Assembly (NCBI GenBank): GCA_048213135.1
Contig: PS015054.1
Coordinates: forward strand, 257,812 to 321,811
Direction of reading: 5' to 3'
Length of the DNA: 64,000 nucleotides
DNA from: Reclinomonas americana ATCC 50394
Taxonomy: Eukaryota
Part shown: piece after piece, positions 1 through 64,000 of the stretch
Layout of the letters: each line of letters begins with the position of its first letter
Position numbering within the stretch: the stretch's first letter is position 1
Program-made: the position numbers and the translations under genes
The notes under the pieces: model-generated
What the model was told of the DNA's origin: nothing
The model's input: only the letters and a program-made list of their open reading frames with translations
Database searches by the model: none

Positions 1-450
1 CGCTCCAATCCTGCATCGTCGAGCACCTCGCCCATTCCCACCGACGGCGATGTCGGTGTCAGCGGGATCGACAGGGGTGGTGCGCTGAAGAATCTCGATG
101 CACCAAGCGGCTCCACCACTGCTTCATCGACGCCCACACTGATGGTGCTCTCCGACAACCCATCGCCCGACAACAAGTAATTGCATTTGCATGATAACAG
201 GTACTACATTGGGGTTGGGGCTTTTTTTCAGTGGTGGCGTGATATACAGTGGGGGGGTTTCAAAATTGCGCTTCTGCGCACTGAAGGCAGAAGCGCTGCG
301 GGGGTGCCGTCGATTACTAGGAAATTCGAGTGCGAGAGGAAAACAGAGGAGACCAAAGAGCGCTCGCACAAGTACTAGGGTGGGGGGGAGGAGGAGGGAG
401 GAGTAGGAGGGAAGAAAAAAGTGGGGCGGGGAACCGAGAGATGATGATGC

Positions 451-1032
451 TCAGCAGAAAAGCTTGAGCCACTCGTTCTGGTCCACTACTCCGTCGCCAT
501 TGGAATCAATTGTGGTCATTAGCGCGTCGAGGTCCGACTCGCTGAGATTCTCGCCGAGCGCTTGCAGCGCCGACTTGAGTTCCGCACGGCTCAACGCACC
601 GTCACCATCCTAAGCAAACGAAGAAGGTGGTGATGATGAGCTTTGGTACAGAAACAAACAAACAAGGAGGCATCGAGGGGGACAACTCACCGTATCAAAC
701 AGGTGGAAGCACTCGAGCAACTCGGCGTGCGGGTCGGTGGCATGTCGTGCATCGAGGAGCGCCATAAAGTCCTCGAGCGAGACAATGTGCTTGGAGGAGA
801 TCGAGGCGGCGAGGTCCTTGGCCTCACTGGCCGTCACACTCAGACCGAATCGCGACAGCACGGTTTGGATCGACACATGATCCATGCGTTGCTTGCCTAC
901 ACACACACACACACACAGAGAGAGCAATGAGCACACAGCACACAAGAGCGAGTGTGTGTTGATGAGTGTGTGCCTACCAGAGGAGAAGTACTCGAAGACG
1001 GCACGTGCGTTCTCGTAGAATCCGCTCGACAT
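451..1032 (-). CDS. Calmodulin/centrin-like EF-hand protein (2 introns)
   Basis: Spliced translation MSSGFYENARAVFEYFSS...ELLECFHLFDT|DGDGALSRAELKSALQALGENLSESDLDALMTTIDSNGDGVVDQNEWLKLFC*. Two canonical C-terminal EF loops; N-lobe degenerate. Confidence 0.85.
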
Positions 1033-1472
1033 GATGATGTTGGTGGGTATGAGGGTAGTTGGGTTGTGTGTTGGTGGTGGAGGGCAAGTTGCGTACTCTC
1101 GAGTGGGAGACGAAAACAGTATGGTGAACAGTGCACGGTTGGCCCTTTCGTTTTGTTGACCACTTGTTCCGTGCCGGTGTGCCGTTCTTCCGTATTCGTA
1201 TCGCCCACACACACTTGATAACGAGAGAAAAAAACGGAAATCTTCGTTTGCGGTTGTTGTTGTCGTCGCACACACACACTCTCGCTCACACACACACTGT
1301 CACACAACACGCACGCGTGCCAGCCGTGATGCTGATGACGCATCCTATTCACAATTCATTGCCTTGCTCGTCACATGCCATGATTTCAGTGGGCGAATTG
1401 CATGACGTCACGCGGACAAACACCACTGTCCATTGTCCATTGTCCCTCACACTCACAAACACACACAAAGAA

Positions 1473-3143
1473 ATGGCGTCTGCGGCGGGTGCAAGCTCTG
1501 AACCAACGTCAGGCGCCGGTGGCAACACGGGCGCCATCAGCGACGTGATTGTGCATCCGATTGTGCTGCTCAGTGTGGTCGACCACGTCCACAGGATCAA
1601 CAATCCACGGTACACTTGCGCGCCAAAAAAAGAGGGACACAGAGAGAGAGTGTGTGTGTCTGTGTGTTGCTTGTCTGGCATGCACTCTCTTTGTGTGTGT
1701 GTTTGTGTGTATGGCATGCGTGTGCACATTCACGCTCATTCTCTTGTCGTGTGTGCGTGCGTGTGTGTGCGCCATGCTCACAAAATGCCCGCGCGCCACT
1801 CCCACGCACACACACACGCACGCACGCACGTTGTCCAGCATGTCATCATCTTGCCACTCACACGCACGCACATGCATGCACTTTGTGATGCTGTTGTCTT
1901 GTGATGAACCGATTTGAGTTCGCGCTCTTGTTGCACAGCGGAATTGCAGTCGCTCACTCTCTTTGCTCTTTGTCTTTCTTGTTGTGTTTGTTGTTGTTGT
2001 TGTGCTTCCACTCCATCCACAGGAAGCGAGTGGTGGGCATTCTTCTTGGCGAGATTCACGACAAGCACGTGGACATCACCAATTGCTACGCGGTGCCGTT
2101 TGATGAGGACGAGCGCAACCCCAGCATCTGGTTCCTCGATCACAACTACCACGAGGAGATGCGTGACATGCTGCGAAGAGTGTCAGGTGGGTCGACGTCC
2201 TCCTCTCCCCCCTCAACGTGGCGAGTCTTGCGCAGTGTGTGTGACTCTCTTCTCTTGTGCTGTGCAGCCAACGAGAAGGTCGTCGGGTGGTACTCGTCGG
2301 GGCCGCGCATGAAGCCCTCGGATCTCGACATTCATCGCTTGATCATGAAGTACTGCGCGCAACCGGTGTATGTGATTGTCGATGTGCGGCCGCAGGCTGA
2401 CGAAGCACGCTCGGCCGGCGTTCCCACCGAGGCCTACACGGCCATCGAGTCGGTGCAGAACGAGGGCGAGGAGCCGCAGCTGTCGTTCCAGCACATTCCC
2501 TCACAGGTTTGTCTGTCTCTCAGTCTGTGTGTGCGCTGCTTGCTCACCACGCCGCTGTGCCAGATTGGTGCCATGGAGGTGGAGGAGATTGGCGTGGAGC
2601 ACCTGCTGCGCGACGTCAAGGACACCAACATCTCGGCACTGACCACCCAAGTACACCAGATGGTGTCGTCGCTGGCTGGCCTACTGGGCAAGCTGCGCTC
2701 GATTCATGCCTACTTGCAGCAGGTGGTGGAGGGCCGCGCGCCCGTCAACTACCGCATTTTGTATCACTTGCAAGACATGCTGAATTACCTGCCAAACCTG
2801 CAATCGCCCGAGTTGGTGCGTCGGGTCATTGCCCCTGCATCGCCGCATTACTGTTTACGTAGCGATGCTGATATCCTCTCTCTCTTTCTCTGTGCAGACG
2901 AGCGCCCTGTCGACCAAGACCAACGACATGATGCTGGTGGTGTATGTGAGCTCGATGATTCGCGCCATTATCGCGCTGCACAACCTCATCAACAACAAGC
3001 TCGAGCTGAAGGCCAAGGAGGCCGATGCCGAGAAGAAGGCTGCCGAGAAGGACGAGAAGAAGGAGAGCGACAAGGCCGCCGCCGCCGCCGAGGGCGACAA
3101 GAAGAAGAAGGAGAAGGAGGGCGGCAGTGGCAGCGCGCCATGA
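1473..3143 (+). CDS. PSMD7: 26S proteasome lid subunit Rpn8 (MPN domain), 4 introns
   Basis: VIVHPIVLLSVVDH..KRVVGILLG, NCYAVPFDEDERNPSIWFLDHNY, EKVVGWYSSGP, EEIGVEHLLRDVKD, KTNDMMLVVYVSSMIRAIIALHNLINNK, KEKE-rich tail. Confidence 0.97.
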
Positions 3144-3442
3144 GCAAGCGAGGGTTAAGCTCGTCGTTGTCGTCGTCGTCGCCGCACTATACAGAGAAGA
3201 TTGGAGGGGAAGGGCGATGGTTTGTAGTGGAAAAACAATGGACCTACAGGGGAGGAAAAGAGAGTATGCACGTTGATCATCGAGTCGTGAGGATCACTTC
3301 ATTGTTGAGCTGCAGGGACTCGTCGTGAGCATCGCTCTCTTTTTCTCTGGCCAACTCTGGCGGCCATTGTCCATGATGTTTGTGCTGTCGGTTACCGTCA
3401 CATGTGTCACTCACTGACTTATGATGATGGCGATTGAAGTGA

Positions 3443-5379
3443 TCAGTCCGTGGTCAGCGAAAACATGGCGTCGGGGAGCGTCGAGCCGAGGGTGGTGTTG
3501 TGTCGCACCACATCGGCCAATCGGATCGGCTGCTGTGGCTCTTCTCTGCTGCCATTCACACGCGAGCGACCGAGTCCGCGGAGCAGCACCAAGCGGAACG
3601 TCTCGCCCACTAGAGCCCCGCGATTCGGCTCCAGCAATCCGCCCGAGGCAAGGTCACTGCAGGTGATCGGGAAAAAGTGAGGAAGCGGGTTGTCAATGTG
3701 GATAGCAGCAGCAGCGGCACGCAACACTTGGTCGATGGTGACAAAGGTGGAAGCCTGTGTTGCATGTCAGTGGATGGAAGGAGCCATATTCCAAGTGTCA
3801 CGGACGCAACGAGAGCAGATGCAAACTTGGGAGACAAGTCGGCGAAAGACGAGTACCGCGGCAGTCCCAGCGACTGGCGAACATCGTTGAGCGACGGCAG
3901 TGCATCGCCGTGCATCGCCAGCAACTCGGTCAGCACCAGACGAACGGGGATCTATGTCGCCCATTCAATAACATTGCAGAAGCTTGAGATTACCACGCTC
4001 CCACACGCACGCAACTGGACTGGAGGAGGTGGACAGGCGGCGAAGAATGCCGTTGATTCCGCTCTCCACCACCGACCGCACGTGCCACTCGCTCGACGCA
4101 AATCCTGCACACCGATGCAAGAAGTCAAACTCTCTCCTTCAAAATTCCATACCGCCAGGCAGCGACTGATTGGCGCAACTCGCCGCATCCAGACGACCAG
4201 CCACACGTAGAGCACGCAGCACCACGGCCAGCGCCCGCTGCGTCAACGGCGAGTTGTCGCTCGATTTTCCGCCGGCAGAGCCAATGACGGCCGGCAACCA
4301 CTCGGAAAAGGTGATTGCGTGCATGGCGGCGACAGTGGAGCGCCGAGCCTCCACAAACACCTTGTCCTCGCTCCACGACGGGTTCGCCCAGCGAATCAAC
4401 GCCGCCTGCCGATTGTGCTCACGCACCCACAACGTGTGCAGCGCCACACCTCCCGGACTCTCCGACGCACGCATGTCACCGCTGACAAACAGCGACTCGT
4501 CCTCCATCGCTTTGCTGGCGTCGTCTGACACGGCGCCCTCCACGTTGCGAGGCAGCATGTCGCCAACCGCGGTCGTGTCGCAGCGGAGCCGACCACTGCC
4601 ATCGGCCGCTCGTCGCAATCGCGTCCGCTCGGCCATGCTGCCGTAGATCTGCAGCGATCGACCCGACGATCAGCCAGCCAGCCAAGATGATGAAACTAAA
4701 GGAAGGCGACATGCGCACCTGACTGCCATCCAGCAGAGGGGTGGGGGCGTGCTGTGGTGGCTTGTTGCCGGCAGCCGTAATGACGGGACTGTTGGTGCAG
4801 TCGTCGTGAGTACGCAGCGATGGGGAGGTGGGATCGGCGTCCCTCGGAACGCAACGCAATGTCATGCTCGAGGAACTCGGCCCACTGCCACACCTGCAAG
4901 TCGACAGGAGGTGAGACGAGGTGAGGAGGGCACGACGATCACGACTTGAAGAATCACCATGGATGGAACGCCACCAACACAAAGCATCGGCAGCAGCGGT
5001 GCCTCCAACAGTGCATTCCTGCGTGGCACCTCACTGTGCACGCCCTGCTCCGCCTGCTCCTGCATCATCAACAAGAGCGCGGGTTCTCTAATCATCCGTT
5101 CACTGCGACGAGAAAAGTGGCTTGAGCGCGATCCACGAGGATCAGGCGATCTCTCTCTCACGCACACACTTACCTCTCACTGTCACCAGCGTGTGGTGAG
5201 TGTCGCAACACGGTTCCAGAAGCTGAGCAGAAGAGCATTAACACAAAGTTTCGATCGCGATCGCTCTCACTCTCTCTCCTCGCGACGCAACTCTCAATCG
5301 AGCTCGCCTCCACTCCACGCAGCGCCACGCACATAACCACTAACATCGCCACCATCACCGTTGCTGTGCACCTCTGCAT
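3443..5379 (-). CDS. Secreted peroxidase-cyclooxygenase (animal heme peroxidase) family protein, degenerate
   Basis: Signal-like N-terminus MQRCTATVMVAMLVVMCVALRGVEA; WQWAEFLEHDI; GDMRASESPGGVALHTLWVREHNR; FVEARR..ITFSEWLPAVIG; LPSLNDVRQSLGL; DLASGGLLEP..GALVGETF. Confidence 0.8.
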
Positions 5380-5620
5380 CTCCTTTGCTTCTTTTCCTTG
5401 TAGTCTTCTTCTTCTTCTTTGGTAGAGGTTTTCTTGCTTGAGCGGCAATCTAAGTGCCGTCTATTCTAAAGAGGGAGCTGGCGGCGAGGAGTGCGCTGTT
5501 GCCTCCTTTGATCCAACCCTCGCTCTCACTGGCGCGCAATCAACAACTCTCTCACGCCGGAAGAATTCTTGTCGTGTTCGGATTATCCTAAATGCTGATA
5601 TCGTCAACTTCGTTTTTTGT

Positions 5621-7655
5621 TCACTCAAACTGCACCTCGTGCTGGCACGTGGGGCACTTCTTTGATGTCCTCAACCACGGCACAATGCAGTCCGAGTGGA
5701 ACGAATGACCGCATGTGAGGAATCGCACTTCTTCATCGCCGGCAAACGACTCCATGCACACCGAGCAGCTGTGCATGCATGCATGAATCAGTGAGGAGGA
5801 TGAGGGGGAAGACGGAGAGTGTGCAACGCACTCTTGGCCGTTCATCTGTGATCCGACGGCTGTCGGCAACTTGAGGATGTCTTCGTCACTCAGTCCGACC
5901 GACACGTCTTGGAAGACGAGCAGGTTTTGCTGTGCACGCGCGCAGTCAGTCATCGCCAGTTGCATGCCTCCCACGGGGGGAAACGACAAAAACCTCATAT
6001 GTCAGCTCCTCGGGGAGCAGTGCGCCCACATTGAGCAGCAGGCGAAGTTGTTCGCTCGTCATGCTCTCGCCGTCGTGCATGCGCTGCAGCAGTGCACGGA
6101 TCTGCGTCTGGTCGCCACCTCGGTGCCGATTCAACCGCGGCAGTTGGCCGGGCAGGCCGCGAGCAATCCCAGCCACTGCACTGGCCTCGCCGGCAGGATC
6201 CCGAATGGGAATCTCGCGTCTGCCCCCTCTGCCCCCACTACTACCACCACCACCTCCTCCTCCACCGCCACTGCCACCAGCGGCGCCATCCCACATAGCC
6301 TGGCGGAAGTTGGCCGGTCGGTACGCATCGGCGGCGCCAAACTGCGCCTCCACTGCTCGCACGTCACGACGCGCTGCTGGCACGTCACCGCCACCACCAC
6401 GACGTACTGGAGGTGGTGACAGCGGATGATGCATATCTGTGCGACGGCGAGAGTGGGGTGAGACGATATGCAGGGATGAATGCATAATCAGCGCATGCAC
6501 GCACCTCGCTGCTGCAGCTGCATGGCCAGCTGTCGATCGTGTTCCTCCTGCTGGAGCCTCTGTTGCTGCTCTTCATATTCACGCTGCCGTTGTCGGCGTG
6601 CGGCCTCTTCGGGTGACATGGGCGCCTCGCCTCCACGCACGAGTGCGGGCGGCGGCGGCAGTTGCTGCGGCACACCACCACGAAGACCACCGTCAGCAGC
6701 TTGCGGCCACGGCACCACCTCGGCGGCCGGCTCCACGGCCGGCGGTGATTCCACATCGACCGGCGGCAGTGCTCCGTTCGAGCCGCGATACCGTGCTCGC
6801 ATGCCAACATACTCGAATCCGGGCGGGACGTCACCCGAGGCGCGCGCCGCAGCGTTGGTCACCGACGTGCTAACGCCCGCAGCAGCGGCAGTCGCCGCCT
6901 GCAGCACCGCAGCGCCCCTCGGACTCACCACCTCCGGCACACCAGCCGCAGCCGCCGCCGCAGCCGCCGCCGCACTATCAAAACCACGCAATCCCGGCAT
7001 ATTGATCGGTGGCGGTGGCGGCTGCGGCTGGGCGCTTCTCGCCGGCAGCGGACTCTGCTGCGTAAACGCAGCCAGCGCCTCACGCAGACTCTCCACCTCC
7101 GCCCTCTTCGTGTTCATCTCGTCCATCAACAGCTGGTTGCGTGCCGCCAGATCACTGCAGATTCCACCCACCATGAGCATCGTGTCGCAAAGGATCCTCT
7201 CCCGCAGCCTGATCTCACCTCGCGCGCTTCTCCACTGTCTTTCTCCGCGTACGCTCCTCCTTCACGCGCTCCATCAACACATGCTGACTCTCGCGCAGCT
7301 GCCGAATCTCATCGGCCATGATCTCTGTGCTGCTGTTGCCTGCGCCACCGGCCTCCTCGCGCGCTCTCTCCGCCCTCTCCAACCGCCGCCGCAGCTCCTC
7401 CGTCTCCCGCGCAAACATCTCCCGCTCGCTCTCCGCCACCGACAGCTCGCGCGTCAATCGCGCAATGGTGTCGTCGGCCTCGCCCCACCGCGGAGAGCGC
7501 GAACGGCCCGCCGAAGAGCCAGAGGACGCGGTGCGGACAACTGCGTCCAGTGCGGCTCCGGCGCGCTCGCGCACTGGAATGTGATCGAGAGGGTCGGCAT
7601 CGCCAAAGCGATACGCACCTGCGGCGCCGCCAAGTCGCCGACCGCCACTTGCCAT
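5621..7655 (-). CDS. RING-H2 E3 ubiquitin ligase with N-terminal coiled coil
   Basis: C-terminal CSVCMESF..VRFLTCGHSFHSDCIVPWLRTSKKCPTC, preceded by ELTYE..VGLS; E/R-rich coiled coil near the N-terminus. Confidence 0.88.
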
Positions 7656-8055
7656 GCCGCCTGTGCGCGTGAGCAAGAGAGTGAGAGAGAAAGTGTGAGA
7701 GTGTGTGTGTGAGAGTGTGCGCCAGTGAGAAAGGAGGACGAAACGCGTGAGAAACGCAGTTGCTTTGCTGTGGTGTGTGTGAGGTTGCTGACGGTGGACG
7801 ACGCTCATATAGTGTCAGGTGAACACGCACACACAAACAATCGATTTTCTCTCTTTTCTCTTCTCTCGCAGAAAGCGCAAAACACACACACAGAAACAGA
7901 AAGGAACCTCAACGTTCTGAAACGATGTGTGCGACATCATTACCTTTTTGTAAACAACACACCAATGAATGAGAGTGGACAGTTGCAACGCGAGCCCACT
8001 GTCCCACTCTCAAATTTGTTTGTTTGTTTGTGTTTTTGTGTGTGTGTTGTCACCA

Positions 8056-9600
8056 ATGGGCGAATCGGGCTACTCGTACTCTCTGACGACCTTCTCACCG
8101 TCGGGCAAGCTGGTGCAGATTGAGTATGCATTCGCGGCTGTCAATGCCGGCGCGACTTCGCTGGGCATCAAGGGTGAGACAGACGGAGACAGAGACAGGC
8201 ACACACACACACAGTGAGAACGAGGAAGTGCGCGTCTGACGAGAGAAGGCGCGGGAGGGGGGCGGAGAAGGAGAGAGATGTCGCACTGCGCGCGCTTTTG
8301 CTTGTCTGTGAGGACATCTCTCACATACGCACACACACACTTGTCTCCTCTCACACACACACTCACACTTATCTCTGTCTCTCTCTCTCTATCTTTGCAG
8401 CGACGAATGGTGTGGTGATTGCGACACAAAAGAAGTTGCCGTCGACGCTGGTGGATGAGAAGTCGTTCAGCAAGGCCTTCTTGCTCGACGATCATGTGGG
8501 AGTGGTGTACTCGGGCATGGGTCCCGACACGCGAGTGCTCATCAACAAGGGCCGCAAGAGCGCACAGGCGGTGAGTGGCGGGGATTGAAGGGAGAGGGAA
8601 GGGAAGGGAATTGAGGAATGCAAGCAGTGGGGCGGGGAGAGNNNNNNNNNNNNNNNNNNNNNNNNNNNNNNNNNNNNNNNNNNNNNNNNNNNNNNNNNNN
8701 NNNNNNNNNNNNNNNNNNNNNNNNNNNNNNNNNNNNNNNNNNNNNNNNNNNNNNNNNNNNNNNNNNNNNNNNNNNNNNNNNNNNNNNNNNNNNNNNNNNN
8801 NNNNNNNNNNNNNNNNNNNNNNNGGAGGGAGGGAGGGAGAGAGAGAGAGAGAGTGCGAGGTTCAGGGGAGAGATTGATGACCGAAAGTGAACAATCCATA
8901 GGGTCAGAGGCATGAGAGAATGCAAGCACTGAGAGTCAGAAGAGGGCCAGACAAGGTGCAGTGGAGAGGGAACAGAGGGAATGCCTGCAATTCGTGCACT
9001 GACAACAAGAAGACTTGACGATTCAAGAGAGAGAGAGATGAAATGAGGGCGAGAATAAGGTTCAGCAAAACTCAACCTCCGTCTCTCTCTCTTTCCCTTC
9101 TCTCGCGCAGTACTTCCGCATGTACCAGGAGCGCATTCCCGTGTCGCAGCTGGTGCGCGAGTTGGCCGCTGTGATGCAGGAGTACACGCAGTCGGGTGGC
9201 GTGCGGCCGTTTGGCGTGTCGCTGCTGGTGGCGGGCTTTGATTCGCAGGGCCCGCACTTGTACCAAGTGGATCCGTCGGGCTCGTACTGGGCGTGGAAGG
9301 CCAGCGCCATTGGCAAGAACTCGACCAATGCCAAGACCTTTTTGGAGAAGAGGTGTGTGTGGCACTCTCTAGTCTTTTCCCTCCACACCAATCCGTTGCT
9401 CATTCCCGCTGCGCACGGTGTCCAGGTACCACGACGAGATGGAGATTGACGATGCCGTGCACACGGCGCTGATCACGCTGAAGGAGGGCTTTGACGGACA
9501 GATGGATGAGAGCAACATTGAGGTGGCCACCGTCGGCCCCGACATGAAGTTCACCATCCTCTCACCAGCACAAGTCAAGGACTATCTCGATCTCGAGTAA
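8056..9600 (+). CDS. PSMA2: 20S proteasome subunit alpha-2
   Basis: [83 protein letters not shown]. Three introns, one spanning an N gap. Confidence 0.97.
8642..8823. other. Assembly gap (N run) inside PSMA2 intron 2, flanked by GA-rich repeats
   Basis: N run seen directly. Confidence 0.99.
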
Positions 9601-9816
9601 TCCACCTGCACATGCGCGGTCACGATGGCAGTGCGCGCCACGCCACTGCCGTCTGACGGGGGGGAAGAAATGAAGAGCGAGAGAGCGAGATGGACACACA
9701 CTGGGGGAGTGTCGTTCACTGCATGTAGGCACCGGCATTGCGGGTGGGCGCATCGTGCATCTCTCCGAGAGCTCGCACTCTCTTCACCCAAGCGAGACAC
9801 TCTTCGCTCGCGTTGC

Positions 9817-10728
9817 TCACCCAGCTGTCGTCGACTCAGCATACATGCTCACTGCCGCCAAGGCCGCAACGGCCGCCGTCTCCGAGCGCAGCACCAGCGG
9901 TCCGAGCGACACACACTGCGTGCCCGACTGCCGCAGCAGCACATTCATGTCGCGCTCACTCCAGCCGCCCTCCGGCCCGACAACCACCGCCACATGCGAC
10001 GGCGGCGCCGACTGCCACTCGTGCATCACACGCAACAGTGGCCGCGCCTCGCCCACACCACGCTCCGCACACACCACGACACGCGCTCCGGCCACCGCAA
10101 CCATCCGCAACGCTTCACTCAACGCAATCGCCGTCTCCGATACCAGCTGCGGTCCGGCGTCGAGTCGCTCACACTGCTCCGCCGCGCCCACAATCCACTC
10201 CTCAGCGCGACGCAGCGCCCCCACGTGCTTGCCCACCTCTGCAAACTCACTGGCAATCGGTATCTGCTCGTCGACAACTCGTCAGGCCTTCGGAAGACAC
10301 CAGCACGAGGGAGAACAAAGGATCGCACCAGTGAGTGCGCGCCAAGCTCAGTGGCCTTCTCGACCACGAACCGCGCTCGTTCCCGTCGCAGAGGCGCAAA
10401 GAGCAGACTCACATGCGTCATAGGAGCGTGAGGTGGCTGTGCGCGAATCTGTTCCGCCACACGATACGAGCTGCCGCGATCGAGAAGCGTCGCCACAAAC
10501 TCACCCGAGACACCGTCGAATACGCGGAACTGTTCTCCTGTCGGTCAGACGGAGGTCAGCAACAAAGGAGGAAGAGGAAGAGGAGAATGAGAAGAGGACT
10601 GACTGACCAGCTCGCATGCGCAATACATCGCGTAATCGGTGCGCCTGCTCGGCGCTGAGAGGGAGCTCGCGATTGGGCGATAGGCAAGCAGTGGGCCCGA
10701 CAAAGAGACGCGATAGGCGGTGCCACAT
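9817..10728 (-). CDS. rsmE: 16S rRNA m3U1498 methyltransferase (RsmE, SPOUT family), intron-containing
   Basis: AHRLRDVLRMRAG; FVVEKATELGA; WIVGAAEQCER; VVVGPEGGWSERD; SLGPLVLRSETAAVAAL. 3' end uncertain. Confidence 0.9.
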
Positions 10729-10805
10729 TTAATTCCAACCAGGGAGAGAGGACGAGCAGGACCTCCTGCCACCACCTCCGATTGTGTCAGGTGCACTCCG
10801 TCACA

Positions 10806-13800
10806 ATGTCTCTGGAGAGCCGCATTGATCGCTTCTGCAACCGCGATGCCACTGATGCTGAGCGCGACGCTGCACTGGAGCAAGTGGTCACTGGTTTGCA
10901 CCTCTCTCTTTCGTTCTGCAGTGTGCGTTGAAAGAGCACTGCTCATTGCGTCGTGCAGAGGTGCAAGGTGGCTCGCACAGCTTGCTGCAGCTCGTGCAAA
11001 AGATGGACGAGTACCTGACGAGCTTGAATGACGCCACGCGCAGTCGAGGTTTGACTTGTCTCTGTTGCTCACTTACTCATCTCCATCCAGCTCATCCCTT
11101 GGTGCATCAGCCACTCTGCTGCTGGCCAAGGTGTTGGAGCAAGTGGAGGAGGCGCGTCTGGATGCGGCCGCACGGCACTTCCTCACTGCGTTCTTTGTCG
11201 ATCGCCTGCACGACTTTCTGTGCCTCTCCGAGGTGATGGAGGGCCTGGCGGTCATCGGAGCGCGTTTCGGCTTTGGCAAGGACGCCGGCAGTGTGGTCAC
11301 GGGGTGCGTTGTTGCATTTGCTGTCTCGGAACCGGCGAGTGCGTCTTCTGATCCATGCGCAGTGTCTTTGACGAGGTCAACATCCGTGGCCTGTCGCAGC
11401 CGCTGCGCTTGCGTGTGTACCGCGTGCTGGAGATTGCAGTGGCGAAGCATCTGAGTGGTTTGTACTGTGATGTCGACGTGCCCTGCAGCTGCTGTTGCTC
11501 ACCTTAGGCACCCACACACACACTCGCAGAGCTGCAGACGGCCATGGGCAATCGATTTGCCGACGGCCTGCGACAGTGTGTGGAGAACGAGGCGGATCCA
11601 CGAAACCTTCGTGTGACGCTGTCCATGTTGTCTACCATGGTGCGGGCGTATGGGGAGGATCTGATGGACATTGCCGAGGATGTGTTTGAGACGGTGGCCG
11701 TGTACTTTCCCATTCAGTTCAAGCCGCCACCCAACGACCCACACGGCATTACACCGGACGCGCTCCAGCAGAAGCTGCGGTGAGACACTTGTTATGATAG
11801 GTGTGCTTTTTTGTGGAAGGCGGCTCTTCTCACGCATGCGCGCCAGCGAGTTGTACACGGATTCGTTTGCCATGGTGACGTACACGGTGCCATTCTGCCT
11901 GGAGAAGCTGGCGTCGATGGACGCGCACACGCAGGTGGAGAGTCTGCGCACCATTGTGTTGGCCGTGGAGAGGCACGGGCGGGCGGCTGTGCATGCGCAC
12001 CTGGCCGAGTTGTTCTCCTCGCTGCGTGCGGAGGTGAGGCTTGTGCATCCTTGGCTGGCGTGCTCTTTCCCACACTAATCACACCCCGCCATTCTTGTAT
12101 CAGCTGCTTCGCGGCACCAACGAACACGTGATGGAGAATGTGCTGCTCTGCTTCACGGCGCTGGCCAAGGCGCTCAGTGACGGCGGCTTCTCGTCGGCCA
12201 AGGAGTTGCGCGAGTGCGGGCTTTGTCGCTTGCTGATGTCGCTCCTCACACGTGCCTTGCAGTGGAGCCCTCCAGCAGTACATTGTGCATCCGACTCTGA
12301 TGCAGCTGCGCAGTCCCGACCACGGCACGGCACGCACCTACGGGCTGATGGTCAAGGCAGCCGCCAAGGCCTCGGGTTTGTGCACCCGCACGCATTGTAC
12401 ATATTGTTGCCACTGGTGATTGACGCGACCGTACGCACAGCGACGGCCTGTGAGATCATCTTGTCGCGTGTGGTACCGGAGCTGGCGCAGCTGTTCTACG
12501 AATCGGACGACGACTGGGAGAAGCGCGAGAGTCTCCTGCGCGTGCTTGGCGACTCGATTCAGGCCATTGGCATGATCGATACCTCGGAGGCCGATCGCCG
12601 CAGTGCGTCGTCATCTTTCTGACTCGATACCGTGCACTGATTGATTGTGCCGCATACTGAATTTGACGCCAAACAGGTCTCTTCCAGAGCTTCCAGCGCG
12701 CGGTGTTGGGCGTGCTCGATGCCGTCCTGTCGTTCTCGGCACCTCCGAATGTCTCCGTGCACACACTGCCGGCCATGACGTCCACGCACGCAGAGACCCT
12801 CATGTCGGGCACGCTGCAGCTCGCAGCGGTGACGCTGACGCTGGCTGGCGAGTCGGCCATTGATAACGACACGGTATGTGTGCATGTGCGGAGTGAGCGA
12901 TGAATCATTCGACTCACGGTGGCACGCGGCAGCTTCGATCCATCTTTCTGCGCGTGTGCTCGCTGTTGAACACTGAGCGCGTTTCCATTCGGTGAGTGCT
13001 CGATTGCAGTTGGTGCATGTTGTTCAACAGATGTGTGACGGCTGCTGCGCAGGGAGGCGGCGCTGGACTTTTTGCGCAAGATGGCGCACGTGTTGGAGAA
13101 TGTGGTGATTCAGGTGGTGCTGCCGCACCTCTTTCGGTTGTTCCCCACGGCAGAGTCGGATGGTGCGTGCCTGCGGTGCTTGTGCACCACGCTGTCGGTG
13201 CTGACGGAAAAACACGTGCTACAGATATCATCCGCTCGACCCTGCAGTCGATTGTGTACTTGGCCAACACGCAGCGTGTGTTCTCTCGCATTGTCGACGA
13301 CCTCGTGACGGTCATGTTGGAGCGCATCGAGGGTTGGTTTGCTTACTAAGCGCTGTCTCTCTCTCGGCGATCGTATTGTTGTAACACAAACCCAATCACT
13401 CACTGTGCAGCGATTGACGAGCGGTCTACATTCCTGTGCGAGAGCATTTGCCGCAAGCTGCGCCGCGTGATTGAGTTGCATCCCACGTGGCTCGCTCCCG
13501 ATCTGCGTGTCACCAGTCGCCTGGTGCGCACTGTTGTGCGTATTCACGATCAAGGTTTGGTGCAAAAAGTGGTAGCATCGATTGCACTCTTGGCGTGTTG
13601 CCCAGCTGACATGTGCGGTGCTGCGTAGGAGGCGCGTTGGAGCGATCGATGCTCGCATTGCTTGCCCCGCTGATTGCACAGAGCATGGCTGCACTGGACG
13701 GAGACGCACAGGTGCCGCTGGTGGAGGACTTTTTCAGTGCCGGGACCAGCAAGGATGTGCTGACTGTCACGGCGGCCGCCATGTGCGGGCTCCGGCGTGA

Positions 13801-15292
13801 GGTGCGATCGAGTCGAAGATATGAATTGTGTTGCCATGCCGAGATGCTGACCCGTCGTCACAGGAGCGCCTGTCCAACTCGGAGCTGGGACCCGAGGCCA
13901 TGTTGCAGATTCTGGTCATGTATGTGGCCGATCCGACCACGGGCGCCACTCAGCGCAACGTGTTCAGCCAGACCGTTGCCGCCATTCTCAACAAGGCCAT
14001 CGTTCCCGGTGAGTGTACTGTCGCGCTGGTTGTGTACCATTTGTCGGTGTTGCTGATCTGCACCCCCGCCCACAGAGGAGCAAACGGGTCACGGTTCGGA
14101 GTCGTTGCTTCCGGGCGTGCCGGGCCACGCCAAGGAGACATTCCGCATTCGCCTGTCAATGGTGGCCGGGGAGGACGAGCCAGCCGACGATGATGTGGAG
14201 CATCTGGTGGAGGTCATCAAGTTCATTGGCTGGGTTCGTATCGCGTATGCGTCTGGCGAGTCGTTCGCTCTCTCTGTTGCTGACAGCGTGTGGTGCAGAT
14301 TACTCGCGGCTTGTGCATGTGTGGCGATCGTACCGGCATTCTGCGCAACTGCATCGACCTCGTCATGCAGGTGCTGCACAGTGTGCTGAGCGTGCCACAC
14401 GCTGGCGTGCGCAATCGGGTGCGTGGTTGCGCCAGTTCCTCTCTGTGTTTGCCTGAAGAGAATGCAAGTGCATCACTGACGCCCCTCGTGCGCGCAGTTG
14501 TCCAATGCGGCTGTGGAGTTGTTTGACTTTATTCCCAGTGAGTCTGACTCATTCGCACTGACGGCAAGCATGCATGCGGTGATCAAGGTACACGTGTTAC
14601 TTTGGCTGTCTTGTTCGCCTGCAGTACTGCTCAACAATGGCTGCAGAAATTCTGGCGGCAACGCTTCTACCAAATGGTGTTTCCGCGTCTGGACGAAATG
14701 TACCAGAGGCTGTCGACGGACCCCTCGTCGGGCGACTCTGCCGACTACGTACTGGCGGCGACGGCGTACGTGATGCGCTCTGTGCCACTCGATGTGTACC
14801 GACACGATTTGAAAAAGGTAACGAGAGCTGTCGCACGACGGCCACCTCTCTGTTTGTCAACACTTGTTGCACACAGGTGTTCCCACTGCTGCTTCGTGCA
14901 CTCTCTGCCGACGGCCATCACAACACGAGGCTACTGCGCTGCGCGCTGGAGTTGCTCAAGACGCTGTTGGAGAAGCAGGCCAGTGCCGCCACGGGCCACT
15001 TGCCGTCTCTCGTGTCGCTGCTGGTACCGCTGCTTGGCAAGGGTGTGCCAACGGTACGTCTCACTCTGTCAAAGTCGTGCTGGTGCCGCCCTGCTCACTT
15101 AACGCGCAGAGCTGTCGCATCTTCACGGTGGAGTGCTTGGAGACGCTGTGCACGCTGCCGTTCCATGCCGTGTTTCCCTTCCGCGAGCAAGTCACTACCG
15201 CGCTGCGCGACGTGCTCGACGATCCGCGTCGTGTGATTCGAAGAGCCGCCAGTGACGCCAGAAATCGCTGGTTCCTCCTCGGTGCCACATGA
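10806..15292 (+). CDS. MMS19: MMS19/MET18 HEAT-repeat protein (CIA Fe-S targeting complex), about 20 introns
   Basis: LLQLVQKMDEYLT; FFVDRLHD; VENEADPRNL; EDVFETVAVYFPIQFKPPPNDPHGIT; WRQRFY; VLDDPRRVIRRAASDARNRWFLL. Confidence 0.93.
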
Positions 15293-15471
15293 TGGCTACG
15301 ATGATGATGACGATGACGGTGATGATGGATTGGTGACAGTGTCTCCTAATGCATTCGCAGTTACATAAGTCGTTGTGTCTGCGTTTTCATTGGCACATGC
15401 GGATGGGGACATCACAGCTGTGCCTTGCTACTTGTGCGCACTGGCACTGGCACCGTCATCACCAGTCATCA

Positions 15472-16529
15472 TCACATTCTTCGTCGAGATCCGCAGGATT
15501 CGATCGAGGGATCTTCTGCCCGAGTTCGAGATGACCGTCGAGCAGGGTCGTCGTCAGCAAGTACAGTCGCGTCAGCCCTCGGCTCGCTGCATCATGTGGA
15601 TCAGACACCAAGTGCACGGTGAGCATTCGTTGTCGCTCACCACTTACTTTCTGAATCAGGGGTACGCATCTCGACAAGAGCATCGACACGGCGCTTGAAG
15701 ACGGCACGCTGCAAGTCTGTCAGTTGCTCCCCACACTCGATCGATGCGCGCATAATGGCCTCTTGGTGTGGCAGAGTGGATTCGTGCAACGGGGGGACTG
15801 CATGGTAGTCTCTGTTTCAGCACGCAGACTGAGCTGAGCTTACGAAAGTGCATGCAAGCTCAAACTTTTTTCGGATCCGTTTAGCGCATCGCTATACCAA
15901 GCCATCAGCTCGCCCACCATACGGCGCGGAGGAGCTGATTCGACTGGGCATTGGCGCAAGATATCGTCCAAGCGCTCTCGGAACATATTAAACAGACAAA
16001 CAGGAAGACCGTCAACCTTCGCCAGTTCGCGAACAAACTCACACTCGACGAGCAGCTGTTCGTCAGAAGCTTATCAAGTGCACGATAAGGGTGTGAGAAG
16101 AATAGAGGGAAGGATGCTAAGCTGGACGCAGTGCTCACCAGACACGACATCATCGATGTCAACAGTGCCTGCGCACGTGATTGTCAGCGATCAAAGGAGT
16201 GCCAGCAGAGCAGCGAGTGCGAGCTAACCGAGACCTCCCGCAACACGGCGGAGCACTGCGTCAAAGAGGGTCTGCAGAGTGCTGCCAACGAAAACAAAGA
16301 GCACACGAATCAGTGTTGCCTGGATCCGGACCAGTACGATGGCGGCAATCGCGTAATCCAGCGCTCTCTTCTGTTCCTCCGTTGTGTCGCAGTGGTCGCG
16401 AATCGTACAGAGTGTCTTCTGCAAGGAGAGGAACGATGGGTGTGCGAAATCACATGCAGGATGAGGCTTGTGTAAAACCTTGTAATCGACAACTGATTCA
16501 TGCGGCACGGCAAAAGTCGATGAGGCCAT
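15472..16529 (-). CDS. Hypothetical multi-exon protein
   Basis: Exons joinable via GT-AG introns: MASSTFAVPHESVVDYK|KTLCTIRDHCDTTEEQKRALDYAIAAIVL|TLFDAVLRR...LLVECEFVRELAK... No recognisable domain; ends approximate. Confidence 0.45.
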
Positions 16530-16696
16530 CTTGAACACGAGCACGCAGCAGTCAAGTCGCACACACACACACACACACTCTCTCACTCTCTTCTCAAGGC
16601 CAAGATCCAGTCCCGAACATCATGAATTGGTCGAGCTCGGGCGAAATGAACTCACCGGACGATGCAATTGCCATACCAACAATGTACTCTCAGTTA

Positions 16697-19085
16697 TTAA
16701 TCAAAGTCGGCGTCGGGATGCTGTCGCACCCACTCCTGGATCGTGTTGCGCAGTGCAATGTTGGGATACAGCACCTGCAGAGATGCGGAGAGTGAGCGAC
16801 GATGATATAATCATCACACACGTGAATAATGTGTACCTTGGAGTCGAGAGGCAAATTAGTTTTCGGGCTCCTGCACACGACACGGACTGTTACAAACATG
16901 GCACATGGAGCAACACAGCGCAGATGGGGTGAGCAACCCACCGATTATTCCTCGCCAACCAGGCCTCGATCTGCGCCCGCTCATACGTGTGTCTGCGGCA
17001 CGCACATGTCAGTCGACAGGCAGGCAAGCAAAGCAAGCACTATACGACAGACCCGTCGCTGCATGTGACTGGATCTTTCATGATCTGCGCACAGAGCGGC
17101 AGTCAGATAAGGAGTCACGCAAATACACACCACAAACAAGCGAGCGTTGCATGTACGGTACGCACTTCACGAGTGATGGCACAGCGGAACTCGTCGGGTA
17201 CAACGGGTCGTGCTGGTGGTGGTGGCGGCGGAGGCGGTGGTTGAGGCGCTTGTGCCGGCCGTGGTGGCTGCGATGGTGCTCGTCGACCAGCACCCGGATC
17301 AGGAGCAACAGATAACAATGCGGCGCCAGCCGGCGCGCCCGGTGGACCCGGCGGACCAGGTGGAGCATTGGCTCCGTTCTGCGTCCCGACAGTGAGAAGA
17401 GAAGAGAAAGCAAGCAAGCAAGCAGTGGATGGAGCTCTGAAACTCACCCGATGACTCGGAGGCGGTCCCAGCACAAGTGGCGCGGCGACGGCCGCCGGAC
17501 CCAAACCGGCCACTGGCACTGGATTGACGTACGCAGCACCCTGAGGCGGCGGTAGCACTTGCACCTGCGCCACAGACGACCATGAGCCCACATTTCAGTG
17601 CGTTGTGTGTGGTGGTGGCCTGAGAAACGCAGCGCAACTCTGTAGTCCGTGTTGGGGAAGCGATACGACGGTTCAAGCATCTGGAACGACACGATTTTCT
17701 TGTACTGGTCGGGCACCTGTGTGTGATCACGCAGCCGATGAGGGGACGGCGTCCACCGATAAAGACCAGCGCAAGACTGCAAGACCTCCATGAGCGCCTG
17801 CTTGGCAAACTCAATCTCGATTTTCTTGCGCTTCTGACGTGCTTCCGCTTTGCATTTCGCGTGCTCCACAAACTGAACGACTCGTTGAGCGGTGCGCACA
17901 TAAATGCGGACCTTGCGTGCACACAGAGGGAACACAAATTACGCACCTGAAAGTTGTCAAACTTTCGTGCCGGCAGGCCATCGTCAAAGTCGTTCATGAT
18001 ATCCCACGGTCCGTCACCAACACCAATGCACACGATAGAGAGCGGGTATTTGGTGGCTGTCGGATCTCAACGCGTCAACACCGCAGCGGAGTGCACAACC
18101 GTAAAGCAGACAGAGGCAAACCTTCCACAATGGCTGCGACGGTCTCCTCCACGCAGTCGACCGCACCTGCCCGAGAGCACATCAGTCAGCACACCGGAGA
18201 AAACAATTCACAGCTTCGCCATCCCCACCCCACCACTGTACCGTCACATATGATGAACAGGATGGAGTATCGTCGTGTGGCACGGATAACGTCCAGCGCG
18301 GCGTAGATGGACGGCGCAAAGCTGGTCGGCCCAAACATGGTCACATCGCGAACGACCTGTGCGTAGCGCTGCATGATCTCCGGCAGACTCGAGCATGGTC
18401 GGCGATCCTCTGTCAACGAGAACACGGCTTTCGACTGCAGCATGCCAACACACACATTCTCAGGAACGCCGTCACATGCGATGCGCTTGTGTAAGGAAAA
18501 CTCACCCCACTGCGCCGATCGCCAAAGCCGAACACAGTGATGTTGGAGGAGGCCAGCGGCAGCGATGTGCTGAGCGCACGAATCACCTGAGAGCATCGGC
18601 GAGTGAGACGGAATACAGGAGGCGGACAAGGTGCAGTCGCTCTCCGCAGCGATTCACCTCTTGATACGGATTGAGCGGAGGATCGAGATCGTCCTCGGCA
18701 GCCGGCTGAATGAGATGGAGACTCTTGCCACCAAACGTGCGCTGCCCGTCTGTGTGTGCGTATGCACATGCGTGTGAGTGATGCAGGCACCCTCAAAAAG
18801 CGGGCAGCCGTTGTCGGCATGCAACGACGCTCCGCAACTTCCCGAGTTGGAAGCCGTAAAGTCGATAGAGAGGAAGAGGTCGGGAGACACGTTCATCGTG
18901 CGCAGCTCATCCTGAATGTCAGTGAGATCCTTGAAGCGATCGCGAATCAAATCACGATGTGTCGCCGTGCTGTGTGCACACACGCACGCAGTGAGTGAGT
19001 GGGAGGCGAGCTAAGCAAGCCAGCGAGCGTGAGCGATGGAGGCAGACCGGACGAGTGTCGGCTGCTGCGATGAACAGCAACCCAT
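16697..19085 (-). CDS. RGLG-like copine (vWA) protein with C-terminal U-box; N-terminal MGCCSS acylation motif
   Basis: SIDFTASNSGNGQRTFGGKSLH; NPYQEVI; FGFGD; GPTSFAP; ICDG; YPLSIVCIGVGDGPW..FDDGLPARKFDNFQ; ALMEVPDQY; U-box [57 protein letters not shown]. Confidence 0.92.
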
Positions 19086-19232
19086 TCACAGCACAAACAA
19101 CACAAAAACCTCTCGGAGGACGCACAAGGGACGACTTACTTCTTCTGATATTCGCTTCCGTTTTTCACTTTCTCTTCACGTTGTTGCCGTTGCGTGTGTG
19201 ATATATGCGTGAGTGTCCTGGCCGTGGCTACG

Positions 19233-22200
19233 CTAATCAAAGGCCGGTGAGAACGACGAGCCACTGGCACCCTTGTTGGCGGCGGCACTGAGACGCTCGA
19301 CCAGCTGCTGCGACAGCTCCTCCAGCTCCGTCGGTGACAACGTCGACTGCAGCTGCTTGATTACTCGATCAACGTGCGACACTGCAGAGGACGACGGTAA
19401 GGAGAGGGGGTGACGAGCAACAGAGGCGCACGTGCAGAGCGCGCAACATGCACTGGACGAGGTGGGTTGCAGGCGGCGCTGTGCATGCATCACCGAACAA
19501 AGTCAGCGATATTGTGCAATCCGCCTATGCACCCATGCACACACAAACACAGAAGCAAGCACGCGACAACGTACCGTATTCAGCTTCCGGCGCAGCTGCT
19601 CCGGCAAGCAGCCCTGTGCCGCATCGACAAAATCTTCCATACCGCGGCCGACGCGGTACGCCACGTCACGGCGCCAGTGCTCCCACGTCTCACAACGACC
19701 CCAGAACTTGGTGATGACGGTGACAATGTCTTTGAAGTAGGAGGCGTGGGGGCTCTTCGTTTTCGCCGTGCGGATGATAGATTCGTACATGTCCCGCGCC
19801 TGTTGCAGTTGTTCGGCCTCGGATCCCTCCTGCGTTCGGCGATAGAAGCCCTTGTCAGGCAACAACAACAACAACTTGCACTGGCCGATAGGCATGTACA
19901 GCTGACAACACGCACCCGATAGGTTGTCAACTTTGTCAACAGACCAGCCAGTTTTGCCGAGGTCTCACGGAACGCACTCACTGTGTGAAAGAACGGCCAA
20001 CGCGTGAATGACGGCAGCCAACGGTCACCAGCGTTGAAAACGAAAAGGGAAAGACTACGCAACCAGGGCCCCAGCGACTGCGCAGATCATACGACAGCTG
20101 TGCGACAGCGGCATCCTTGGGCACTAAGATGATGGAAGCAACACACGTGAGGAGACGAACACGCGAGGAACCAAAGAAAGGGTGAACAATACCAGAGGCC
20201 GGTCGATCAGGACCTGGCATGCCCAAGTCGACACGAGCGTTCTTGACGCGTTTGATGAGACTCTTTTGAGTGGTTTTCACGGAGTCCTCGATGCTGCGCA
20301 TGAGCGGCTGCATTTGCACCTGGAACACGCGGCTCAACTCGGCCTGCACGGACGACAATTGTGAGAATGAGTGTTGATCACAGGCTCGAGAGCGCAGCAA
20401 CGCACCGCTGCATCCTTTGATGCCTTCTCCATGTTGTGCTGTGCAGACATGCAAGTGACACGTGAGACTCGCAAGAAGGGAAGCAAGCAGGGAGACGTCG
20501 CTTACCGATGCCGGTCCGTGTCTTTTGATAAAGTGCCCATTGAGCACCGCCACGGCTTCGATGAGCTGTTCCGCAGCGCATGAAGCGCAGAGATGAGGAA
20601 GTGCTTGGAAGCAGACAGACTGCACTCGGCCACACTAACCGCAGCCTTCATGGCCGGCGCGACAGTTGGCCACGTGCACAGCTCGGTCAGATGCGTCTGC
20701 AGCTTGAACACGCCTGTGTGCGCGTGCGCGCGGCAGTGAGTGCGTGAAGCTGTCGACTGCAGAACCACACCCGGCGTATCGAGCCTACCAGCATCCACCA
20801 GAACCTGCTTGGACACCTCACGGCTGAAAATGTACTGCATGACATCGGCCATCGAGCGCAACACTTGCGGTACCGACTCAGGGATCGGCACCGACAAGAA
20901 CGCTCTCTCCACGGCATGCATCAACTGTGCCCATGCGCCCACCAGCGGTGAGCATTCTACCAATGACGGGTCACAATTTCCTTCCGTCTACACACACATG
21001 CACACCTGCTCAATGTCCACCATGCCCTTGTCGAGCTCCTGTCGGTCGCTGCGCCACCAGCGCGACATGGTGCTGTGCACCGGCTGGCGAATGCTCTGTG
21101 TGTGCGCAATGTATAAGTATCATGGCAGCAACACACAGGGCACACTTATCGCGGACGTACCGCCAAGCTGGTGTCCAGCGCCGCACCAAAGTACTGCTCG
21201 ACCTCGGTCATCTGTTTGGCAGCTCATTTGTGAGCATCATCGAGACAACGCACGAGCATATTCTCGTCTCACAGCACCATCTTCATCATTACGCCGTTGA
21301 TCTTGCCGTCAATGCGTTCCACCTCCAGTGCGCGTTGGATAAAGCCGTAGCGCGACTCCGCCATCTCCGCGCATTGCTTCGACTGCGTGTCGAGCATGTC
21401 ATCCAGCAGGCCTTCTCGCAGACACAGGTCACGAATCGATCGTGTGTAGAGATCGAGGTCTGCCGTCGCGCCAAAGCGCAATCGGTACTTGGCCAGCAGC
21501 ACATCGGCACACACGTAAATGTTCTCAATAATCTGCACTTGGCCGGGTGAGACATGGAGGGAAAACAGAGACTGGTACAAATACTTACGCACCGGAACCG
21601 TGATGCAAAGCAACTGCATGGCGAGAGAAGCATTAGCATTGATCCCAACAAGTGGACACCAATAAAACGCAACGCGAGAGTCCGCATCGGCGACTCCATA
21701 CTTGGTCAGCGTCTGCGTCTCCTCCTCCATCAACCAGTGTCGCTCGCCGAAATCCATGTCCATCATGCCGTGCACGCGCACCGACCGAGTGTGCGTTTCA
21801 CGATCGCGCAGCTGGCGATAAAAGGCGAGCAAGTTATCGACGCCTGCAGAGCACAGGTGAGGAAGGAGCTGGGGAGAAAAGAGTGTGACAAGGGAAACAC
21901 CCCGAACCGCCGACATTGATGATCTGGAACTCGCTGCCGAGCATGGCCGTGTACAACTGCGCACAGTTGTGAGATATCACGCTTCACGGCAACGATGGGG
22001 GACACAAACCTCCTCATCGAGGGCGGGAGTGGCATCGACGCGAGCCGGCTCAATATCGTCCGGATCAAACAACGTATCGCGTGACGTCGGTGTCGTCGCA
22101 GGAGCCACGTGGAGACCGCGCTCGCCTTCCACCAGCAGGAACTGTCGACGGAAACCCTCCACGCGAACCAGCATGTCTGACACGCGCACACAAACGCAAA

Positions 22201-25200
22201 AGGTAAGTTCACATATTTGCTCCCGCAAGAACATCGCCACCAGAAACACCATACCCAATCGCAATCGCTCGCGTGAAGCTTCGCCGAAACGAGAGACGTG
22301 CACCACTTCGCGCATGGCCTGTGTGCAACGCATCAGTGACTGAGCTGGAGAGACGAAATTAAAAGCAATGCCGGCAGTCACCTTGATGCTGGAGGTGTCC
22401 GTCGGGTGAATGAGCACTGCAGCAACGAAACAATCAGCAGGTGTCGACAGCACACGAGATGAGTCGCCGCAACACGCAACTGACGTGAGCTCCCGGCAAG
22501 ATGGCGAATGCGTCGCAGTGAGTGGCAAACACAAAGAAGCATTTCGGTCGCATGAGCATGAGCTGTGCGGCAGCAGTGAGCGGGGGAGGTGTCGACGATG
22601 ACCAACAAATGCAAGTGTGCACACCCGTCGGAACATGTCCACTGCCAGTGCGGTATTCTGCACACACGGCAAAAATGATGAGTTGAAGGGCAGCCACGAG
22701 TAACAGGAGTCCCTCTACAGACTCACCAAGTGCGCCTCTGGTTCCTCCACGAGGAAGAGAACCATGTCGTCCTGCACGGCAGCGAGTGTGAATCAGATAA
22801 AAACACACGTGAGGATTGAGATATGGACTGAACAAGCAGAAACCTTGTTCGTGTTCAGAATCTCCCACAGGGTGGACACTGCACTCGAGCTTGAGAGTAG
22901 CACGACAAGGAAGACAAGGAGACGACAAAAGACACCACGCACCAATGGACCGTGTGCCAGAGCTCATCTCTTCAATCGACGTCATGGGCGTCAACTGGCA
23001 AACGCCATGCGCCGCCGGTCAGTCCATGTCACACAAAGATAACAGCAAGCTCGTGACACGCACCAGATTGGCACTGGCCGGTAGCAAGCCTACTCGACCT
23101 TCGCGCACCGCAAACAGCATGTCCGGCCACAGCGGGTTGATCGAGTTGAGCTCGTCGATTACCTGATCGCCCTCCGCAGCCCAGCGACCAAACACCTTCA
23201 GTTCGGAACTCGTGAGATCCTCGACCCTGGCTCCGCGCTCGGCACGCAGCATCAGACTGCGATGGCCAGGCCAGTCGAGCCTGTGCAAGAAAACACAAGC
23301 ATTTGAGAGGGCCAGGGCGACCAGCAGCACAAGACACAGTGCCCACGCAACTGCTTCAGCAGCAGACTCTTGCCGCTACCGTTGCTGCCGTACAGCGACA
23401 CACAGCTGGCTCCCGAGGCGTTGGCGTTGAACTGGAACATTGCCGGCTCCGAGTCGGAGATGCTCCAGGAAAACGTCGGCTGCGCAGAGCACGAGTTAGG
23501 ATCGGTGCACAGATGAGCACAACGAATGCATGACGCACGTGGGCACGGAGCTCCAATCGCAGCATGTCCACACGGAAGACGCCAGGTTCCGCCGCAATTG
23601 GAGTGAACCAGATGCGGTCACGCTCAATGGCCTCCTCGCGAATCTCCACATCGGCTGCACGCGGTAAATCGTGAGCGCGAGTGAACAGGAGAGGCAGTTA
23701 GGTCACACGAGCAAACGAACCAAATATGAGCGGATACTGCATGCGCCATTCGGGTCGCGTGCGCTGCGTGAGCATGGCCATGCCGACTGCATATACAGAT
23801 GCACATCGTTAGATGCATACAACTGGCGACAGGTAAGCAATTGCATGAACTCACTGCGCTCGTGGAAAAAGTCGGCCGGCGACACCCCCACCGGCGGCAC
23901 CACCTTCCAGTCGGCGTTTGCCGGAATCAGAGTGGCGCCCTGGTACAACACTTTGAAGCGCGTGGTAGCGATGCGCGAAATGCGGACGTCGGCGGGACTC
24001 AGCGCCAGCGCCACCATGTGGCACTGCGGATCATTCAGCAAGAATCGTGCGACGTCGGCCGACGGATGGCTGCAAAAGTAGGCGTTGATGGCCGGCGAGA
24101 GGATCACAAAGTGCTGCGAGGTACATCGACCGACGAGTGAGTCTCTGGTGGCGGTGCAGCGGAGGGCAAATGTGGCGTACAAACCTCCTCGGGCGAGTCG
24201 TACGCCAGCACGTCGTTGATGAGGCGCAACCACGGCTGGAGCCAGTCGCGCTGACGTGTCAGCTGCGCCGCACTCGCCAATACCACTGTCCACAGCTCCT
24301 CGGGTGGCTATGCACAGACGGAAACAGTTAATGAGATAGATGGAGGTGGAGGGATCGCAGCGGGGGAGGAATGAGCGGAGACAAACCACGCTGGTCAGCA
24401 GCAGACTGATGCTCTCGTCGTCAGCCACAACGTCCTCCTCCTGCACTGGAATCGGTCGCGGCGGACTGCCAGCACCAGGTGCAGCGGCAGCAGACAAACT
24501 CGACGCGCCGCCCGTCACCGTGAACACGTGCTTCATTTGGCGGAACAGGTCGCCCAGCAGACGCGCTACCCCCAAAAGATAACAGAGTCAGCGCAATGAC
24601 CACCAACTCACGCTGCTGCGTTGCCATACAGACCGGGGAGTGCCGACGCCGGCTCGCCAAAGGCGCGCAGCACCAGAGACACCATCGAAACCAAGGTCTT
24701 CAGCGGCAGCTTATTTCCCGGCAGCACACGCAGCACGTGCGCCGCGGCCACGGCCGCCAACGACATTTGTGGACGGCGCTCCCTGTGGCACACAGCACTC
24801 ATAAACACACACACACACACGCAGAGCAAGTGCACGCCACACAGGCACCCTCACTTGAGTTTCAGCGGATTCAGGACCTGCTTGATCGCCTTGACAACAG
24901 CAGCCGAAATGTGCTCGGCACTGGCATGCGCGCCCGGCGGACCGGCCTGCAACGAACAACACACACACACACACATAGGTCACTCATCCTGCATCTCTCC
25001 TTCTTCCATCATACTACAAGCACGCAACCACTGAGCGGCCGTCACCATCAATCAGCGCACGCAGCTGCTCAGCCGACAGCGTCGTGATCCTCGACAATTG
25101 TTCCTGTGTGGTGGGCCAACACATCAGTGGAAAAGCCAGGGACGAGACACCAGCGAGAAACACAGTCAGTCTCACCTCAGACACGCTGCACAGCTCACAC

Positions 25201-25699
25201 AGCAGCGAATGCATCGACGTGACGGCGTACGAATCCAATGGCTGGTATTGAAAGCGCGTCGGAATCTATGCATCCCCCCCCGAGGATTAATAAGCAACAA
25301 GCCAGGCAAGGCAGAGAGACACACACAGGTGGAAGAAGAGACCGTGGCAGAGGAGGCCCACTGTGAGCGCGGCGAGGTCATAAGTGCCTCAATGGACGAG
25401 GAGGGCGAGGAGGAGGCCTCGGCCGCGGTGGCCGCCGCCACCTCCAAGCTGCGCACAAAGAGCTCAAAGTTGGGCGCCGGGAAGATCTTCTTGTACCGCT
25501 CCACGAGGCACTCGGGCCATCGCCAGTGCAGTGGATCACTATGTGTGAGAGTGAGAGTGAGAGGAAAAAAAGATGCGATTGGGTGAATGCGAACACACCA
25601 GGCTGGGAAGGCAATGCTCACGTCGAGGTTGACATCGGCGAGAGAGGGAGGAGAGGGGAGACCAAAGGTGTCGCCACAAGCGCTTGCAGTGGTGCCCAT
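19233..25699 (-). CDS. Large uncharacterised protein: helical N-terminal region, central Walker A (GSNGSGKS), helical C-terminal region
   Basis: Chain of exons on the - strand from MGTTAS (myristoylation-like) to ..SSFSPAFD*; CVSLYGSNGSGKSLLLKQ near 23350-23405. May be more than one gene. Confidence 0.6.
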
Positions 25700-25885
25700 G
25701 CTTCGTTGCTTGTATGATATGAATGCGTGACAAACAACGAAGATCCTGTGTCCCGCGCGCGACTTGTTGCCGGCGAGTGGGCAAGAGACACCCGCGGCTC
25801 ACTGCTGCTGTGCAACGCGTGCGGACGTGTGGAGTGCGTGCGTGTGGGAGAGAAGAGAGAAAGAAAAACGCCAACTGCTGCTGTC

Positions 25886-26335
25886 ATGGCCAAGCGTCTC
25901 GTCCGTTGCGTGTGTCTCACACGACACACTCTTCTCTCTTCACTCAGCAGCTCACATGTGACATGCACAGCCCCGCCCTCCACCGGCCTTCTACCAGCGG
26001 CACTGACCGCCATGGGCTTTGTGTGCTCTCCACTCGCCCTCGTGTGGTACATTCGCAAAATCGAGGGCGTCTCGCACGCTCCTGCGCATGCTGCTGCTGC
26101 TGCCTCTGCGTCCATCGACGACGACTATGCCACACCTCGAGGCTCTTCATCTTCCTCTCTGTCATCATCATCATCATCGACAGGAGCAGGCGCACTACCC
26201 GACGGATGGCGACAAGAACGACCTGCGCAATCGCCATTCATACGACGCGGAGGCTCTCGCGTGCCTCACGCACCCTCGTCTACACTACTCGCCTCTCCTC
26301 CTCCACCACCAGAATCAGAAAGCAACTGGGAGTAG
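25886..26335 (+). CDS. Small putative single-pass membrane protein
   Basis: MAKRLV, intron 25905-25970, then PPPSTGLLPAALTAMGFVCSPLALVWYIRKIEG with a Ser/Pro-rich tail. Confidence 0.5.
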   Translation: MAKRLVRCVCLTRHTLLSSLSSSHVTCTAPPSTGLLPAALTAMGFVCSPLALVWYIRKIEGVSHAPAHAAAAASASIDDDYATPRGSSSSSLSSSSSSTGAGALPDGWRQERPAQSPFIRRGGSRVPHAPSSTLLASPPPPPESESNWE

Positions 26336-26445
26336 CTAATAAACCACACACAACTCAAGTGCATTCAAGCATCTTCCATCACACACACAAGCGCGCGCGC
26401 ATGTCGCGTGTCTTCCTGTGCCTCTGTGTGTGTGCGTGTGTGTGA

Positions 26446-26610
26446 TTAGCGGTGCTGCTGTGGCTGGTGGTGCTCAGCAACGTGGCCAGTGGCCGCTGCA
26501 GCAGCAGCACTGGCATCCTCGTGGCGAATGGAGACGTAGCCGACGAGCAGAAGCAGCGGGAGCACGCCGAACTCGGCCACCACAGAGAGCGCTCTCAGAG
26601 TACCAAACAT
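26446..26610 (-). CDS. 54-aa single-TM microprotein, Tom7-like
   Basis: Intronless ORF MFGTLRALSVVAEFGVLPLLLLVGYVSIRHEDASAAAAAATGHVAEHHQPQQHR*; the (F)GxxP + hydrophobic + G pattern resembles the Tom7 TM segment. Confidence 0.45.
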   Translation of the reverse strand: MFGTLRALSVVAEFGVLPLLLLVGYVSIRHEDASAAAAAATGHVAEHHQPQQHR

Positions 26611-26881
26611 TGGAGGCGGGGAGGGAGATGGTGTTGTTGTTGACTGCGTGAGAGAGAAGTGAGTGAATCAGTGAGTGATGCTCTCTCTCTCTCCGTGTGC
26701 GCGTTGATGCGTGTGTATGTGTGTGCACAAGAGAGAGCGAGAGAGAGTGTGTTGGTGTGTCGCTCTGCTCACCTGCGTGCGACGAGGAGTGATTGTGCGT
26801 TCATTCATTCATCGGTGATTCCACTCACAGTCTCTCTCTCTCTTTCGTTTGTTGCTTGAGTGGGGTTTCTGGGTTGGCATC

Positions 26882-27399
26882 ATGGACAAGCTGGGCTTGC
26901 TGTCGCTCATGTCAAAAGCGCGCGGAGTGCTCTCAGAGATGCAGCAGGTGTGTGTCATTGTGTGTGTGTGTGTGCGTGTTTGCTTGCGCGGAGTGTGACA
27001 CCGGAGTGCAGGTTCGTGCCAAGCTGGCGACGATTCCAGTGCGTGCAGAGAGTGGCGCAGGTGAGTGCATGTGCTGTCGTGCAGCTCGCAGTGTGTGTGT
27101 TGATTTGGTTGTTTGCAGGCATGGTCAAGGTCGAGTTCACTGCCGAGCCGCGGTGTCAGAAGGTGCTGTTCTGCTTGTCGAGCGTGCATTGTCTGCATCC
27201 TCCTCATTCTGTGTGTGTGTGTGTGTGTGTGTAGATCGACATTCATCCGGACTTGATGAAGAAGAATCCGGCGGTGATTGAGGACCTGGTGAAGACGGCG
27301 GTGAATGAGGCCCTTGGCAAGGCCAGACAGGAGGAGACCAAGGAGAAGGACCGGATCATGCAGGGCAAGTTGCCACCTGGGATGGAGCTGCCGTTCTAG
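26882..27399 (+). CDS. ybaB: YbaB/EbfC family nucleoid-associated protein, 3 introns
   Basis: Spliced: MDKLGLLSLMSKARGVLSEMQQ|VRAKLATIPVRAESGA|GMVKVEFTAEPRCQK|IDIHPDLMKKNPAVIEDLVKTAVNEALGKARQEETKEKDRIMQGKLPPGMELPF*. Introns 26948-27011, 27061-27118, 27163-27234. Confidence 0.9.
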
Positions 27400-27519
27400 T
27401 AGTTGCTTTTTGCTGGTTCATCTGGGGCGATGGACAGCAAGACAGCATGTGGATTGATGAAGAGATGGGATCGTTGTGTTTGTTGGTTCTCGTTTCTCTG
27501 GCTCGTCACGCGCGCGCTC

Positions 27520-30500
27520 TCACAGTGGGGAGATCTTGACGGTTTGCACCTGGAAGCCGCGCAGGAACAGTGGAATCGACACGAGTCCAGTCTCGGAGAC
27601 GGCGCACACGGCCGAGACTGCATGTGGCGTGAGTCGTGGGATGGAGGCAAGGAGCGCAAACGAAAAGGGAACGCAACTATCCTCCTCGTCCTGCTCGAGC
27701 AGGTTGCAGAGAGTGACGACTGGTGGCGAGCTGGCGGTGAGTGCCGAGCCCTGCACATTGAGGGCCACCTGGCACCGTCCTCCGAGACTCTCGTACACGC
27801 GAACAATGGTGGCGCGACTGCCTGTGAGTGGGTCAGTCACCTGCCGACACACTCTGTGTGTTTCCGCATGCACACGAACCATCGGCATCCGCGTCCTCGG
27901 CCTTCTTCACGCAGTCAACAATGACGCGTGGGTTGCTGACGGAAAAGTACGGCTGCGCCGGCAGCTCGAGACTGTCATGTGCATACGAGAGTCAGCATTT
28001 CCCGTAGCCACACGACGATGCACCTGTCGTCACACTCACCCAAGTCCGACAGGGAACACACGGGGCGGGGAATTGAACTGGTGCGCCAGCGCCACGATGC
28101 GTGGACCGGCCACGGTCAGATTGCCGGCATGCGGATAGAAGGCGTAGCGGAAGCGCTGTGTGCCCATGTCGCAGTGGCCGTCCTGCAATGCCAGCAGCGT
28201 GAGCATGCAACAAAACCACGCAAATGAATGCACAGGCAAATAATCCCACTACAAACCGGTGCCTTGGGCGACTGAGGCAACAGTCATGCAAAACAGTGAG
28301 CACGCAGTAATCTCTAGGCTCGAGATATAAAGGGGAGGAGGAGGTACGCACGCGCAGAAGTGACAGGGTGAGCAGATTGCGGTGGCAGCTGTGGCCGTAC
28401 TTGCAGTTGTTGAACAGCGAGACGCCAAACTCCAGCTCCGACACGTCTGCCCAGCGGTGGCCACACACCTCGAACTTGGCTGCGCGCTACGTTGTGAGTT
28501 GTCTTGAACATCATCACAAGGGAGAATATATACCACCACGCACCCATATCCCAGCTGGTGTTCTTGTGCGTCGGACGATCCACGTAGCCGTACGGAACCT
28601 CATACGAGGCATTCGTAGGTGCCAGCGTCAGCGGGAACGCCACCTTTAGCATGCGTCGGTTTTCGTGCCACTCGACGACCGTGTCGAACGTAATGTACGG
28701 ACTGCACGCATCGACAATGATGCGCTGGCGGAGTTCGCTGACCGGCGAGATGCCGTGCGCCAACAACAGCACCACGCGTAGTGGACCGGCTTCCTCCACC
28801 GTCACCGTCACTGGAGAGATTGATTCTTCGTGAGCAGCGCACTCACACATTCGTAGACTCGCAATCGCTCACCCAATGCACTGCTGCCGGCAATGGGACG
28901 CAGCGGAAGCGTCTTCTCCAAGTGATAGATCTCCACATCCCACGCGTCCCAGAACAATGGAATCTGCGACCAGAGTTAGCACTTTCGTCGCACAATGGAA
29001 CAGCTACATGCAACGCACGCAACATCCTCGTGCAGCACAAACTGGTTGCCGCCGGTGGTGGAGGTGTCGATGCACTCGTGGCCGGTGGAATTCTCACTGC
29101 ATTGCAGCAGACGTCCGGTGCTCTTGGAGAAGGCGCAAGTGAAGAATTGGTTCTGGATGGTGATGACACCATCGGCACTCTCCTCCATGGACACTGGCGG
29201 CAGTTCGGCTGCGGCGCTGTTGGCCGCGGCCAGCGACACGGTCGAGATGCCCATTCCGGTGCACTGCACGCGAACTGCGCAATGCACATGACGTGAAACG
29301 AGTTCAGTTGTGTTTCTCTGCGCTTGGTGACGACAAGCGCACGCGTACCGAGCGGAGTGCCCGTGTCGGCCGACATTTGCGTGTACTCCTTGGGCATGAC
29401 GACCTCGGCGTCGAGCGCAAAAGGCGATGTGCTGTCCACTTCCACCAGCATGTCTACAGGCTGCGCGTGCTGATTGAAACACACCAGCTGCATGTCGGGA
29501 ACCGCTGCAACATTGTGCATGCGCACGGGGTTAGCGAGCAGCAACAAAATGCTTGAACAGAGTCGACACAAACGTACCCGTCGACGGGAATTTGTTCAGC
29601 ACGGCACCCAGCGCCGCTTTCAGTCGCTCCTCGGCCTCGCTCTGCACCTGTTCGTAGATGCGAAGAGCGTCGTCGTACACACACTCGATCGATGACCCCG
29701 GGAGCACATCGTGGAATTGGTTGCTGCGAGAGAGACACAAGTTGGCCGGGGGAAAACAAAAAACCCAAGCAACAAACATGCGACGCACAGACACACGAGG
29801 GTCCACAGCTCGTTCAGGTCGGCAGACGGATAGACGACCGAGCTGTCGAGTTGCGACAGCAGCGTGGACCACAGCTCGAGCTCGCGCAGCAGCAACTCGC
29901 TGCGGCGATTGCCAAGTTTTGTCTTGGCTTGTGAAGTGTAAGTGCCACTGCGGTGCAGGGGAGTTGAGAGTCTAGCAGGCGCCTGTGAACATGAAGATGC
30001 AGCATTGGAGCGCACCGATGGAACTCAAAGTACAGCTCGCCGACCCAGTCCAGAATCGGGCCATTCTCACGTCGCACATGCTCAAAGTACTGGCTCGGCT
30101 TCTCAATGGTAACGATCGGCATTCCGTCGACGTTGCGCAAGCGCCGTGCACGTTCCAGCATCTCGGTCGTCGGCCCGCCGCCACCATCACCGTGGCCAAA
30201 GAGCAGCAACGAGTGCCGCGTGCGGCCATTGTCCTGCATCGCGCAAGGGTGAGCAGAGAAGGTCAAAGGGTGAGCAGAGAAGGTCACAGGGTGAGCTGGT
30301 ATCTGTGGTTCCGCACCTTGCTGTTCGAGACCGAGCGCAGTACTTCCTCTGCGGTCACTCGCGAGTTGTACGTGTCGGCCGGTGGGAAATGTGTGAGAAT
30401 GCTGCGTAATACTCAGTGAATGATACAGCGGGGGATCGAAAGACAAGCAAGTCACCAACCGAGAGCCATCGAGAGCCTCCCACCAAAATGTGGTGTGCGG

Positions 30501-32334
30501 GAACTTGTTAATGTTGTTCCACGAGAGTTTCTGTGTGACAAAGCTCTCGATGCCAGCGCCGCGACAGATTTGCGGAATCTACCTCCCACACAATAGCGGA
30601 GAGTGTAAGCGCATTGACATAAAGGTGACACAAAAGAAAAGTCGCACCTGTGGAGTGTAACCAAACGTGTCGGGCAGCCAGAATTCGGTGCACGGTTGGC
30701 CAAACTCGGCCATGAAGAACCGCTGGCCAATGAGGAACTGGCGCACAAAGGACTCGCCTGCAAGAACAACAACAACATCGACGACGACGATGAGCAAACG
30801 AAAAGGAAGAGAAGGAGGTTGCGTGCGCGCACCCGATGGAACATTGCCGTCCATCTCCACGACAGTGCCGCCCGTGGGCACGAACTGTCCGTTGGCCACC
30901 TTTTCGAGAATGCGCTCGTACAGTGACGGCGCGAGCTCCTTGACCCACCTGAGCTGAATGGCTTGCGAGCAGGCGAACTGGTGCTCCGGATACTGGTCCA
31001 TGATGGTCACCTGCGTGGCGAACGTGCGCACACACTTGCGCTTCGTCTCGTCGTACGGCCACAGCCACGCAGTATCAATGTGCGCATGTCCAATGGCCGA
31101 CACGCGGTGCTGCGACACCGAGTTGCGAGTGGAGAAGAAGTGCTGCGCCAACTTGGCTGCCGGCGACCACGTGCTGCGGTCGTCGGGCACAATCAGGTTC
31201 ACCATTTCGTTGGCCACACGCAGGGCGTCGGCGCCGCGCACACTGGTCTCCACCGGCAGTTGCTGTGTGCAACGTACACGTGCCGCGGGAGGTGAGCGGA
31301 CTGCATGAAAACAACTGCAGAGGATAGGGGAGTGCCAAAGAGACCTTGGCAATCTCGAGAATCAACACCAGATCCATCCACAGACTGTACGCTTCGGCGT
31401 CGAACACGCTCAGAGAGGCCATGCGCAGAGCATAGAACCGGTTGGGATCCGGTGGACTAATGTCGCTGCCGAGGCCAGCACCGAAAGCGCCGTTGCAGGC
31501 CATCTCTGCGCGCGCGAGCACATGAATGATGAGCGCACAGCGAGAGCGAGAGCAGCAGCATTCGCACAGCACACTCACCAATGTAGAACTCGAACACCTC
31601 GCCGCCCTTGGCGCAGTCGGTGACCAGGTAGTCTGTGCGTCGATCGAGCCCATTGCTGCCGTTGAACGCCTGCAGCGGGTGGCCGTCCAGTCGGTAGATC
31701 AGCGCCTCCGACGACGAATCCCACCGCAGCACCACTATCACACCCGCAGCGTGAGCGCGATGCATCACCAGCGAACACAAAAGAGAAGCACACCTTGACG
31801 ACGCGCCCACTCGGCCGGGACCGTGCCACTCACAAAGAACCAGTGCGTGGACCACGTCGGACCCTGCAGTCACTTGTCACACAGGAGACAACACAGCTCT
31901 TGCACAAAAGAGCACCGACGCAACAAAGGTCTCGCCGACCGTGCACGGCCGCATTGACTCCGCATACTCACTGATGACTTCGGCAAAGGGCGCACGGTTG
32001 TTCTCCTGCGGCAGCGTCACCACTGCGCAAAAAAAAAACGCGTCGGAAAATTTTCCCGCGCAACAAACATTGCATGCATGTCACTCACCAGACAACTCGA
32101 GTGGCACTGGCGGGAACTCGGACGGATACAGACGCGAGAACAGGTTAACGTCGGTGAACTGCGTCGTGGAGACGAACTTCTCCACGCGCTCTGCAAAAGT
32201 GCGCATAAAGTGAGTGAGCGACATGTCATTCACCATTGTGTGTGCGATGTGTGTGTTTGCGTGTCATTGTGCGTGTGTTGCAGATGCAGACCAAGTGTGA
32301 TCTTGGGGTGGCGGAGCATGACGGCGGTCGCCAT
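27520..32334 (-). CDS. MAN2C1: Cytosolic alpha-mannosidase GH38 (MAN2C1/Ams1 type)
   Basis: [106 protein letters not shown]. Confidence 0.97.
30246..30296. repeat. About 2.4 copies of a 21-bp intronic tandem repeat (AGGGTGAGCAGAGAAGGTCAM)
   Basis: Direct repeats at 30246, 30267 and 30288. Confidence 0.9.
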
Positions 32335-32477
32335 TGTGCGCGGAAGAATGACACGTGACAAACAGGGCGCGGCGAGCATGACTGTCCTCATCGCCGCGCG
32401 CTCACTTGCTCTGTTTCGCGCGTGTGTGTGTCTTCTGTGTGTGCGTGTGTGCGTGTGCGCGTGTCACAGAAGCAGAG

Positions 32478-35400
32478 ATGGCAGAGGCGAACATTGGCGC
32501 TGCATCGCCTGTGCCGCCTCCCATCGAAACTCTGCTCGCCGAACCGTCACCGGCCTGTCCACGCATTCCCACTGTGCGACAGCGCGTAGAGGTCTTCCTT
32601 TGCCCTCTTTCTCTCTCACACATGGTCAGAGCTGACCGCTGCTGTGCAGACCAATCTCGGCTTTGTCAAGTACGGCTTTCGATTTGCCGATCCCGCGGAT
32701 CTGGCCAAGAAACGAAGGCGGCGGCGACGTGGATCGCAGGGCGGTGGTGGAGAGGACGAGGACGGGGATGATGACGGTGATGATGATGATGATGATGGTG
32801 AGGAGGAGGAGGATGAGGCAACGACACCAATGTCATTTGGTGCTGCATCGCCGCGCAAGAAGAAGACAAAGAACAGACCGCTGTCGCCGGCGGAGAGGGT
32901 GCTGTCGGCGGTGATTGACTCGCCGGATTCGGATTCGACAGAGCGTGATGTGCTGGCGGGTGCGTCACTAATGACGATCACGCACTCCCTCTCCTCGTCT
33001 CATGGCGGCAACACAGAGTCGCTGGCGTTCTTGGGGATCAGTGAGCAGCCGGGGACGTCGCACACCAACTATTACAACTCGCTGGGACCGGCGCCGGAGC
33101 CAGCTCGAGCGCTGGATGAGCAGAAGGAGCAGATGGTGGTGCGGGCCGATCTCGAGAAGGCGCTGTATGGCGCGCTGTTGCGTACGCGGCCTGGGTGGGA
33201 GCCACGTTGTGCGCTGCATCCCCGCTTAATGTGGTGCATTGCAGGAACGATGAGCAGACGTTTGTGCGCATCGAGTTGCAGGGCTTGCGGAACTTTGTTG
33301 CGTTGCACCACATTCGTAACTGCATTGGCTGCATGGCCTCACCAACGCACACACGTACCACAGATGAAGTTCCCGCGCACTTCGCTGCACTTGGTCATTG
33401 TGCTGGATGTCAGTGCCTCCATGAAGGGAGAGCGTCTGGAGGATGCCAAGCAGGCCTGTGTCGCTTCCATGCGCACTCTGCAAGTGAGTGGTTGTGAGAC
33501 GAATGCGTCGTGTGATCACCTGCTCACCTCGTGCATGTACGCAGGCCGGTACGACATGACGATGTTTGCTGCGGGCGTGAGACCTCTGTTGACTAACCCA
33601 CCCATTCCAACACAGGCGACTTGGGCGCGGTCATTACCTTCAACAATGGTTTGTCTCCCTCATTTACTCCCCCACTCGCCGTCTTGTCTCATCGCGCTCT
33701 CGTTACAGAGGCTCGCATCTCGGTGCAGACGTTCGAGAAGGGCAAGGTGTACATGGATGAGGTCGAGGATCAGATTCTCGAGCCAGAGGCTGAGGTGATT
33801 CGTCCGCCCGCCTCGTACGTGCTTCTCGCTTCCTTACGATAAGTGTGCGTGTGTTCGTGCTGCAGGGCGGAACCAACCTCTACAGTGCACTTGTAGTGGC
33901 GTTGCGTGACGGGGCCACCCCTTTCCATCCCCCCGGGTCGCCATACTCACCATCGTGTCATGCAGTGAGAACGAGATCAAGCGCAACACGCGACAGGGCT
34001 ACGTTCGCCGACTCTTTATCGTCAGCGACGGCCGAGTGAGTCCCTGTCGTGCCTCGTACCCGTGTACGTTTCTCGCCTTGCTCACGTTACGCGCAGCCGA
34101 ATGTGGAGACGGGTCTCGAGCCACTTGTGCGACGCATCAACACACTCGGCGTGCTGGTGTCTACCTTTGGTGTCGGTCTGAAGTTCAACGAGCAGTTGTT
34201 GCAGACGCTGTCTATGGTAGGCTGCGGCAGTTTCCATTTCGTGAAGGATTCGGAGCGCACCTTGCAGCACTTGCGCGAGGAGATTGTAGGCGCGGCTGTG
34301 ATTGTGGCACGCGACCTCAAGGTGTTCATCAGACCCATTGGCGATGTGCAAGTTGCGTGCCTCGTCGTCGGTGTGCAGGCCAGCTGTCGTAAAGGCACTC
34401 ATCGTCACCGCAGGTGGGAGAGATCTTTGGCTACTTTTCCGAGCAGTGGGACACGACACCGGGTCAGAAGGGCGAATGGGTGGTCTATGTTGCGTCTCCC
34501 GTGTGATGCGGGAATAAGGGAATGCATGCCAACCTTGTCTCTTTTTGCGGCGTGCAGATTGGCGACGTGAAGAGTGACGCCATTGTGGACATTCTCGTGC
34601 GCATCGACATTGCTGGCTCGCTGAAGGAGGACTTTGAGATGGAGCGCCTGCTGAAGCGCAAGAAGCAGTCGATTCTGCTGGGTCAGCGCAAGCTGTTGAT
34701 TCAGGTGTGGTGCTGCTGACCTTTCATTCTTAATCGTGGAGCTTGCTTGCTCATTCACGGTGCGTGCATGTGGCGACTGCAGCGCGAGGCAGAGTCGGCC
34801 AGAAACAGTGCGGCCAATTCGCCGGCCGCGACTCCGCGTCTTCGATCGCCATCGGGGGCTGTCTCCGGCACTGTCAGTGGTGCCGGCTCTCCATCTGGCT
34901 CGCGGGCGACGTCGGCGGCTCCTAGCGGAAGCCAATCGTCACCGCGCAGTCGACCAGCACCAGGCAGTCCGTCTGCGCGCTCTGGCGTGTCCAGCCCGAA
35001 GGGGCATCCACCGCCGTCGTCGCAGGGCGAGCGATCGGTGAGTCTGGCCATTTCTGTCGTCGCTGTCGTGGTTGCAGCTCTAAGAAGTAACGGTATGTGT
35101 TGCCACAGGTCACGCCAGGCACGATGATCAAGCGTCTGCTGGAGCGCTCGCTGCTCGACGTCAGGATCGAGTATTTCGACATGGCCGGCGAGTTCCAAGT
35201 GCAAACGCGCGGTCTTTCCGCTTGCTTCACCGAAGACGTGAGTTCCATGCCAGGGTTGGAGAACTGCCATTCGTCTCACTGTTCTCTCTCTCTCTCTCCC
35301 TGCTGCAGGACATCGAGGCGCGTGCTGGTCACAGCGTTCATGCCGTGGTCGAGAAGGTGGAACGAGTCAATGCCGCTGGGGTGCGCATGTCATGGTCGTT

Positions 35401-35751
35401 TTTTGTGTTCTCGCCTCGTGGCTCACCCGCGATGCAGGTGCTGGACAAGGTGTGCGAGCTGTTTGTGCAGCAACACTTTGGCGAGGCCCGCCGAGTGCTG
35501 CAAGAGTTCCGCATGACGGTCCAGGCCGCCGAGTTGGATGAACAATTAGGAGTTGTGTTGTGCGCGCCACTCGTAGTGTCTTACCCGTCACAAAAAACTC
35601 ACCGCCTCTCCGCACATCCTCCCACGCATATACACACATGCAGGACTTGGACCAGCGGTGCCTTTCGCGTGCCAGCACCGAGACCACGGAGGAGAACGAA
35701 GAGTTCCTGAAGGAGGCCTCGGCACTGGCCTACAAATTGCGACGCTTCTGA
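32478..35751 (+). CDS. von Willebrand factor A domain protein with acidic N-terminal stretch
   Basis: LHLVIVLDVSASMKGERLEDAK (MIDAS DxSxS); LQAGDLGAVITFNN; GGTNLYSAL; LFIVSDG; VSTFGVGLKFNEQLLQTLS..GCGSFHFV. Confidence 0.88.
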
Positions 35752-35809
35752 CGCACCGGCGTCACTTCACGTGTACCATTACGATTAAAGATGAACGGCA
35801 GCTACTACA

Positions 35810-38800
35810 TTACTTGTGGATGCCAAGCTGTGCGTAGGTGGTCGCAGAGTGAGCCGCACTGCAGTTGGAGAGACAGGAGACAATGTGCAATCACCTCTTG
35901 GAGCACAGCCTCCAGCTGCGGTACTTGTGCCGGATGCAGCACGTGCTCCCGCAACACATCCATGGCCGACACGAATCGCGACACAAGCTCGGTGCTGGCG
36001 GTGGACAAGCTCGACGCAGAGGATGCCGGCTCAGCATCCCGTGGTGGCTGTACGCAGACAAACGTGAGCGTCGGCCATTGTGTTTTCATCACGATGGAGC
36101 ACTGTGCGTAACTTGACTGCGTGCCTGTCGCTGCAACCGGAAGCGCAGCTCCTCGTTCTCGGCAGTCGACTGCTGCGCTCGAGCCTTCCACTCGTCGCGC
36201 TCCGTCGACAAGACGCGCAGCTGCGCCTGGTGCTCCTCCATGGCCGCCTCCAAACGATGACACCGATTGATGGCTTCGTTGATGTCCTGCTGCGCCTCGC
36301 CTTGCACGCGCTGCAGCTCGCTCTCCAGCAGTTGGGCATGTTGAGTCGCCGCACGGAGGTCCTTCATTATCTCCCTGTGCGTAGCACATACACACAGAGT
36401 GAGTGCCAGATGTAGAGTCAATACACGATACGGCGCCGCAACTGCTGCTTCCGTGCCGCCTTGGTGGCCTTGGCGACTGCTTGCTGTGACTTGCGCTCTT
36501 CGGCCTTGGCACGGTTCTCCAGTTGCTCCATTTGCGATTTGAGGCGCGTCAGAGCCCCGTCCATCACCTGCCGGTACCGACGGTATTCGTCGAGTTCACT
36601 TTGCAGTCTGATTTGTGCACTCAGGCGGTGAGTGACAGCGAGTTCCACAGCAACAACCACAACAACAACAGCGACGAAACTTGGCGATGCGCTTCTGACT
36701 GATTTCGGTATCTGGAGTCGTCGGCAGATCGAACCGCGTCAGTGACACGTCGGTGGGTGTGGCCGATCGTTGCGACAAGTCAATAGCAGAGGCACTTGGC
36801 GTGGCGGCGGTCGACCCGGAGTACGAACGACGGCGAGGAACAGAGTTGGAGGGTCTACCGAGCATCGGAATTGGTGACGGAGCTCCCTGCGGGAAGCCAG
36901 TAGACGCTGCATTGGCGCGCAGTTCCACGCCAGCACCGCGCGGCTTGCCGCCTCGTTGCACATCGGCGGACTGCGCTGGTGGTGATGCTGGGCGCAGCGA
37001 CGGACCTGTCTGCTGTTGATGCTGCTGTTGATGTTGTTGGTGCAACTGTTGCTGCTGTTGTTGTTGCTGTTGCTGCTGCTGTTGTTGTTGTTGCTGGTGG
37101 TGGCGCATCAAATTGTCACGCAAAACGCGAGCCTCACGCTCACGACCCTCCAGGGAGCGACGCAGGTCTTCGACCTACACGCAGACATGAGTCAGACACA
37201 GTGATTGGTGAAGCGCAGGCACGTCGCCAGCCGACTCACCGTGGGCTCGGCGGCGGCGGCGGCGGCGTTGCCGACAGACACCTGGTACACTCCGTGCCCG
37301 TGTGGGTCATAGAATGGCGCAGCACTGCTTGGCCGCGTTGCAGTGGCCGACGGTGCAACTGCTTGTGGCACTGCAGATTGCGGACGCACAATGGCGCCAT
37401 TGTGCAGCGGTGTGCGATACGATGGGACTCCCGGAGCCGCCATGGGTGCAGCTGTTGGTAGGGGTGCCTGAGGCATTTGCATGGGCGCGGAGGAGGTTGC
37501 CGAGCGAGAGGCAGACATGAATGCGGCCGCAGCGGCTTCCGAGGCAGAGGCAGTGACCTGCGTGAGTGATCGATGAAGTCAGCGTTGCCGGCACACATGC
37601 ATCCCGCCGAGTTAGTGGCACGTGCCTGGTTCACAATGTCGTCCACCGACAGACCAGCAAACATGTCATTCGCGACCAATGTGCCGACAGGAGGCGGTTG
37701 TGACGGATGTCCAACGGGAACGCCACGAGCCGGAACACCGTGAGTTTGCATGGACTGTCCAGCTCCTGCGGCAGCAGCAGCAGCGGCGGCGGCGGCAGAA
37801 CGAGCACGAGCTGCATAGCTCGGCTGCGAGGACTGCAGGCCGCTTTCACCACCGAATCCGTTGCTGGCGCGAGCAAAGGTGGCCCACGGAGACTCCTCCG
37901 GCTCAATGTCGTCTGTGCCCGATGAGGATGAGTGAGTGTGTCGGGAACAGAGCAACTTTTAGTTGGGAGTGCGATGTCACACCGTGGGACGAATCGACAG
38001 AGTAGTCGTCTTCGGGTGGTGGTGCCGATTGCGGCCTGCCTGTTGGATGTGTGTGCGACTGCTGCGCTTCCCAACGCGCAAAGTCATCCGAAAACACCGA
38101 TGACGACGACGGCACATACGGTGGCGACGGTCCGTCAAACATGGATCGCAAGCGCACAGCCAGCATGTGCACTCGTGTGGCCAGCGCCAGTGTGGCACAC
38201 CCGGAGATGACCGTATCGCGATATGGATTCACCATGCATAGGAAGGAGCACCAGCGGCGACCGACCAAGCTGTAGATGCGCATGAGAGAGGTCGCCACGA
38301 AAGAGTGGTCCCACACAGGAACGCACCTGTCGCGCAGCAGCAGGGTGATCTTTGACTTGTGGAACGGGGCACTTGGGCGTGCGTTCTCCAAGTCTGTCAG
38401 CACGTGATCCAAGTGCGTCAGCCACAGCATGCTCGCCGAATCCGTGCACTGCGCGTTAGACCACAGATCAGCATCTCTGTGCCAACAAGACGACTGAGAT
38501 CAGGAGGAGTACCTTGTCCGGGGCGCCGAGAACCACCACATACAGTGTGCCGTCTCGCTCGTGACGACTGCAGTGGAGTCATGGTCAGTGTCACCAACAC
38601 ACTCAGGCGTGGGGGACGCACACACACACGAAACCTCTGTGCATTTCGTGATCGAAAGTGCAATCCGATAATGGTGTGCGCTCCGCGTGTGGTGTTCTTC
38701 TTTGCACTGCAACACGAGTGAGGTGATTGAACATGGAGGGCACTGCCGATGCAGGATGTGGGGAACCCACCGCAGGAACTGCGACAGCGCATCTTGCAGT

Positions 38801-39324
38801 CCACTGATGGGTATTCTTGTCGCACCCTCCACCACGATGCCGTCCTGCAGAAGCTGGAGAGTGAGCCAGCCGCGATCAGCAAAGCACAACACAGGAAGGC
38901 GCACACGCACCTGTGCATCGTCACGCAGTCGCATGGCGTTTTTCTTGGACGATGGCGTCGCGCTCGGTCCAGCCGCCGCTGACGACGACGACGAGGGAAC
39001 GAGCAAATCGCGCAACTCGTCACTCGAGCACTGCACACACGACAGCGTCGTGGCGGTCACGTGGACACCCGACGGGTGTCGTCCGGCCTGACCCAAACCT
39101 CCAAACGACAGCACTGTGCGGCGAGCCAAACAGGTGAGCCACTCGTCTCGTCGCAGCCACCCACACACACTCAACTGTCGAACGCATGCTGCACCGCCCG
39201 CAGAAACATGCCCATGTGCTGCGCCGATGCTGCACCCTCCAGCACAAACTTTTTCCCCGACGCCGAGCTGCCCGACAGAACCAAGCAGCTCACACCGCCC
39301 TGTGGCGCGCACTTGTAAGGAGAA

Positions 39325-39368
<44 letters not shown>

Positions 39369-39763
39369 CACACGCGCCACGCACCATCACGGCCTGCTCC
39401 ACCAGCGGTCGCACCTCCGTCTCAAACACCTCCTGCTGCGCAGCGCCGGCCTCGTACACGCGATCCGCAGAAAACCTTTACATCACATCAGACACTCGCG
39501 CGCATTCTCTCTCTCTCACACACACACACACACGTGCGCACACTCAACTGATGCGAAGTAGTGTGAAACTCATCCGTAAACAGGGCCACAGTGCCCGTCT
39601 GCACATTGCTCTGCAGCTCAAACACGGGACGTCGCATCGCGGCACCTGCTCGATCCTCACTGCCACTGGCTGCGTTGCGCATCGCCGCAGTGGAGGAGGA
39701 AGAGGAGGAGTCATCCTCAGGACCGTGCACAGCGCCAATGCGAATGGCCACGCGCAGTGCCAT
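35810..39763 (-). CDS. Divergent kinesin motor-like protein with polyQ linker and C-terminal coiled coil
   Basis: LRVAIRI; FSADRVY..QQEVFETEVRPLV; GSSASGKK; ELRDLL; GIVVEGAT; APFHKSKITLLLRDSL; CMVNP..ATLALATR. Confidence 0.75.
37011..37097 (-). repeat. CAG/CAA trinucleotide repeat encoding polyQ/His
   Basis: TGC/TGT triplets on the + strand translate to HHQQQQ...LHQQHQQQHQQQ on the - strand. Confidence 0.9.
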
Positions 39764-39840
39764 GGCGACGATCGATCAAGTAGTGAGCGCGCGAGCGCGG
39801 CCATGACAAATCAAAACCGACGCGACGCACACACAACACG

Positions 39841-41527
39841 ATGAGCGACGAGGACGACAGCAACGGTTGCGTCTCACTGTCTCTCCCTGTGTGTGCGTGC
39901 GTGTATATGTGCGTTGAGCTCACTGGGGGCCAGCAGCTTCTGAGGAAGAGGAGGAGGACGAGGATGATGAGGATGACGACGACGATGATGATGATGATGA
40001 CGATGATGACGATGAAGACGATGAGGAGGAGGAGGAAGAGGAGGAAGGCGGCGATGACTTGCAAAAGATCTTGTCGAGTTGCGCTGTCGCCAGGTGGAAT
40101 GTCAGTTTGTGTGATCATCTCACGTGCGCTGCGCGTCGCGCAGACTTGCCGCTCGCCTCGCAGCACTTCCGCATCACACTGGAGGTGAAGAACGGCAAGC
40201 TGATCAAGTCGCAGTTGGAGATCTTGGATCCGAGTGAGCTGCGTGCGGTGGCCGCGGCCAAGATCCAACGGGCGTGGCGGCGTCATGCTGCGCGGCGGCG
40301 AGCTCATCGCGAACGGTATGCTTTCTTGTCCCCCTCCCCCCCGTCGCAGCGATCGCCAATTGTCGGAGCTGATCGTGCCACAGGTACCAGTTTGGTCAGC
40401 TGTCGGATGGAGTCACGCAGACGACGCCGCGTCCGGTTGTCGATGCGGGTGACATGCCGCCGCTGTCGCCGCGTGATGTGGCCAGTCGGTATCCGCGACC
40501 GTTGCGTACACGGTCGCCGTCGCCGCCGGCTGGCAACGCAGAGTTGTACCAGCACACCAATTTTCCTGCGTTGCCGCCGCCGTCCATGTCTGGCCGTGCA
40601 CTGCGCAACAGCCGTGATAGTGGCGTGGGCATGAGTCCGCGCAGCAGCGGTGGCGGTGCGGATTTCGGCGATTATGTTCGCGGTGCTGCCAACAGGTGAT
40701 GCGAGTGGCGATTGCTGTCGTAGCGGTGGTGACTCACGTCGTCCCGCGCAGTGATGCTGTGGGTGAGCTCAGCTTTCGTGGTGACCACCGTGATCTCGTC
40801 AACGATGCCATCTCCACTCTACTACACCCATCCTATCGTGCCACTCCGTCGTCCCGTGGAGTCGGCTCGAGGCAGATGTATGGGTCGTCGAGCGCGCCTC
40901 CTCCCGTGGAGAGTGCTCCGTTTGCACCGCCGGTGCTGCCACCAAATCCCACGTACTTTCAGCGGCTGGCTGCGGCAGCGGCTGTCGGCAAGCAAGTGCT
41001 GGAGCGGGGAGCGACACCACGCAGCGACACTGGAACTCCCGTGTCGTCGGGCTACGGTAGTTCACATCGACGAGGCGATCAATCGCGCTTTCCACCGCCA
41101 GCGCCCGCCAACAATCCCGCCAGTCTGTATGCAGCCGCACCGCCACCCTTACAATCCTCCTCGTCGTCGCGGTACAATCCGTCACCAACGCAGCACATCA
41201 TGTCACAGACTGGATTTCGACCACCGGTACGTTGCTGTCGTTGACTCTCTTGCCCCCGGCTTCGAAAAAAGCACTGATGACCGATTGCGCTGACTACCAG
41301 CAGCCACCAGCGCGGGAGCGCGCTTCACCCGCGCTATCCGACGTTCGGGTTGGAGGCATCCGTCAAGGGCGGGGACGTAACGGACAGTTTCCACCAGGTA
41401 CTGTGGCGCACAGGCAGGTTTTTTCCGATTGTTGTCACCAACCCACCAGCGCAACCGTTTGCATGCAGGCGTGGCATTCGACGTGTATAGCGAAGCCGAT
41501 GCCGCACTAGGGTACTCGAGGCAGTGA
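39841..41527 (+). CDS. IQ-motif protein with poly-Asp/Glu N-terminus and Pro/Ser-rich C-terminus
   Basis: AAAKIQRAWRRHAARRR (IQ motif); GAT/GAG repeats at 39942-40040; 3' end inferred through short introns. Confidence 0.65.
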
Positions 41528-41563
41528 ACACGCGCTGAACATTGCTGCTTTCGTGAAACATCC

Positions 41564-44500
41564 TCATGGATACATTTTCGAGCATTGCACCAATACGGCG
41601 AACCATTCGTCAGGGAACGCCACTCGCCCGGTGTGGTCGACGGCAATGCTGAGGTTCGACCTGCTGGCGCCACTGTCACCAGATGACTTTTCGTGTACGT
41701 GAATGGTGAGTACGGAGAACGGGTGCGGCAGCGATGACAGGCCGAGAGTCTCCGAACTGGGTGCTGTACCAATCGTTTCAGTCTTAGGCCGTCACTCCGT
41801 GCACTGATGTTTTATCAGACGTACCGTGCCGCGTGTAGGTGGCGCTGCTCAAGCGCACCAGTCCACGACATGTGGCCTCCAGGTCTGCACGGACGCGGGT
41901 TCGATACAAATCATGACTGGAGGAGCCGCGAATACGATCTGCGTCGGAAGAATGAGAGACAACACTGCGTACATCGTACGCACGCGGCTACGCACGCACA
42001 TGCAGCCTCATCGCGGAAAAAATACAGCACATTGTCGGTGAGGTCCAGCACTGCGCAGATCGGTGGTTGGCGCCAGCAACGACAGCAGTACGCGCACGAC
42101 CGACTCACCAAAGTGTCTTGTGTGCCACGAGGCGAAGCCGAGGTCTGCACGTGCACACACACACACACACACACATACACGGTAAATGGAACAATCAGCA
42201 GGCGCCGGCGTGCGTGTGTGTGTGTGCATGTCACGCACGAGTCGACTTCTTTTCAAGAGGGCCAACAATCAGCAGCTCGTGACTGCTCTCGTTCTCCATC
42301 AGGTGCCGACTTTCGTGTTCCCTGTGCACAATGGCGTGGGTACGAACAGATAGAGCCATGCACGAGCGTGGTCATTGCTCACCGACTGGCACCACGCAGG
42401 CCGCAACAGGAACGCGCAGAGTCGAATGCAACGCTGTTCAGTCGACGTTGCGTATTCTGTTGCATGGTGGCCTGCAGTTGTGCCCAATGCGTCTCCAACT
42501 GTCACAAACAAGTGAGTGACAAGGGGCAACGCCGGGTGCAGTGTGGTGAACGAACAATGGCGGCGGCTTCCTCGTGGCCGTTTCGACGCGCCGTCTCCAG
42601 TACCACCGGCGACAGGATCTTGTCGGCCAACTGCAGTGACGAGAACAATCAGCAGTGGCGTGCAGGAGATAGTGGAGCGCGTGAGAGCACCAAACATTGT
42701 CACGATAGCAGCACATTTGCGCGCCGTGCAGCAACAGGAGATTCACAATTGCCGGGTTACCTGCACGAGGCAACTGCAAGCGTTTTGCAGGTGTGAGAAA
42801 GGAGGAATTGTACGTACCACACATCAACAGTGCGTGCATACGCACCACGGATGCCATCAACGGAGTGCAGTACGCAGAGTTGTCTCGAGGTGATGCTGAC
42901 AAGAGATACGGAGGTGGGCAACAATGCACAGCAATACATGTCGCATGACGAGAGCAATCTCACCAGAGCCGTCGCCGCGGCCGCACACCGGCATGTTGGG
43001 ATTCACTCCCAGTTCAAGCAGAGTCTGGAAGGGGAAACAGGTGAGCACGCACTGGCATATAAGAGATAGTCGCCGACGCGCGCACCTCCACCATATCCGC
43101 CTGTAAGAGGGAGGGAGAGAAGATGAATGCATTCGTCCACACTGCATACGTGCAACACAGACTACTCACTTGCTGTTGCCGAATGGCGATTCCCAGTGGT
43201 GTCCAGTCGGACTCATCACGAATGTGAGTCGACGCACCGTGCGAGAGGAGGAGGCTCACACACTACGCAGAGACAATCGGTCAGCAAACAGCACACATGA
43301 ATCGCCCGACCAGCCAGTCACACACACACACACACATACCCCCTCATGGTTGCCAGTGATGGCAGCAGACAGAGGAAGGCGTCCGCGTGCCCCATCCACA
43401 TGGATCCCGTGCTGAAGGAAGCGTTGCAGCACGTCCGTGTCTCCATTCGACGCAGCCGCTGCGATAGAGACACCCCACAGTGGTGAGGCACAGTCGTCGT
43501 GCACGATGCAGCTCGCCAACTCTTCCCTCCCAACTCCGCACCGTAGAAACACGAGCTCGCCACCACTGTGTCGATCAGACCAGGTACTCCACGCAATAAT
43601 TCGTCCACCACCGCAGCATGCTTGCGCTCGGCGGCCGAATGCAACGCACTGGACGCGATCTCGGTGACTGCCGCGCTCTGCGCACTGTTCAGGTGACCGG
43701 CAGGCCTTTCCTGTGCATGGAGAGTGTGACTCTTTGCTGCCACGCAGAACGAGAGAGAGAGATATGCAGCCGACAAACGCAACGCGATGCAGATCGTCAA
43801 GCAGCTGTTTTACCGCACTGACATCGCCGGCAGCCGCCGCCGCTTTCAGTGCGTCGCGCCAGACTGGCTGCACACCGGCAACAGTGACCACCTTGTCGCT
43901 CGACTGCAAGCGTGAACTGGACAAACACACAAGCACAGAGGTCAGTGCGTTGCACACCGCAACGCTGTCGACGACGTGCACCACGCAACAGCGCCTGGTC
44001 GACGGATTCCGAGTCGCTTGCCGACAAGGACCCTCCACCGACGCCGGTGGTGCCAATGGTGAACAGCATCGACGACGACATCTCATCGCTGCGGCTCTTG
44101 GTGTGTACGCTGGCGATGCGTCGTCTCTCCGCCACTGGTTCGAGTGCCTCCGCAAATGATGGGCCGTACACGACACGGGCTTCGGGGATCGCCGACGGCA
44201 CCGGCGGAATGGCGTCGTACCGGTGCTCCTCGCTGGCGGCGACCGGGAGCGCCGACACAGCAGCGTACGACGAGATAATCGAGTTGAGTTCCTGCCGACC
44301 GAGGGCGTACGGGGAGCTGCTGCTGGTGTGCGAGATGCCGCCGTCCGCCGCATCCCCCTCGTCATCGTCGCCATCGTCGTCTCGATCGTCGTCCGTTGTG
44401 GCAGTCTCTATTTTCTGACCGCGTACACTGGGTGGTGCTAGCAGCGGTGGCGACGACACGATGGTGTGAGTCGACGACGCCGAGCAGACACTCAGGCCCG

Positions 44501-44958
44501 GCAACTGGATGGCGCCCTGCCGCCAGCTGCTGCTGCCGCCAACCAATTGCATCGTGCTGCTGGCACCGGCACTGCTGCTGCTGTCTATGGTAGTCGCCGT
44601 GGCAGAGCTGGCGACAGCAGCGGTCACAACTGTGGAGGAGGCCATCACCGGCACCACCGCAGTGGGCGGAGATTCCGTGTGCGACAACAATGCTCGATCG
44701 CGAGTGGGTGTGCCAGTATCTAGATCTCACAGCGATCAGCGAGACCCTTGGATGTTGCCATTGTCTGAGTATGTGTGTATGTATGTGCACGCAACTCAGA
44801 GTGGCGATGGAGGGCACAGAGGCAAATGCGTGACTGCCGGCCGCGGCACTGTCATGTTCGACGGTATCTCGGAGGCGATTCAGCAGCGGAGTGACAGTGG
44901 CACGCCATTCTTCGAGGTCGGCGACCCGATGCCGCAGCATCTGCAGTTCATCGGTCAT
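41564..44958 (-). CDS. Ankyrin-repeat protein with C-terminal PH domain
   Basis: ANK motifs SALHSAAERKHAAVVDELL, AAASNGDTDVLQRFLQHG, PLSAAITGNH..LLLSHGA, WTPLGIAI..LLELGVNPN. PH-like GPLEKKSTHLGFASWHTRHFVLDLTDNVLYFF...DEWFAVL. Confidence 0.8.
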
Positions 44959-45359
44959 GTCTACCAGCAGCTGCGGCTTACCGCTGCGCGGTCCGAGAGC
45001 GATGGGGAAGATTCGCTGCGTCCTGCGAGATGCAAGTATCGAAGGCGATCTCTGGTGCGCGCGGTCGGTAGGCGCAGCAAGAACTGTCCCCGACATCGCA
45101 CAATTGCGCCTGGCATTCACGGCCAGGCAAGTGGCTGCCTCTCGACGTCGACGTCGACATCATGAGAAATCACAAAATCCTCGGCCATTTCTGACTGCGC
45201 AACGCACCAAGATGCTACCTGCGTGCATCGCAAGCGCAGTTGCAGTGCACCTTGGCATGCATGCATGCGTGTGATTTTGTCCTGTGACCACGCGACCGTT
45301 GCGACGATTTCCATCATTCGTGGAGAAATCACACTTGCACCACTCCACACGTACACACC

Positions 45360-48300
45360 ATGTCGCGCAGCGTGCCCACCTGCCGCTCGGCCGTGACCCG
45401 ACTCTTCGCCTTTTGTTGTTTTCTGATCGCCATCGGTAATGCGCTGGTGTCTCACTCACTTGTACATACCTGTTGCTGAACGAGTGTGTTCTCTCACAGG
45501 CCTGCTGATTAACGATGCCTCGGCTAATCTGGCCAACTTCACGCGATCTCTGAGCATGAGCAACAGCAGTGGCACATACCCATTCATGCGCGCAGAGTAC
45601 CCTGGCACCCAGACCATCACACTCAATTCCACCAACAACATTTTCCAGTTCCTCACCAGCGATACTGTCACTCTTCAGTATGGCGTCAACTCGTGCGGAG
45701 GAGCGTCGAATATCGCCACCTCGAGCCCGACAGGCGGCGGTTCTTCACTGACTGTCACTCTGCCGACCAACCTTGCCGCCGGCTTCTACTCCGTGTGGTG
45801 CGACAGCTCATCACTCTCCCCCCTCCTCTCTCTCTGCTGGAAAGGTGGTCTCACTCCCCTCCCACCATGACACGCAGCTGGAACGGCAACAATACCGTGG
45901 GATCTGGACCGCTGTGGATCAGTGAGTGACCATCCCATGCGAGTTCGTCTGGACGCACAACTCTTTTTTTGACACACACTCGGCACAGATGCCACCACGC
46001 AGAGCTTCACCATCTCTCCGGCCACCATCATTGCCGAGACAGGAACGAACTCCATGACGATCACGGGAGAGGGTCTGACGATCAATGACCAGATCTTGCT
46101 GGAGCTCGGCACCACGTGCAGCTTCAGCTCGTCTACCGCGCGCCGTGTGACCATGGATCCGGGCGCGTACGTGCAAAAGACCATTGGTGGCAGCAACGGC
46201 GCCCGCACTCTTGTCGGCTACATGCCCATCGACCTGGCAGCCGGCACCTATGCCGTGTGGTGAGCGAAATCAATCAAAAACGAATAGACGCACTCGGGGT
46301 TCAGATGCTAAATACGTCTCGCACAGCGTCGAGTACGCCAACAATGACCCTACTCCGTCGTGGAAGATCTTGCAGGTTGAAAGTCTGGCTCTCTACACTG
46401 TCGGTAAGAGAGAGCTTCGCCCCTCCAGTGGGCATCTGTTCTACATTTCTCAAATCCTTCCCAGTGCCCGACTTTGCCGGATTCTCGCCGACGAGTCGCA
46501 CAGTGGGTCAATCCATCACTGTGACCGGTCATGGGTTAACCATCAATGATATCGTCAACGTGGAGGCCGGTACGACATGTACGGCCGCCGGTGCCGGCAC
46601 GGCGTTAACCATTAGTACCATCAGAGGTGGCGCAGCGGGAGCCCGAGAGATCTACGGTCTCATCCCCAACTCGGTGGCCTCGGGTACCTACTCTGTCTGG
46701 TACGTGCAGCATTCCGTAGAACTACACACCTGCGCACTCTGTGACTCATGTGTATGCATGTGTACTGTGAGAATAGTATCAAATACGTCACGGCGTCCAC
46801 ATTTGTCAAGGTCGGCACCAGCCAGCTGCTCGTCACTGCAGGTGAGAAGCAAAGGTCGCTGCAGCTCCGTCTTGTTTAATCCATGCACACACACAATATC
46901 GTTGCAGCACCGGCACCGAGTCCGTCGGTGATCTCCGTCAAGGCTGGCGTGACGTCGCAGACTGTGGTGCTTACCACGATTGGCACAACGGTGTACACGT
47001 CGACATCGGCGCCGGCCACCACGTTCAGTCTGTTTGCCGAGTCCACGTGTACGGGAACGTCAACAACTACGTTGACCACAGCCACACTGGGAGCGGCAAA
47101 CGCGCTGACGCTGGTACTGAACACGAGTGCGGAAACAGCGGCTATTATTCGCTGGTTGTGCTTTGATGCCGACGGAGCCAGCACCTCTGCGTCCAACGTC
47201 GTCATCATGCCCATTCGCATCTGTTTCGTGCAACTTGTTGTATGTACTTGCTCCTCTTAATCCCTGTTACGTCACTCATGGCTCTTTTGATGGCACGCAG
47301 TCACGGCGACAAGCCTTGAACCGGCAACAATGACGCAGGGTCGCGCGACAACCTACCTCACCATGACCGGCACCAACTTCCTTGTGCCCAACGGAGGCGC
47401 CACGACGGGAACCAATCCGGCGTCGCCAGCCACTCCCGATGCGCCCTTCTTCCTGTCGCTGTCGGCAACATGTGCCACGGAGGACTACCTCGCCAATGCC
47501 AATTTTGCGCTCTACAAGACGTCATCGCTGGGTGAACACCTCATTTTCAGTGTCACTACGGCCACCGTTACGGCTGGCGCTTGCACAATGGCAGTGTCGC
47601 AGACGTACAATGTTTGTGGACGGTGCGAAACTCTCTCCGCCTCTTCTGTGTCTTTGGTGTGGAAAGAGAGACTCACCGCAGTGGCGCACAGATTCCAGGA
47701 TGGCACGTTTGTCACAATGGGTCCCACATTCACCGTGGTCAATCCACCGCTGCCGCTAGTGGCCTCCATGACGCCGATTGCCTTGTCACTTGGTGTGGCC
47801 ACGCAGTTGACGCTCATGGCAAGCAATCACGCCTTCACCAGCTGCTCCCGCTTCAAGCTCGTCGACTATGGTTCCGATTGTGCCACGGCCGCCAACTCTG
47901 GTGCGCGCGTGCTGTCACACCGCCCTTTTTTGCATTCTTTCTTCGCTCGTGCATTGCTCACCGGCAACTCTCCCAACCACAGCGGCCTTGTCGGTGACCT
48001 CGTACACTGCTGGCATTCTCGACGCATCGTCGTGCTTCGCCGAGTCTTCCGGGTGCGCAGTCTACACGATTTCAGTCACGGCTTCCACCGCAGCCAGCAC
48101 GCAGCTATGCGTGGCCACGACTCCAACAGACACATACACGTCTGTGGACGGCGAACTGATTACGGCCGGTGTCATGGTGCAGACTTCCAGTGTCGCCAGC
48201 TACTCGACGCCCACTGTTGCGTATTCTCTCCCTCCCCCCTCATCGATCTGGTTGATATCCCTCTATCATACACTCACCATGAAAAATCCCGCAGTTGGCG

Positions 48301-48956
48301 TCTGGCAGCGGCAGCCGCTCGGTCGATATTACGCACACTTTCCCGTTGGCGTTCCCCAGCATCCCGCGAGTGCTCTTCGGCGTCACACAGATGACCAACG
48401 GATCGCAGAGCGACACCAGGTTCCACTGCTCTCAGCCATCCATCACGGCAGCATCGTTGACCGTGCGCTGCACGACACTCGGAACCTCGCTGATCAGCAC
48501 ACTGACCACCAGTTCCGTGTGTGTGNNNNNNNNNNNNNNNNNNNNNNNNNNNNNNNNNNNNNNNNNNNNNNNNNNNNNNNNNNNNNNNNNNNNNNNNNNN
48601 NNNNNNNNNNNNNNNNNNNNNNNNNNNNNNNNNNNNNNNNNNNNNNNNNNNNNNNNNNNNNNNNNNNNNNNNNNNNNNNNNNNNNNNNNNNNNNNNNNNN
48701 NNNNNNNNNNNNNNNNNNNNNNNNNNNNNNNNNNNNNNNNNNNNNNNNNNNNNNNNNNNNNNNNNNNNNNNNNNNNNNNNNNNNNNNNNNNNNNNNNNNN
48801 NNNNNNNNNNNNNNNNNNNNNNNNNNNNNNNNNNNNNNNNNNNNNNNNNNNNNNNNNNNNNNNNNNNNNNNNNNNNNNNNNNNNNNNNNNNNNNNNNNNN
48901 NNNNNNNNNNNNNNNNNNNNNNNNNNNNNNNNNNNNNNNNNNNNNNNNNNNNNNNN

Positions 48957-49036
<80 letters not shown>

Positions 49037-49923
49037 GCTTGCCGTGCGCCCTTCGACATAGCCCGTCGTTGCTCACTTGTCCATCAGACTACCTGGCCGT
49101 GTACACGCGTCTCGGCACCGAGTACGCCTTTGATGGCCAAGTTATTGACATTAGCGGACCCAAGCAGTGGACAAACCTGGCCACCAACAAGAACGCCCAC
49201 ACAGTTGAGCTCCCACTCACTACTCGTCACAGAAAAACAGCAAGCTTGTTGTCTCACCCCAGTCGCCACATGCAGCGTCACATCCTCTCTCACGTGCTCC
49301 CGTTCCGCCGCGTGCCAGCCACCGTGGTCGCGCTGACCAGCCTCTCGTCGCTGCGCACGGGTAGTTCCTCGGGCGACATTCGCAGCGACTCGTTCGAGGT
49401 GTCGGTGTACTCGCGCAGCGAGGCCATGGCCAACCTGGATCTGGCCGTGCGCGGCGACTCGCGAGTGGAACGCATCGGCGTGCGGTACATGGCAGGAGCC
49501 GCCTTGACGGCCTCCAGCACGCTGAACTCACAGAGTGGATACATGGTGCTGAGCGGCGGTGAGTGCTACTTGCTTGTTGTCTCTGCGCATGCTGGACGAG
49601 GCGCACTGATTCTTGTCGCTGCAGAGACCACTCATGTGGCGAATGCGGCCGTGGCGGTGTCCTTGTTGGTCACTGATGCCGAGAACGGCTTCCTCAACAC
49701 GGAATTCTACTTTGCTGCGTTCCTGCGCGGCTGGAAGACATCCTCGACCGTCACCGGCGCCGTCAACCCGTCGGCCTACGCCGCCAATGTCGTTCCCGCG
49801 CAAGGCCTGGCCCCGCTTGCCTCCTCCTACGGTCAGCTCACCATCACACCCGGCAGTGGTGCCAGCGTTGCGGAGACCTACGTGTCGTGGATCATTATCG
49901 GAAGACCAGCACCGGTCCCGTAA
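45360..49923 (+). CDS. Secreted Ser/Thr-rich protein with tandem IPT/TIG-like modules and C-terminal H-type lectin-like repeats
   Basis: Hydrophobic N-terminus; repeats SP..G..(M/I)T(I/V)TG.GLTIND...GTT C...G.Y.VC; SGSRSVDITHTFPLAFPSIPRVLFGV...DTRF..ITAASLTV (H-lectin-like). An intron spans an N gap. Confidence 0.7.
48526..48956. other. Assembly gap (N run)
   Basis: N run seen directly. Confidence 0.99.
48957..49035. repeat. (TG)n microsatellite abutting the gap
   Basis: About 39 perfect TG units. Confidence 0.97.
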
Positions 49924-50142
49924 TCTGGCAGCCGGCGTGCAATGCGTGTCTTTGCTTATTATTTTTGCCCTCCGTCGTCTCCGGTCTCGAGACAAAAAAA
50001 TGAATGTGCCTGTTTCGTGAGCACGGTGGTGGTGGCGAGGGCGGGTCGCATTCAGGCCCGCGCGAGGTGCGAATCGAACTTTCCGGACATGCTCGATCAT
50101 CGCCTTCGTTTTTTGTCGTGTTGTGTGAGCAGAAACCACGCG

Positions 50143-52784
50143 ATGAGCTCACACATGGTCACCGATGTGCGCTCGCACGACTTGGCGGGTGAGCACCAGG
50201 AGCAACAACAACAGCAGCAAAAGACCGGCGAGAGCGCTGCTGTGCTCGTCACCGACAAGCAGCGATCAAATGCGAATTCCTCGCGATACGAGGTCCTCGA
50301 GTACATTTCCGAAGGTGAGATCGCATTCTCCTTCGCCTCCGTCGCAGTGCCTGTCACCACTGGGTGCACATCTTCTCTTTGCTGTGTGAGTGAGTGAGGT
50401 GGTTGCATTGCGTTGGCGTCGTTCACACCCAGATCTGGGTGTGATGATGATCGTCTTTCATGCATGCGACGAGAGAAGAACAGCGGGCCTTTTTCCGATG
50501 TCGGATTCACACACATCGCCTTCCTTCTACCTCTCCATCCTTCTGCCACCCCGCTCACCCGTGCACTGTGCAGGCACCTACGGCATTGTGGTCAAGGCCA
50601 TGGACTGTGCGACTCGCGAGGTGGTGGCCATCAAGCAACTGAAAGAGGCCGATCGTCGTTCCACTCCACACCCTCACCACCGACACCGTCGCGATCGGGA
50701 TCGGGAACGCGCTGCGCAGCACGCCGAGCGCGTGGCTCGCGAGTTCACCATTCTGCAGCAGCTGCAACGTTGCGCGCGCACGTGTGTGTGTGCTGATTCT
50801 TCTTTGAGCGTGTGTGCTGATGTGAGCGACAGATGACAATGTGGTGATGCTGAGGGACGTGTTTCGCCGCAAGGACCGCCTGCACATGGTGTTCGAGTAT
50901 GTGGATCGGAGGTGGCGTTTTCTTACCCTCGTGTTGTTATTGTTGCTGTGCCGGCTGCTCACCTTCTTTGGCATGCGCAGCCTGATGGACCTCCTGCGCA
51001 AGTACCCACAGGTGCCCCACTTCTCTCTCTCGCTCGCTCTCTCTCTCTTCGTCGTGCAATCCGGCATGCTGACTTGAACATGCAGGGTTTGCCTCTGGGT
51101 CGCGTGCGCCGGTACGTGAGGCACCTGCTGCAGGCGTTGGAGCACTGCCACAAGCACGGCATCGTGCATCGCGATGTCAAGCCGGAGAACGCACTCGTAT
51201 CGGTGGTCGGCGACACGCTCAAGCTGTGCGACTTTGGTTTTGCCAAAATGGATTCGTGGCCCAAGAGCTCCAACAAGGCCCGTCCACACACTGCGTACGT
51301 GGCTACTCGGTGGTATCGCGCTCCGGAAATCCTTCTCAAGTGCGTGAATGATGCATACGTACACTCGCTCGCTCGCCCGCCGGCGACTAAACAATTCTCA
51401 CCAGTGACCAATACGGGCCCGCGGTCGACGTGTGGGCCGCCGGCTGCGTCATGGCAGAGGTGTGTGTACGCGTGCAGCACACACAAAAGACTGTCCACGG
51501 TTCTCACCACCTCCTCGTGGATCACAGCTGCTGGATGGCAGACCACTCTTCCCCGGCGACTCCTCCATCGACCAGCTGTACTGCATTCAGCGAATGCTCG
51601 GACCACTGACATCACGTCAACTGGATCAGTTCCACGCCCACCCAGCGTACTCGCGCTACACTTTCGGCGACATGCGACGACCCGTCACACTGGCACACCG
51701 GTTCCGCGACAAGCTCAACAAGGAGGGCATCGATTTGCTGGAAGGCCTGTTGTCTCTCGATCCACAGCGACGCCTGACGGCCACCGAGGCACTGGAGCAT
51801 CCGTTCTTTGCCGACGACCACCTGCCAGCGGTGCACCAGCGCTCGTGCAAGATCCATCCCGTGTCGTGGACGTCGCCACCTCAATTCGCACCACCACCGC
51901 CGCCACCACCGCCATCAACAACGACAACCACCACCGCTGCACACCACCACGGTCAGGCACCGTTCCGCCGTCGCTTGTCGCCGCGGCAATCGGACTTTGC
52001 CACCGCGGAAACGGCTTTGACGACGGTCGCGGACAACACCGCCACTTCCGGGTTTCGTGTGGTGGTGGAATCGGTGCCGGCGGCGGGCAGCGGAGTGTCG
52101 CGATCCTTGGATGCGGTGATGCCGGGCCAGCTGATGACATTGCGACCGACTCCGCCCTCCACTCGCACCACTCTGTCGCTGCTGCCGGAGGTGGCCGCCT
52201 CGCGTGCTCGCCGCGCAGGCGCCACTGCCCACCAGAATGCCGCCATGGCCGCGACTGGAGCAGCAGCTGCCGCCGCGGCCCTGCACCACATTCAGTCGTG
52301 GTGCCCGATCTCGTCGAGCACGCTGGCCTCGCAGCCGGCGCCGATGATGACAGCAGTCGCGCCCTCCGGCACCGTGCACGTGCGTCGTCACCTGGCACAC
52401 ATGGCGCCACTGGTGACGACCGTCGTCGCCGGCGGCTACTACAGCGACAGCCGATCGTCCGAGTACGGCAGCTCCGACGACGACAATCTTACTCACGCGC
52501 CCTCACTGCTGATGCGCGACGAGGAGAATGCCCTGCCGGTGCCACTCAACAATGCCTTGTGAGTCGTTCTGCGTCGTCGCTCGGACTTGCACCGTTCGTC
52601 AGCCCACTCATGATCACTCCCTCACAGGACCAAGCACAAGTCAATGCCGCAGATGATCGGCAAGGGCGCCGCACCACCATCGTGGCTGCCACCACTGACG
52701 TTGCCGCCGCCCGTCGGAACCTCGTGCTCGATGCCGGCGAGCCCACGGGCCGCCGCAGCATACGCACCACACACGGTGCGATGA
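50143..52784 (+). CDS. CDK-like (CDKL) CMGC protein kinase
   Basis: ISEGTYGIV..VAIKQ; LQHDNVV..FRRKDRLHMVFEYVDRSL; HRDVKPEN; LCDFGFA; TAYVATRWYRAPE; PLFPGDSSIDQLY. Stop at 52562 if the last intron is not used. Confidence 0.93.
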
Positions 52785-52964
52785 CGATCCTGCAGCGGTG
52801 ATGCGCGTGCGTGCACACTCAATGGCCGCAGCGTGCGTCCACGCCTGTACACTATCGTTCCTTTTTTTGTTTGTTTATTATTCACGGAAACTGCTGTAAA
52901 GAGAGGAAAACTTGTTTTGCTTCATATGCATCGAAGCGTCGACTTCAAAGTCCTCTCAAGCGAA

Positions 52965-55169
52965 ATGTCGGAGCCAGGAGGCGGTGGTAGCGATGCACCC
53001 CCGGCTGCAGCAGCAGTCGAGGCGCCTGCACCTCCGTCTTCTTCGTCCGAGCCCGCCGCACCTGCTGCGGTACCGGCAGCGCCGGAGGTGCTGACTGGCG
53101 GCAAAGTTGAGTGGTCATTGCCACTTGCACACACACACTCTCTCTCCCTCTTTCCCTTCTCACTCCCCTCGTCGCTCTCTCGTTGACTCATACACACACA
53201 TCTCCCTGACTCATGCACACTCGCTGCACATGGTGCATCATCCACACACACTTGTCCTCGAACACGCACGCACACACTCATTCTCTCTTCCTCTCGCACG
53301 CAGTTCCTGGCCAGCTTGGACTCGCCAGTGCAATTCTTTCGCGGTGACAACGAACAGCTGGAACAGCGACTTGCGCTCCTGCTGCAAGTGTTGAATCACG
53401 CAGAACACTTGTCCGCCGCCGAGCATCGCGCCCTGGCCACTCTCTTGTTGCCACTGAGCACCGAGTGGCGCAGCTTGCGTGCAGAGGGCAAGAGTGCTCG
53501 TCGAGGTGCGCATGCGCGCACACACATATACACAAACAATGTGCAGGAGGAATACTGATTGGTGTTGGTGATGAAATAGATGCTCTGCCAGTGCTGGGTG
53601 TTGTCGGTGACTACTTCATGTCGCGTGTGCGTCACTGCTGTGAGGCTGGCGAGCGGGAGCAGTGGGACGACGAGTGCTCGTGGACGCTTCGTGTGGCGGC
53701 GGCGCAGGTGCTGGGCGTGCGACTCAGCAGCCCGGCAGTGACATTTTCCGACGCCTGCAAGGCTGCGGCGGAGCTATTTGTGTTTCCTGTGGATCCAGCC
53801 GATCGCCGCCTGCTGGAGACGCATCGTGCGAGCGGAGTGACGAATACGGAGAGTTGCGCGCGCACTCGTGTGTGTACATGAGAGCGATGGTTGTTGTTTC
53901 CGTGGCTCACTGCAGCGTGTGCAGGCGATCGATTTGTGGAGAATGCCATTCGCAGTTTGCTCGCCCCGCCCCGTTCCTCTGGTGGGCCTCCACCGTTCCC
54001 AGCATCTGGATCGGCAACGGGCTCCTCGTCCTCTTCGTCTTCTTCCTCTTCCTCCTCCACCGCGTCGTCGACAACAACGACAGCAGCGGCGTCGGCGGCG
54101 TCAACAACAGATGCACCGCCGTCCATCGACGAGTTGTACCTGTCGCTCATGTTGCAGGAGCGCGACGCAGTGACGGCGTTCCTGCAGGCCTCGCGCATCT
54201 TCCTTCTCGGAGTGGACACGGCCGTCGCCGCCGATTTGAACTTTGTTGCCGATGTCATTCTTTACTGCAAGGACTACTTTGATCATCGTTTCGTGCCGTC
54301 ACTCTCTATCCCTCTCTCTCTCTCTCTCTGTGTCCATCTCATGCCTCTTGCGGCAGGTAACGAGGGGAGCGTGCAAGCAGTGCGCGCCCTGGTCGATGCC
54401 CTCTTTGAGGATCCCCTCATTGTTCTGTGCTTTGAGGCGCAAACTGCCGAGGCTGTCGAGACGGTTCGGGCACGCCACGAGTCATCCCTCTCTTCTTGCT
54501 GTTGACGCACAGTTGTGTCGTGCGACCGCTGCAGGTGTTCGGTCGCATCAAGCAGATTGCCAGTGCCGCCACGGGCCTGGGAGCTGATGCCGCCTGCTTC
54601 TCCTTGCTCACGTTTGTGGCCGCTCGCTGCCTCAGCACGTATCTGATTACGTCGCCGCGCACCGAGGGCGATGACCCAGCGGATTCTGCCGCCGTGCAGC
54701 CGCCGTCGATATTTGAGAATCGCCTGCTGCACGTGTGCTACGATGCACTCATTGAGGCGCTGCGCCACATGCCGCGGGTGAGTTGACACTCCATCCATTT
54801 ACGCCCACCGCCCCCTCCTCATGATCACCACTAACTTGCTGTACGAAAGCAGCAGCCGTCGCAGATGATGGAGGAACTGGCTGCGGCCATGTGCACGGAT
54901 ACGCATTCGCTGTTCGACATTGCCGTCCACATTTATTTGCGCTCGGTTCTTGACGCATCGCAGTCGGTACCCGCCGCACCACCGGCCCCTGTTGCCGCAG
55001 CACCGGCCGCCACAGTCGCTGCAGTAGCACCCGCGGCACCGCCGGCTCCTGTCGCTGCAGCGGCAGCAGCACCATCCGCTGCGGCGCCAGTTGCTCCCCC
55101 GGACGTGGTGGCCATCTCCGAAGCCAGTTGCGACCACGCTCATTTTTTGTCTTCCGCCTCGGCACTTCT

Positions 55170-55216
<47 letters not shown>

Positions 55217-58200
55217 GTCTCCCTGTCGCCCAACGTTGATGGATTCGATCTGGCGTCGTTGTTCGGTCCGGCAATCACTGTCGTCTCCGCCGCGCAATCG
55301 TTTACGCCAGTCGGGGCAGTGCAGCCTACATCCGCCACCAAGCCCGACTGGAACCGGTGCTCCGAGGCCGCCCTGTCATTTTTGTGCGATCTCATGGCAC
55401 ATGTCCGCCGTTCCACGGAGGTCTACAGTGTCTTTTGCTCGACGCTCACCGACCGCGCCCTCGGCCGCGCTGTGCGACTCATCTCGCTCATCGACACGAT
55501 GGATAAGCGCCGTTTCGTTGAATGTCGGGCACTTTTTCCTCTGCGATCTCGTCCTGACTTGCGCTGTTGACGTTCATAGCCATCATGAAGAAACTGCGCG
55601 ACTTTGCGCATGCTTTCCGCAGCGTGTTGTCGCGTGAACCACAGGATGCCGAAGTAGAGGTGCGCGCCGCCGCCTGGACTGTGTAAATATGTGGGTGTCT
55701 CATAGAACATGTGCAGGAGCGCATGTTCCGTGCGTTTTTGGCAGTCCACGGCGGCCAGTGGCGCATCAATAGCACGGTGGATGAGTGCGTACTCATTGGA
55801 CCCACGCTGCTGCACATGCTCCAGACGCACTCGCCACTGCTGTCGGTGGCGTACGCGGCGCTCCTGCAGTCGATTCGTTCATCGCTCGTGAGTTTCCCAC
55901 CAATCATACAGTTGCCTGTCTGTCGTCTGCGTTCTTGTTGACTCGTGTGGCGTGCTGCAGAACGGTGACAACGAGGCGTTGTGGTCGGCGTGCAATGCGC
56001 AGTTGGCCACTTTCGTGGTGCTGGCTGGCACGCAGAGTGCACGGTTGGACTTTGTGCGTGGCTTGAGCGAGGCGATGCAGTCGTGCAACCTGGCGAATCT
56101 CCATGGTCAGCGGCGTATTGCGTTTGCGCAAACACTGGAGGTGCTGCGTGTGGCGGCTGTTGCCAAGCGGCCTTCCAGCGGACTCTTGAAGAGTCTCCGC
56201 GGCAACGGTGCGTCGGGGGAGATCTTCGCGCACGTGTGTGTGTTCGCGCACGCGCGAGTGTGTGTGTGACGAGTAATCTCTTGCAGTGTTTACGCAACGC
56301 GCCGTCAGCGAAACATTCTCGGTTTCGTTCCGCAAGTCGCCGTCCATGGATTTGCGGTCTGCACGATCGGAGAGTGTGTCGGATGCGGGTCGCAAGTTTC
56401 GCAGCTGCTGTCGTTGGTTTTTGTTTGCCTACCTGCTCGAGTAACACGTGGGGTGGGGTGCAGACACTTTTTTGCCCTGCCGGCATTCGACAGCGACGAA
56501 GGCGACAGTGCTCCCGACGCCACAACATACGCGTCGGCTCTCAGTGAGCCTTCTGCAGAATCCGCGGACCTCATTCCGTTGCTCAACACGCTGCTGAACG
56601 ACATTGTTGGCCAGGTCTCTCATCATCCTCCTCTCGCCTCTTGCTCATTGTTCTATTGTCGGTTCACCATGTGCTCTGTCGACAGTTGCTGCTGTTGGCG
56701 GACTCGCGAGACGATCCGGACGCGGAAATCAGCGACTATGCGCTGTACAACTCGGTTGTTTTCCTGCGGGATGTTCCGTTTGTTGATCCCGCCAACAGGT
56801 GTGTCTTTCTGTGTGTCGTCGTCTGCCACAGTCGCGTGCTCACTGGTTATATGCCACTGTAGTGCCCTCAGCTCGGTGTCTGTTGCAACTGCCCTGGCAC
56901 TGCTGAACCGCAGTGTGGGCGCTCGTCAGCTGGTGGTTGTGGAACCGAGCAAGTCGGCGCCGCTTGTGCCGAGCACGCCAGCAACGCCGGCGAATGCAAC
57001 TCTCAGCACCGCCGTGTTGAGCACACCTATGACGGCTCCACCCCCTGCACCGCCAGCGCCACCACCACCCCCACCAACAAAGAAGGGTGAGTGACAGTGT
57101 GTGTGTGTGTGTGTGTCGTCTGTGCGCTGGACGATGCAGCGATGTGACAATGGTGTATCCACCAGCTGCCACTGCTGGCTCAGCATCCGGGCCGCCGCCG
57201 CCTCCCATGACGCCGGCGAAGAAGACGAATGTCGGTGCTCTGTGCGAGCTGCTCGACAGTCTGATGACTGTGGTGAACACGCTGGATGCATTCTTGCACC
57301 GTGTGCCTGAGGCGGAGTTGATCAGCCGTGGTCGCCTGGTGGACTTGGTGCGTGGGAATGAGATGCAGGTGCAGCTTTCGAAAAATTCGGCGCTGACTTT
57401 CCTCGCAGCTGCTGCACATTGTGGGCGACGAGTGGACGCGACTGGAAGATGCCTACCTCGACGCCGTCTCTCAGTCCTCCTCGGTTGACACATCGGCAGC
57501 CGGTATGTCAAATGTGTGCGAGCGTGTTGTGAAGTGTTGCTAACTGAGCGATTGCCGCTGTCAGCTGCCTTTGTCACGGCCTACACGGAAGCCGTGCCGA
57601 AGCTGCTGTCCCGCGTCACGTCGTTCATCGGCCGCGAGATTCACTGTGTGCAGGCCATTGAGGATGTGGAGGTGGCACGGGCAGTCGCGCGAGCTGGAGA
57701 ACCGACCGCAGCCACCACTGCCGCCGACGCCGCTGCTGCCGCCGCTACTACGTCGGAGTCGGTTCGTTGGTCACCCCCGCCAAAGTGATAATTGTTGAAT
57801 TATTGGCTCATGTGCACCCTACTTCTCGGGTTTGCAGAAGTCGACACGCACGCCCGCTACGGTTCTTCCGCAGCTGATTGGCGCCGTGTCGACCGTGCCG
57901 ACACTGCGTCTGCGGCCTGGGCGTGCACTGATTGAGCAGGTCGTCAAGTCAGTCGGTGCGCAGTGAAGCAGATAGCCAGCCGTGCGTCTGTCGTGAGTCT
58001 GACCTGAGTGTGGTGAATAGGGCTGGCGCAGGGCGACATCTCCCTTCCACGTTGGCACCTGGGCTCCTCCTGGTCGCCAACGGGCGCCTTTGACGGTGCG
58101 CTGCGCTCGGCTCGTTTGGTCAACTACCGCTCGCTGCTGTTGCACGGTATGCACGGCAACCCGACATGCAACTGGCTCTCGACGCTGTCCGTGGTGCAGG

Positions 58201-61200
58201 CACTGCGAGTTGTGTTGTGTGGGTTGTCTCTGCGCTTCTTGTTCTCCTCTCATGCATCGTCGTGTGACAGTCGCTTCTGGCGGTGTGCACACGCGTTGTT
58301 GGACGTCAGCCGAAAAAGACTGACGGAGCGGGCGCGTCTGCTTCACCGGCTGCGGCCGACAGCGGGTCACCAACCAAGACGACATCAGCGCAGCCGGGGG
58401 TACCGGAGAGCACACTCGAGCGCCTCCTGCACGTGCTGCTGGGACGAGGCGCCGATGATCGTCTCTCGGCTGCAGACGACCAGCTGCGCGCCCTCACCAA
58501 CGCGACGGCCGCTGCTCTGGGCAAGACCAAGGCCCGCGCTCTGTTGGAGGTGACATGCCACCGCCCTCTGCGTGTGTGATGAGTGCGTGTGTGTGACTCT
58601 CCTGTTGACGCAGGCGATATTGAGTGTGGAGGCGGCGGAGCGTACGTTGGGTCTGCTGGTGGAGCATTCGGCCGAACTCGAACCGGCGACCGTGACAAGC
58701 GGCGCAAAGGAATGCCTGGCACACCTGATCAGCGTGGCCGAGTCGCAGCCGACTGCTCTTGCGCTCTACTTTGGTGACACTCACGAATTCGAGACGCTCG
58801 GCGACGAGTCGTTGATCATGTCGTGGGTGTCTCAGCGGCCCGAGAGCCAACTGCTGGACATTATCGGCTCGGTGCTGGTGGACAAGCAGCTGTCGCACTT
58901 GCATTCCGACATGCTCACATTGGTCCGACACTTGTCCGGCTCTGGTGAGTGCACTTGCCAATGCGCGACATTGCGTGGTATTGTTGCTCATTCGGGCGCA
59001 TGTGCCTCTCTGCTCCAGCTGGCAGCCACGTGCAGTCGCTGATGGTGACCTTCCTCATGAACGAGGAAATCTTGAGTTGCGTGTCGTTGGCAGCGGACAA
59101 GGCATATCCTCTCATGTTACTGAGCGTTGTTGTCTCGCAGCGAACTTGCTGCGCCAGACGATTGTCTCGGTCGCCGAGGAAGCGCCAGGTGCCATCACCC
59201 CGGAGGCTCGATGTGCGACATTCCGAACGGAGCTGCTCAACTGCCTGCGTTCAGCGCTGCTCTCGAGTGGCTCCGCTGACCGGTTCGTCGTGCACGGCTG
59301 ACATGTGTTTTCTGTTCTGTGCACTTATTCTGGTGCTGTTGCCTGTTCATTTCAGCGCCGGTGGTAGCGAAGCTCCGGTTCCAGTCGCCGCCTCCAGTGG
59401 ATTGGTTCCGGTGTTCCTGACGTCTCTCCTGTCGCTGGTCAGCGGCAAGTGTTTCATGACGTACAAGGAGCTGCGAGTTGCGTGCTCGTACTTGCGCGTG
59501 CATGCGTGTGTACATGCATAGTCGGTGAAACTGAACACCGCACAGGACTACTGCGACTTTTTGTTGTCGGTCAACTTTGCCGCCGAGCTTGTGAAGCTTC
59601 TGCAGGCCATTGCTAATTCCCTGCTGGCAAATGCTGAGGCGACAAGCGCTGCCTGGCTCGCTGCGGTCACCGCATTGTCACGCGTGTGCAACGAAACTGT
59701 GCAGTCGGTGGCGCCCGCCGAGGCTCCCAAGTCTCTGGCGGCCGCTGCAGCCGAGGGCAAGGAAGACGGTGCTGTGGAGATTGTGCGCACGTCGTTGTTT
59801 ATCTGTGTGTTTTGTATTGATGTTGGCGATCATGTGCAGACATCGCGGAGACCATTGTGGACTCGGATAGCACCGGCGATGAATTTGAAGACATGTTCGG
59901 CGCACCCACCCAGGTGCCAGTCGCACCGGGACAGAAAGTGGTGAGGCGTTGCTGACTGGTTCTTTGTTGGAGATTGTTGATGCTAACAGTGGATGGATTC
60001 TTCGCGTGCACAGCATCATCACGGCGGAGCCATGTGCACGTTCGCCAGCACCGGGCAAGAGTACTGCGAGCAGTCGTGGTACTACTGCTACACCTGTGGC
60101 CTTGTCGGCAACAGTGGCGCGTGCACTGCGTGCGCCAAGACATGCCACCGTGGGCACGATGTGGCGTACTCACGTACGTCGTCGTTCTACTGTGACTGCG
60201 GCGCAAACTCGTGTGCGGGCAAGGGGCAGTGCAAGTTCTTCCCGAGTGGTGCGCCGGTGGCTGCGTCGGCGCCCAGTTCAGCCAAGTTACATCTCTTGCG
60301 CGCGCTTTTCGCTTGCTTGTTCTGCTCTCTGAATCCGTCGTTTCCAATTGTTGCAGAACGACGCCCACACTGACGTCTGTGAACGCTGCGCCCTCATCAT
60401 CGTCGTCCTCCTCGTCGTCGCACGCGCATCGCGTTGTTCGCAAGATTGCGCGCTCAGCCAGCAAGGAGGTGTGCTGAGATGTGGTGGCAGTTAGACACAC
60501 CTCGTCCACTGTGATTTGACATGTGATGATGCTTGCAGCCTGCCGCCAAGGAACCCGCAAGGGAGGTGCCGGCAGTGACGGCGGCGTCGGCGGCGGCAAT
60601 CAAGATCGGTCCACCAGCCAGTGCGCTTGCGCATGTGGCCGCCGGGCTGTTGGGGGCGTACTCGGATAGCGACGATGAGACCTCGTTCGATCCGGTGGTT
60701 TCTGGACGCGGCTCGTCGACCTCGACAACCACCGTCATCACTGATGCGGTCAAGGAGCAAGTGTGCGCTGGTCTGGTGGAGACGGCTTTGGTCGACAAGC
60801 TGGTGACACTGTCGGAGATTGTGATGAAAGCCTACAGCGACAGTCGCGTGCAGGGTCGTCCAGGTGCGACTCACATTGTCCGCTGTGCTGCGCCTGAGTG
60901 ATCCCTATTGACTCCCAACAACCCATGCAGAGGCTGCGGGCGAATCACTCGACGTTATGAGCACCACGCTGATCAACGCCACGGCCTCCAGCAACTCGGT
61001 GTTCACACGTCGGCAGTTCTTTTCACCGGGCACGTTCGACGTGTCGTTCCGCCAGGAGGCCGGTCGCGATCACCGCAACCTCAAGAAGCTGCTGAGTGCC
61101 GGTCGTCTGCTGTTGTCGTATGTCACGGCCAACACCGACAATGTCACAGCCATGCTGGAGCAGGACCAGGTCTCGTGCACACTCTTCTCTCTCTGTGTGT

Positions 61201-64000
61201 GCACTGTGTGCTCTGTTGGTGGTTGCTGACGTGCGGTGCTGCAGGTACACCTATTCCGGACGAGCTCGCTGTGTGCCACCTCGACCGATCACCGTGACCG
61301 ATCGGCGGCCCAAGCGCTTGCCGCCTACAAGCTGCCGTACGAGGCCTTCTGGTTGCAATTCCATCCCTCGCGATCCGAGTTCCTCGCCGCCTGCGGTCTG
61401 CGCAACTGCTCGGTGTTGGTGCTGCACAACAATCGTGTCGAACGCGAGGTGTCCATCACTCTCGGTCTCGACATGGTGGAGGTACGATTGTTTGTGGGGT
61501 GTGTGTGTGTGTGTGCGCGCGCGCGCTCCTTTTGTGTCTCCAACACTGGTGTTGCAGGAGCCGGCCTACCTTCTCAAGTGTTTCTGGTTGCGTGGCTCGG
61601 ACACGCAGCTGGTGGTCGTCTGCAACCGCTTCGTCAAGGTCTTTGACCTGGCGGTGGACACGTTCTGCCCGAAGCACAACTTTGTTGTGTTGGAGGAGCC
61701 GATTCGCGACGCGACCGTGGCCGACTTTGGCGATCACCGAGTCATGTTTGTGATGACTGAGAGCGGCGCAGTGCTGCAGCAACAAATGTTCGACATTGTC
61801 GACGGCGATGGTGGACCGTGCATCATGTCGTGTACCGTGGAAGTGCCGCGCACGGGTTCTCGGTGAGGCCAGTCGTGTGCATGTGTGTGTGTGCGTGTGC
61901 GTGTGTGTTTTCTGATTCGTATTGACCTGTATCAGCAATCCGGGCGTCGCACTGTACTACCACCCGTCGCTGCAGTTGCTGCTGGCCACATTTGCGCAGG
62001 AGCGTAAACTCGCTCTGCGACTTGACGTTGCGTTGCACCTAGTCTCTTGCTGTCTGTCTGTGTCTGTTGCCGACTGATTCAGTTCTGCGCTGCAGCCTAC
62101 GACTTGCGAGGTTGTCGGTTCATTTGAGTTCCAGAACGGTGACGATGGAGAGAGCGCTGTGGCCAAGGATGCGCCGCTGTTGCACTTTGGTGTTGTTGAC
62201 GAGTTCCCGTCGCTGTTGCTGGCTTCATCGCTCAAGAACAAGCGGCCGTACGCCATGTCGTGGACCGGCGACAAGTTGGTGGTGCAGCCACTCACAGTTG
62301 CGTGCTGAGTGAGCGAGTGTGTGCGAGAGCAGCAACTCACTGTGCGCATGCAGACGGACGAATCTCCGGCGTTCGGCTCCGTGTGCCCTGCCATTGTTGG
62401 TGGGGTGCCGTGGACCATGGTGCTGCACGAAGATGGCTCGCTTAGTGCCTGGCGACTTACTGATGTGCGACTGCGAACTCTTCGCGTCGGCGTGCGCTCT
62501 CCTCACCTGCTGGCGCGCAAGAGCGAGTTCTTCTCGCGCGCGTTTGCCACCATGGCCAGAGAAGATGTGCGTCTACGTAGTCATCGGAGCAGCAGCAGCT
62601 TCTGCTCGAAGAGTGTCCTCATTTCTCGAATCGCTTGCAGAGTGCCAGCGAACCGTCGATCGACGCTTTCGAGCGCAGCCAATGCGACAAGGGCAGCATT
62701 GTGTACAGCGGCGATTTCTCGTCCGTGTACAGCGCCTCGCAGCTGCGTAGACGTCTGACCAGCAATCCGGAAGATGGACACGTTGAGTCACCGGTGGAGC
62801 GACCGACGCTGCACATTGCGTGCCAGAAGGCCGATTTGGTAAGTGTTCACTCTCCTCTTGTTTTGCACTCTCGGTTACTGAAGCACCCCGATGTTTTGAG
62901 CGCAGGTAATGGTGGGCGCTCGAGTGTTCCTGGGCCACGGCTCACCCAACAACATTCCGTCGTACATTCAACTCACCAACTCGGGACGCATGATTCCGAC
63001 GATGCAAAACTGTGAGCGCTTCTACGACGTGCCGCTCTCGCTGAATGAGATTCGTGAGGCAATGAGCAACGGCAACAAGGTTTGGCGTGTGCGTGACGAA
63101 GACTTGACGCACGAGTACGCATCCTCAACTGCCCCATCGCAGTTTTCTCTCACGTTTGGTCCGCCACCCACTGGCAACGCCGGCTGGATCAATGCGGTTG
63201 ACGTGTATGTGCGTGCGCGTCCCGAATTCGAGGCGTCCATCGGTGCGAGCTCCGCGGCATCTCTGCAGCACGGTAATCAAACGCACACACGCGCGCGTCT
63301 GTTGTTGTGGTTCGATGCTGACCACGATTCTCAGCGGCGGCCACGGGAACCGTAGATCCGCATCTGCTGTCTCTCATTCGAGACACAGAGCCGCCTCGCG
63401 AGCTTGCCTCGCTCGTCGACTGCGTGAGTGTCGTTGGTTCGGCGCTGTCCGTCGTACCGCGCGCTGCCACTGAGGTGCGTGCATATATATTCAGTGAACG
63501 TGAGCGTGCAGGTTCGCCGCTCACTGTGCTGTGACAGGCTGTCCGCGAGCGTGTGAGACGTCTTGGTGCGCGTGTGCTGGGCGACCCCGAGTTTGACGCC
63601 GTCGCCGCCGTCATGAAGCGTGCACTCTTCTTCCTGCCCTCGGGTGGCGTCTCCGTGAGTCTGCCCGAGCTCAAGGCCGAACTCGGATTGGCCTTTGTTG
63701 ATGATGTGGCACGGGTGCGTAACGAGCCACCCATCCAGCATTCTCTCTCACGCCTGTCTTCTGATGTGTGTGTTTGTGCGCAGTTGTCTCGTGCGCCGCT
63801 CTCCGTCGGTGATCTCGAGGCTGCCGTGCTGGTCCTCCGCAAGGTCAGTGTTGCCGCCGGGTGTGTGTGTGTGTGTGTGTGTATATCGTTGCTTCTCACC
63901 GAGAGTGTGTGGTGTCGCAGGCATGCAGCCGCGGTGTCAACGTGGTGCACTCGTTCGCATCACTGCAGTACGTGCTCGATTCGTACACGACCTTGTGTCA
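52965..64000 (+). CDS. UBR4: UBR4/BIG/p600 giant E3/E4 ligase, 5' part (runs off the window)
   Basis: UBR box CTFASTGQEYCEQSWYYCYTCGLVGNSGACTACAKTCHRGHDVAYSRTSSFYCDCG; propeller EFLAACGLRNCSVL and WLRGSDTQLVVVCNRFVKVFDL; DOC-like VGARVFLG..IPSYI..GRMI..RFYDVPL. Confidence 0.92.

Follow-up and report, generated by a model that had tools for sequence, protein, structure and literature searches.

A one-base-displaced GTTGCGT donor class among the predicted introns of a 64-kb window of Reclinomonas americana

Within the 64-kb stretch of Reclinomonas americana DNA analysed here (the window), the sequence confirms the observation of a GTTGCGT donor, and the introns predicted to open with it are supported as a distinct class comprising about 10-15% of the introns in this one window, which is the whole dataset for the class. 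The GTTGCGT segments themselves are supported as real-looking GT-AG introns. Our favoured reading, which we consider probable though far from certain, is that these would be ordinary U2-type GT-AG introns of ~68 nt in which the 5' signal AG/GUGCGU has slid by one base to W/GUUGCGU and pairs with U1 in a shifted register.

A sequence-only reading of the window had listed 29 donors beginning GTTGCG or GTTGAG. At 29 of 29 positions the named hexamer is present on the named strand, with GTTGCGT at 22, GTTGCGC at three, GTTGCGG at one and GTTGAGT at three, and the hand count of the -1 base at these sites is exact (A 14, C 7, T 6, G 2). On both strands together, GTTGCGT occurs 37 times against 16.19 +/- 4.44 expected from 100 dinucleotide-preserving shuffles, none of which (0/100) reached 37. 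With respect to predicted genes, 30 of these occurrences are sense, six antisense and one intergenic (binomial p = 7e-5). The GTTGAG part of the claimed class gained no such support, GTTGAGT being found five times in sense and four times in antisense orientation.

A purpose-built gene finder knowing GT..AG only, run on both strands (donor-blind parse), returned GTTGCGT as the top donor hexamer, in 7 of 73 short introns, against a background of 68 among 4497 sense GT sites (1.5%; p = 1.2e-4). GTTGCGT is thus in excess in the window relative to the shuffles, and at donors relative to this sense-strand GT background. The trained gene model places 32 of 214 introns (15%) in the shifted class, in a parse that is self-reinforcing, fuses adjacent genes and yields spurious GTGTGT donors. 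A 3-class donor mixture recovered the class unprompted with a weight of 24%, and 5 of 21 homology-pinned junctions belong to it. The proposed share of a tenth or more of introns is borne out, at about 10-15% by three counts (7/73, 32/214, 5/21). As for the individual donors claimed, 21 of the 29 are recovered by the trained model and another five, missed by it, score well locally (18838, 33901, 39548, 39866 and 50769); the other three are weak (25905, 53106 and 20063). Instead of 18838 in the copine gene the trained parse took GTGCCT at 18790, in the kinesin-like gene it used GTGTGT at 39527 rather than 39548, and it skipped a small exon at 33901..33965. The exon downstream of 50769..50832 aligns with its residue 1 at CDKL5 residue 71 and its residue 2 at CDKL1 residue 63, the upstream exon end being unaligned. 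Six GTTGCGT donors lie beyond the earlier list (4855, 5291, 25028, 27677 and 43989 on the minus strand, 33177 on the plus strand; Table 1).

Homologues were used for ten GTTGCGT junctions in three genes, GH38 (MAN2C1-like), haem peroxidase and UBR4-like. Each junction was scored in bits against alternative junctions, for GH38 with an HMM and frame-keeping GT/GC..AG alternatives. Five of the ten are pinned to the base, each the best among 5-40 alternatives by a margin of 3.8-6.9 bits, five are left undecided (62297 on the plus strand; 4015, 4855, 5291 and 27677 on the minus strand) and none is refuted. The donors lie at the ends of exons, and wherever homology decides, the predicted cut is shown to fall before the G of GUUG. 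The two GH38 junctions said to be pinned by conserved motifs, 31924 and 29023, hold up as the best against the GH38 HMM, by at least 6.6 and at least 5.6 bits. Retaining intron 62027..62095 costs 14.5 bits and brings in an in-frame stop, and at 62297 the best alternative junction retains the same donor, the acceptor not being fixed by homology. Homology also overturned 2 of 21 trained-parse GH38 junctions, including one at which GTTGCA had been called as the donor. A 27-nt micro-exon (3728-3754) precedes intron 3657..3725 in the haem peroxidase gene.

Table 1. Introns, candidate introns and claimed donor sites of the class in the window ("added" marks donors beyond the sequence-only list).
Coordinates	Strand	Donor	Feature	Support
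3657..3725	-	GTTGCGT	intron, haem peroxidase gene, 69 nt	≥6.9 bits ahead of 10 alternatives
3755..3810	-	GTTGCGT	intron, haem peroxidase gene, 56 nt	≥4.4 bits ahead of 5 alternatives
3952..4015	-	GTTGCGT	intron, peroxidase gene	trained parse
4789..4855	-	GTTGCGT	intron, peroxidase gene, added	trained parse; homology alternatives up to +3.8 bits
5223..5291	-	GTTGCGT	intron, peroxidase gene, added	trained parse
17565..17638	-	GTTGCGC	intron, copine gene, C-terminal part	trained parse
18750..18838	-	GTTGCGG	candidate intron, copine gene, 89 nt, junction SNSG-N-GQRTFGGKSLH	local score 23.2 vs 11.7 for the next
19382..19447	-	GTTGCGC	intron, large unnamed gene	trained parse
20057..20063	-	GTTGCGT	site claimed as donor, doubtful	best fit 133-nt intron, score 12.2; exon in trained parse
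21614..21673	-	GTTGCGT	intron, large unnamed gene	trained parse
22417..22480	-	GTTGCGT	intron, large unnamed gene	trained parse
23281..23351	-	GTTGCGT	intron, large unnamed gene	trained parse
24947..25028	-	GTTGCGT	intron, added	trained parse
25905..25911	+	GTTGCGT	site claimed as donor, weak	best local score 4.5
27618..27677	-	GTTGCGT	intron, GH38 C-terminus, added	trained parse; one homology alternative +3.1 bits
28964..29023	-	GTTGCGT	intron, GH38 gene, 60 nt, in-frame TAA, CTAAC branch-like motif	≥5.6 bits ahead of 17 alternatives
31864..31924	-	GTTGCGT	intron, GH38 (MAN2C1-like) gene, 61 nt, junction GETF/GPTW	≥6.6 bits ahead of 17/17 alternatives
33177..33244	+	GTTGCGT	intron, vWA-domain gene, added	donor-blind and trained parse
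33297..33363	+	GTTGCGT	intron, vWA-domain gene	donor-blind and trained parse
33901..33965	+	GTTGCGT	candidate intron, vWA-domain gene, junction GTNLYSALVV/AENEIK	local score 15.8
34352..34413	+	GTTGCGT	intron, vWA-domain gene	trained parse
34489..34557	+	GTTGCGT	intron, vWA-domain gene	trained parse
39114..39175	-	GTTGAGT	intron, kinesin-like gene	trained parse
39476..39548	-	GTTGAGT	candidate intron, kinesin-like gene, junction TSH-Q-FSADRVY	local score 30.6
39866..39936	+	GTTGCGT	intron, acidic-tract gene	donor-blind parse; local score 30.3
43711..43783	-	GTTGCGT	intron, ankyrin/PH gene	trained parse
43917..43989	-	GTTGCGT	intron, added	trained parse
44720..44795	-	GTTGCGT	intron, ankyrin/PH gene	trained parse
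48216..48294	+	GTTGCGT	intron, IPT/TIG-repeat gene	trained parse
50769..50832	+	GTTGCGC	candidate intron, CDKL kinase gene, 64 nt, junction ILQQLQ-H-DNVVML	local score 24.4
53106..53112	+	GTTGAGT	site claimed as donor, weak	sole fit 198-nt intron, negative upstream coding score
53853..53915	+	GTTGCGC	intron, UBR4-like gene, N-terminal part	trained parse
59076..59140	+	GTTGCGT	intron, UBR4-like gene	trained parse
59477..59521	+	GTTGCGT	intron, UBR4-like gene, 45 nt	donor-blind and trained parse
62027..62095	+	GTTGCGT	intron, UBR4-like gene, 69 nt	≥3.8 bits ahead of 40 alternatives
62297..62353	+	GTTGCGT	intron, UBR4-like gene, 57 nt	in-frame TGA 9 nt into intron

In composition, the class resembles a one-base displacement of the canonical 8-mer AG/GTGCGT. 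T at +3 and G at +6 are part of how the class is defined, and +5 lacks G in all 32 members of the trained-model class (C 29, A 3). T at +7, proposed earlier as a check of donor composition, is present in 78%, and G/C at +8/+9 echo canonical +7/+8. G at -1, already counted as scarce from the sequence, occurs in 1 of 32 against 71 of 98 canonical donors in the trained parse (p = 7e-13). Exon position -2 resembles canonical -3 (p = 0.21); at -1, compared with canonical -2, A is higher and G is avoided more (1/32 vs 24/98; chi-square p = 0.013). The extra +3 base is T only: GTTGCGT is a donor at 24 of 30 sense sites, and in the window GTAGCGT has no sites and GTCGCGT and GTGGCGT have no donors. 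Among donors with T at +3 that carry G at +5 (GTTTGT, GTTCGT, GTTGGT), most have retained the -1 G.

How might U1 read such a donor? It is possible that the normal frame is kept (G+1 with C8, U+2 with A7), one U of +2/+3 is bulged and GCGU pairs as usual. This would also displace the downstream positions by one base and would suit an extra base that is always U, as expected of a degenerate +2/+3 bulge; the register is validated in human cells (available text of PMC4856993), and a bulge without exon pairing is compatible with the composition taken alone. However, position -1 would stay opposite U1 C9, so G would be favoured there, contrary to its near absence, and with A at -1 the shifted register comes out ahead in RNAduplex: for A/GUUGCGU with the U1 5' end as printed in the available text of PMC4856993, the shifted register is the best pairing. 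The loss of the -1 G preference speaks for the shifted register and against a bulge in which exon pairing is retained; the class composition fits a one-base-shifted U1 register better, and we regard the bulge as rather unlikely.

Roca and Krainer are said to have described in 2009 human atypical 5' splice sites, of the A/GUUAAGU type, on which U1 pairs in a shifted register. In what is available on them, these sites resemble W/GUUGCGU in that GU is cleaved, G is lacking at -1 and +5, U occupies +2/+3 and the consensus has moved by one base; they differ in being a handful and in carrying AAGU, whereas the window class makes up ~10-15% of introns and carries GCGU. According to the available text of PMC4856993, all validated noncanonical registers together account for 1.5% of 201,541 human sites, and the +2/+3 bulge for 54-68 of them. 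The bulged and asymmetric-loop U1 registers described there (Roca et al., 2012; Tan et al., 2016, PMC4856993) likewise have one extra U between GU and the downstream pairing block, but the +2/+3 bulge would keep the -1 G preference that the window class has lost. A one-base-shifted donor form that is, in these sources, vanishingly rare in humans is predicted by the trained model for ~1/7 of the introns of the Reclinomonas americana window.

In the shifted register, U1 snRNA would pair one nucleotide out of register with the class donors, G+1 standing in for G-1, U+3 for U+2 and G+6/U+7 for G+5/U+6, with one mismatch left opposite U+2. The cut site would be settled at a later stage by the GU itself (U6/U5/Prp8) instead of being measured from the U1 helix. 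On GUUGCGU the shifted helix formed with a standard U1 box is weak (-2.4 kcal/mol), and on GUUGAGU it reaches -6.8 kcal/mol. GUUGAGU pairs better with standard U1, yet C beats A by 29:3, and a standard U1 that is simply shifted thus leaves the sequence preference unexplained. Since nearly all class members carry GCGU, the host U1 may pair with C at canonical +4 through an ACGUAC-type box, which takes the predicted shifted helix on GUUGCGU to -8.3 kcal/mol and would make it strong enough for the whole intron class. We tentatively suggest, as a possibility that we ourselves rather doubt, that the U1 box has changed to pair the +4 C, as in Mastigamoeba, so that ~1/7 of introns would be bound one base off the cut site and cleavage set by GU alone; if true, this would be a natural system uncoupling 5' splice-site recognition from cleavage-site choice genome-wide.

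There is precedent for such a change in the Archamoebae, whose U1 boxes co-evolved with their donors, ACAAAC with GUUUGU in Entamoeba and ACGUAC with GUGCGC in Mastigamoeba (bioRxiv 10.1101/2022.06.08.495308, available text). As in the window, +4 C is favoured in the GC-rich GUGCG-type donors of Mastigamoeba, which offers a precedent for a changed box stabilising GCGU; in the Archamoebae described there, however, the consensus has shifted across the whole genome, whereas the window has a second class of donors displaced by one base, and GUUGCG donors are not mentioned in that text. In Thecamonas and Micromonas, +4 C is preferred alongside a standard U1 (same source), so a preference for +4 C is not by itself evidence of a changed box. 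The class might also be read by a dedicated second U1 (or U1-like) snRNA with a 5' end fully complementary to AGUUGCGU. It would account for donors that are sharply defined (GCGU in 29/32, with the +7 T noted above) and that pair poorly with the standard box, and changed or mixed U1 pairing boxes are described in Entamoeba, Mastigamoeba and Physarum (bioRxiv 10.1101/2022.06.08.495308, available text). However, a single change in one U1 is predicted to be enough for comparable stability, and a search of the window for snRNA genes, run at Rfam gathering thresholds and also with E values of up to 1, found none; we consider a second U1 improbable.

Could the class be no class at all, but mis-called junctions with a chance k-mer excess, or a T inserted by assembly error? 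The gene models are indeed ab initio predictions that contain errors and were trained on their own output. Nevertheless, the shuffle excess, the 30:6 strand bias, the top rank in the donor-blind parse and the five base-exact homology junctions are all independent of the trained donor model, and an artefactual T would turn the class into canonical donors, yet without the -1 G found in 72% of these, which makes this explanation very improbable. No more credible is a GC donor three bases downstream (GTT/GCGT), giving GC-AG introns after an exon ending in GTT: it keeps the frame and is the runner-up at 5/5 pinned junctions, but it is worse there by 6.6, 5.6, 4.4, 6.9 and 3.8 bits because conserved blocks are interrupted by the added residue. 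Moreover, every exon in front of such a donor would have to end in GTT and lack G at -1, unlike at known GC-AG sites. In delta-3 tandem donors such as STAT3 exon 21, noncanonical U1/U6 registers have been invoked (PMC11162779, available text), and GTTGCG resembles these as a GT plus a frame-keeping GC three bases on. In the window, however, homology favours the upstream GT at 5/5 pinned junctions, and the second site is GC, not GT. Cleavage after the G in the canonical U1 register, with the acceptor moved by one base as well, would give Val at 29023, also fitting the profile, and could not be told apart by protein homology where the next exon base is G (9/32) and the mRNA is thus identical, but it needs introns starting UU and ending AGN with any N, for which we know of no precedent, and the GT..AG frame gives a CAG end in 29/32, like the canonical 87/98, so that we give this reading next to no weight.

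In their 3' half, the shifted and ordinary introns are alike. The median length is 67 nt in the shifted class and 68 nt in ordinary introns, CTCAC is the top branch-like pentamer in both (31% and 28%), and the branch A lies ~19-20 nt from the 3' end in both. An introner or transposon-derived family was rejected on an all-against-all blastn of the 214 introns, which gave 13 short matches, none between class members. U12-type introns are likewise a minority class with an extended 5' motif of their own, but they have their own donor and branch consensus, and the U12 donor motif differs from GTTGCGT. A U12-type identity was rejected on the branch-like motif, acceptor and length, all equal to those of the major class. 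The window as a whole is intron-dense.

The case for a displaced donor class rests on the 64-kb window, on protein homology and on statistics. Genes were modelled with a two-strand hidden-Markov gene finder, whose first pass was given only codon usage, GT..AG boundaries and a flat intron penalty. This donor-blind parse holds 137 introns, in which GTTGCG and GTGCGT share the top rank among donor hexamers (9 each). Among its introns of 45-120 nt, GTTGCGT ranks as the top hexamer, in 7 of 73, against a background of 68 GTTG[CA]G among 4497 sense GT sites (binomial p=1.2e-4). Following training with a three-component donor mixture, an acceptor matrix and a length density, the parse contains 214 introns with a median length of 68 nt. 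The mixture separated, unprompted, NNA/GTTGCGT (0.24; the slash marks the cut), (C)AG/GTGCGT or GTGAGT (0.59) and a TG-repeat class (0.17), the last of which is probably spurious. When the same 214 introns are split by simple patterns, 32 begin with GTTG[CA]G, 98 are canonical (GT[GA]NG[TCA]), 75 fall elsewhere and 9 are of the TG-repeat type. The trained parse recovers 21 of the 29 donors proposed by an earlier sequence-only reading; of the remaining eight, the local score supports five and is weak for three, and six further GTTGCGT donors appear beyond that list (Table).

The gene models are imperfect: adjacent genes are fused, and some junctions were later overturned by homology. Runs of (TG)n/(CA)n, frequent in introns and between genes, lure the model to GTGTGT donors (for example at 1464, 25324, 39527, 57101 and 61503) that are probably false; a GTTGAGT site 21 nt upstream of 39527 outscores the GTGTGT donor at that position. 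Intron density is extreme, with about 214 predicted in 64 kb and 21 in the 1105-codon GH38 gene.

Site counts can be taken directly from the window, whose G+C content is 58%. The 29 proposed sites all carry their hexamer on the expected strand (22 GTTGCGT, 3 GTTGCGC, 1 GTTGCGG and 3 GTTGAGT), and the tally of the -1 base in the sequence-only reading is exact (A 14, C 7, T 6, G 2). Over both strands GTTGCGT occurs 37 times, a count reached in 0 of 100 dinucleotide-preserving shuffles, which give 16.19 +/- 4.44. Oriented by the trained parse, 30 copies are sense, 6 antisense and 1 intergenic (p=7e-5); the donor-blind orientation gives 27, 7 and 3 (p=8e-4). Twenty-four of the 30 sense sites are donors in the trained parse, and 12 of the 30 reach at least 20 on the donor-blind site score, which discriminates only modestly, compared with 599 of the 4467 remaining GT sites in sense orientation (p=3e-4). 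The inclusion of GTTGAGT in the class is not borne out: it has no strand bias (5 sense, 4 antisense), which leaves a class made up essentially of GTTGCG(T). Among other hexamers, GTTTGT is found 45 times sense and 5 antisense, and GTGAGT is unbiased (43 sense, 42 antisense), its complement ACTCAC containing CTCAC, the commonest branch-region pentamer. Two runs of N interrupt the window, at 8642-8823 (182 bases) and at 48526-48956 (431), the second inside the region of an IPT/TIG-repeat gene.

Junctions were examined with homologue profile HMMs for three genes, encoding a GH38 alpha-mannosidase, a haem peroxidase and a UBR4-like protein. Each model junction was scored against every frame-keeping, stop-free GT/GC..AG alternative within 48 nt. 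The top matches of the UBR-box search were multi-UBR repeat proteins, and only the giant UBR4-like proteins were usable, over the 61-63 kb region. In the three genes together 21 of 45 junctions are pinned (19 keep the modelled position by 3 bits or more, 2 are corrected), and five of the 21 are GTTGCGT. Homology pinned five of ten GTTGCGT junctions and refuted none; at all five the second-best solution is a GC donor 3 nt downstream, at the cost of an additional residue and 3.8-6.9 bits. The test is able to reject, since two GH38 calls were overturned: GTTGCA at 28211 gave way to GTTTGT at 28256 (+30.8 bits) and 29794 to GTGCGT at 29788 (+6.9 bits). Several junctions had been regarded as fixed by conserved motifs, which held for 31924 and 29023 in GH38. 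For 50769 in CDKL support comes from the downstream exon, whose first residue aligns to CDKL5 residue 71 and whose second aligns to CDKL1 residue 63. The end of the upstream exon lies outside the alignment in Pfam/PDB coordinates, so this junction is supported, not pinned. Matches of the CDKL, kinesin, vWA and copine exons in Pfam and PDB coordinates lacked the length or strength that pinning a junction requires. At the level of sequence, then, the class is confirmed as real and frequent in the window, and its members are very probably true donors, cleaved before GTTG.

Table. Individual candidate donors of the displaced class, with their place in the gene models and the outcome of homology scoring
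First G	Strand	Gene	Gene model	Homology scoring
31924	-	GH38		GTTGCGT best among 17 alternatives, margin 6.6 bits
29023	-	GH38		GTTGCGT best among 17 alternatives, margin 5.6 bits
3810	-	peroxidase		GTTGCGT best among 5 alternatives, margin 4.4 bits
3725	-	peroxidase		GTTGCGT best among 10 alternatives, margin 6.9 bits
62027		UBR4-like		best among 40, margin 3.8 bits; retention -14.5 bits and a stop
62297		UBR4-like		GTTGCGT donor kept by the best alternative; acceptor not pinned
4015	-	peroxidase		GTTGCGT neither pinned nor refuted
4855	-	peroxidase	trained parse, newly found	GTTGCGT neither pinned nor refuted
5291	-	peroxidase	trained parse, newly found	GTTGCGT neither pinned nor refuted
27677	-	GH38	trained parse, newly found	GTTGCGT neither pinned nor refuted
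25028	-		trained parse, newly found (GTTGCGT)	
33177	+		trained parse, newly found (GTTGCGT)	
43989	-		trained parse, newly found (GTTGCGT)	
18838		copine	outside trained parse; local score supportive	
33901			outside trained parse; local score supportive	
39548			outside trained parse; local score supportive	
39866			outside trained parse; local score supportive	
50769		CDKL	outside trained parse; local score supportive	
25905			outside trained parse; local score weak	
53106			outside trained parse; local score weak	
20063			outside trained parse; local score weak	

What sets these donors apart from canonical ones? At -1 the 32 members have A in 16, T in 10, C in 5 and G in 1, so that G occupies this position in 1/32 class versus 71/98 canonical donors (Fisher p=7e-13). 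Position +5 is C in 29 and A in 3, compared with C 47, A 34 and T 17 at canonical +4 (p=7e-4); T fills +7 in 78%, and +8/+9 lean towards G/C, like canonical +7/+8. The extra base is T only: GTAGCGT has no occurrence in the window, and GTCGCGT (7 sense, 7 antisense) and GTGGCGT (13, 7) supply no model donors, against 24 for GTTGCGT (30, 6). Where T at +3 is accompanied by G at +5 (GTTTGT, GTTCGT, GTTGGT), G at -1 is mostly retained. Class and canonical introns are alike in length (medians of 67 and 68 nt), in use of a CAG acceptor (29/32 and 87/98) and in their top branch-like pentamer, CTCAC (31% and 28%), with the branch A roughly 19-20 nt upstream of the 3' end. Their phases (0/1/2) are 16/9/7 and 39/38/21, with no marked difference.

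The 8-mer A/GTTGCGT differs in a single base from the canonical AG/GTGCGT, its cut lying one base upstream, a displacement that defines the shifted U1 register known from rare human sites (PMC4856993). The U at +3 would pair with U1 A7, which the T-specificity at +3 fits, and RNAduplex, given the U1 5' end printed in PMC4856993, places the best pairing of A/GUUGCGU in the shifted register. Alternatively, the extra base may be bulged while exon pairing is retained, but the class has lost the -1 G preference, which is evidence against such a register. Among the registers considered the shifted one is the best fit to the sequences, and the full shifted-register account seems moderately probable. 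A derivation of the class from introner-like copies was rejected, all-against-all blastn of the 214 introns giving 13 short hits and none within the class.

Two observations do not agree with the simplest version of the shifted register. First, avoidance of G at -1 exceeds that at canonical -2 (p=0.013). Second, the shifted helix formed with a standard U1 box is weak (-2.4 kcal/mol, RNAduplex) and GUUGAGU is predicted to be the better site (-6.8), yet the class prefers GCGU 29:3. Placing a G across from canonical +4 in the U1 box would bring the computed shifted helix to -8.3 to -10.3 kcal/mol. Mastigamoeba balamuthi is reported to have an ACGUAC U1 box alongside GUGCGC donors, and Thecamonas and Micromonas to prefer C at +4 with a standard U1 (bioRxiv 10.1101/2022.06.08.495308). 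An altered U1, which the sequence-only reading had considered implied (or else an altered U6 or recognition factor), is plausible and has the Mastigamoeba precedent, but the window data do not imply it. Rfam searches of the 64-kb window returned no family at gathering thresholds; with the cutoff relaxed to E of 1, the hits gained were all below threshold, most of them to microRNA families and none to snRNA.

Shifted and bulged U1 registers are rare exceptions in human minigene work. All validated noncanonical registers together account for 1.5% of 201,541 human sites, and +2/+3 bulges for 54-68 sites (PMC4856993); the share found here, about 10-15% (7/73 donor-blind, 32/214 trained), is of a different order of magnitude and agrees with the earlier estimate of a tenth or more of introns. 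Searches of an open-access literature collection found neither a GUUGCGU class nor a lineage in which shifted-register donors are common. The proposed mechanism is a known one; its frequency here is unprecedented in that literature, and the class has a sequence rule of its own. Should a free-living eukaryote rely on such a register at 10-15% of introns, natural sites in the hundreds or thousands would allow tests of how the spliceosome sets the cut under an out-of-register U1, and of whether G at +5 and its U6 pairing are dispensable. Gene finders trained on GTNNGT-type donors would get a considerable fraction of this lineage's exons wrong, an error that our own gene models made before the class was learnt. 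A concrete prediction for U1 evolution would also follow, namely the sequence of the pairing box.

The haem peroxidase gene (3446-5355, minus strand) finds its closest homologues mainly in bacteria and metagenomes (40-48% identity), yet carries nine predicted introns. Five of these are GTTGCGT, and a micro-exon of 27 nt (3728-3754) lies between two of the GTTGCGT introns. In the MMS19-like gene (10806-15289, plus strand) GTTGCGT accounts for 0 of 21 introns. It is possible that this uneven spread is tied to gene or intron age. For the GH38 gene (27523-32236, minus strand) the best protein match is 43% identical, and a close relative is therefore absent from that protein collection. In the 25 tabulated of 80 metagenome loci fetched, tblastn aligns the GH38 match as one to three long stretches per locus, the longest spanning 506 to 1119 residues, and the short-exon structure of the window is absent. 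The best match is 58% identical, and the loci offer no orthologous introns for comparison. The lineage of the organism seems to be unsampled in the protein and metagenome collections searched. Two proteins from the UBR-box search (P0240 and P0241) have an unusual repeat layout, with as many as 20 UBR-box matches in tandem within 1423 residues, that is unrelated to the window's gene. The copine gene model (16730-19000, minus strand) seems, by eye, to go on into a small exon similar to the last part of a U-box; here the model bridges a 673-nt "intron" and is doubtful. Finally, a small intron-containing ORF lies at 26707-27396 (plus strand), and its C-terminal exon resembles, by eye, the bacterial nucleoid-associated protein YbaB/EbfC.

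Follow-up and report, generated by a model that had tools for sequence, protein, structure and literature searches.

Predicted introns beginning GTTNNGT in a 64-kb eukaryotic window, and their possible reading by U1 in a register displaced by one base

Two predicted introns of a divergent kinesin-like gene begin with GTTGAGT, and the question raised by this locus is whether such donors are read by U1 in a register moved one base downstream, with the cut left at the GT, or are better accounted for in some other way. A preliminary description of this DNA considered these two donors and a third in a UBR-box gene to be textbook shifted donors, and argued that a shift seen in the GTGAGT family as well as in the GTGCGT family speaks for a change of register and not for a single motif. 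Here, we examine these claims across the window, by which we mean the whole stretch of DNA analysed: 64 kb of eukaryotic sequence with a G+C content of ~59% and two runs of N. Gene density in the window is high and introns are many, the predicted ones having a median length of ~68 nt, CTNAY branch-like motifs and CAG ends. The nearest homologues of an intronless Rpn8 gene in the window are 45-53% identical, and a metagenome scan returned four loci at 39-55% identity; on these distances the host is taken to be of a protist-like lineage. At gathering thresholds the window contains no Rfam matches, and hence no U1 gene.

Introns were called throughout from reading frames, homology and statistics. 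Gene models came from a home-made dynamic-programming gene finder whose inputs were codon usage, a donor GT and nothing further at the 5′ end (hereafter “donor-blind”), an AG acceptor with bonuses for YAG and branch motifs, and a prior on intron length; an earlier version built without the acceptor and length terms gave excess noise. The gene finder over-predicts: it interrupted Rpn8, which has no introns, with four false introns in the donor-blind run and with one in a run with motif bonuses. For the donor statistics, which are drawn from this one 64-kb window, the enrichment set comprised 208 donors from models with at least four exons, and the background comprised 2,259 exonic GT sites on the same strand. 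A donor k-mer test against a loose branch-plus-YAG motif had a baseline of 20%, too high to inform.

The kinesin-like gene and the other named donors

The features at the kinesin-like locus are as follows; in donor and acceptor sequences, here and below, a slash marks the predicted cut.

37983..39763, minus strand: divergent kinesin-like gene, first nine exons (motor-like region); open over 414 codons once spliced in the model
39476..39548, minus strand: predicted intron 1, 73 nt, CA/GTTGAGT ... CTGAT ... AAG/G; frame-correct, not unique
39300..39384, minus strand: predicted intron 2, 85 nt, with the canonical donor G/GTGCGT, for comparison; gene-finder model
39114..39175, minus strand: predicted intron 3, 62 nt, ACA/GTTGAGT ... 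CTCAC ... CAG/T; forced by frame and chosen by the donor-blind gene finder
38568..38634, minus strand: candidate intron 6, 67 nt, donor G/GTTTCGT; chosen by the donor-blind gene finder

The name of the gene derives from the Pfam Kinesin profile (PF00225), the sole match for three separate exons, which align to it collinearly at positions 43-71, 76-112 and 259-290. Each match is weak (E 0.051, 0.019 and 0.047; 13-14.4 bits each vs a curated cut-off of 29.3), as are the PDB kinesin matches of the kinesin ORFs (E 0.17 and 0.78), and a homologue search with the kinesin ORF found nothing.

Of the two GTTGAGT introns, the third intron of the gene is the more tightly constrained. The minus strand at 39175 reads cgaca/GTTGAGTGTGTG, and the exon frame upstream runs gac aGT TGA, such that an in-frame TGA overlaps the donor; the exon must therefore stop before it, and the GT inside the stop is the last that could be used. 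Only one other in-frame GT lies within 60 nt, 60 nt upstream, and the exon ending at this donor is the one that matches Kinesin positions 76-112. The predicted intron 39175-39114 thus supplies one GTTGAGT donor that is forced by frame. At 39548 the minus strand reads catca/GTTGAGTGTGCG, and the frame of exon 1 meets a stop at 39487-39485; intron 1 (39548-39476) would link that frame to the exon reading FSADRVY, which matches Kinesin positions 43-71. Here, GTGTGT donors at 39533, 39527 and 39521 leave the frame unchanged, and the gene finder took 39533 in every run. At candidate intron 6, in-frame canonical alternatives lie 6 and 12 nt downstream, G/GTGTGT (38628) and T/GTGCGT (38622).

Three other named donors lie on the plus strand:

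53106..53303, plus strand: candidate first intron of a UBR-box gene, 198 nt, AAA/GTTGAGT ... CAG/T; frame-correct and chosen in the motif-bonus run of the gene finder
54288..54380, plus strand: candidate intron, donor C/GTTTCGT; chosen by both gene-finder versions
58209..58270, plus strand: candidate intron, donor A/GTTGTGT; chosen by both gene-finder versions

The plus strand at 53106 reads ggcaaa/GTTGAGTGG. Exon 1 of the UBR-box gene starts at the ATG at 52966, its frame hits a stop within the intron, and a zf-UBR match follows at 60014-60349 (E 1.6e-9); in-frame GTs also occur 18 and 36 nt upstream of the donor (g/GTGCTGA and g/GTACCGG). For 54288, the single in-frame alternative GT within 60 nt falls outside both the GTNNGT and the GTTNNGT type, and for 58209 an in-frame GTGTTGT lies 3 nt downstream. 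At all six of these sites the letters are those given in the preliminary description: GTTGAGT at 39548 and 39175 (minus) and at 53106 (plus), GTTTCGT at 38634 (minus) and 54288 (plus), and GTTGTGT at 58209 (plus). The three GTTGAGT introns that it proposed all keep the frame and that at 39175 is forced, but those at 39548 and 53106 have in-frame alternatives.

A second class of predicted donors in the window

The kinesin donors belong to a wider class. In the donor-blind models, H/GTTNNGT accounts for 24 of the 208 donors, compared with 27 of the 2,259 exonic GTs (OR 10.8, p 1.4e-13); the canonical GTNNGT pattern gives 69/208 vs 134/2,259 (OR 7.9). Control motifs with another base at the third position, GT[A/C/G]NNGT, show no enrichment (7/208 vs 99/2,259; OR 0.76, p 0.59), and no motif class fits the other 108 of the 208. 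Over all donors of the donor-blind run (n=226), the counts are 73 for G/GTNNGT, 25 for GTTNNGT, 7 for GT[A/C/G]NNGT and 121 for others; when the three motif types were given an equal bonus (n=146), they became 73 for GTNNGT, 27 for GTTNNGT, 10 for GTGNNGT, 5 for GTCNNGT, 1 for GTANNGT and 30 for other donors. In statistical terms GTTNNGT is thus a real donor class, strongly enriched at predicted donors, and this result is solid. Its members are GTTGCGT, GTTTCGT, GTTGAGT and GTTGTGT, with T required at +3. For 22 of the 24, no other GTNNGT or GTTNNGT site lies in frame within 60 nt, and the introns of the class end in CAG (22) or TAG (2).

Within the class, GTTGCGT dominates. The letters at +4 and +5 are GC in 15, TC in 4, GA in 2, GT in 2 and TG in 1 of the 24. 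C thus stands at +5 in 19 of them, and neither GTTAC nor GTTTT occurs in the class. The heptamer GTTGCGT is used as a donor in 19 of its 37 copies, against 21/133 for GTGCGT, 22/91 for GTGAGT, 1/18 for GTCGCGT and 1/23 for GTGGCGT; GUUGCGU is about as frequent a predicted donor as GUGCGU or GUGAGU. GTTGAGT is a minor member; as a heptamer it is not enriched in the window, with nine copies on both strands vs 13 of GTCGAGT and 10 of GTGGAGT. The earlier statement that the shift extends to the GTGAGT family is weaker than was put forward: at 2/24, the GA members are far rarer than the GC members (15/24), and the class is no uniform copy of the canonical spectrum, in which the letters at +3 and +4 are GC in 17 and GA in 13 of 64 donors. 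This last comparison counts against a simple shift.

The exon side of the site also differs. An exon-final G (-1) is present in 43 of 64 canonical G/GTNNGT donors and in only 3 of 24 GTTNNGT donors (Fisher p 6.7e-6), the latter frequency being close to that of G at -2 in canonical donors (19/64, p 0.17). The G-rich position that follows the final GT shifts together with the rest of the motif. Both the exon-side consensus and the downstream block thus move as would be anticipated if the register had changed. A at -1 is raised in the class (11/24), compared with A at -2 in 12 of 64 canonical donors; since canonical donors have no preference for A at -2, this rise requires an additional argument from compensation. 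The CA seen before the donor G in the kinesin gene does not generalize beyond this raised A.

Evidence at the protein level comes from two genes with GTTGCGT donors:

3446..5379, minus strand: haem-peroxidase gene, a hand-built model with nine introns, five of which start GTTGCGT (5291-5223, 4855-4789, 4015-3952, 3810-3755 and 3725-3657); exon 4142-4648 matches An_peroxidase, E 1.4e-31
28964..29023, minus strand: predicted intron of a GH38 alpha-mannosidase gene, donor T/GTTGCGT; Glyco_hydro_38C profile coordinates continue across it

A peroxidase profile, made from the 61 of 150 returned homologues that are 450-900 residues long, gives a gap-free alignment of 29 residues spanning the junctions of the introns at 3810 and 3725, and the conserved frames flanking the intron at 4855 require an intron length of 1 mod 3; the junctions at 5291 and 4015 lie outside the aligned regions. 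In the mannosidase gene, the exon ending at donor 29023 reaches Glyco_hydro_38C position 43 (E 0.16) and the next-but-one exon begins at about 68-71, with 28 residues between the two matched exons vs 24 profile positions; a homologue search with the GH38 exon found nothing. Together, the peroxidase and GH38 profiles lend protein-level support to three GTTGCGT junctions. Moving the donor alone by one base would break all of these peroxidase and GH38 frames, and moving donor and acceptor jointly would give no consistent 3′ dinucleotide, because the first exon base after the shifted introns is mixed (T 9, G 7, A 4, C 4). An assembly error hiding a true GGTGCGT was rejected on similar grounds: a cut after the first G adds one exon base and breaks the peroxidase-supported frames.

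Two other origins for these introns were considered and set aside. In an all-against-all blastn comparison of 146 predicted introns, a search for introner-like repeats, the 68 matches were all GT, CT or CA microsatellite tracts. U12-type introns are marked by a minor-type branch box and by a 5′ splice-site box that is both long and conserved; the introns here have GTTGAGT or GTTGCGT donors and CTNAY-like branch motifs, and no minor-type box was evident by eye.

Pairing with U1 and the competing accounts

Our proposed explanation begins with the main donor class, G/GUNNGU, which includes GUGCGU, GUGAGU, GUACGU, GUUCGU and GUUUGU. A donor of the second class would be a main-class site in which the first intron G has become U, and which is cut one base upstream. 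The intron G(+1) would then occupy the usual place of the exon's last G, and the U1 5′ end would pair one position downstream of its usual register, with G+1 paired to C9, U+2 lying unpaired opposite C8, U+3 paired to A7, and G+6 and U+7 paired to C4 and A3. The cut would subsequently be set by the catalytic spliceosome (U6, U5, Prp8) at the sole GU present. In the simplest form of this account there would be one site of the U1 type, G-[G/U]-U-G-C-G-U; the cut would fall just ahead of the GU that is available, and the site would be bound by a U1 whose 5′ end is suited to GUGCGU.

Duplex energies support this account for GTTGAGT and complicate it for the rest of the class. These were computed with a standard U1, namely the human 5′ end as printed in the available text of PMC4856993, which may not be that of the host. 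Canonical donors in the canonical register average -6.0 kcal/mol. The three GTTGAGT donors (39548, 39175 and 53106) score 0 in the canonical register vs -8.2, -8.6 and -5.1 kcal/mol at +1; canonical pairing as good as or better than shifted pairing, named beforehand as grounds for refutation, was not seen with this U1, and for these three sites “textbook shifted donors” is a fair term. GUUGCGU donors (n=15) score -0.36 in the canonical and -1.07 kcal/mol in the shifted register, and GUUUCGU donors (n=4) -0.30 when shifted, compared with -1.6 kcal/mol for exonic GT controls taken in the better of the two registers. For GTTGCGT, the gain from the shift with the standard U1 is therefore nearly nil, and most members of the class have no pairing advantage over random GTs in exons, which counts against the shift as it stands. 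The three further donors that were said possibly to follow the same rule do belong to the GTTNNGT class. With this U1, 38634 scores -4.2 in the canonical and -2.1 in the shifted register, and the energies of 54288 (-0.6 when shifted) and 58209 (0 in both) do not bear the rule out.

The poor pairing of GUUGCGU with the standard U1, whichever register is taken, points to a different reader or to a U1 that has been altered, and the U1 account requires an altered U1 as a prediction. With hypothetical variants, the class mean in the shifted register falls from -1.34 with the standard U1 to -4.6 with G at position 5 (G5) and to -6.3 kcal/mol with G5C6, and GUUGCGU itself reaches -6.26 and -8.3 kcal/mol, respectively. 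The host U1 would accordingly be predicted to carry G at position 5, which would explain why GUUGCGU, and not GUUGAGU, is the usual member of the class. As for the marks of shifted-register U2-type introns, the kinesin and peroxidase models both stay in frame with the predicted GT...AG boundaries, the exon-side consensus moves with the register through the loss of G at -1, and pairing is stronger at +1 with the standard (human) U1 for GTTGAGT though not for most of the class, as it would be for GUUGCGU were the host U1 to have G5.

Weighing these results, we place at an even chance the reading that both kinesin introns are spliceosomal GT-AG introns of an ordinary, short kind and that their donors fall into a second common class, H/GUUNNGU, read by U1 shifted one base. 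U1 would thus be the reader of the class, and it would be the register, rather than a separate motif, that changed. The broader form of this proposal is more tentative, and we hold it at slightly below even: that in about one of every five to eight introns of this genome the cut falls one nucleotide before the place at which the shared motif would usually set it, that the U1 5′ end is altered (G5, perhaps C6), and that shifted recognition is mainstream.

The class might instead be a separate donor motif, with a second or changed U1, or a protein reader, recognizing GUUGCGU and similar heptamers with no displacement of register, and with the GTTGAGT sites as rare variants. The dominance of a single heptamer (GTTGCGT, 15/24; C at +5, 19/24) and its near-absence of complementarity to the standard U1 in either register favour this alternative, as does the occurrence of altered U1 5′ ends in some lineages, described in the available part of a preprint (10.1101/2022.06.08.495308). 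Against it, GTTGCGT is one letter removed from canonical G/GTGCGT when eight positions are compared, among them the G-rich one that follows the final GT, and a single reader is the more economical explanation; moreover, the class also contains GTTTCGT, GTTGAGT and GTTGTGT, in parallel with canonical GTTCGT, GTGAGT and GTGTGT. We consider a separate motif unlikely. The claim that a register and not one motif has changed gains from the breadth of the class, from the T at +3 and from the lost G at -1, and is weakened by the prevalence of GTTGCGT.

Quite unlikely, too, is that the named donors were simply mis-called, the true sites being 39533, 39527 or 39521 in kinesin intron 1, G/GTGCTG at 53088 in the UBR-box gene, and G/GTGTGT at 38628 or GTGCGT at 38622 in candidate intron 6. 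At most one real GTTGAGT donor (39175) would then be left, and the claim for the GTGAGT family would rest on one case. These alternatives do preserve frame, the gene finder consistently favoured 39533, GTGTGT with G at -1 is predicted as a donor elsewhere, and GTTGAGT, besides lacking enrichment, has other sense-strand copies left unspliced in the model. However, 39533 is preceded by C, its energy is -3.9 kcal/mol vs -8.2 for the shifted 39548, the donor at 39175 is not explained away, and the wider GTTNNGT class is unaffected.

A third possibility retains the usual pairs at -1, +1 and +2 and has a U bulge out at +2 or +3, with +4 to +7 pairing as +3 to +6 normally do. According to the available text of PMC4856993, a bulge at +3 (or +2) is among the non-canonical registers of human 5′ splice sites, and under the standard U1 bulge and shift score about equally (-1.21 vs -1.34, the shift being better for 5 and the bulge for 3 of 24 donors). 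A bulged site keeps the -1 G:C9 pair, however, and should depend on it the more, yet that G is largely lost (3/24 vs 43/64); it should also accept any bulged base, yet GT[ACG]NNGT shows no enrichment. With a G5 U1 the shift wins for 17 and loses for 3 of 24 donors, and with G5C6 it again wins for 17. We therefore did not assign the class to the bulged-nucleotide registers (+2/+3), an account that we judge decidedly improbable. Finally, introns beginning three bases later as GC-AG or GA-AG (GTT/GCGT, GTT/GAGT) would preserve every frame and at 39175 would also avoid completing the TGA, but TTGCGT shows a strong preference for a preceding G (37 copies, vs A 10, T 7 and C 3), which is what cutting at GT would lead one to expect, no parallel G/GC class is seen and the GTTGAGT cases would require GA-AG, which leaves this reading scarcely credible.

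Comparison with known systems

The interest of these findings lies mainly in the frequency of the class and in the GUUGCGU puzzle rather than in the two kinesin GTTGAGT sites themselves. If the shifted reading is true, a single recognition motif would have two possible cut positions, with the availability of a GU as the sole determinant, amounting to a natural, genome-scale separation of the U1 binding site from the cut site; confirmed at the RNA level, it would constitute a natural experiment on the long-standing question of what fixes the 5′ cut once U1 is bound. There is also a practical consequence for annotation, as gene finders trained on G/GTNNGT would overlook many of this lineage's introns or set their borders wrongly: in the peroxidase gene, five introns out of nine are of the shifted kind, and an error of one base breaks the frame.

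Departures of U1 or of its sites from the standard form are documented in other lineages. As given in the available part of the preprint cited above (10.1101/2022.06.08.495308), Mastigamoeba combines a U1 bearing ACGUAC with GUGCGC donors and Entamoeba has a U1 bearing ACAAAC, while Thecamonas and Micromonas retain a standard U1 despite C at +4. In these Archamoebae the U1 5′ end and the donor consensus have co-evolved, and Mastigamoeba resembles the proposed system in that its donors are C-rich at +4 with a U1 G opposite, and a U1 of this type makes GUUGCGU a good shifted site, at -6.3 kcal/mol; in contrast to the situation here, that part of the account mentions no class of donors shifted by one base. 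For diplonemids, the accessible portion of a report on splice sites describes G/GTATG and non-canonical ends, which is not a GTT-type pattern. Our literature searches on shifted registers, snRNA and introns, which returned partial texts, yielded no genome with a GTT-type shifted class as a major donor type, and we make no claim of its absence from print.

The closest parallels are human. In the bulge registers (Tan et al. 2016, as presented in the available text of PMC4856993), an extra U separates the GU from the pairing block that follows, a feature shared with the donors described here, but the bulge model predicts neither the loss of the exon-final G nor the restriction of the extra base to T, both of which are seen in this window. 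In the human shifted-register 5′ splice sites (Roca and Krainer 2009, via the same text), all pairs between the 5′ splice site and U1 move by one position and the cut stays at the GU; by energy with the standard U1, the three GTTGAGT donors are alike. The class as a whole, unlike the human shifted sites, is dominated by GUUGCGU and is unexplained by standard U1. It also differs in frequency: that text describes human non-canonical registers as a small minority, with validated bulge or asymmetric-loop registers predicted for 1.5% of 201,541 5′ splice sites, whereas the GTTNNGT class makes up between 24 of 208 and 27 of 146 predicted donors in one 64-kb window. The donors are best read as shifted-register sites, a kind already known, at a frequency that is unusually high, and the interpretation in the preliminary description is supported in part.

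Donors of the shifted type

The shifted class of donors, GTTNNGT, probably exceeds its strict count, since a set of predicted GTTGCGG, GTTGCGC and GTTGCGA donors, which are without the last T of that motif, are counterparts of the canonical donors GTGCGC, GTGCGA and GTGCGG. These donors and further motifs of the shifted type are as follows:
36442, 18838 and 17638, minus, and 55127, plus: predicted GTTGCGG, GTTGCGC or GTTGCGA donors
62782, plus: exonic GTTGAGT, an in-frame alternative to the canonical donor G|GTAAGT at 62839
61587, plus: GTTGCGT, 29 nt past an acceptor

The GTTGAGT at 62782 and the canonical donor at 62839 are separated by 57 nt and have their acceptor in common. The GTTGCGT at 61587 might mark a micro-exon overlooked by the gene model. 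Many introns also carry GT, CT, GA or CA microsatellite runs immediately past the donor or ahead of the acceptor (39300-39384, 39476-39548, 53106-53303 and 55127-55217), and these runs give rise to a series of alternative in-frame GT donors.

Introns of the peroxidase, Rpn8 and kinesin-like genes

3446-5379, minus: haem-peroxidase homologue (An_peroxidase match in one exon, E 1.4e-31)
1904-3325, plus: Rpn8 gene (JAB/MPN and MitMem_reg)
37983-39763, minus: kinesin-like gene

The haem-peroxidase homologue, from which the gene finder made two genes, is hydrophobic at its N-terminus. Its predicted introns, nine in number, are all short; five of these start with GTTGCGT, and one (4152-4105) would be only 48 nt in length. 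The Rpn8 gene, which encodes a long C-terminal extension, appears to be without introns, and the genes adjoining it have one intron per 200-300 nt.

As judged from its predicted sequence, the kinesin-like protein is highly divergent: none of the gene's exons reached the Pfam cut-off, and on inspection by eye the nucleotide-binding loop and adjoining motor motifs appear degenerate. The protein may be a catalytically inactive motor. Predicted intron 1 of this gene (39476-39548, minus) has AAG at its 3' end, an ending that is scarce among the predicted introns of the window (2 of the 64 with canonical donors, 0 of the 24 with shifted donors). The downstream portion of the gene contains a long glutamine-rich tract (36600-37200, minus), and a plus-strand ORF immediately upstream of the gene start contains a long Asp/Glu tract (39918-40100).

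Strand composition and the UBR-box gene

Across the window, T clearly outnumbers A on the transcribed strand (e.g. 16000-26000 and 54000-64000), with an AT skew that reaches +/-0.24 per 2 kb, and gene orientation is readable from this skew alone.

52966-63995, plus: UBR-box gene region, with an ATG at 52966 and the UBR-box exon at 60014-60349

The UBR-box exon lies ~7 kb downstream of the ATG. The gene finder called a stop at 57094, probably as an artefact; the region probably represents a single very large UBR4/BIG-like gene that extends past the window edge.
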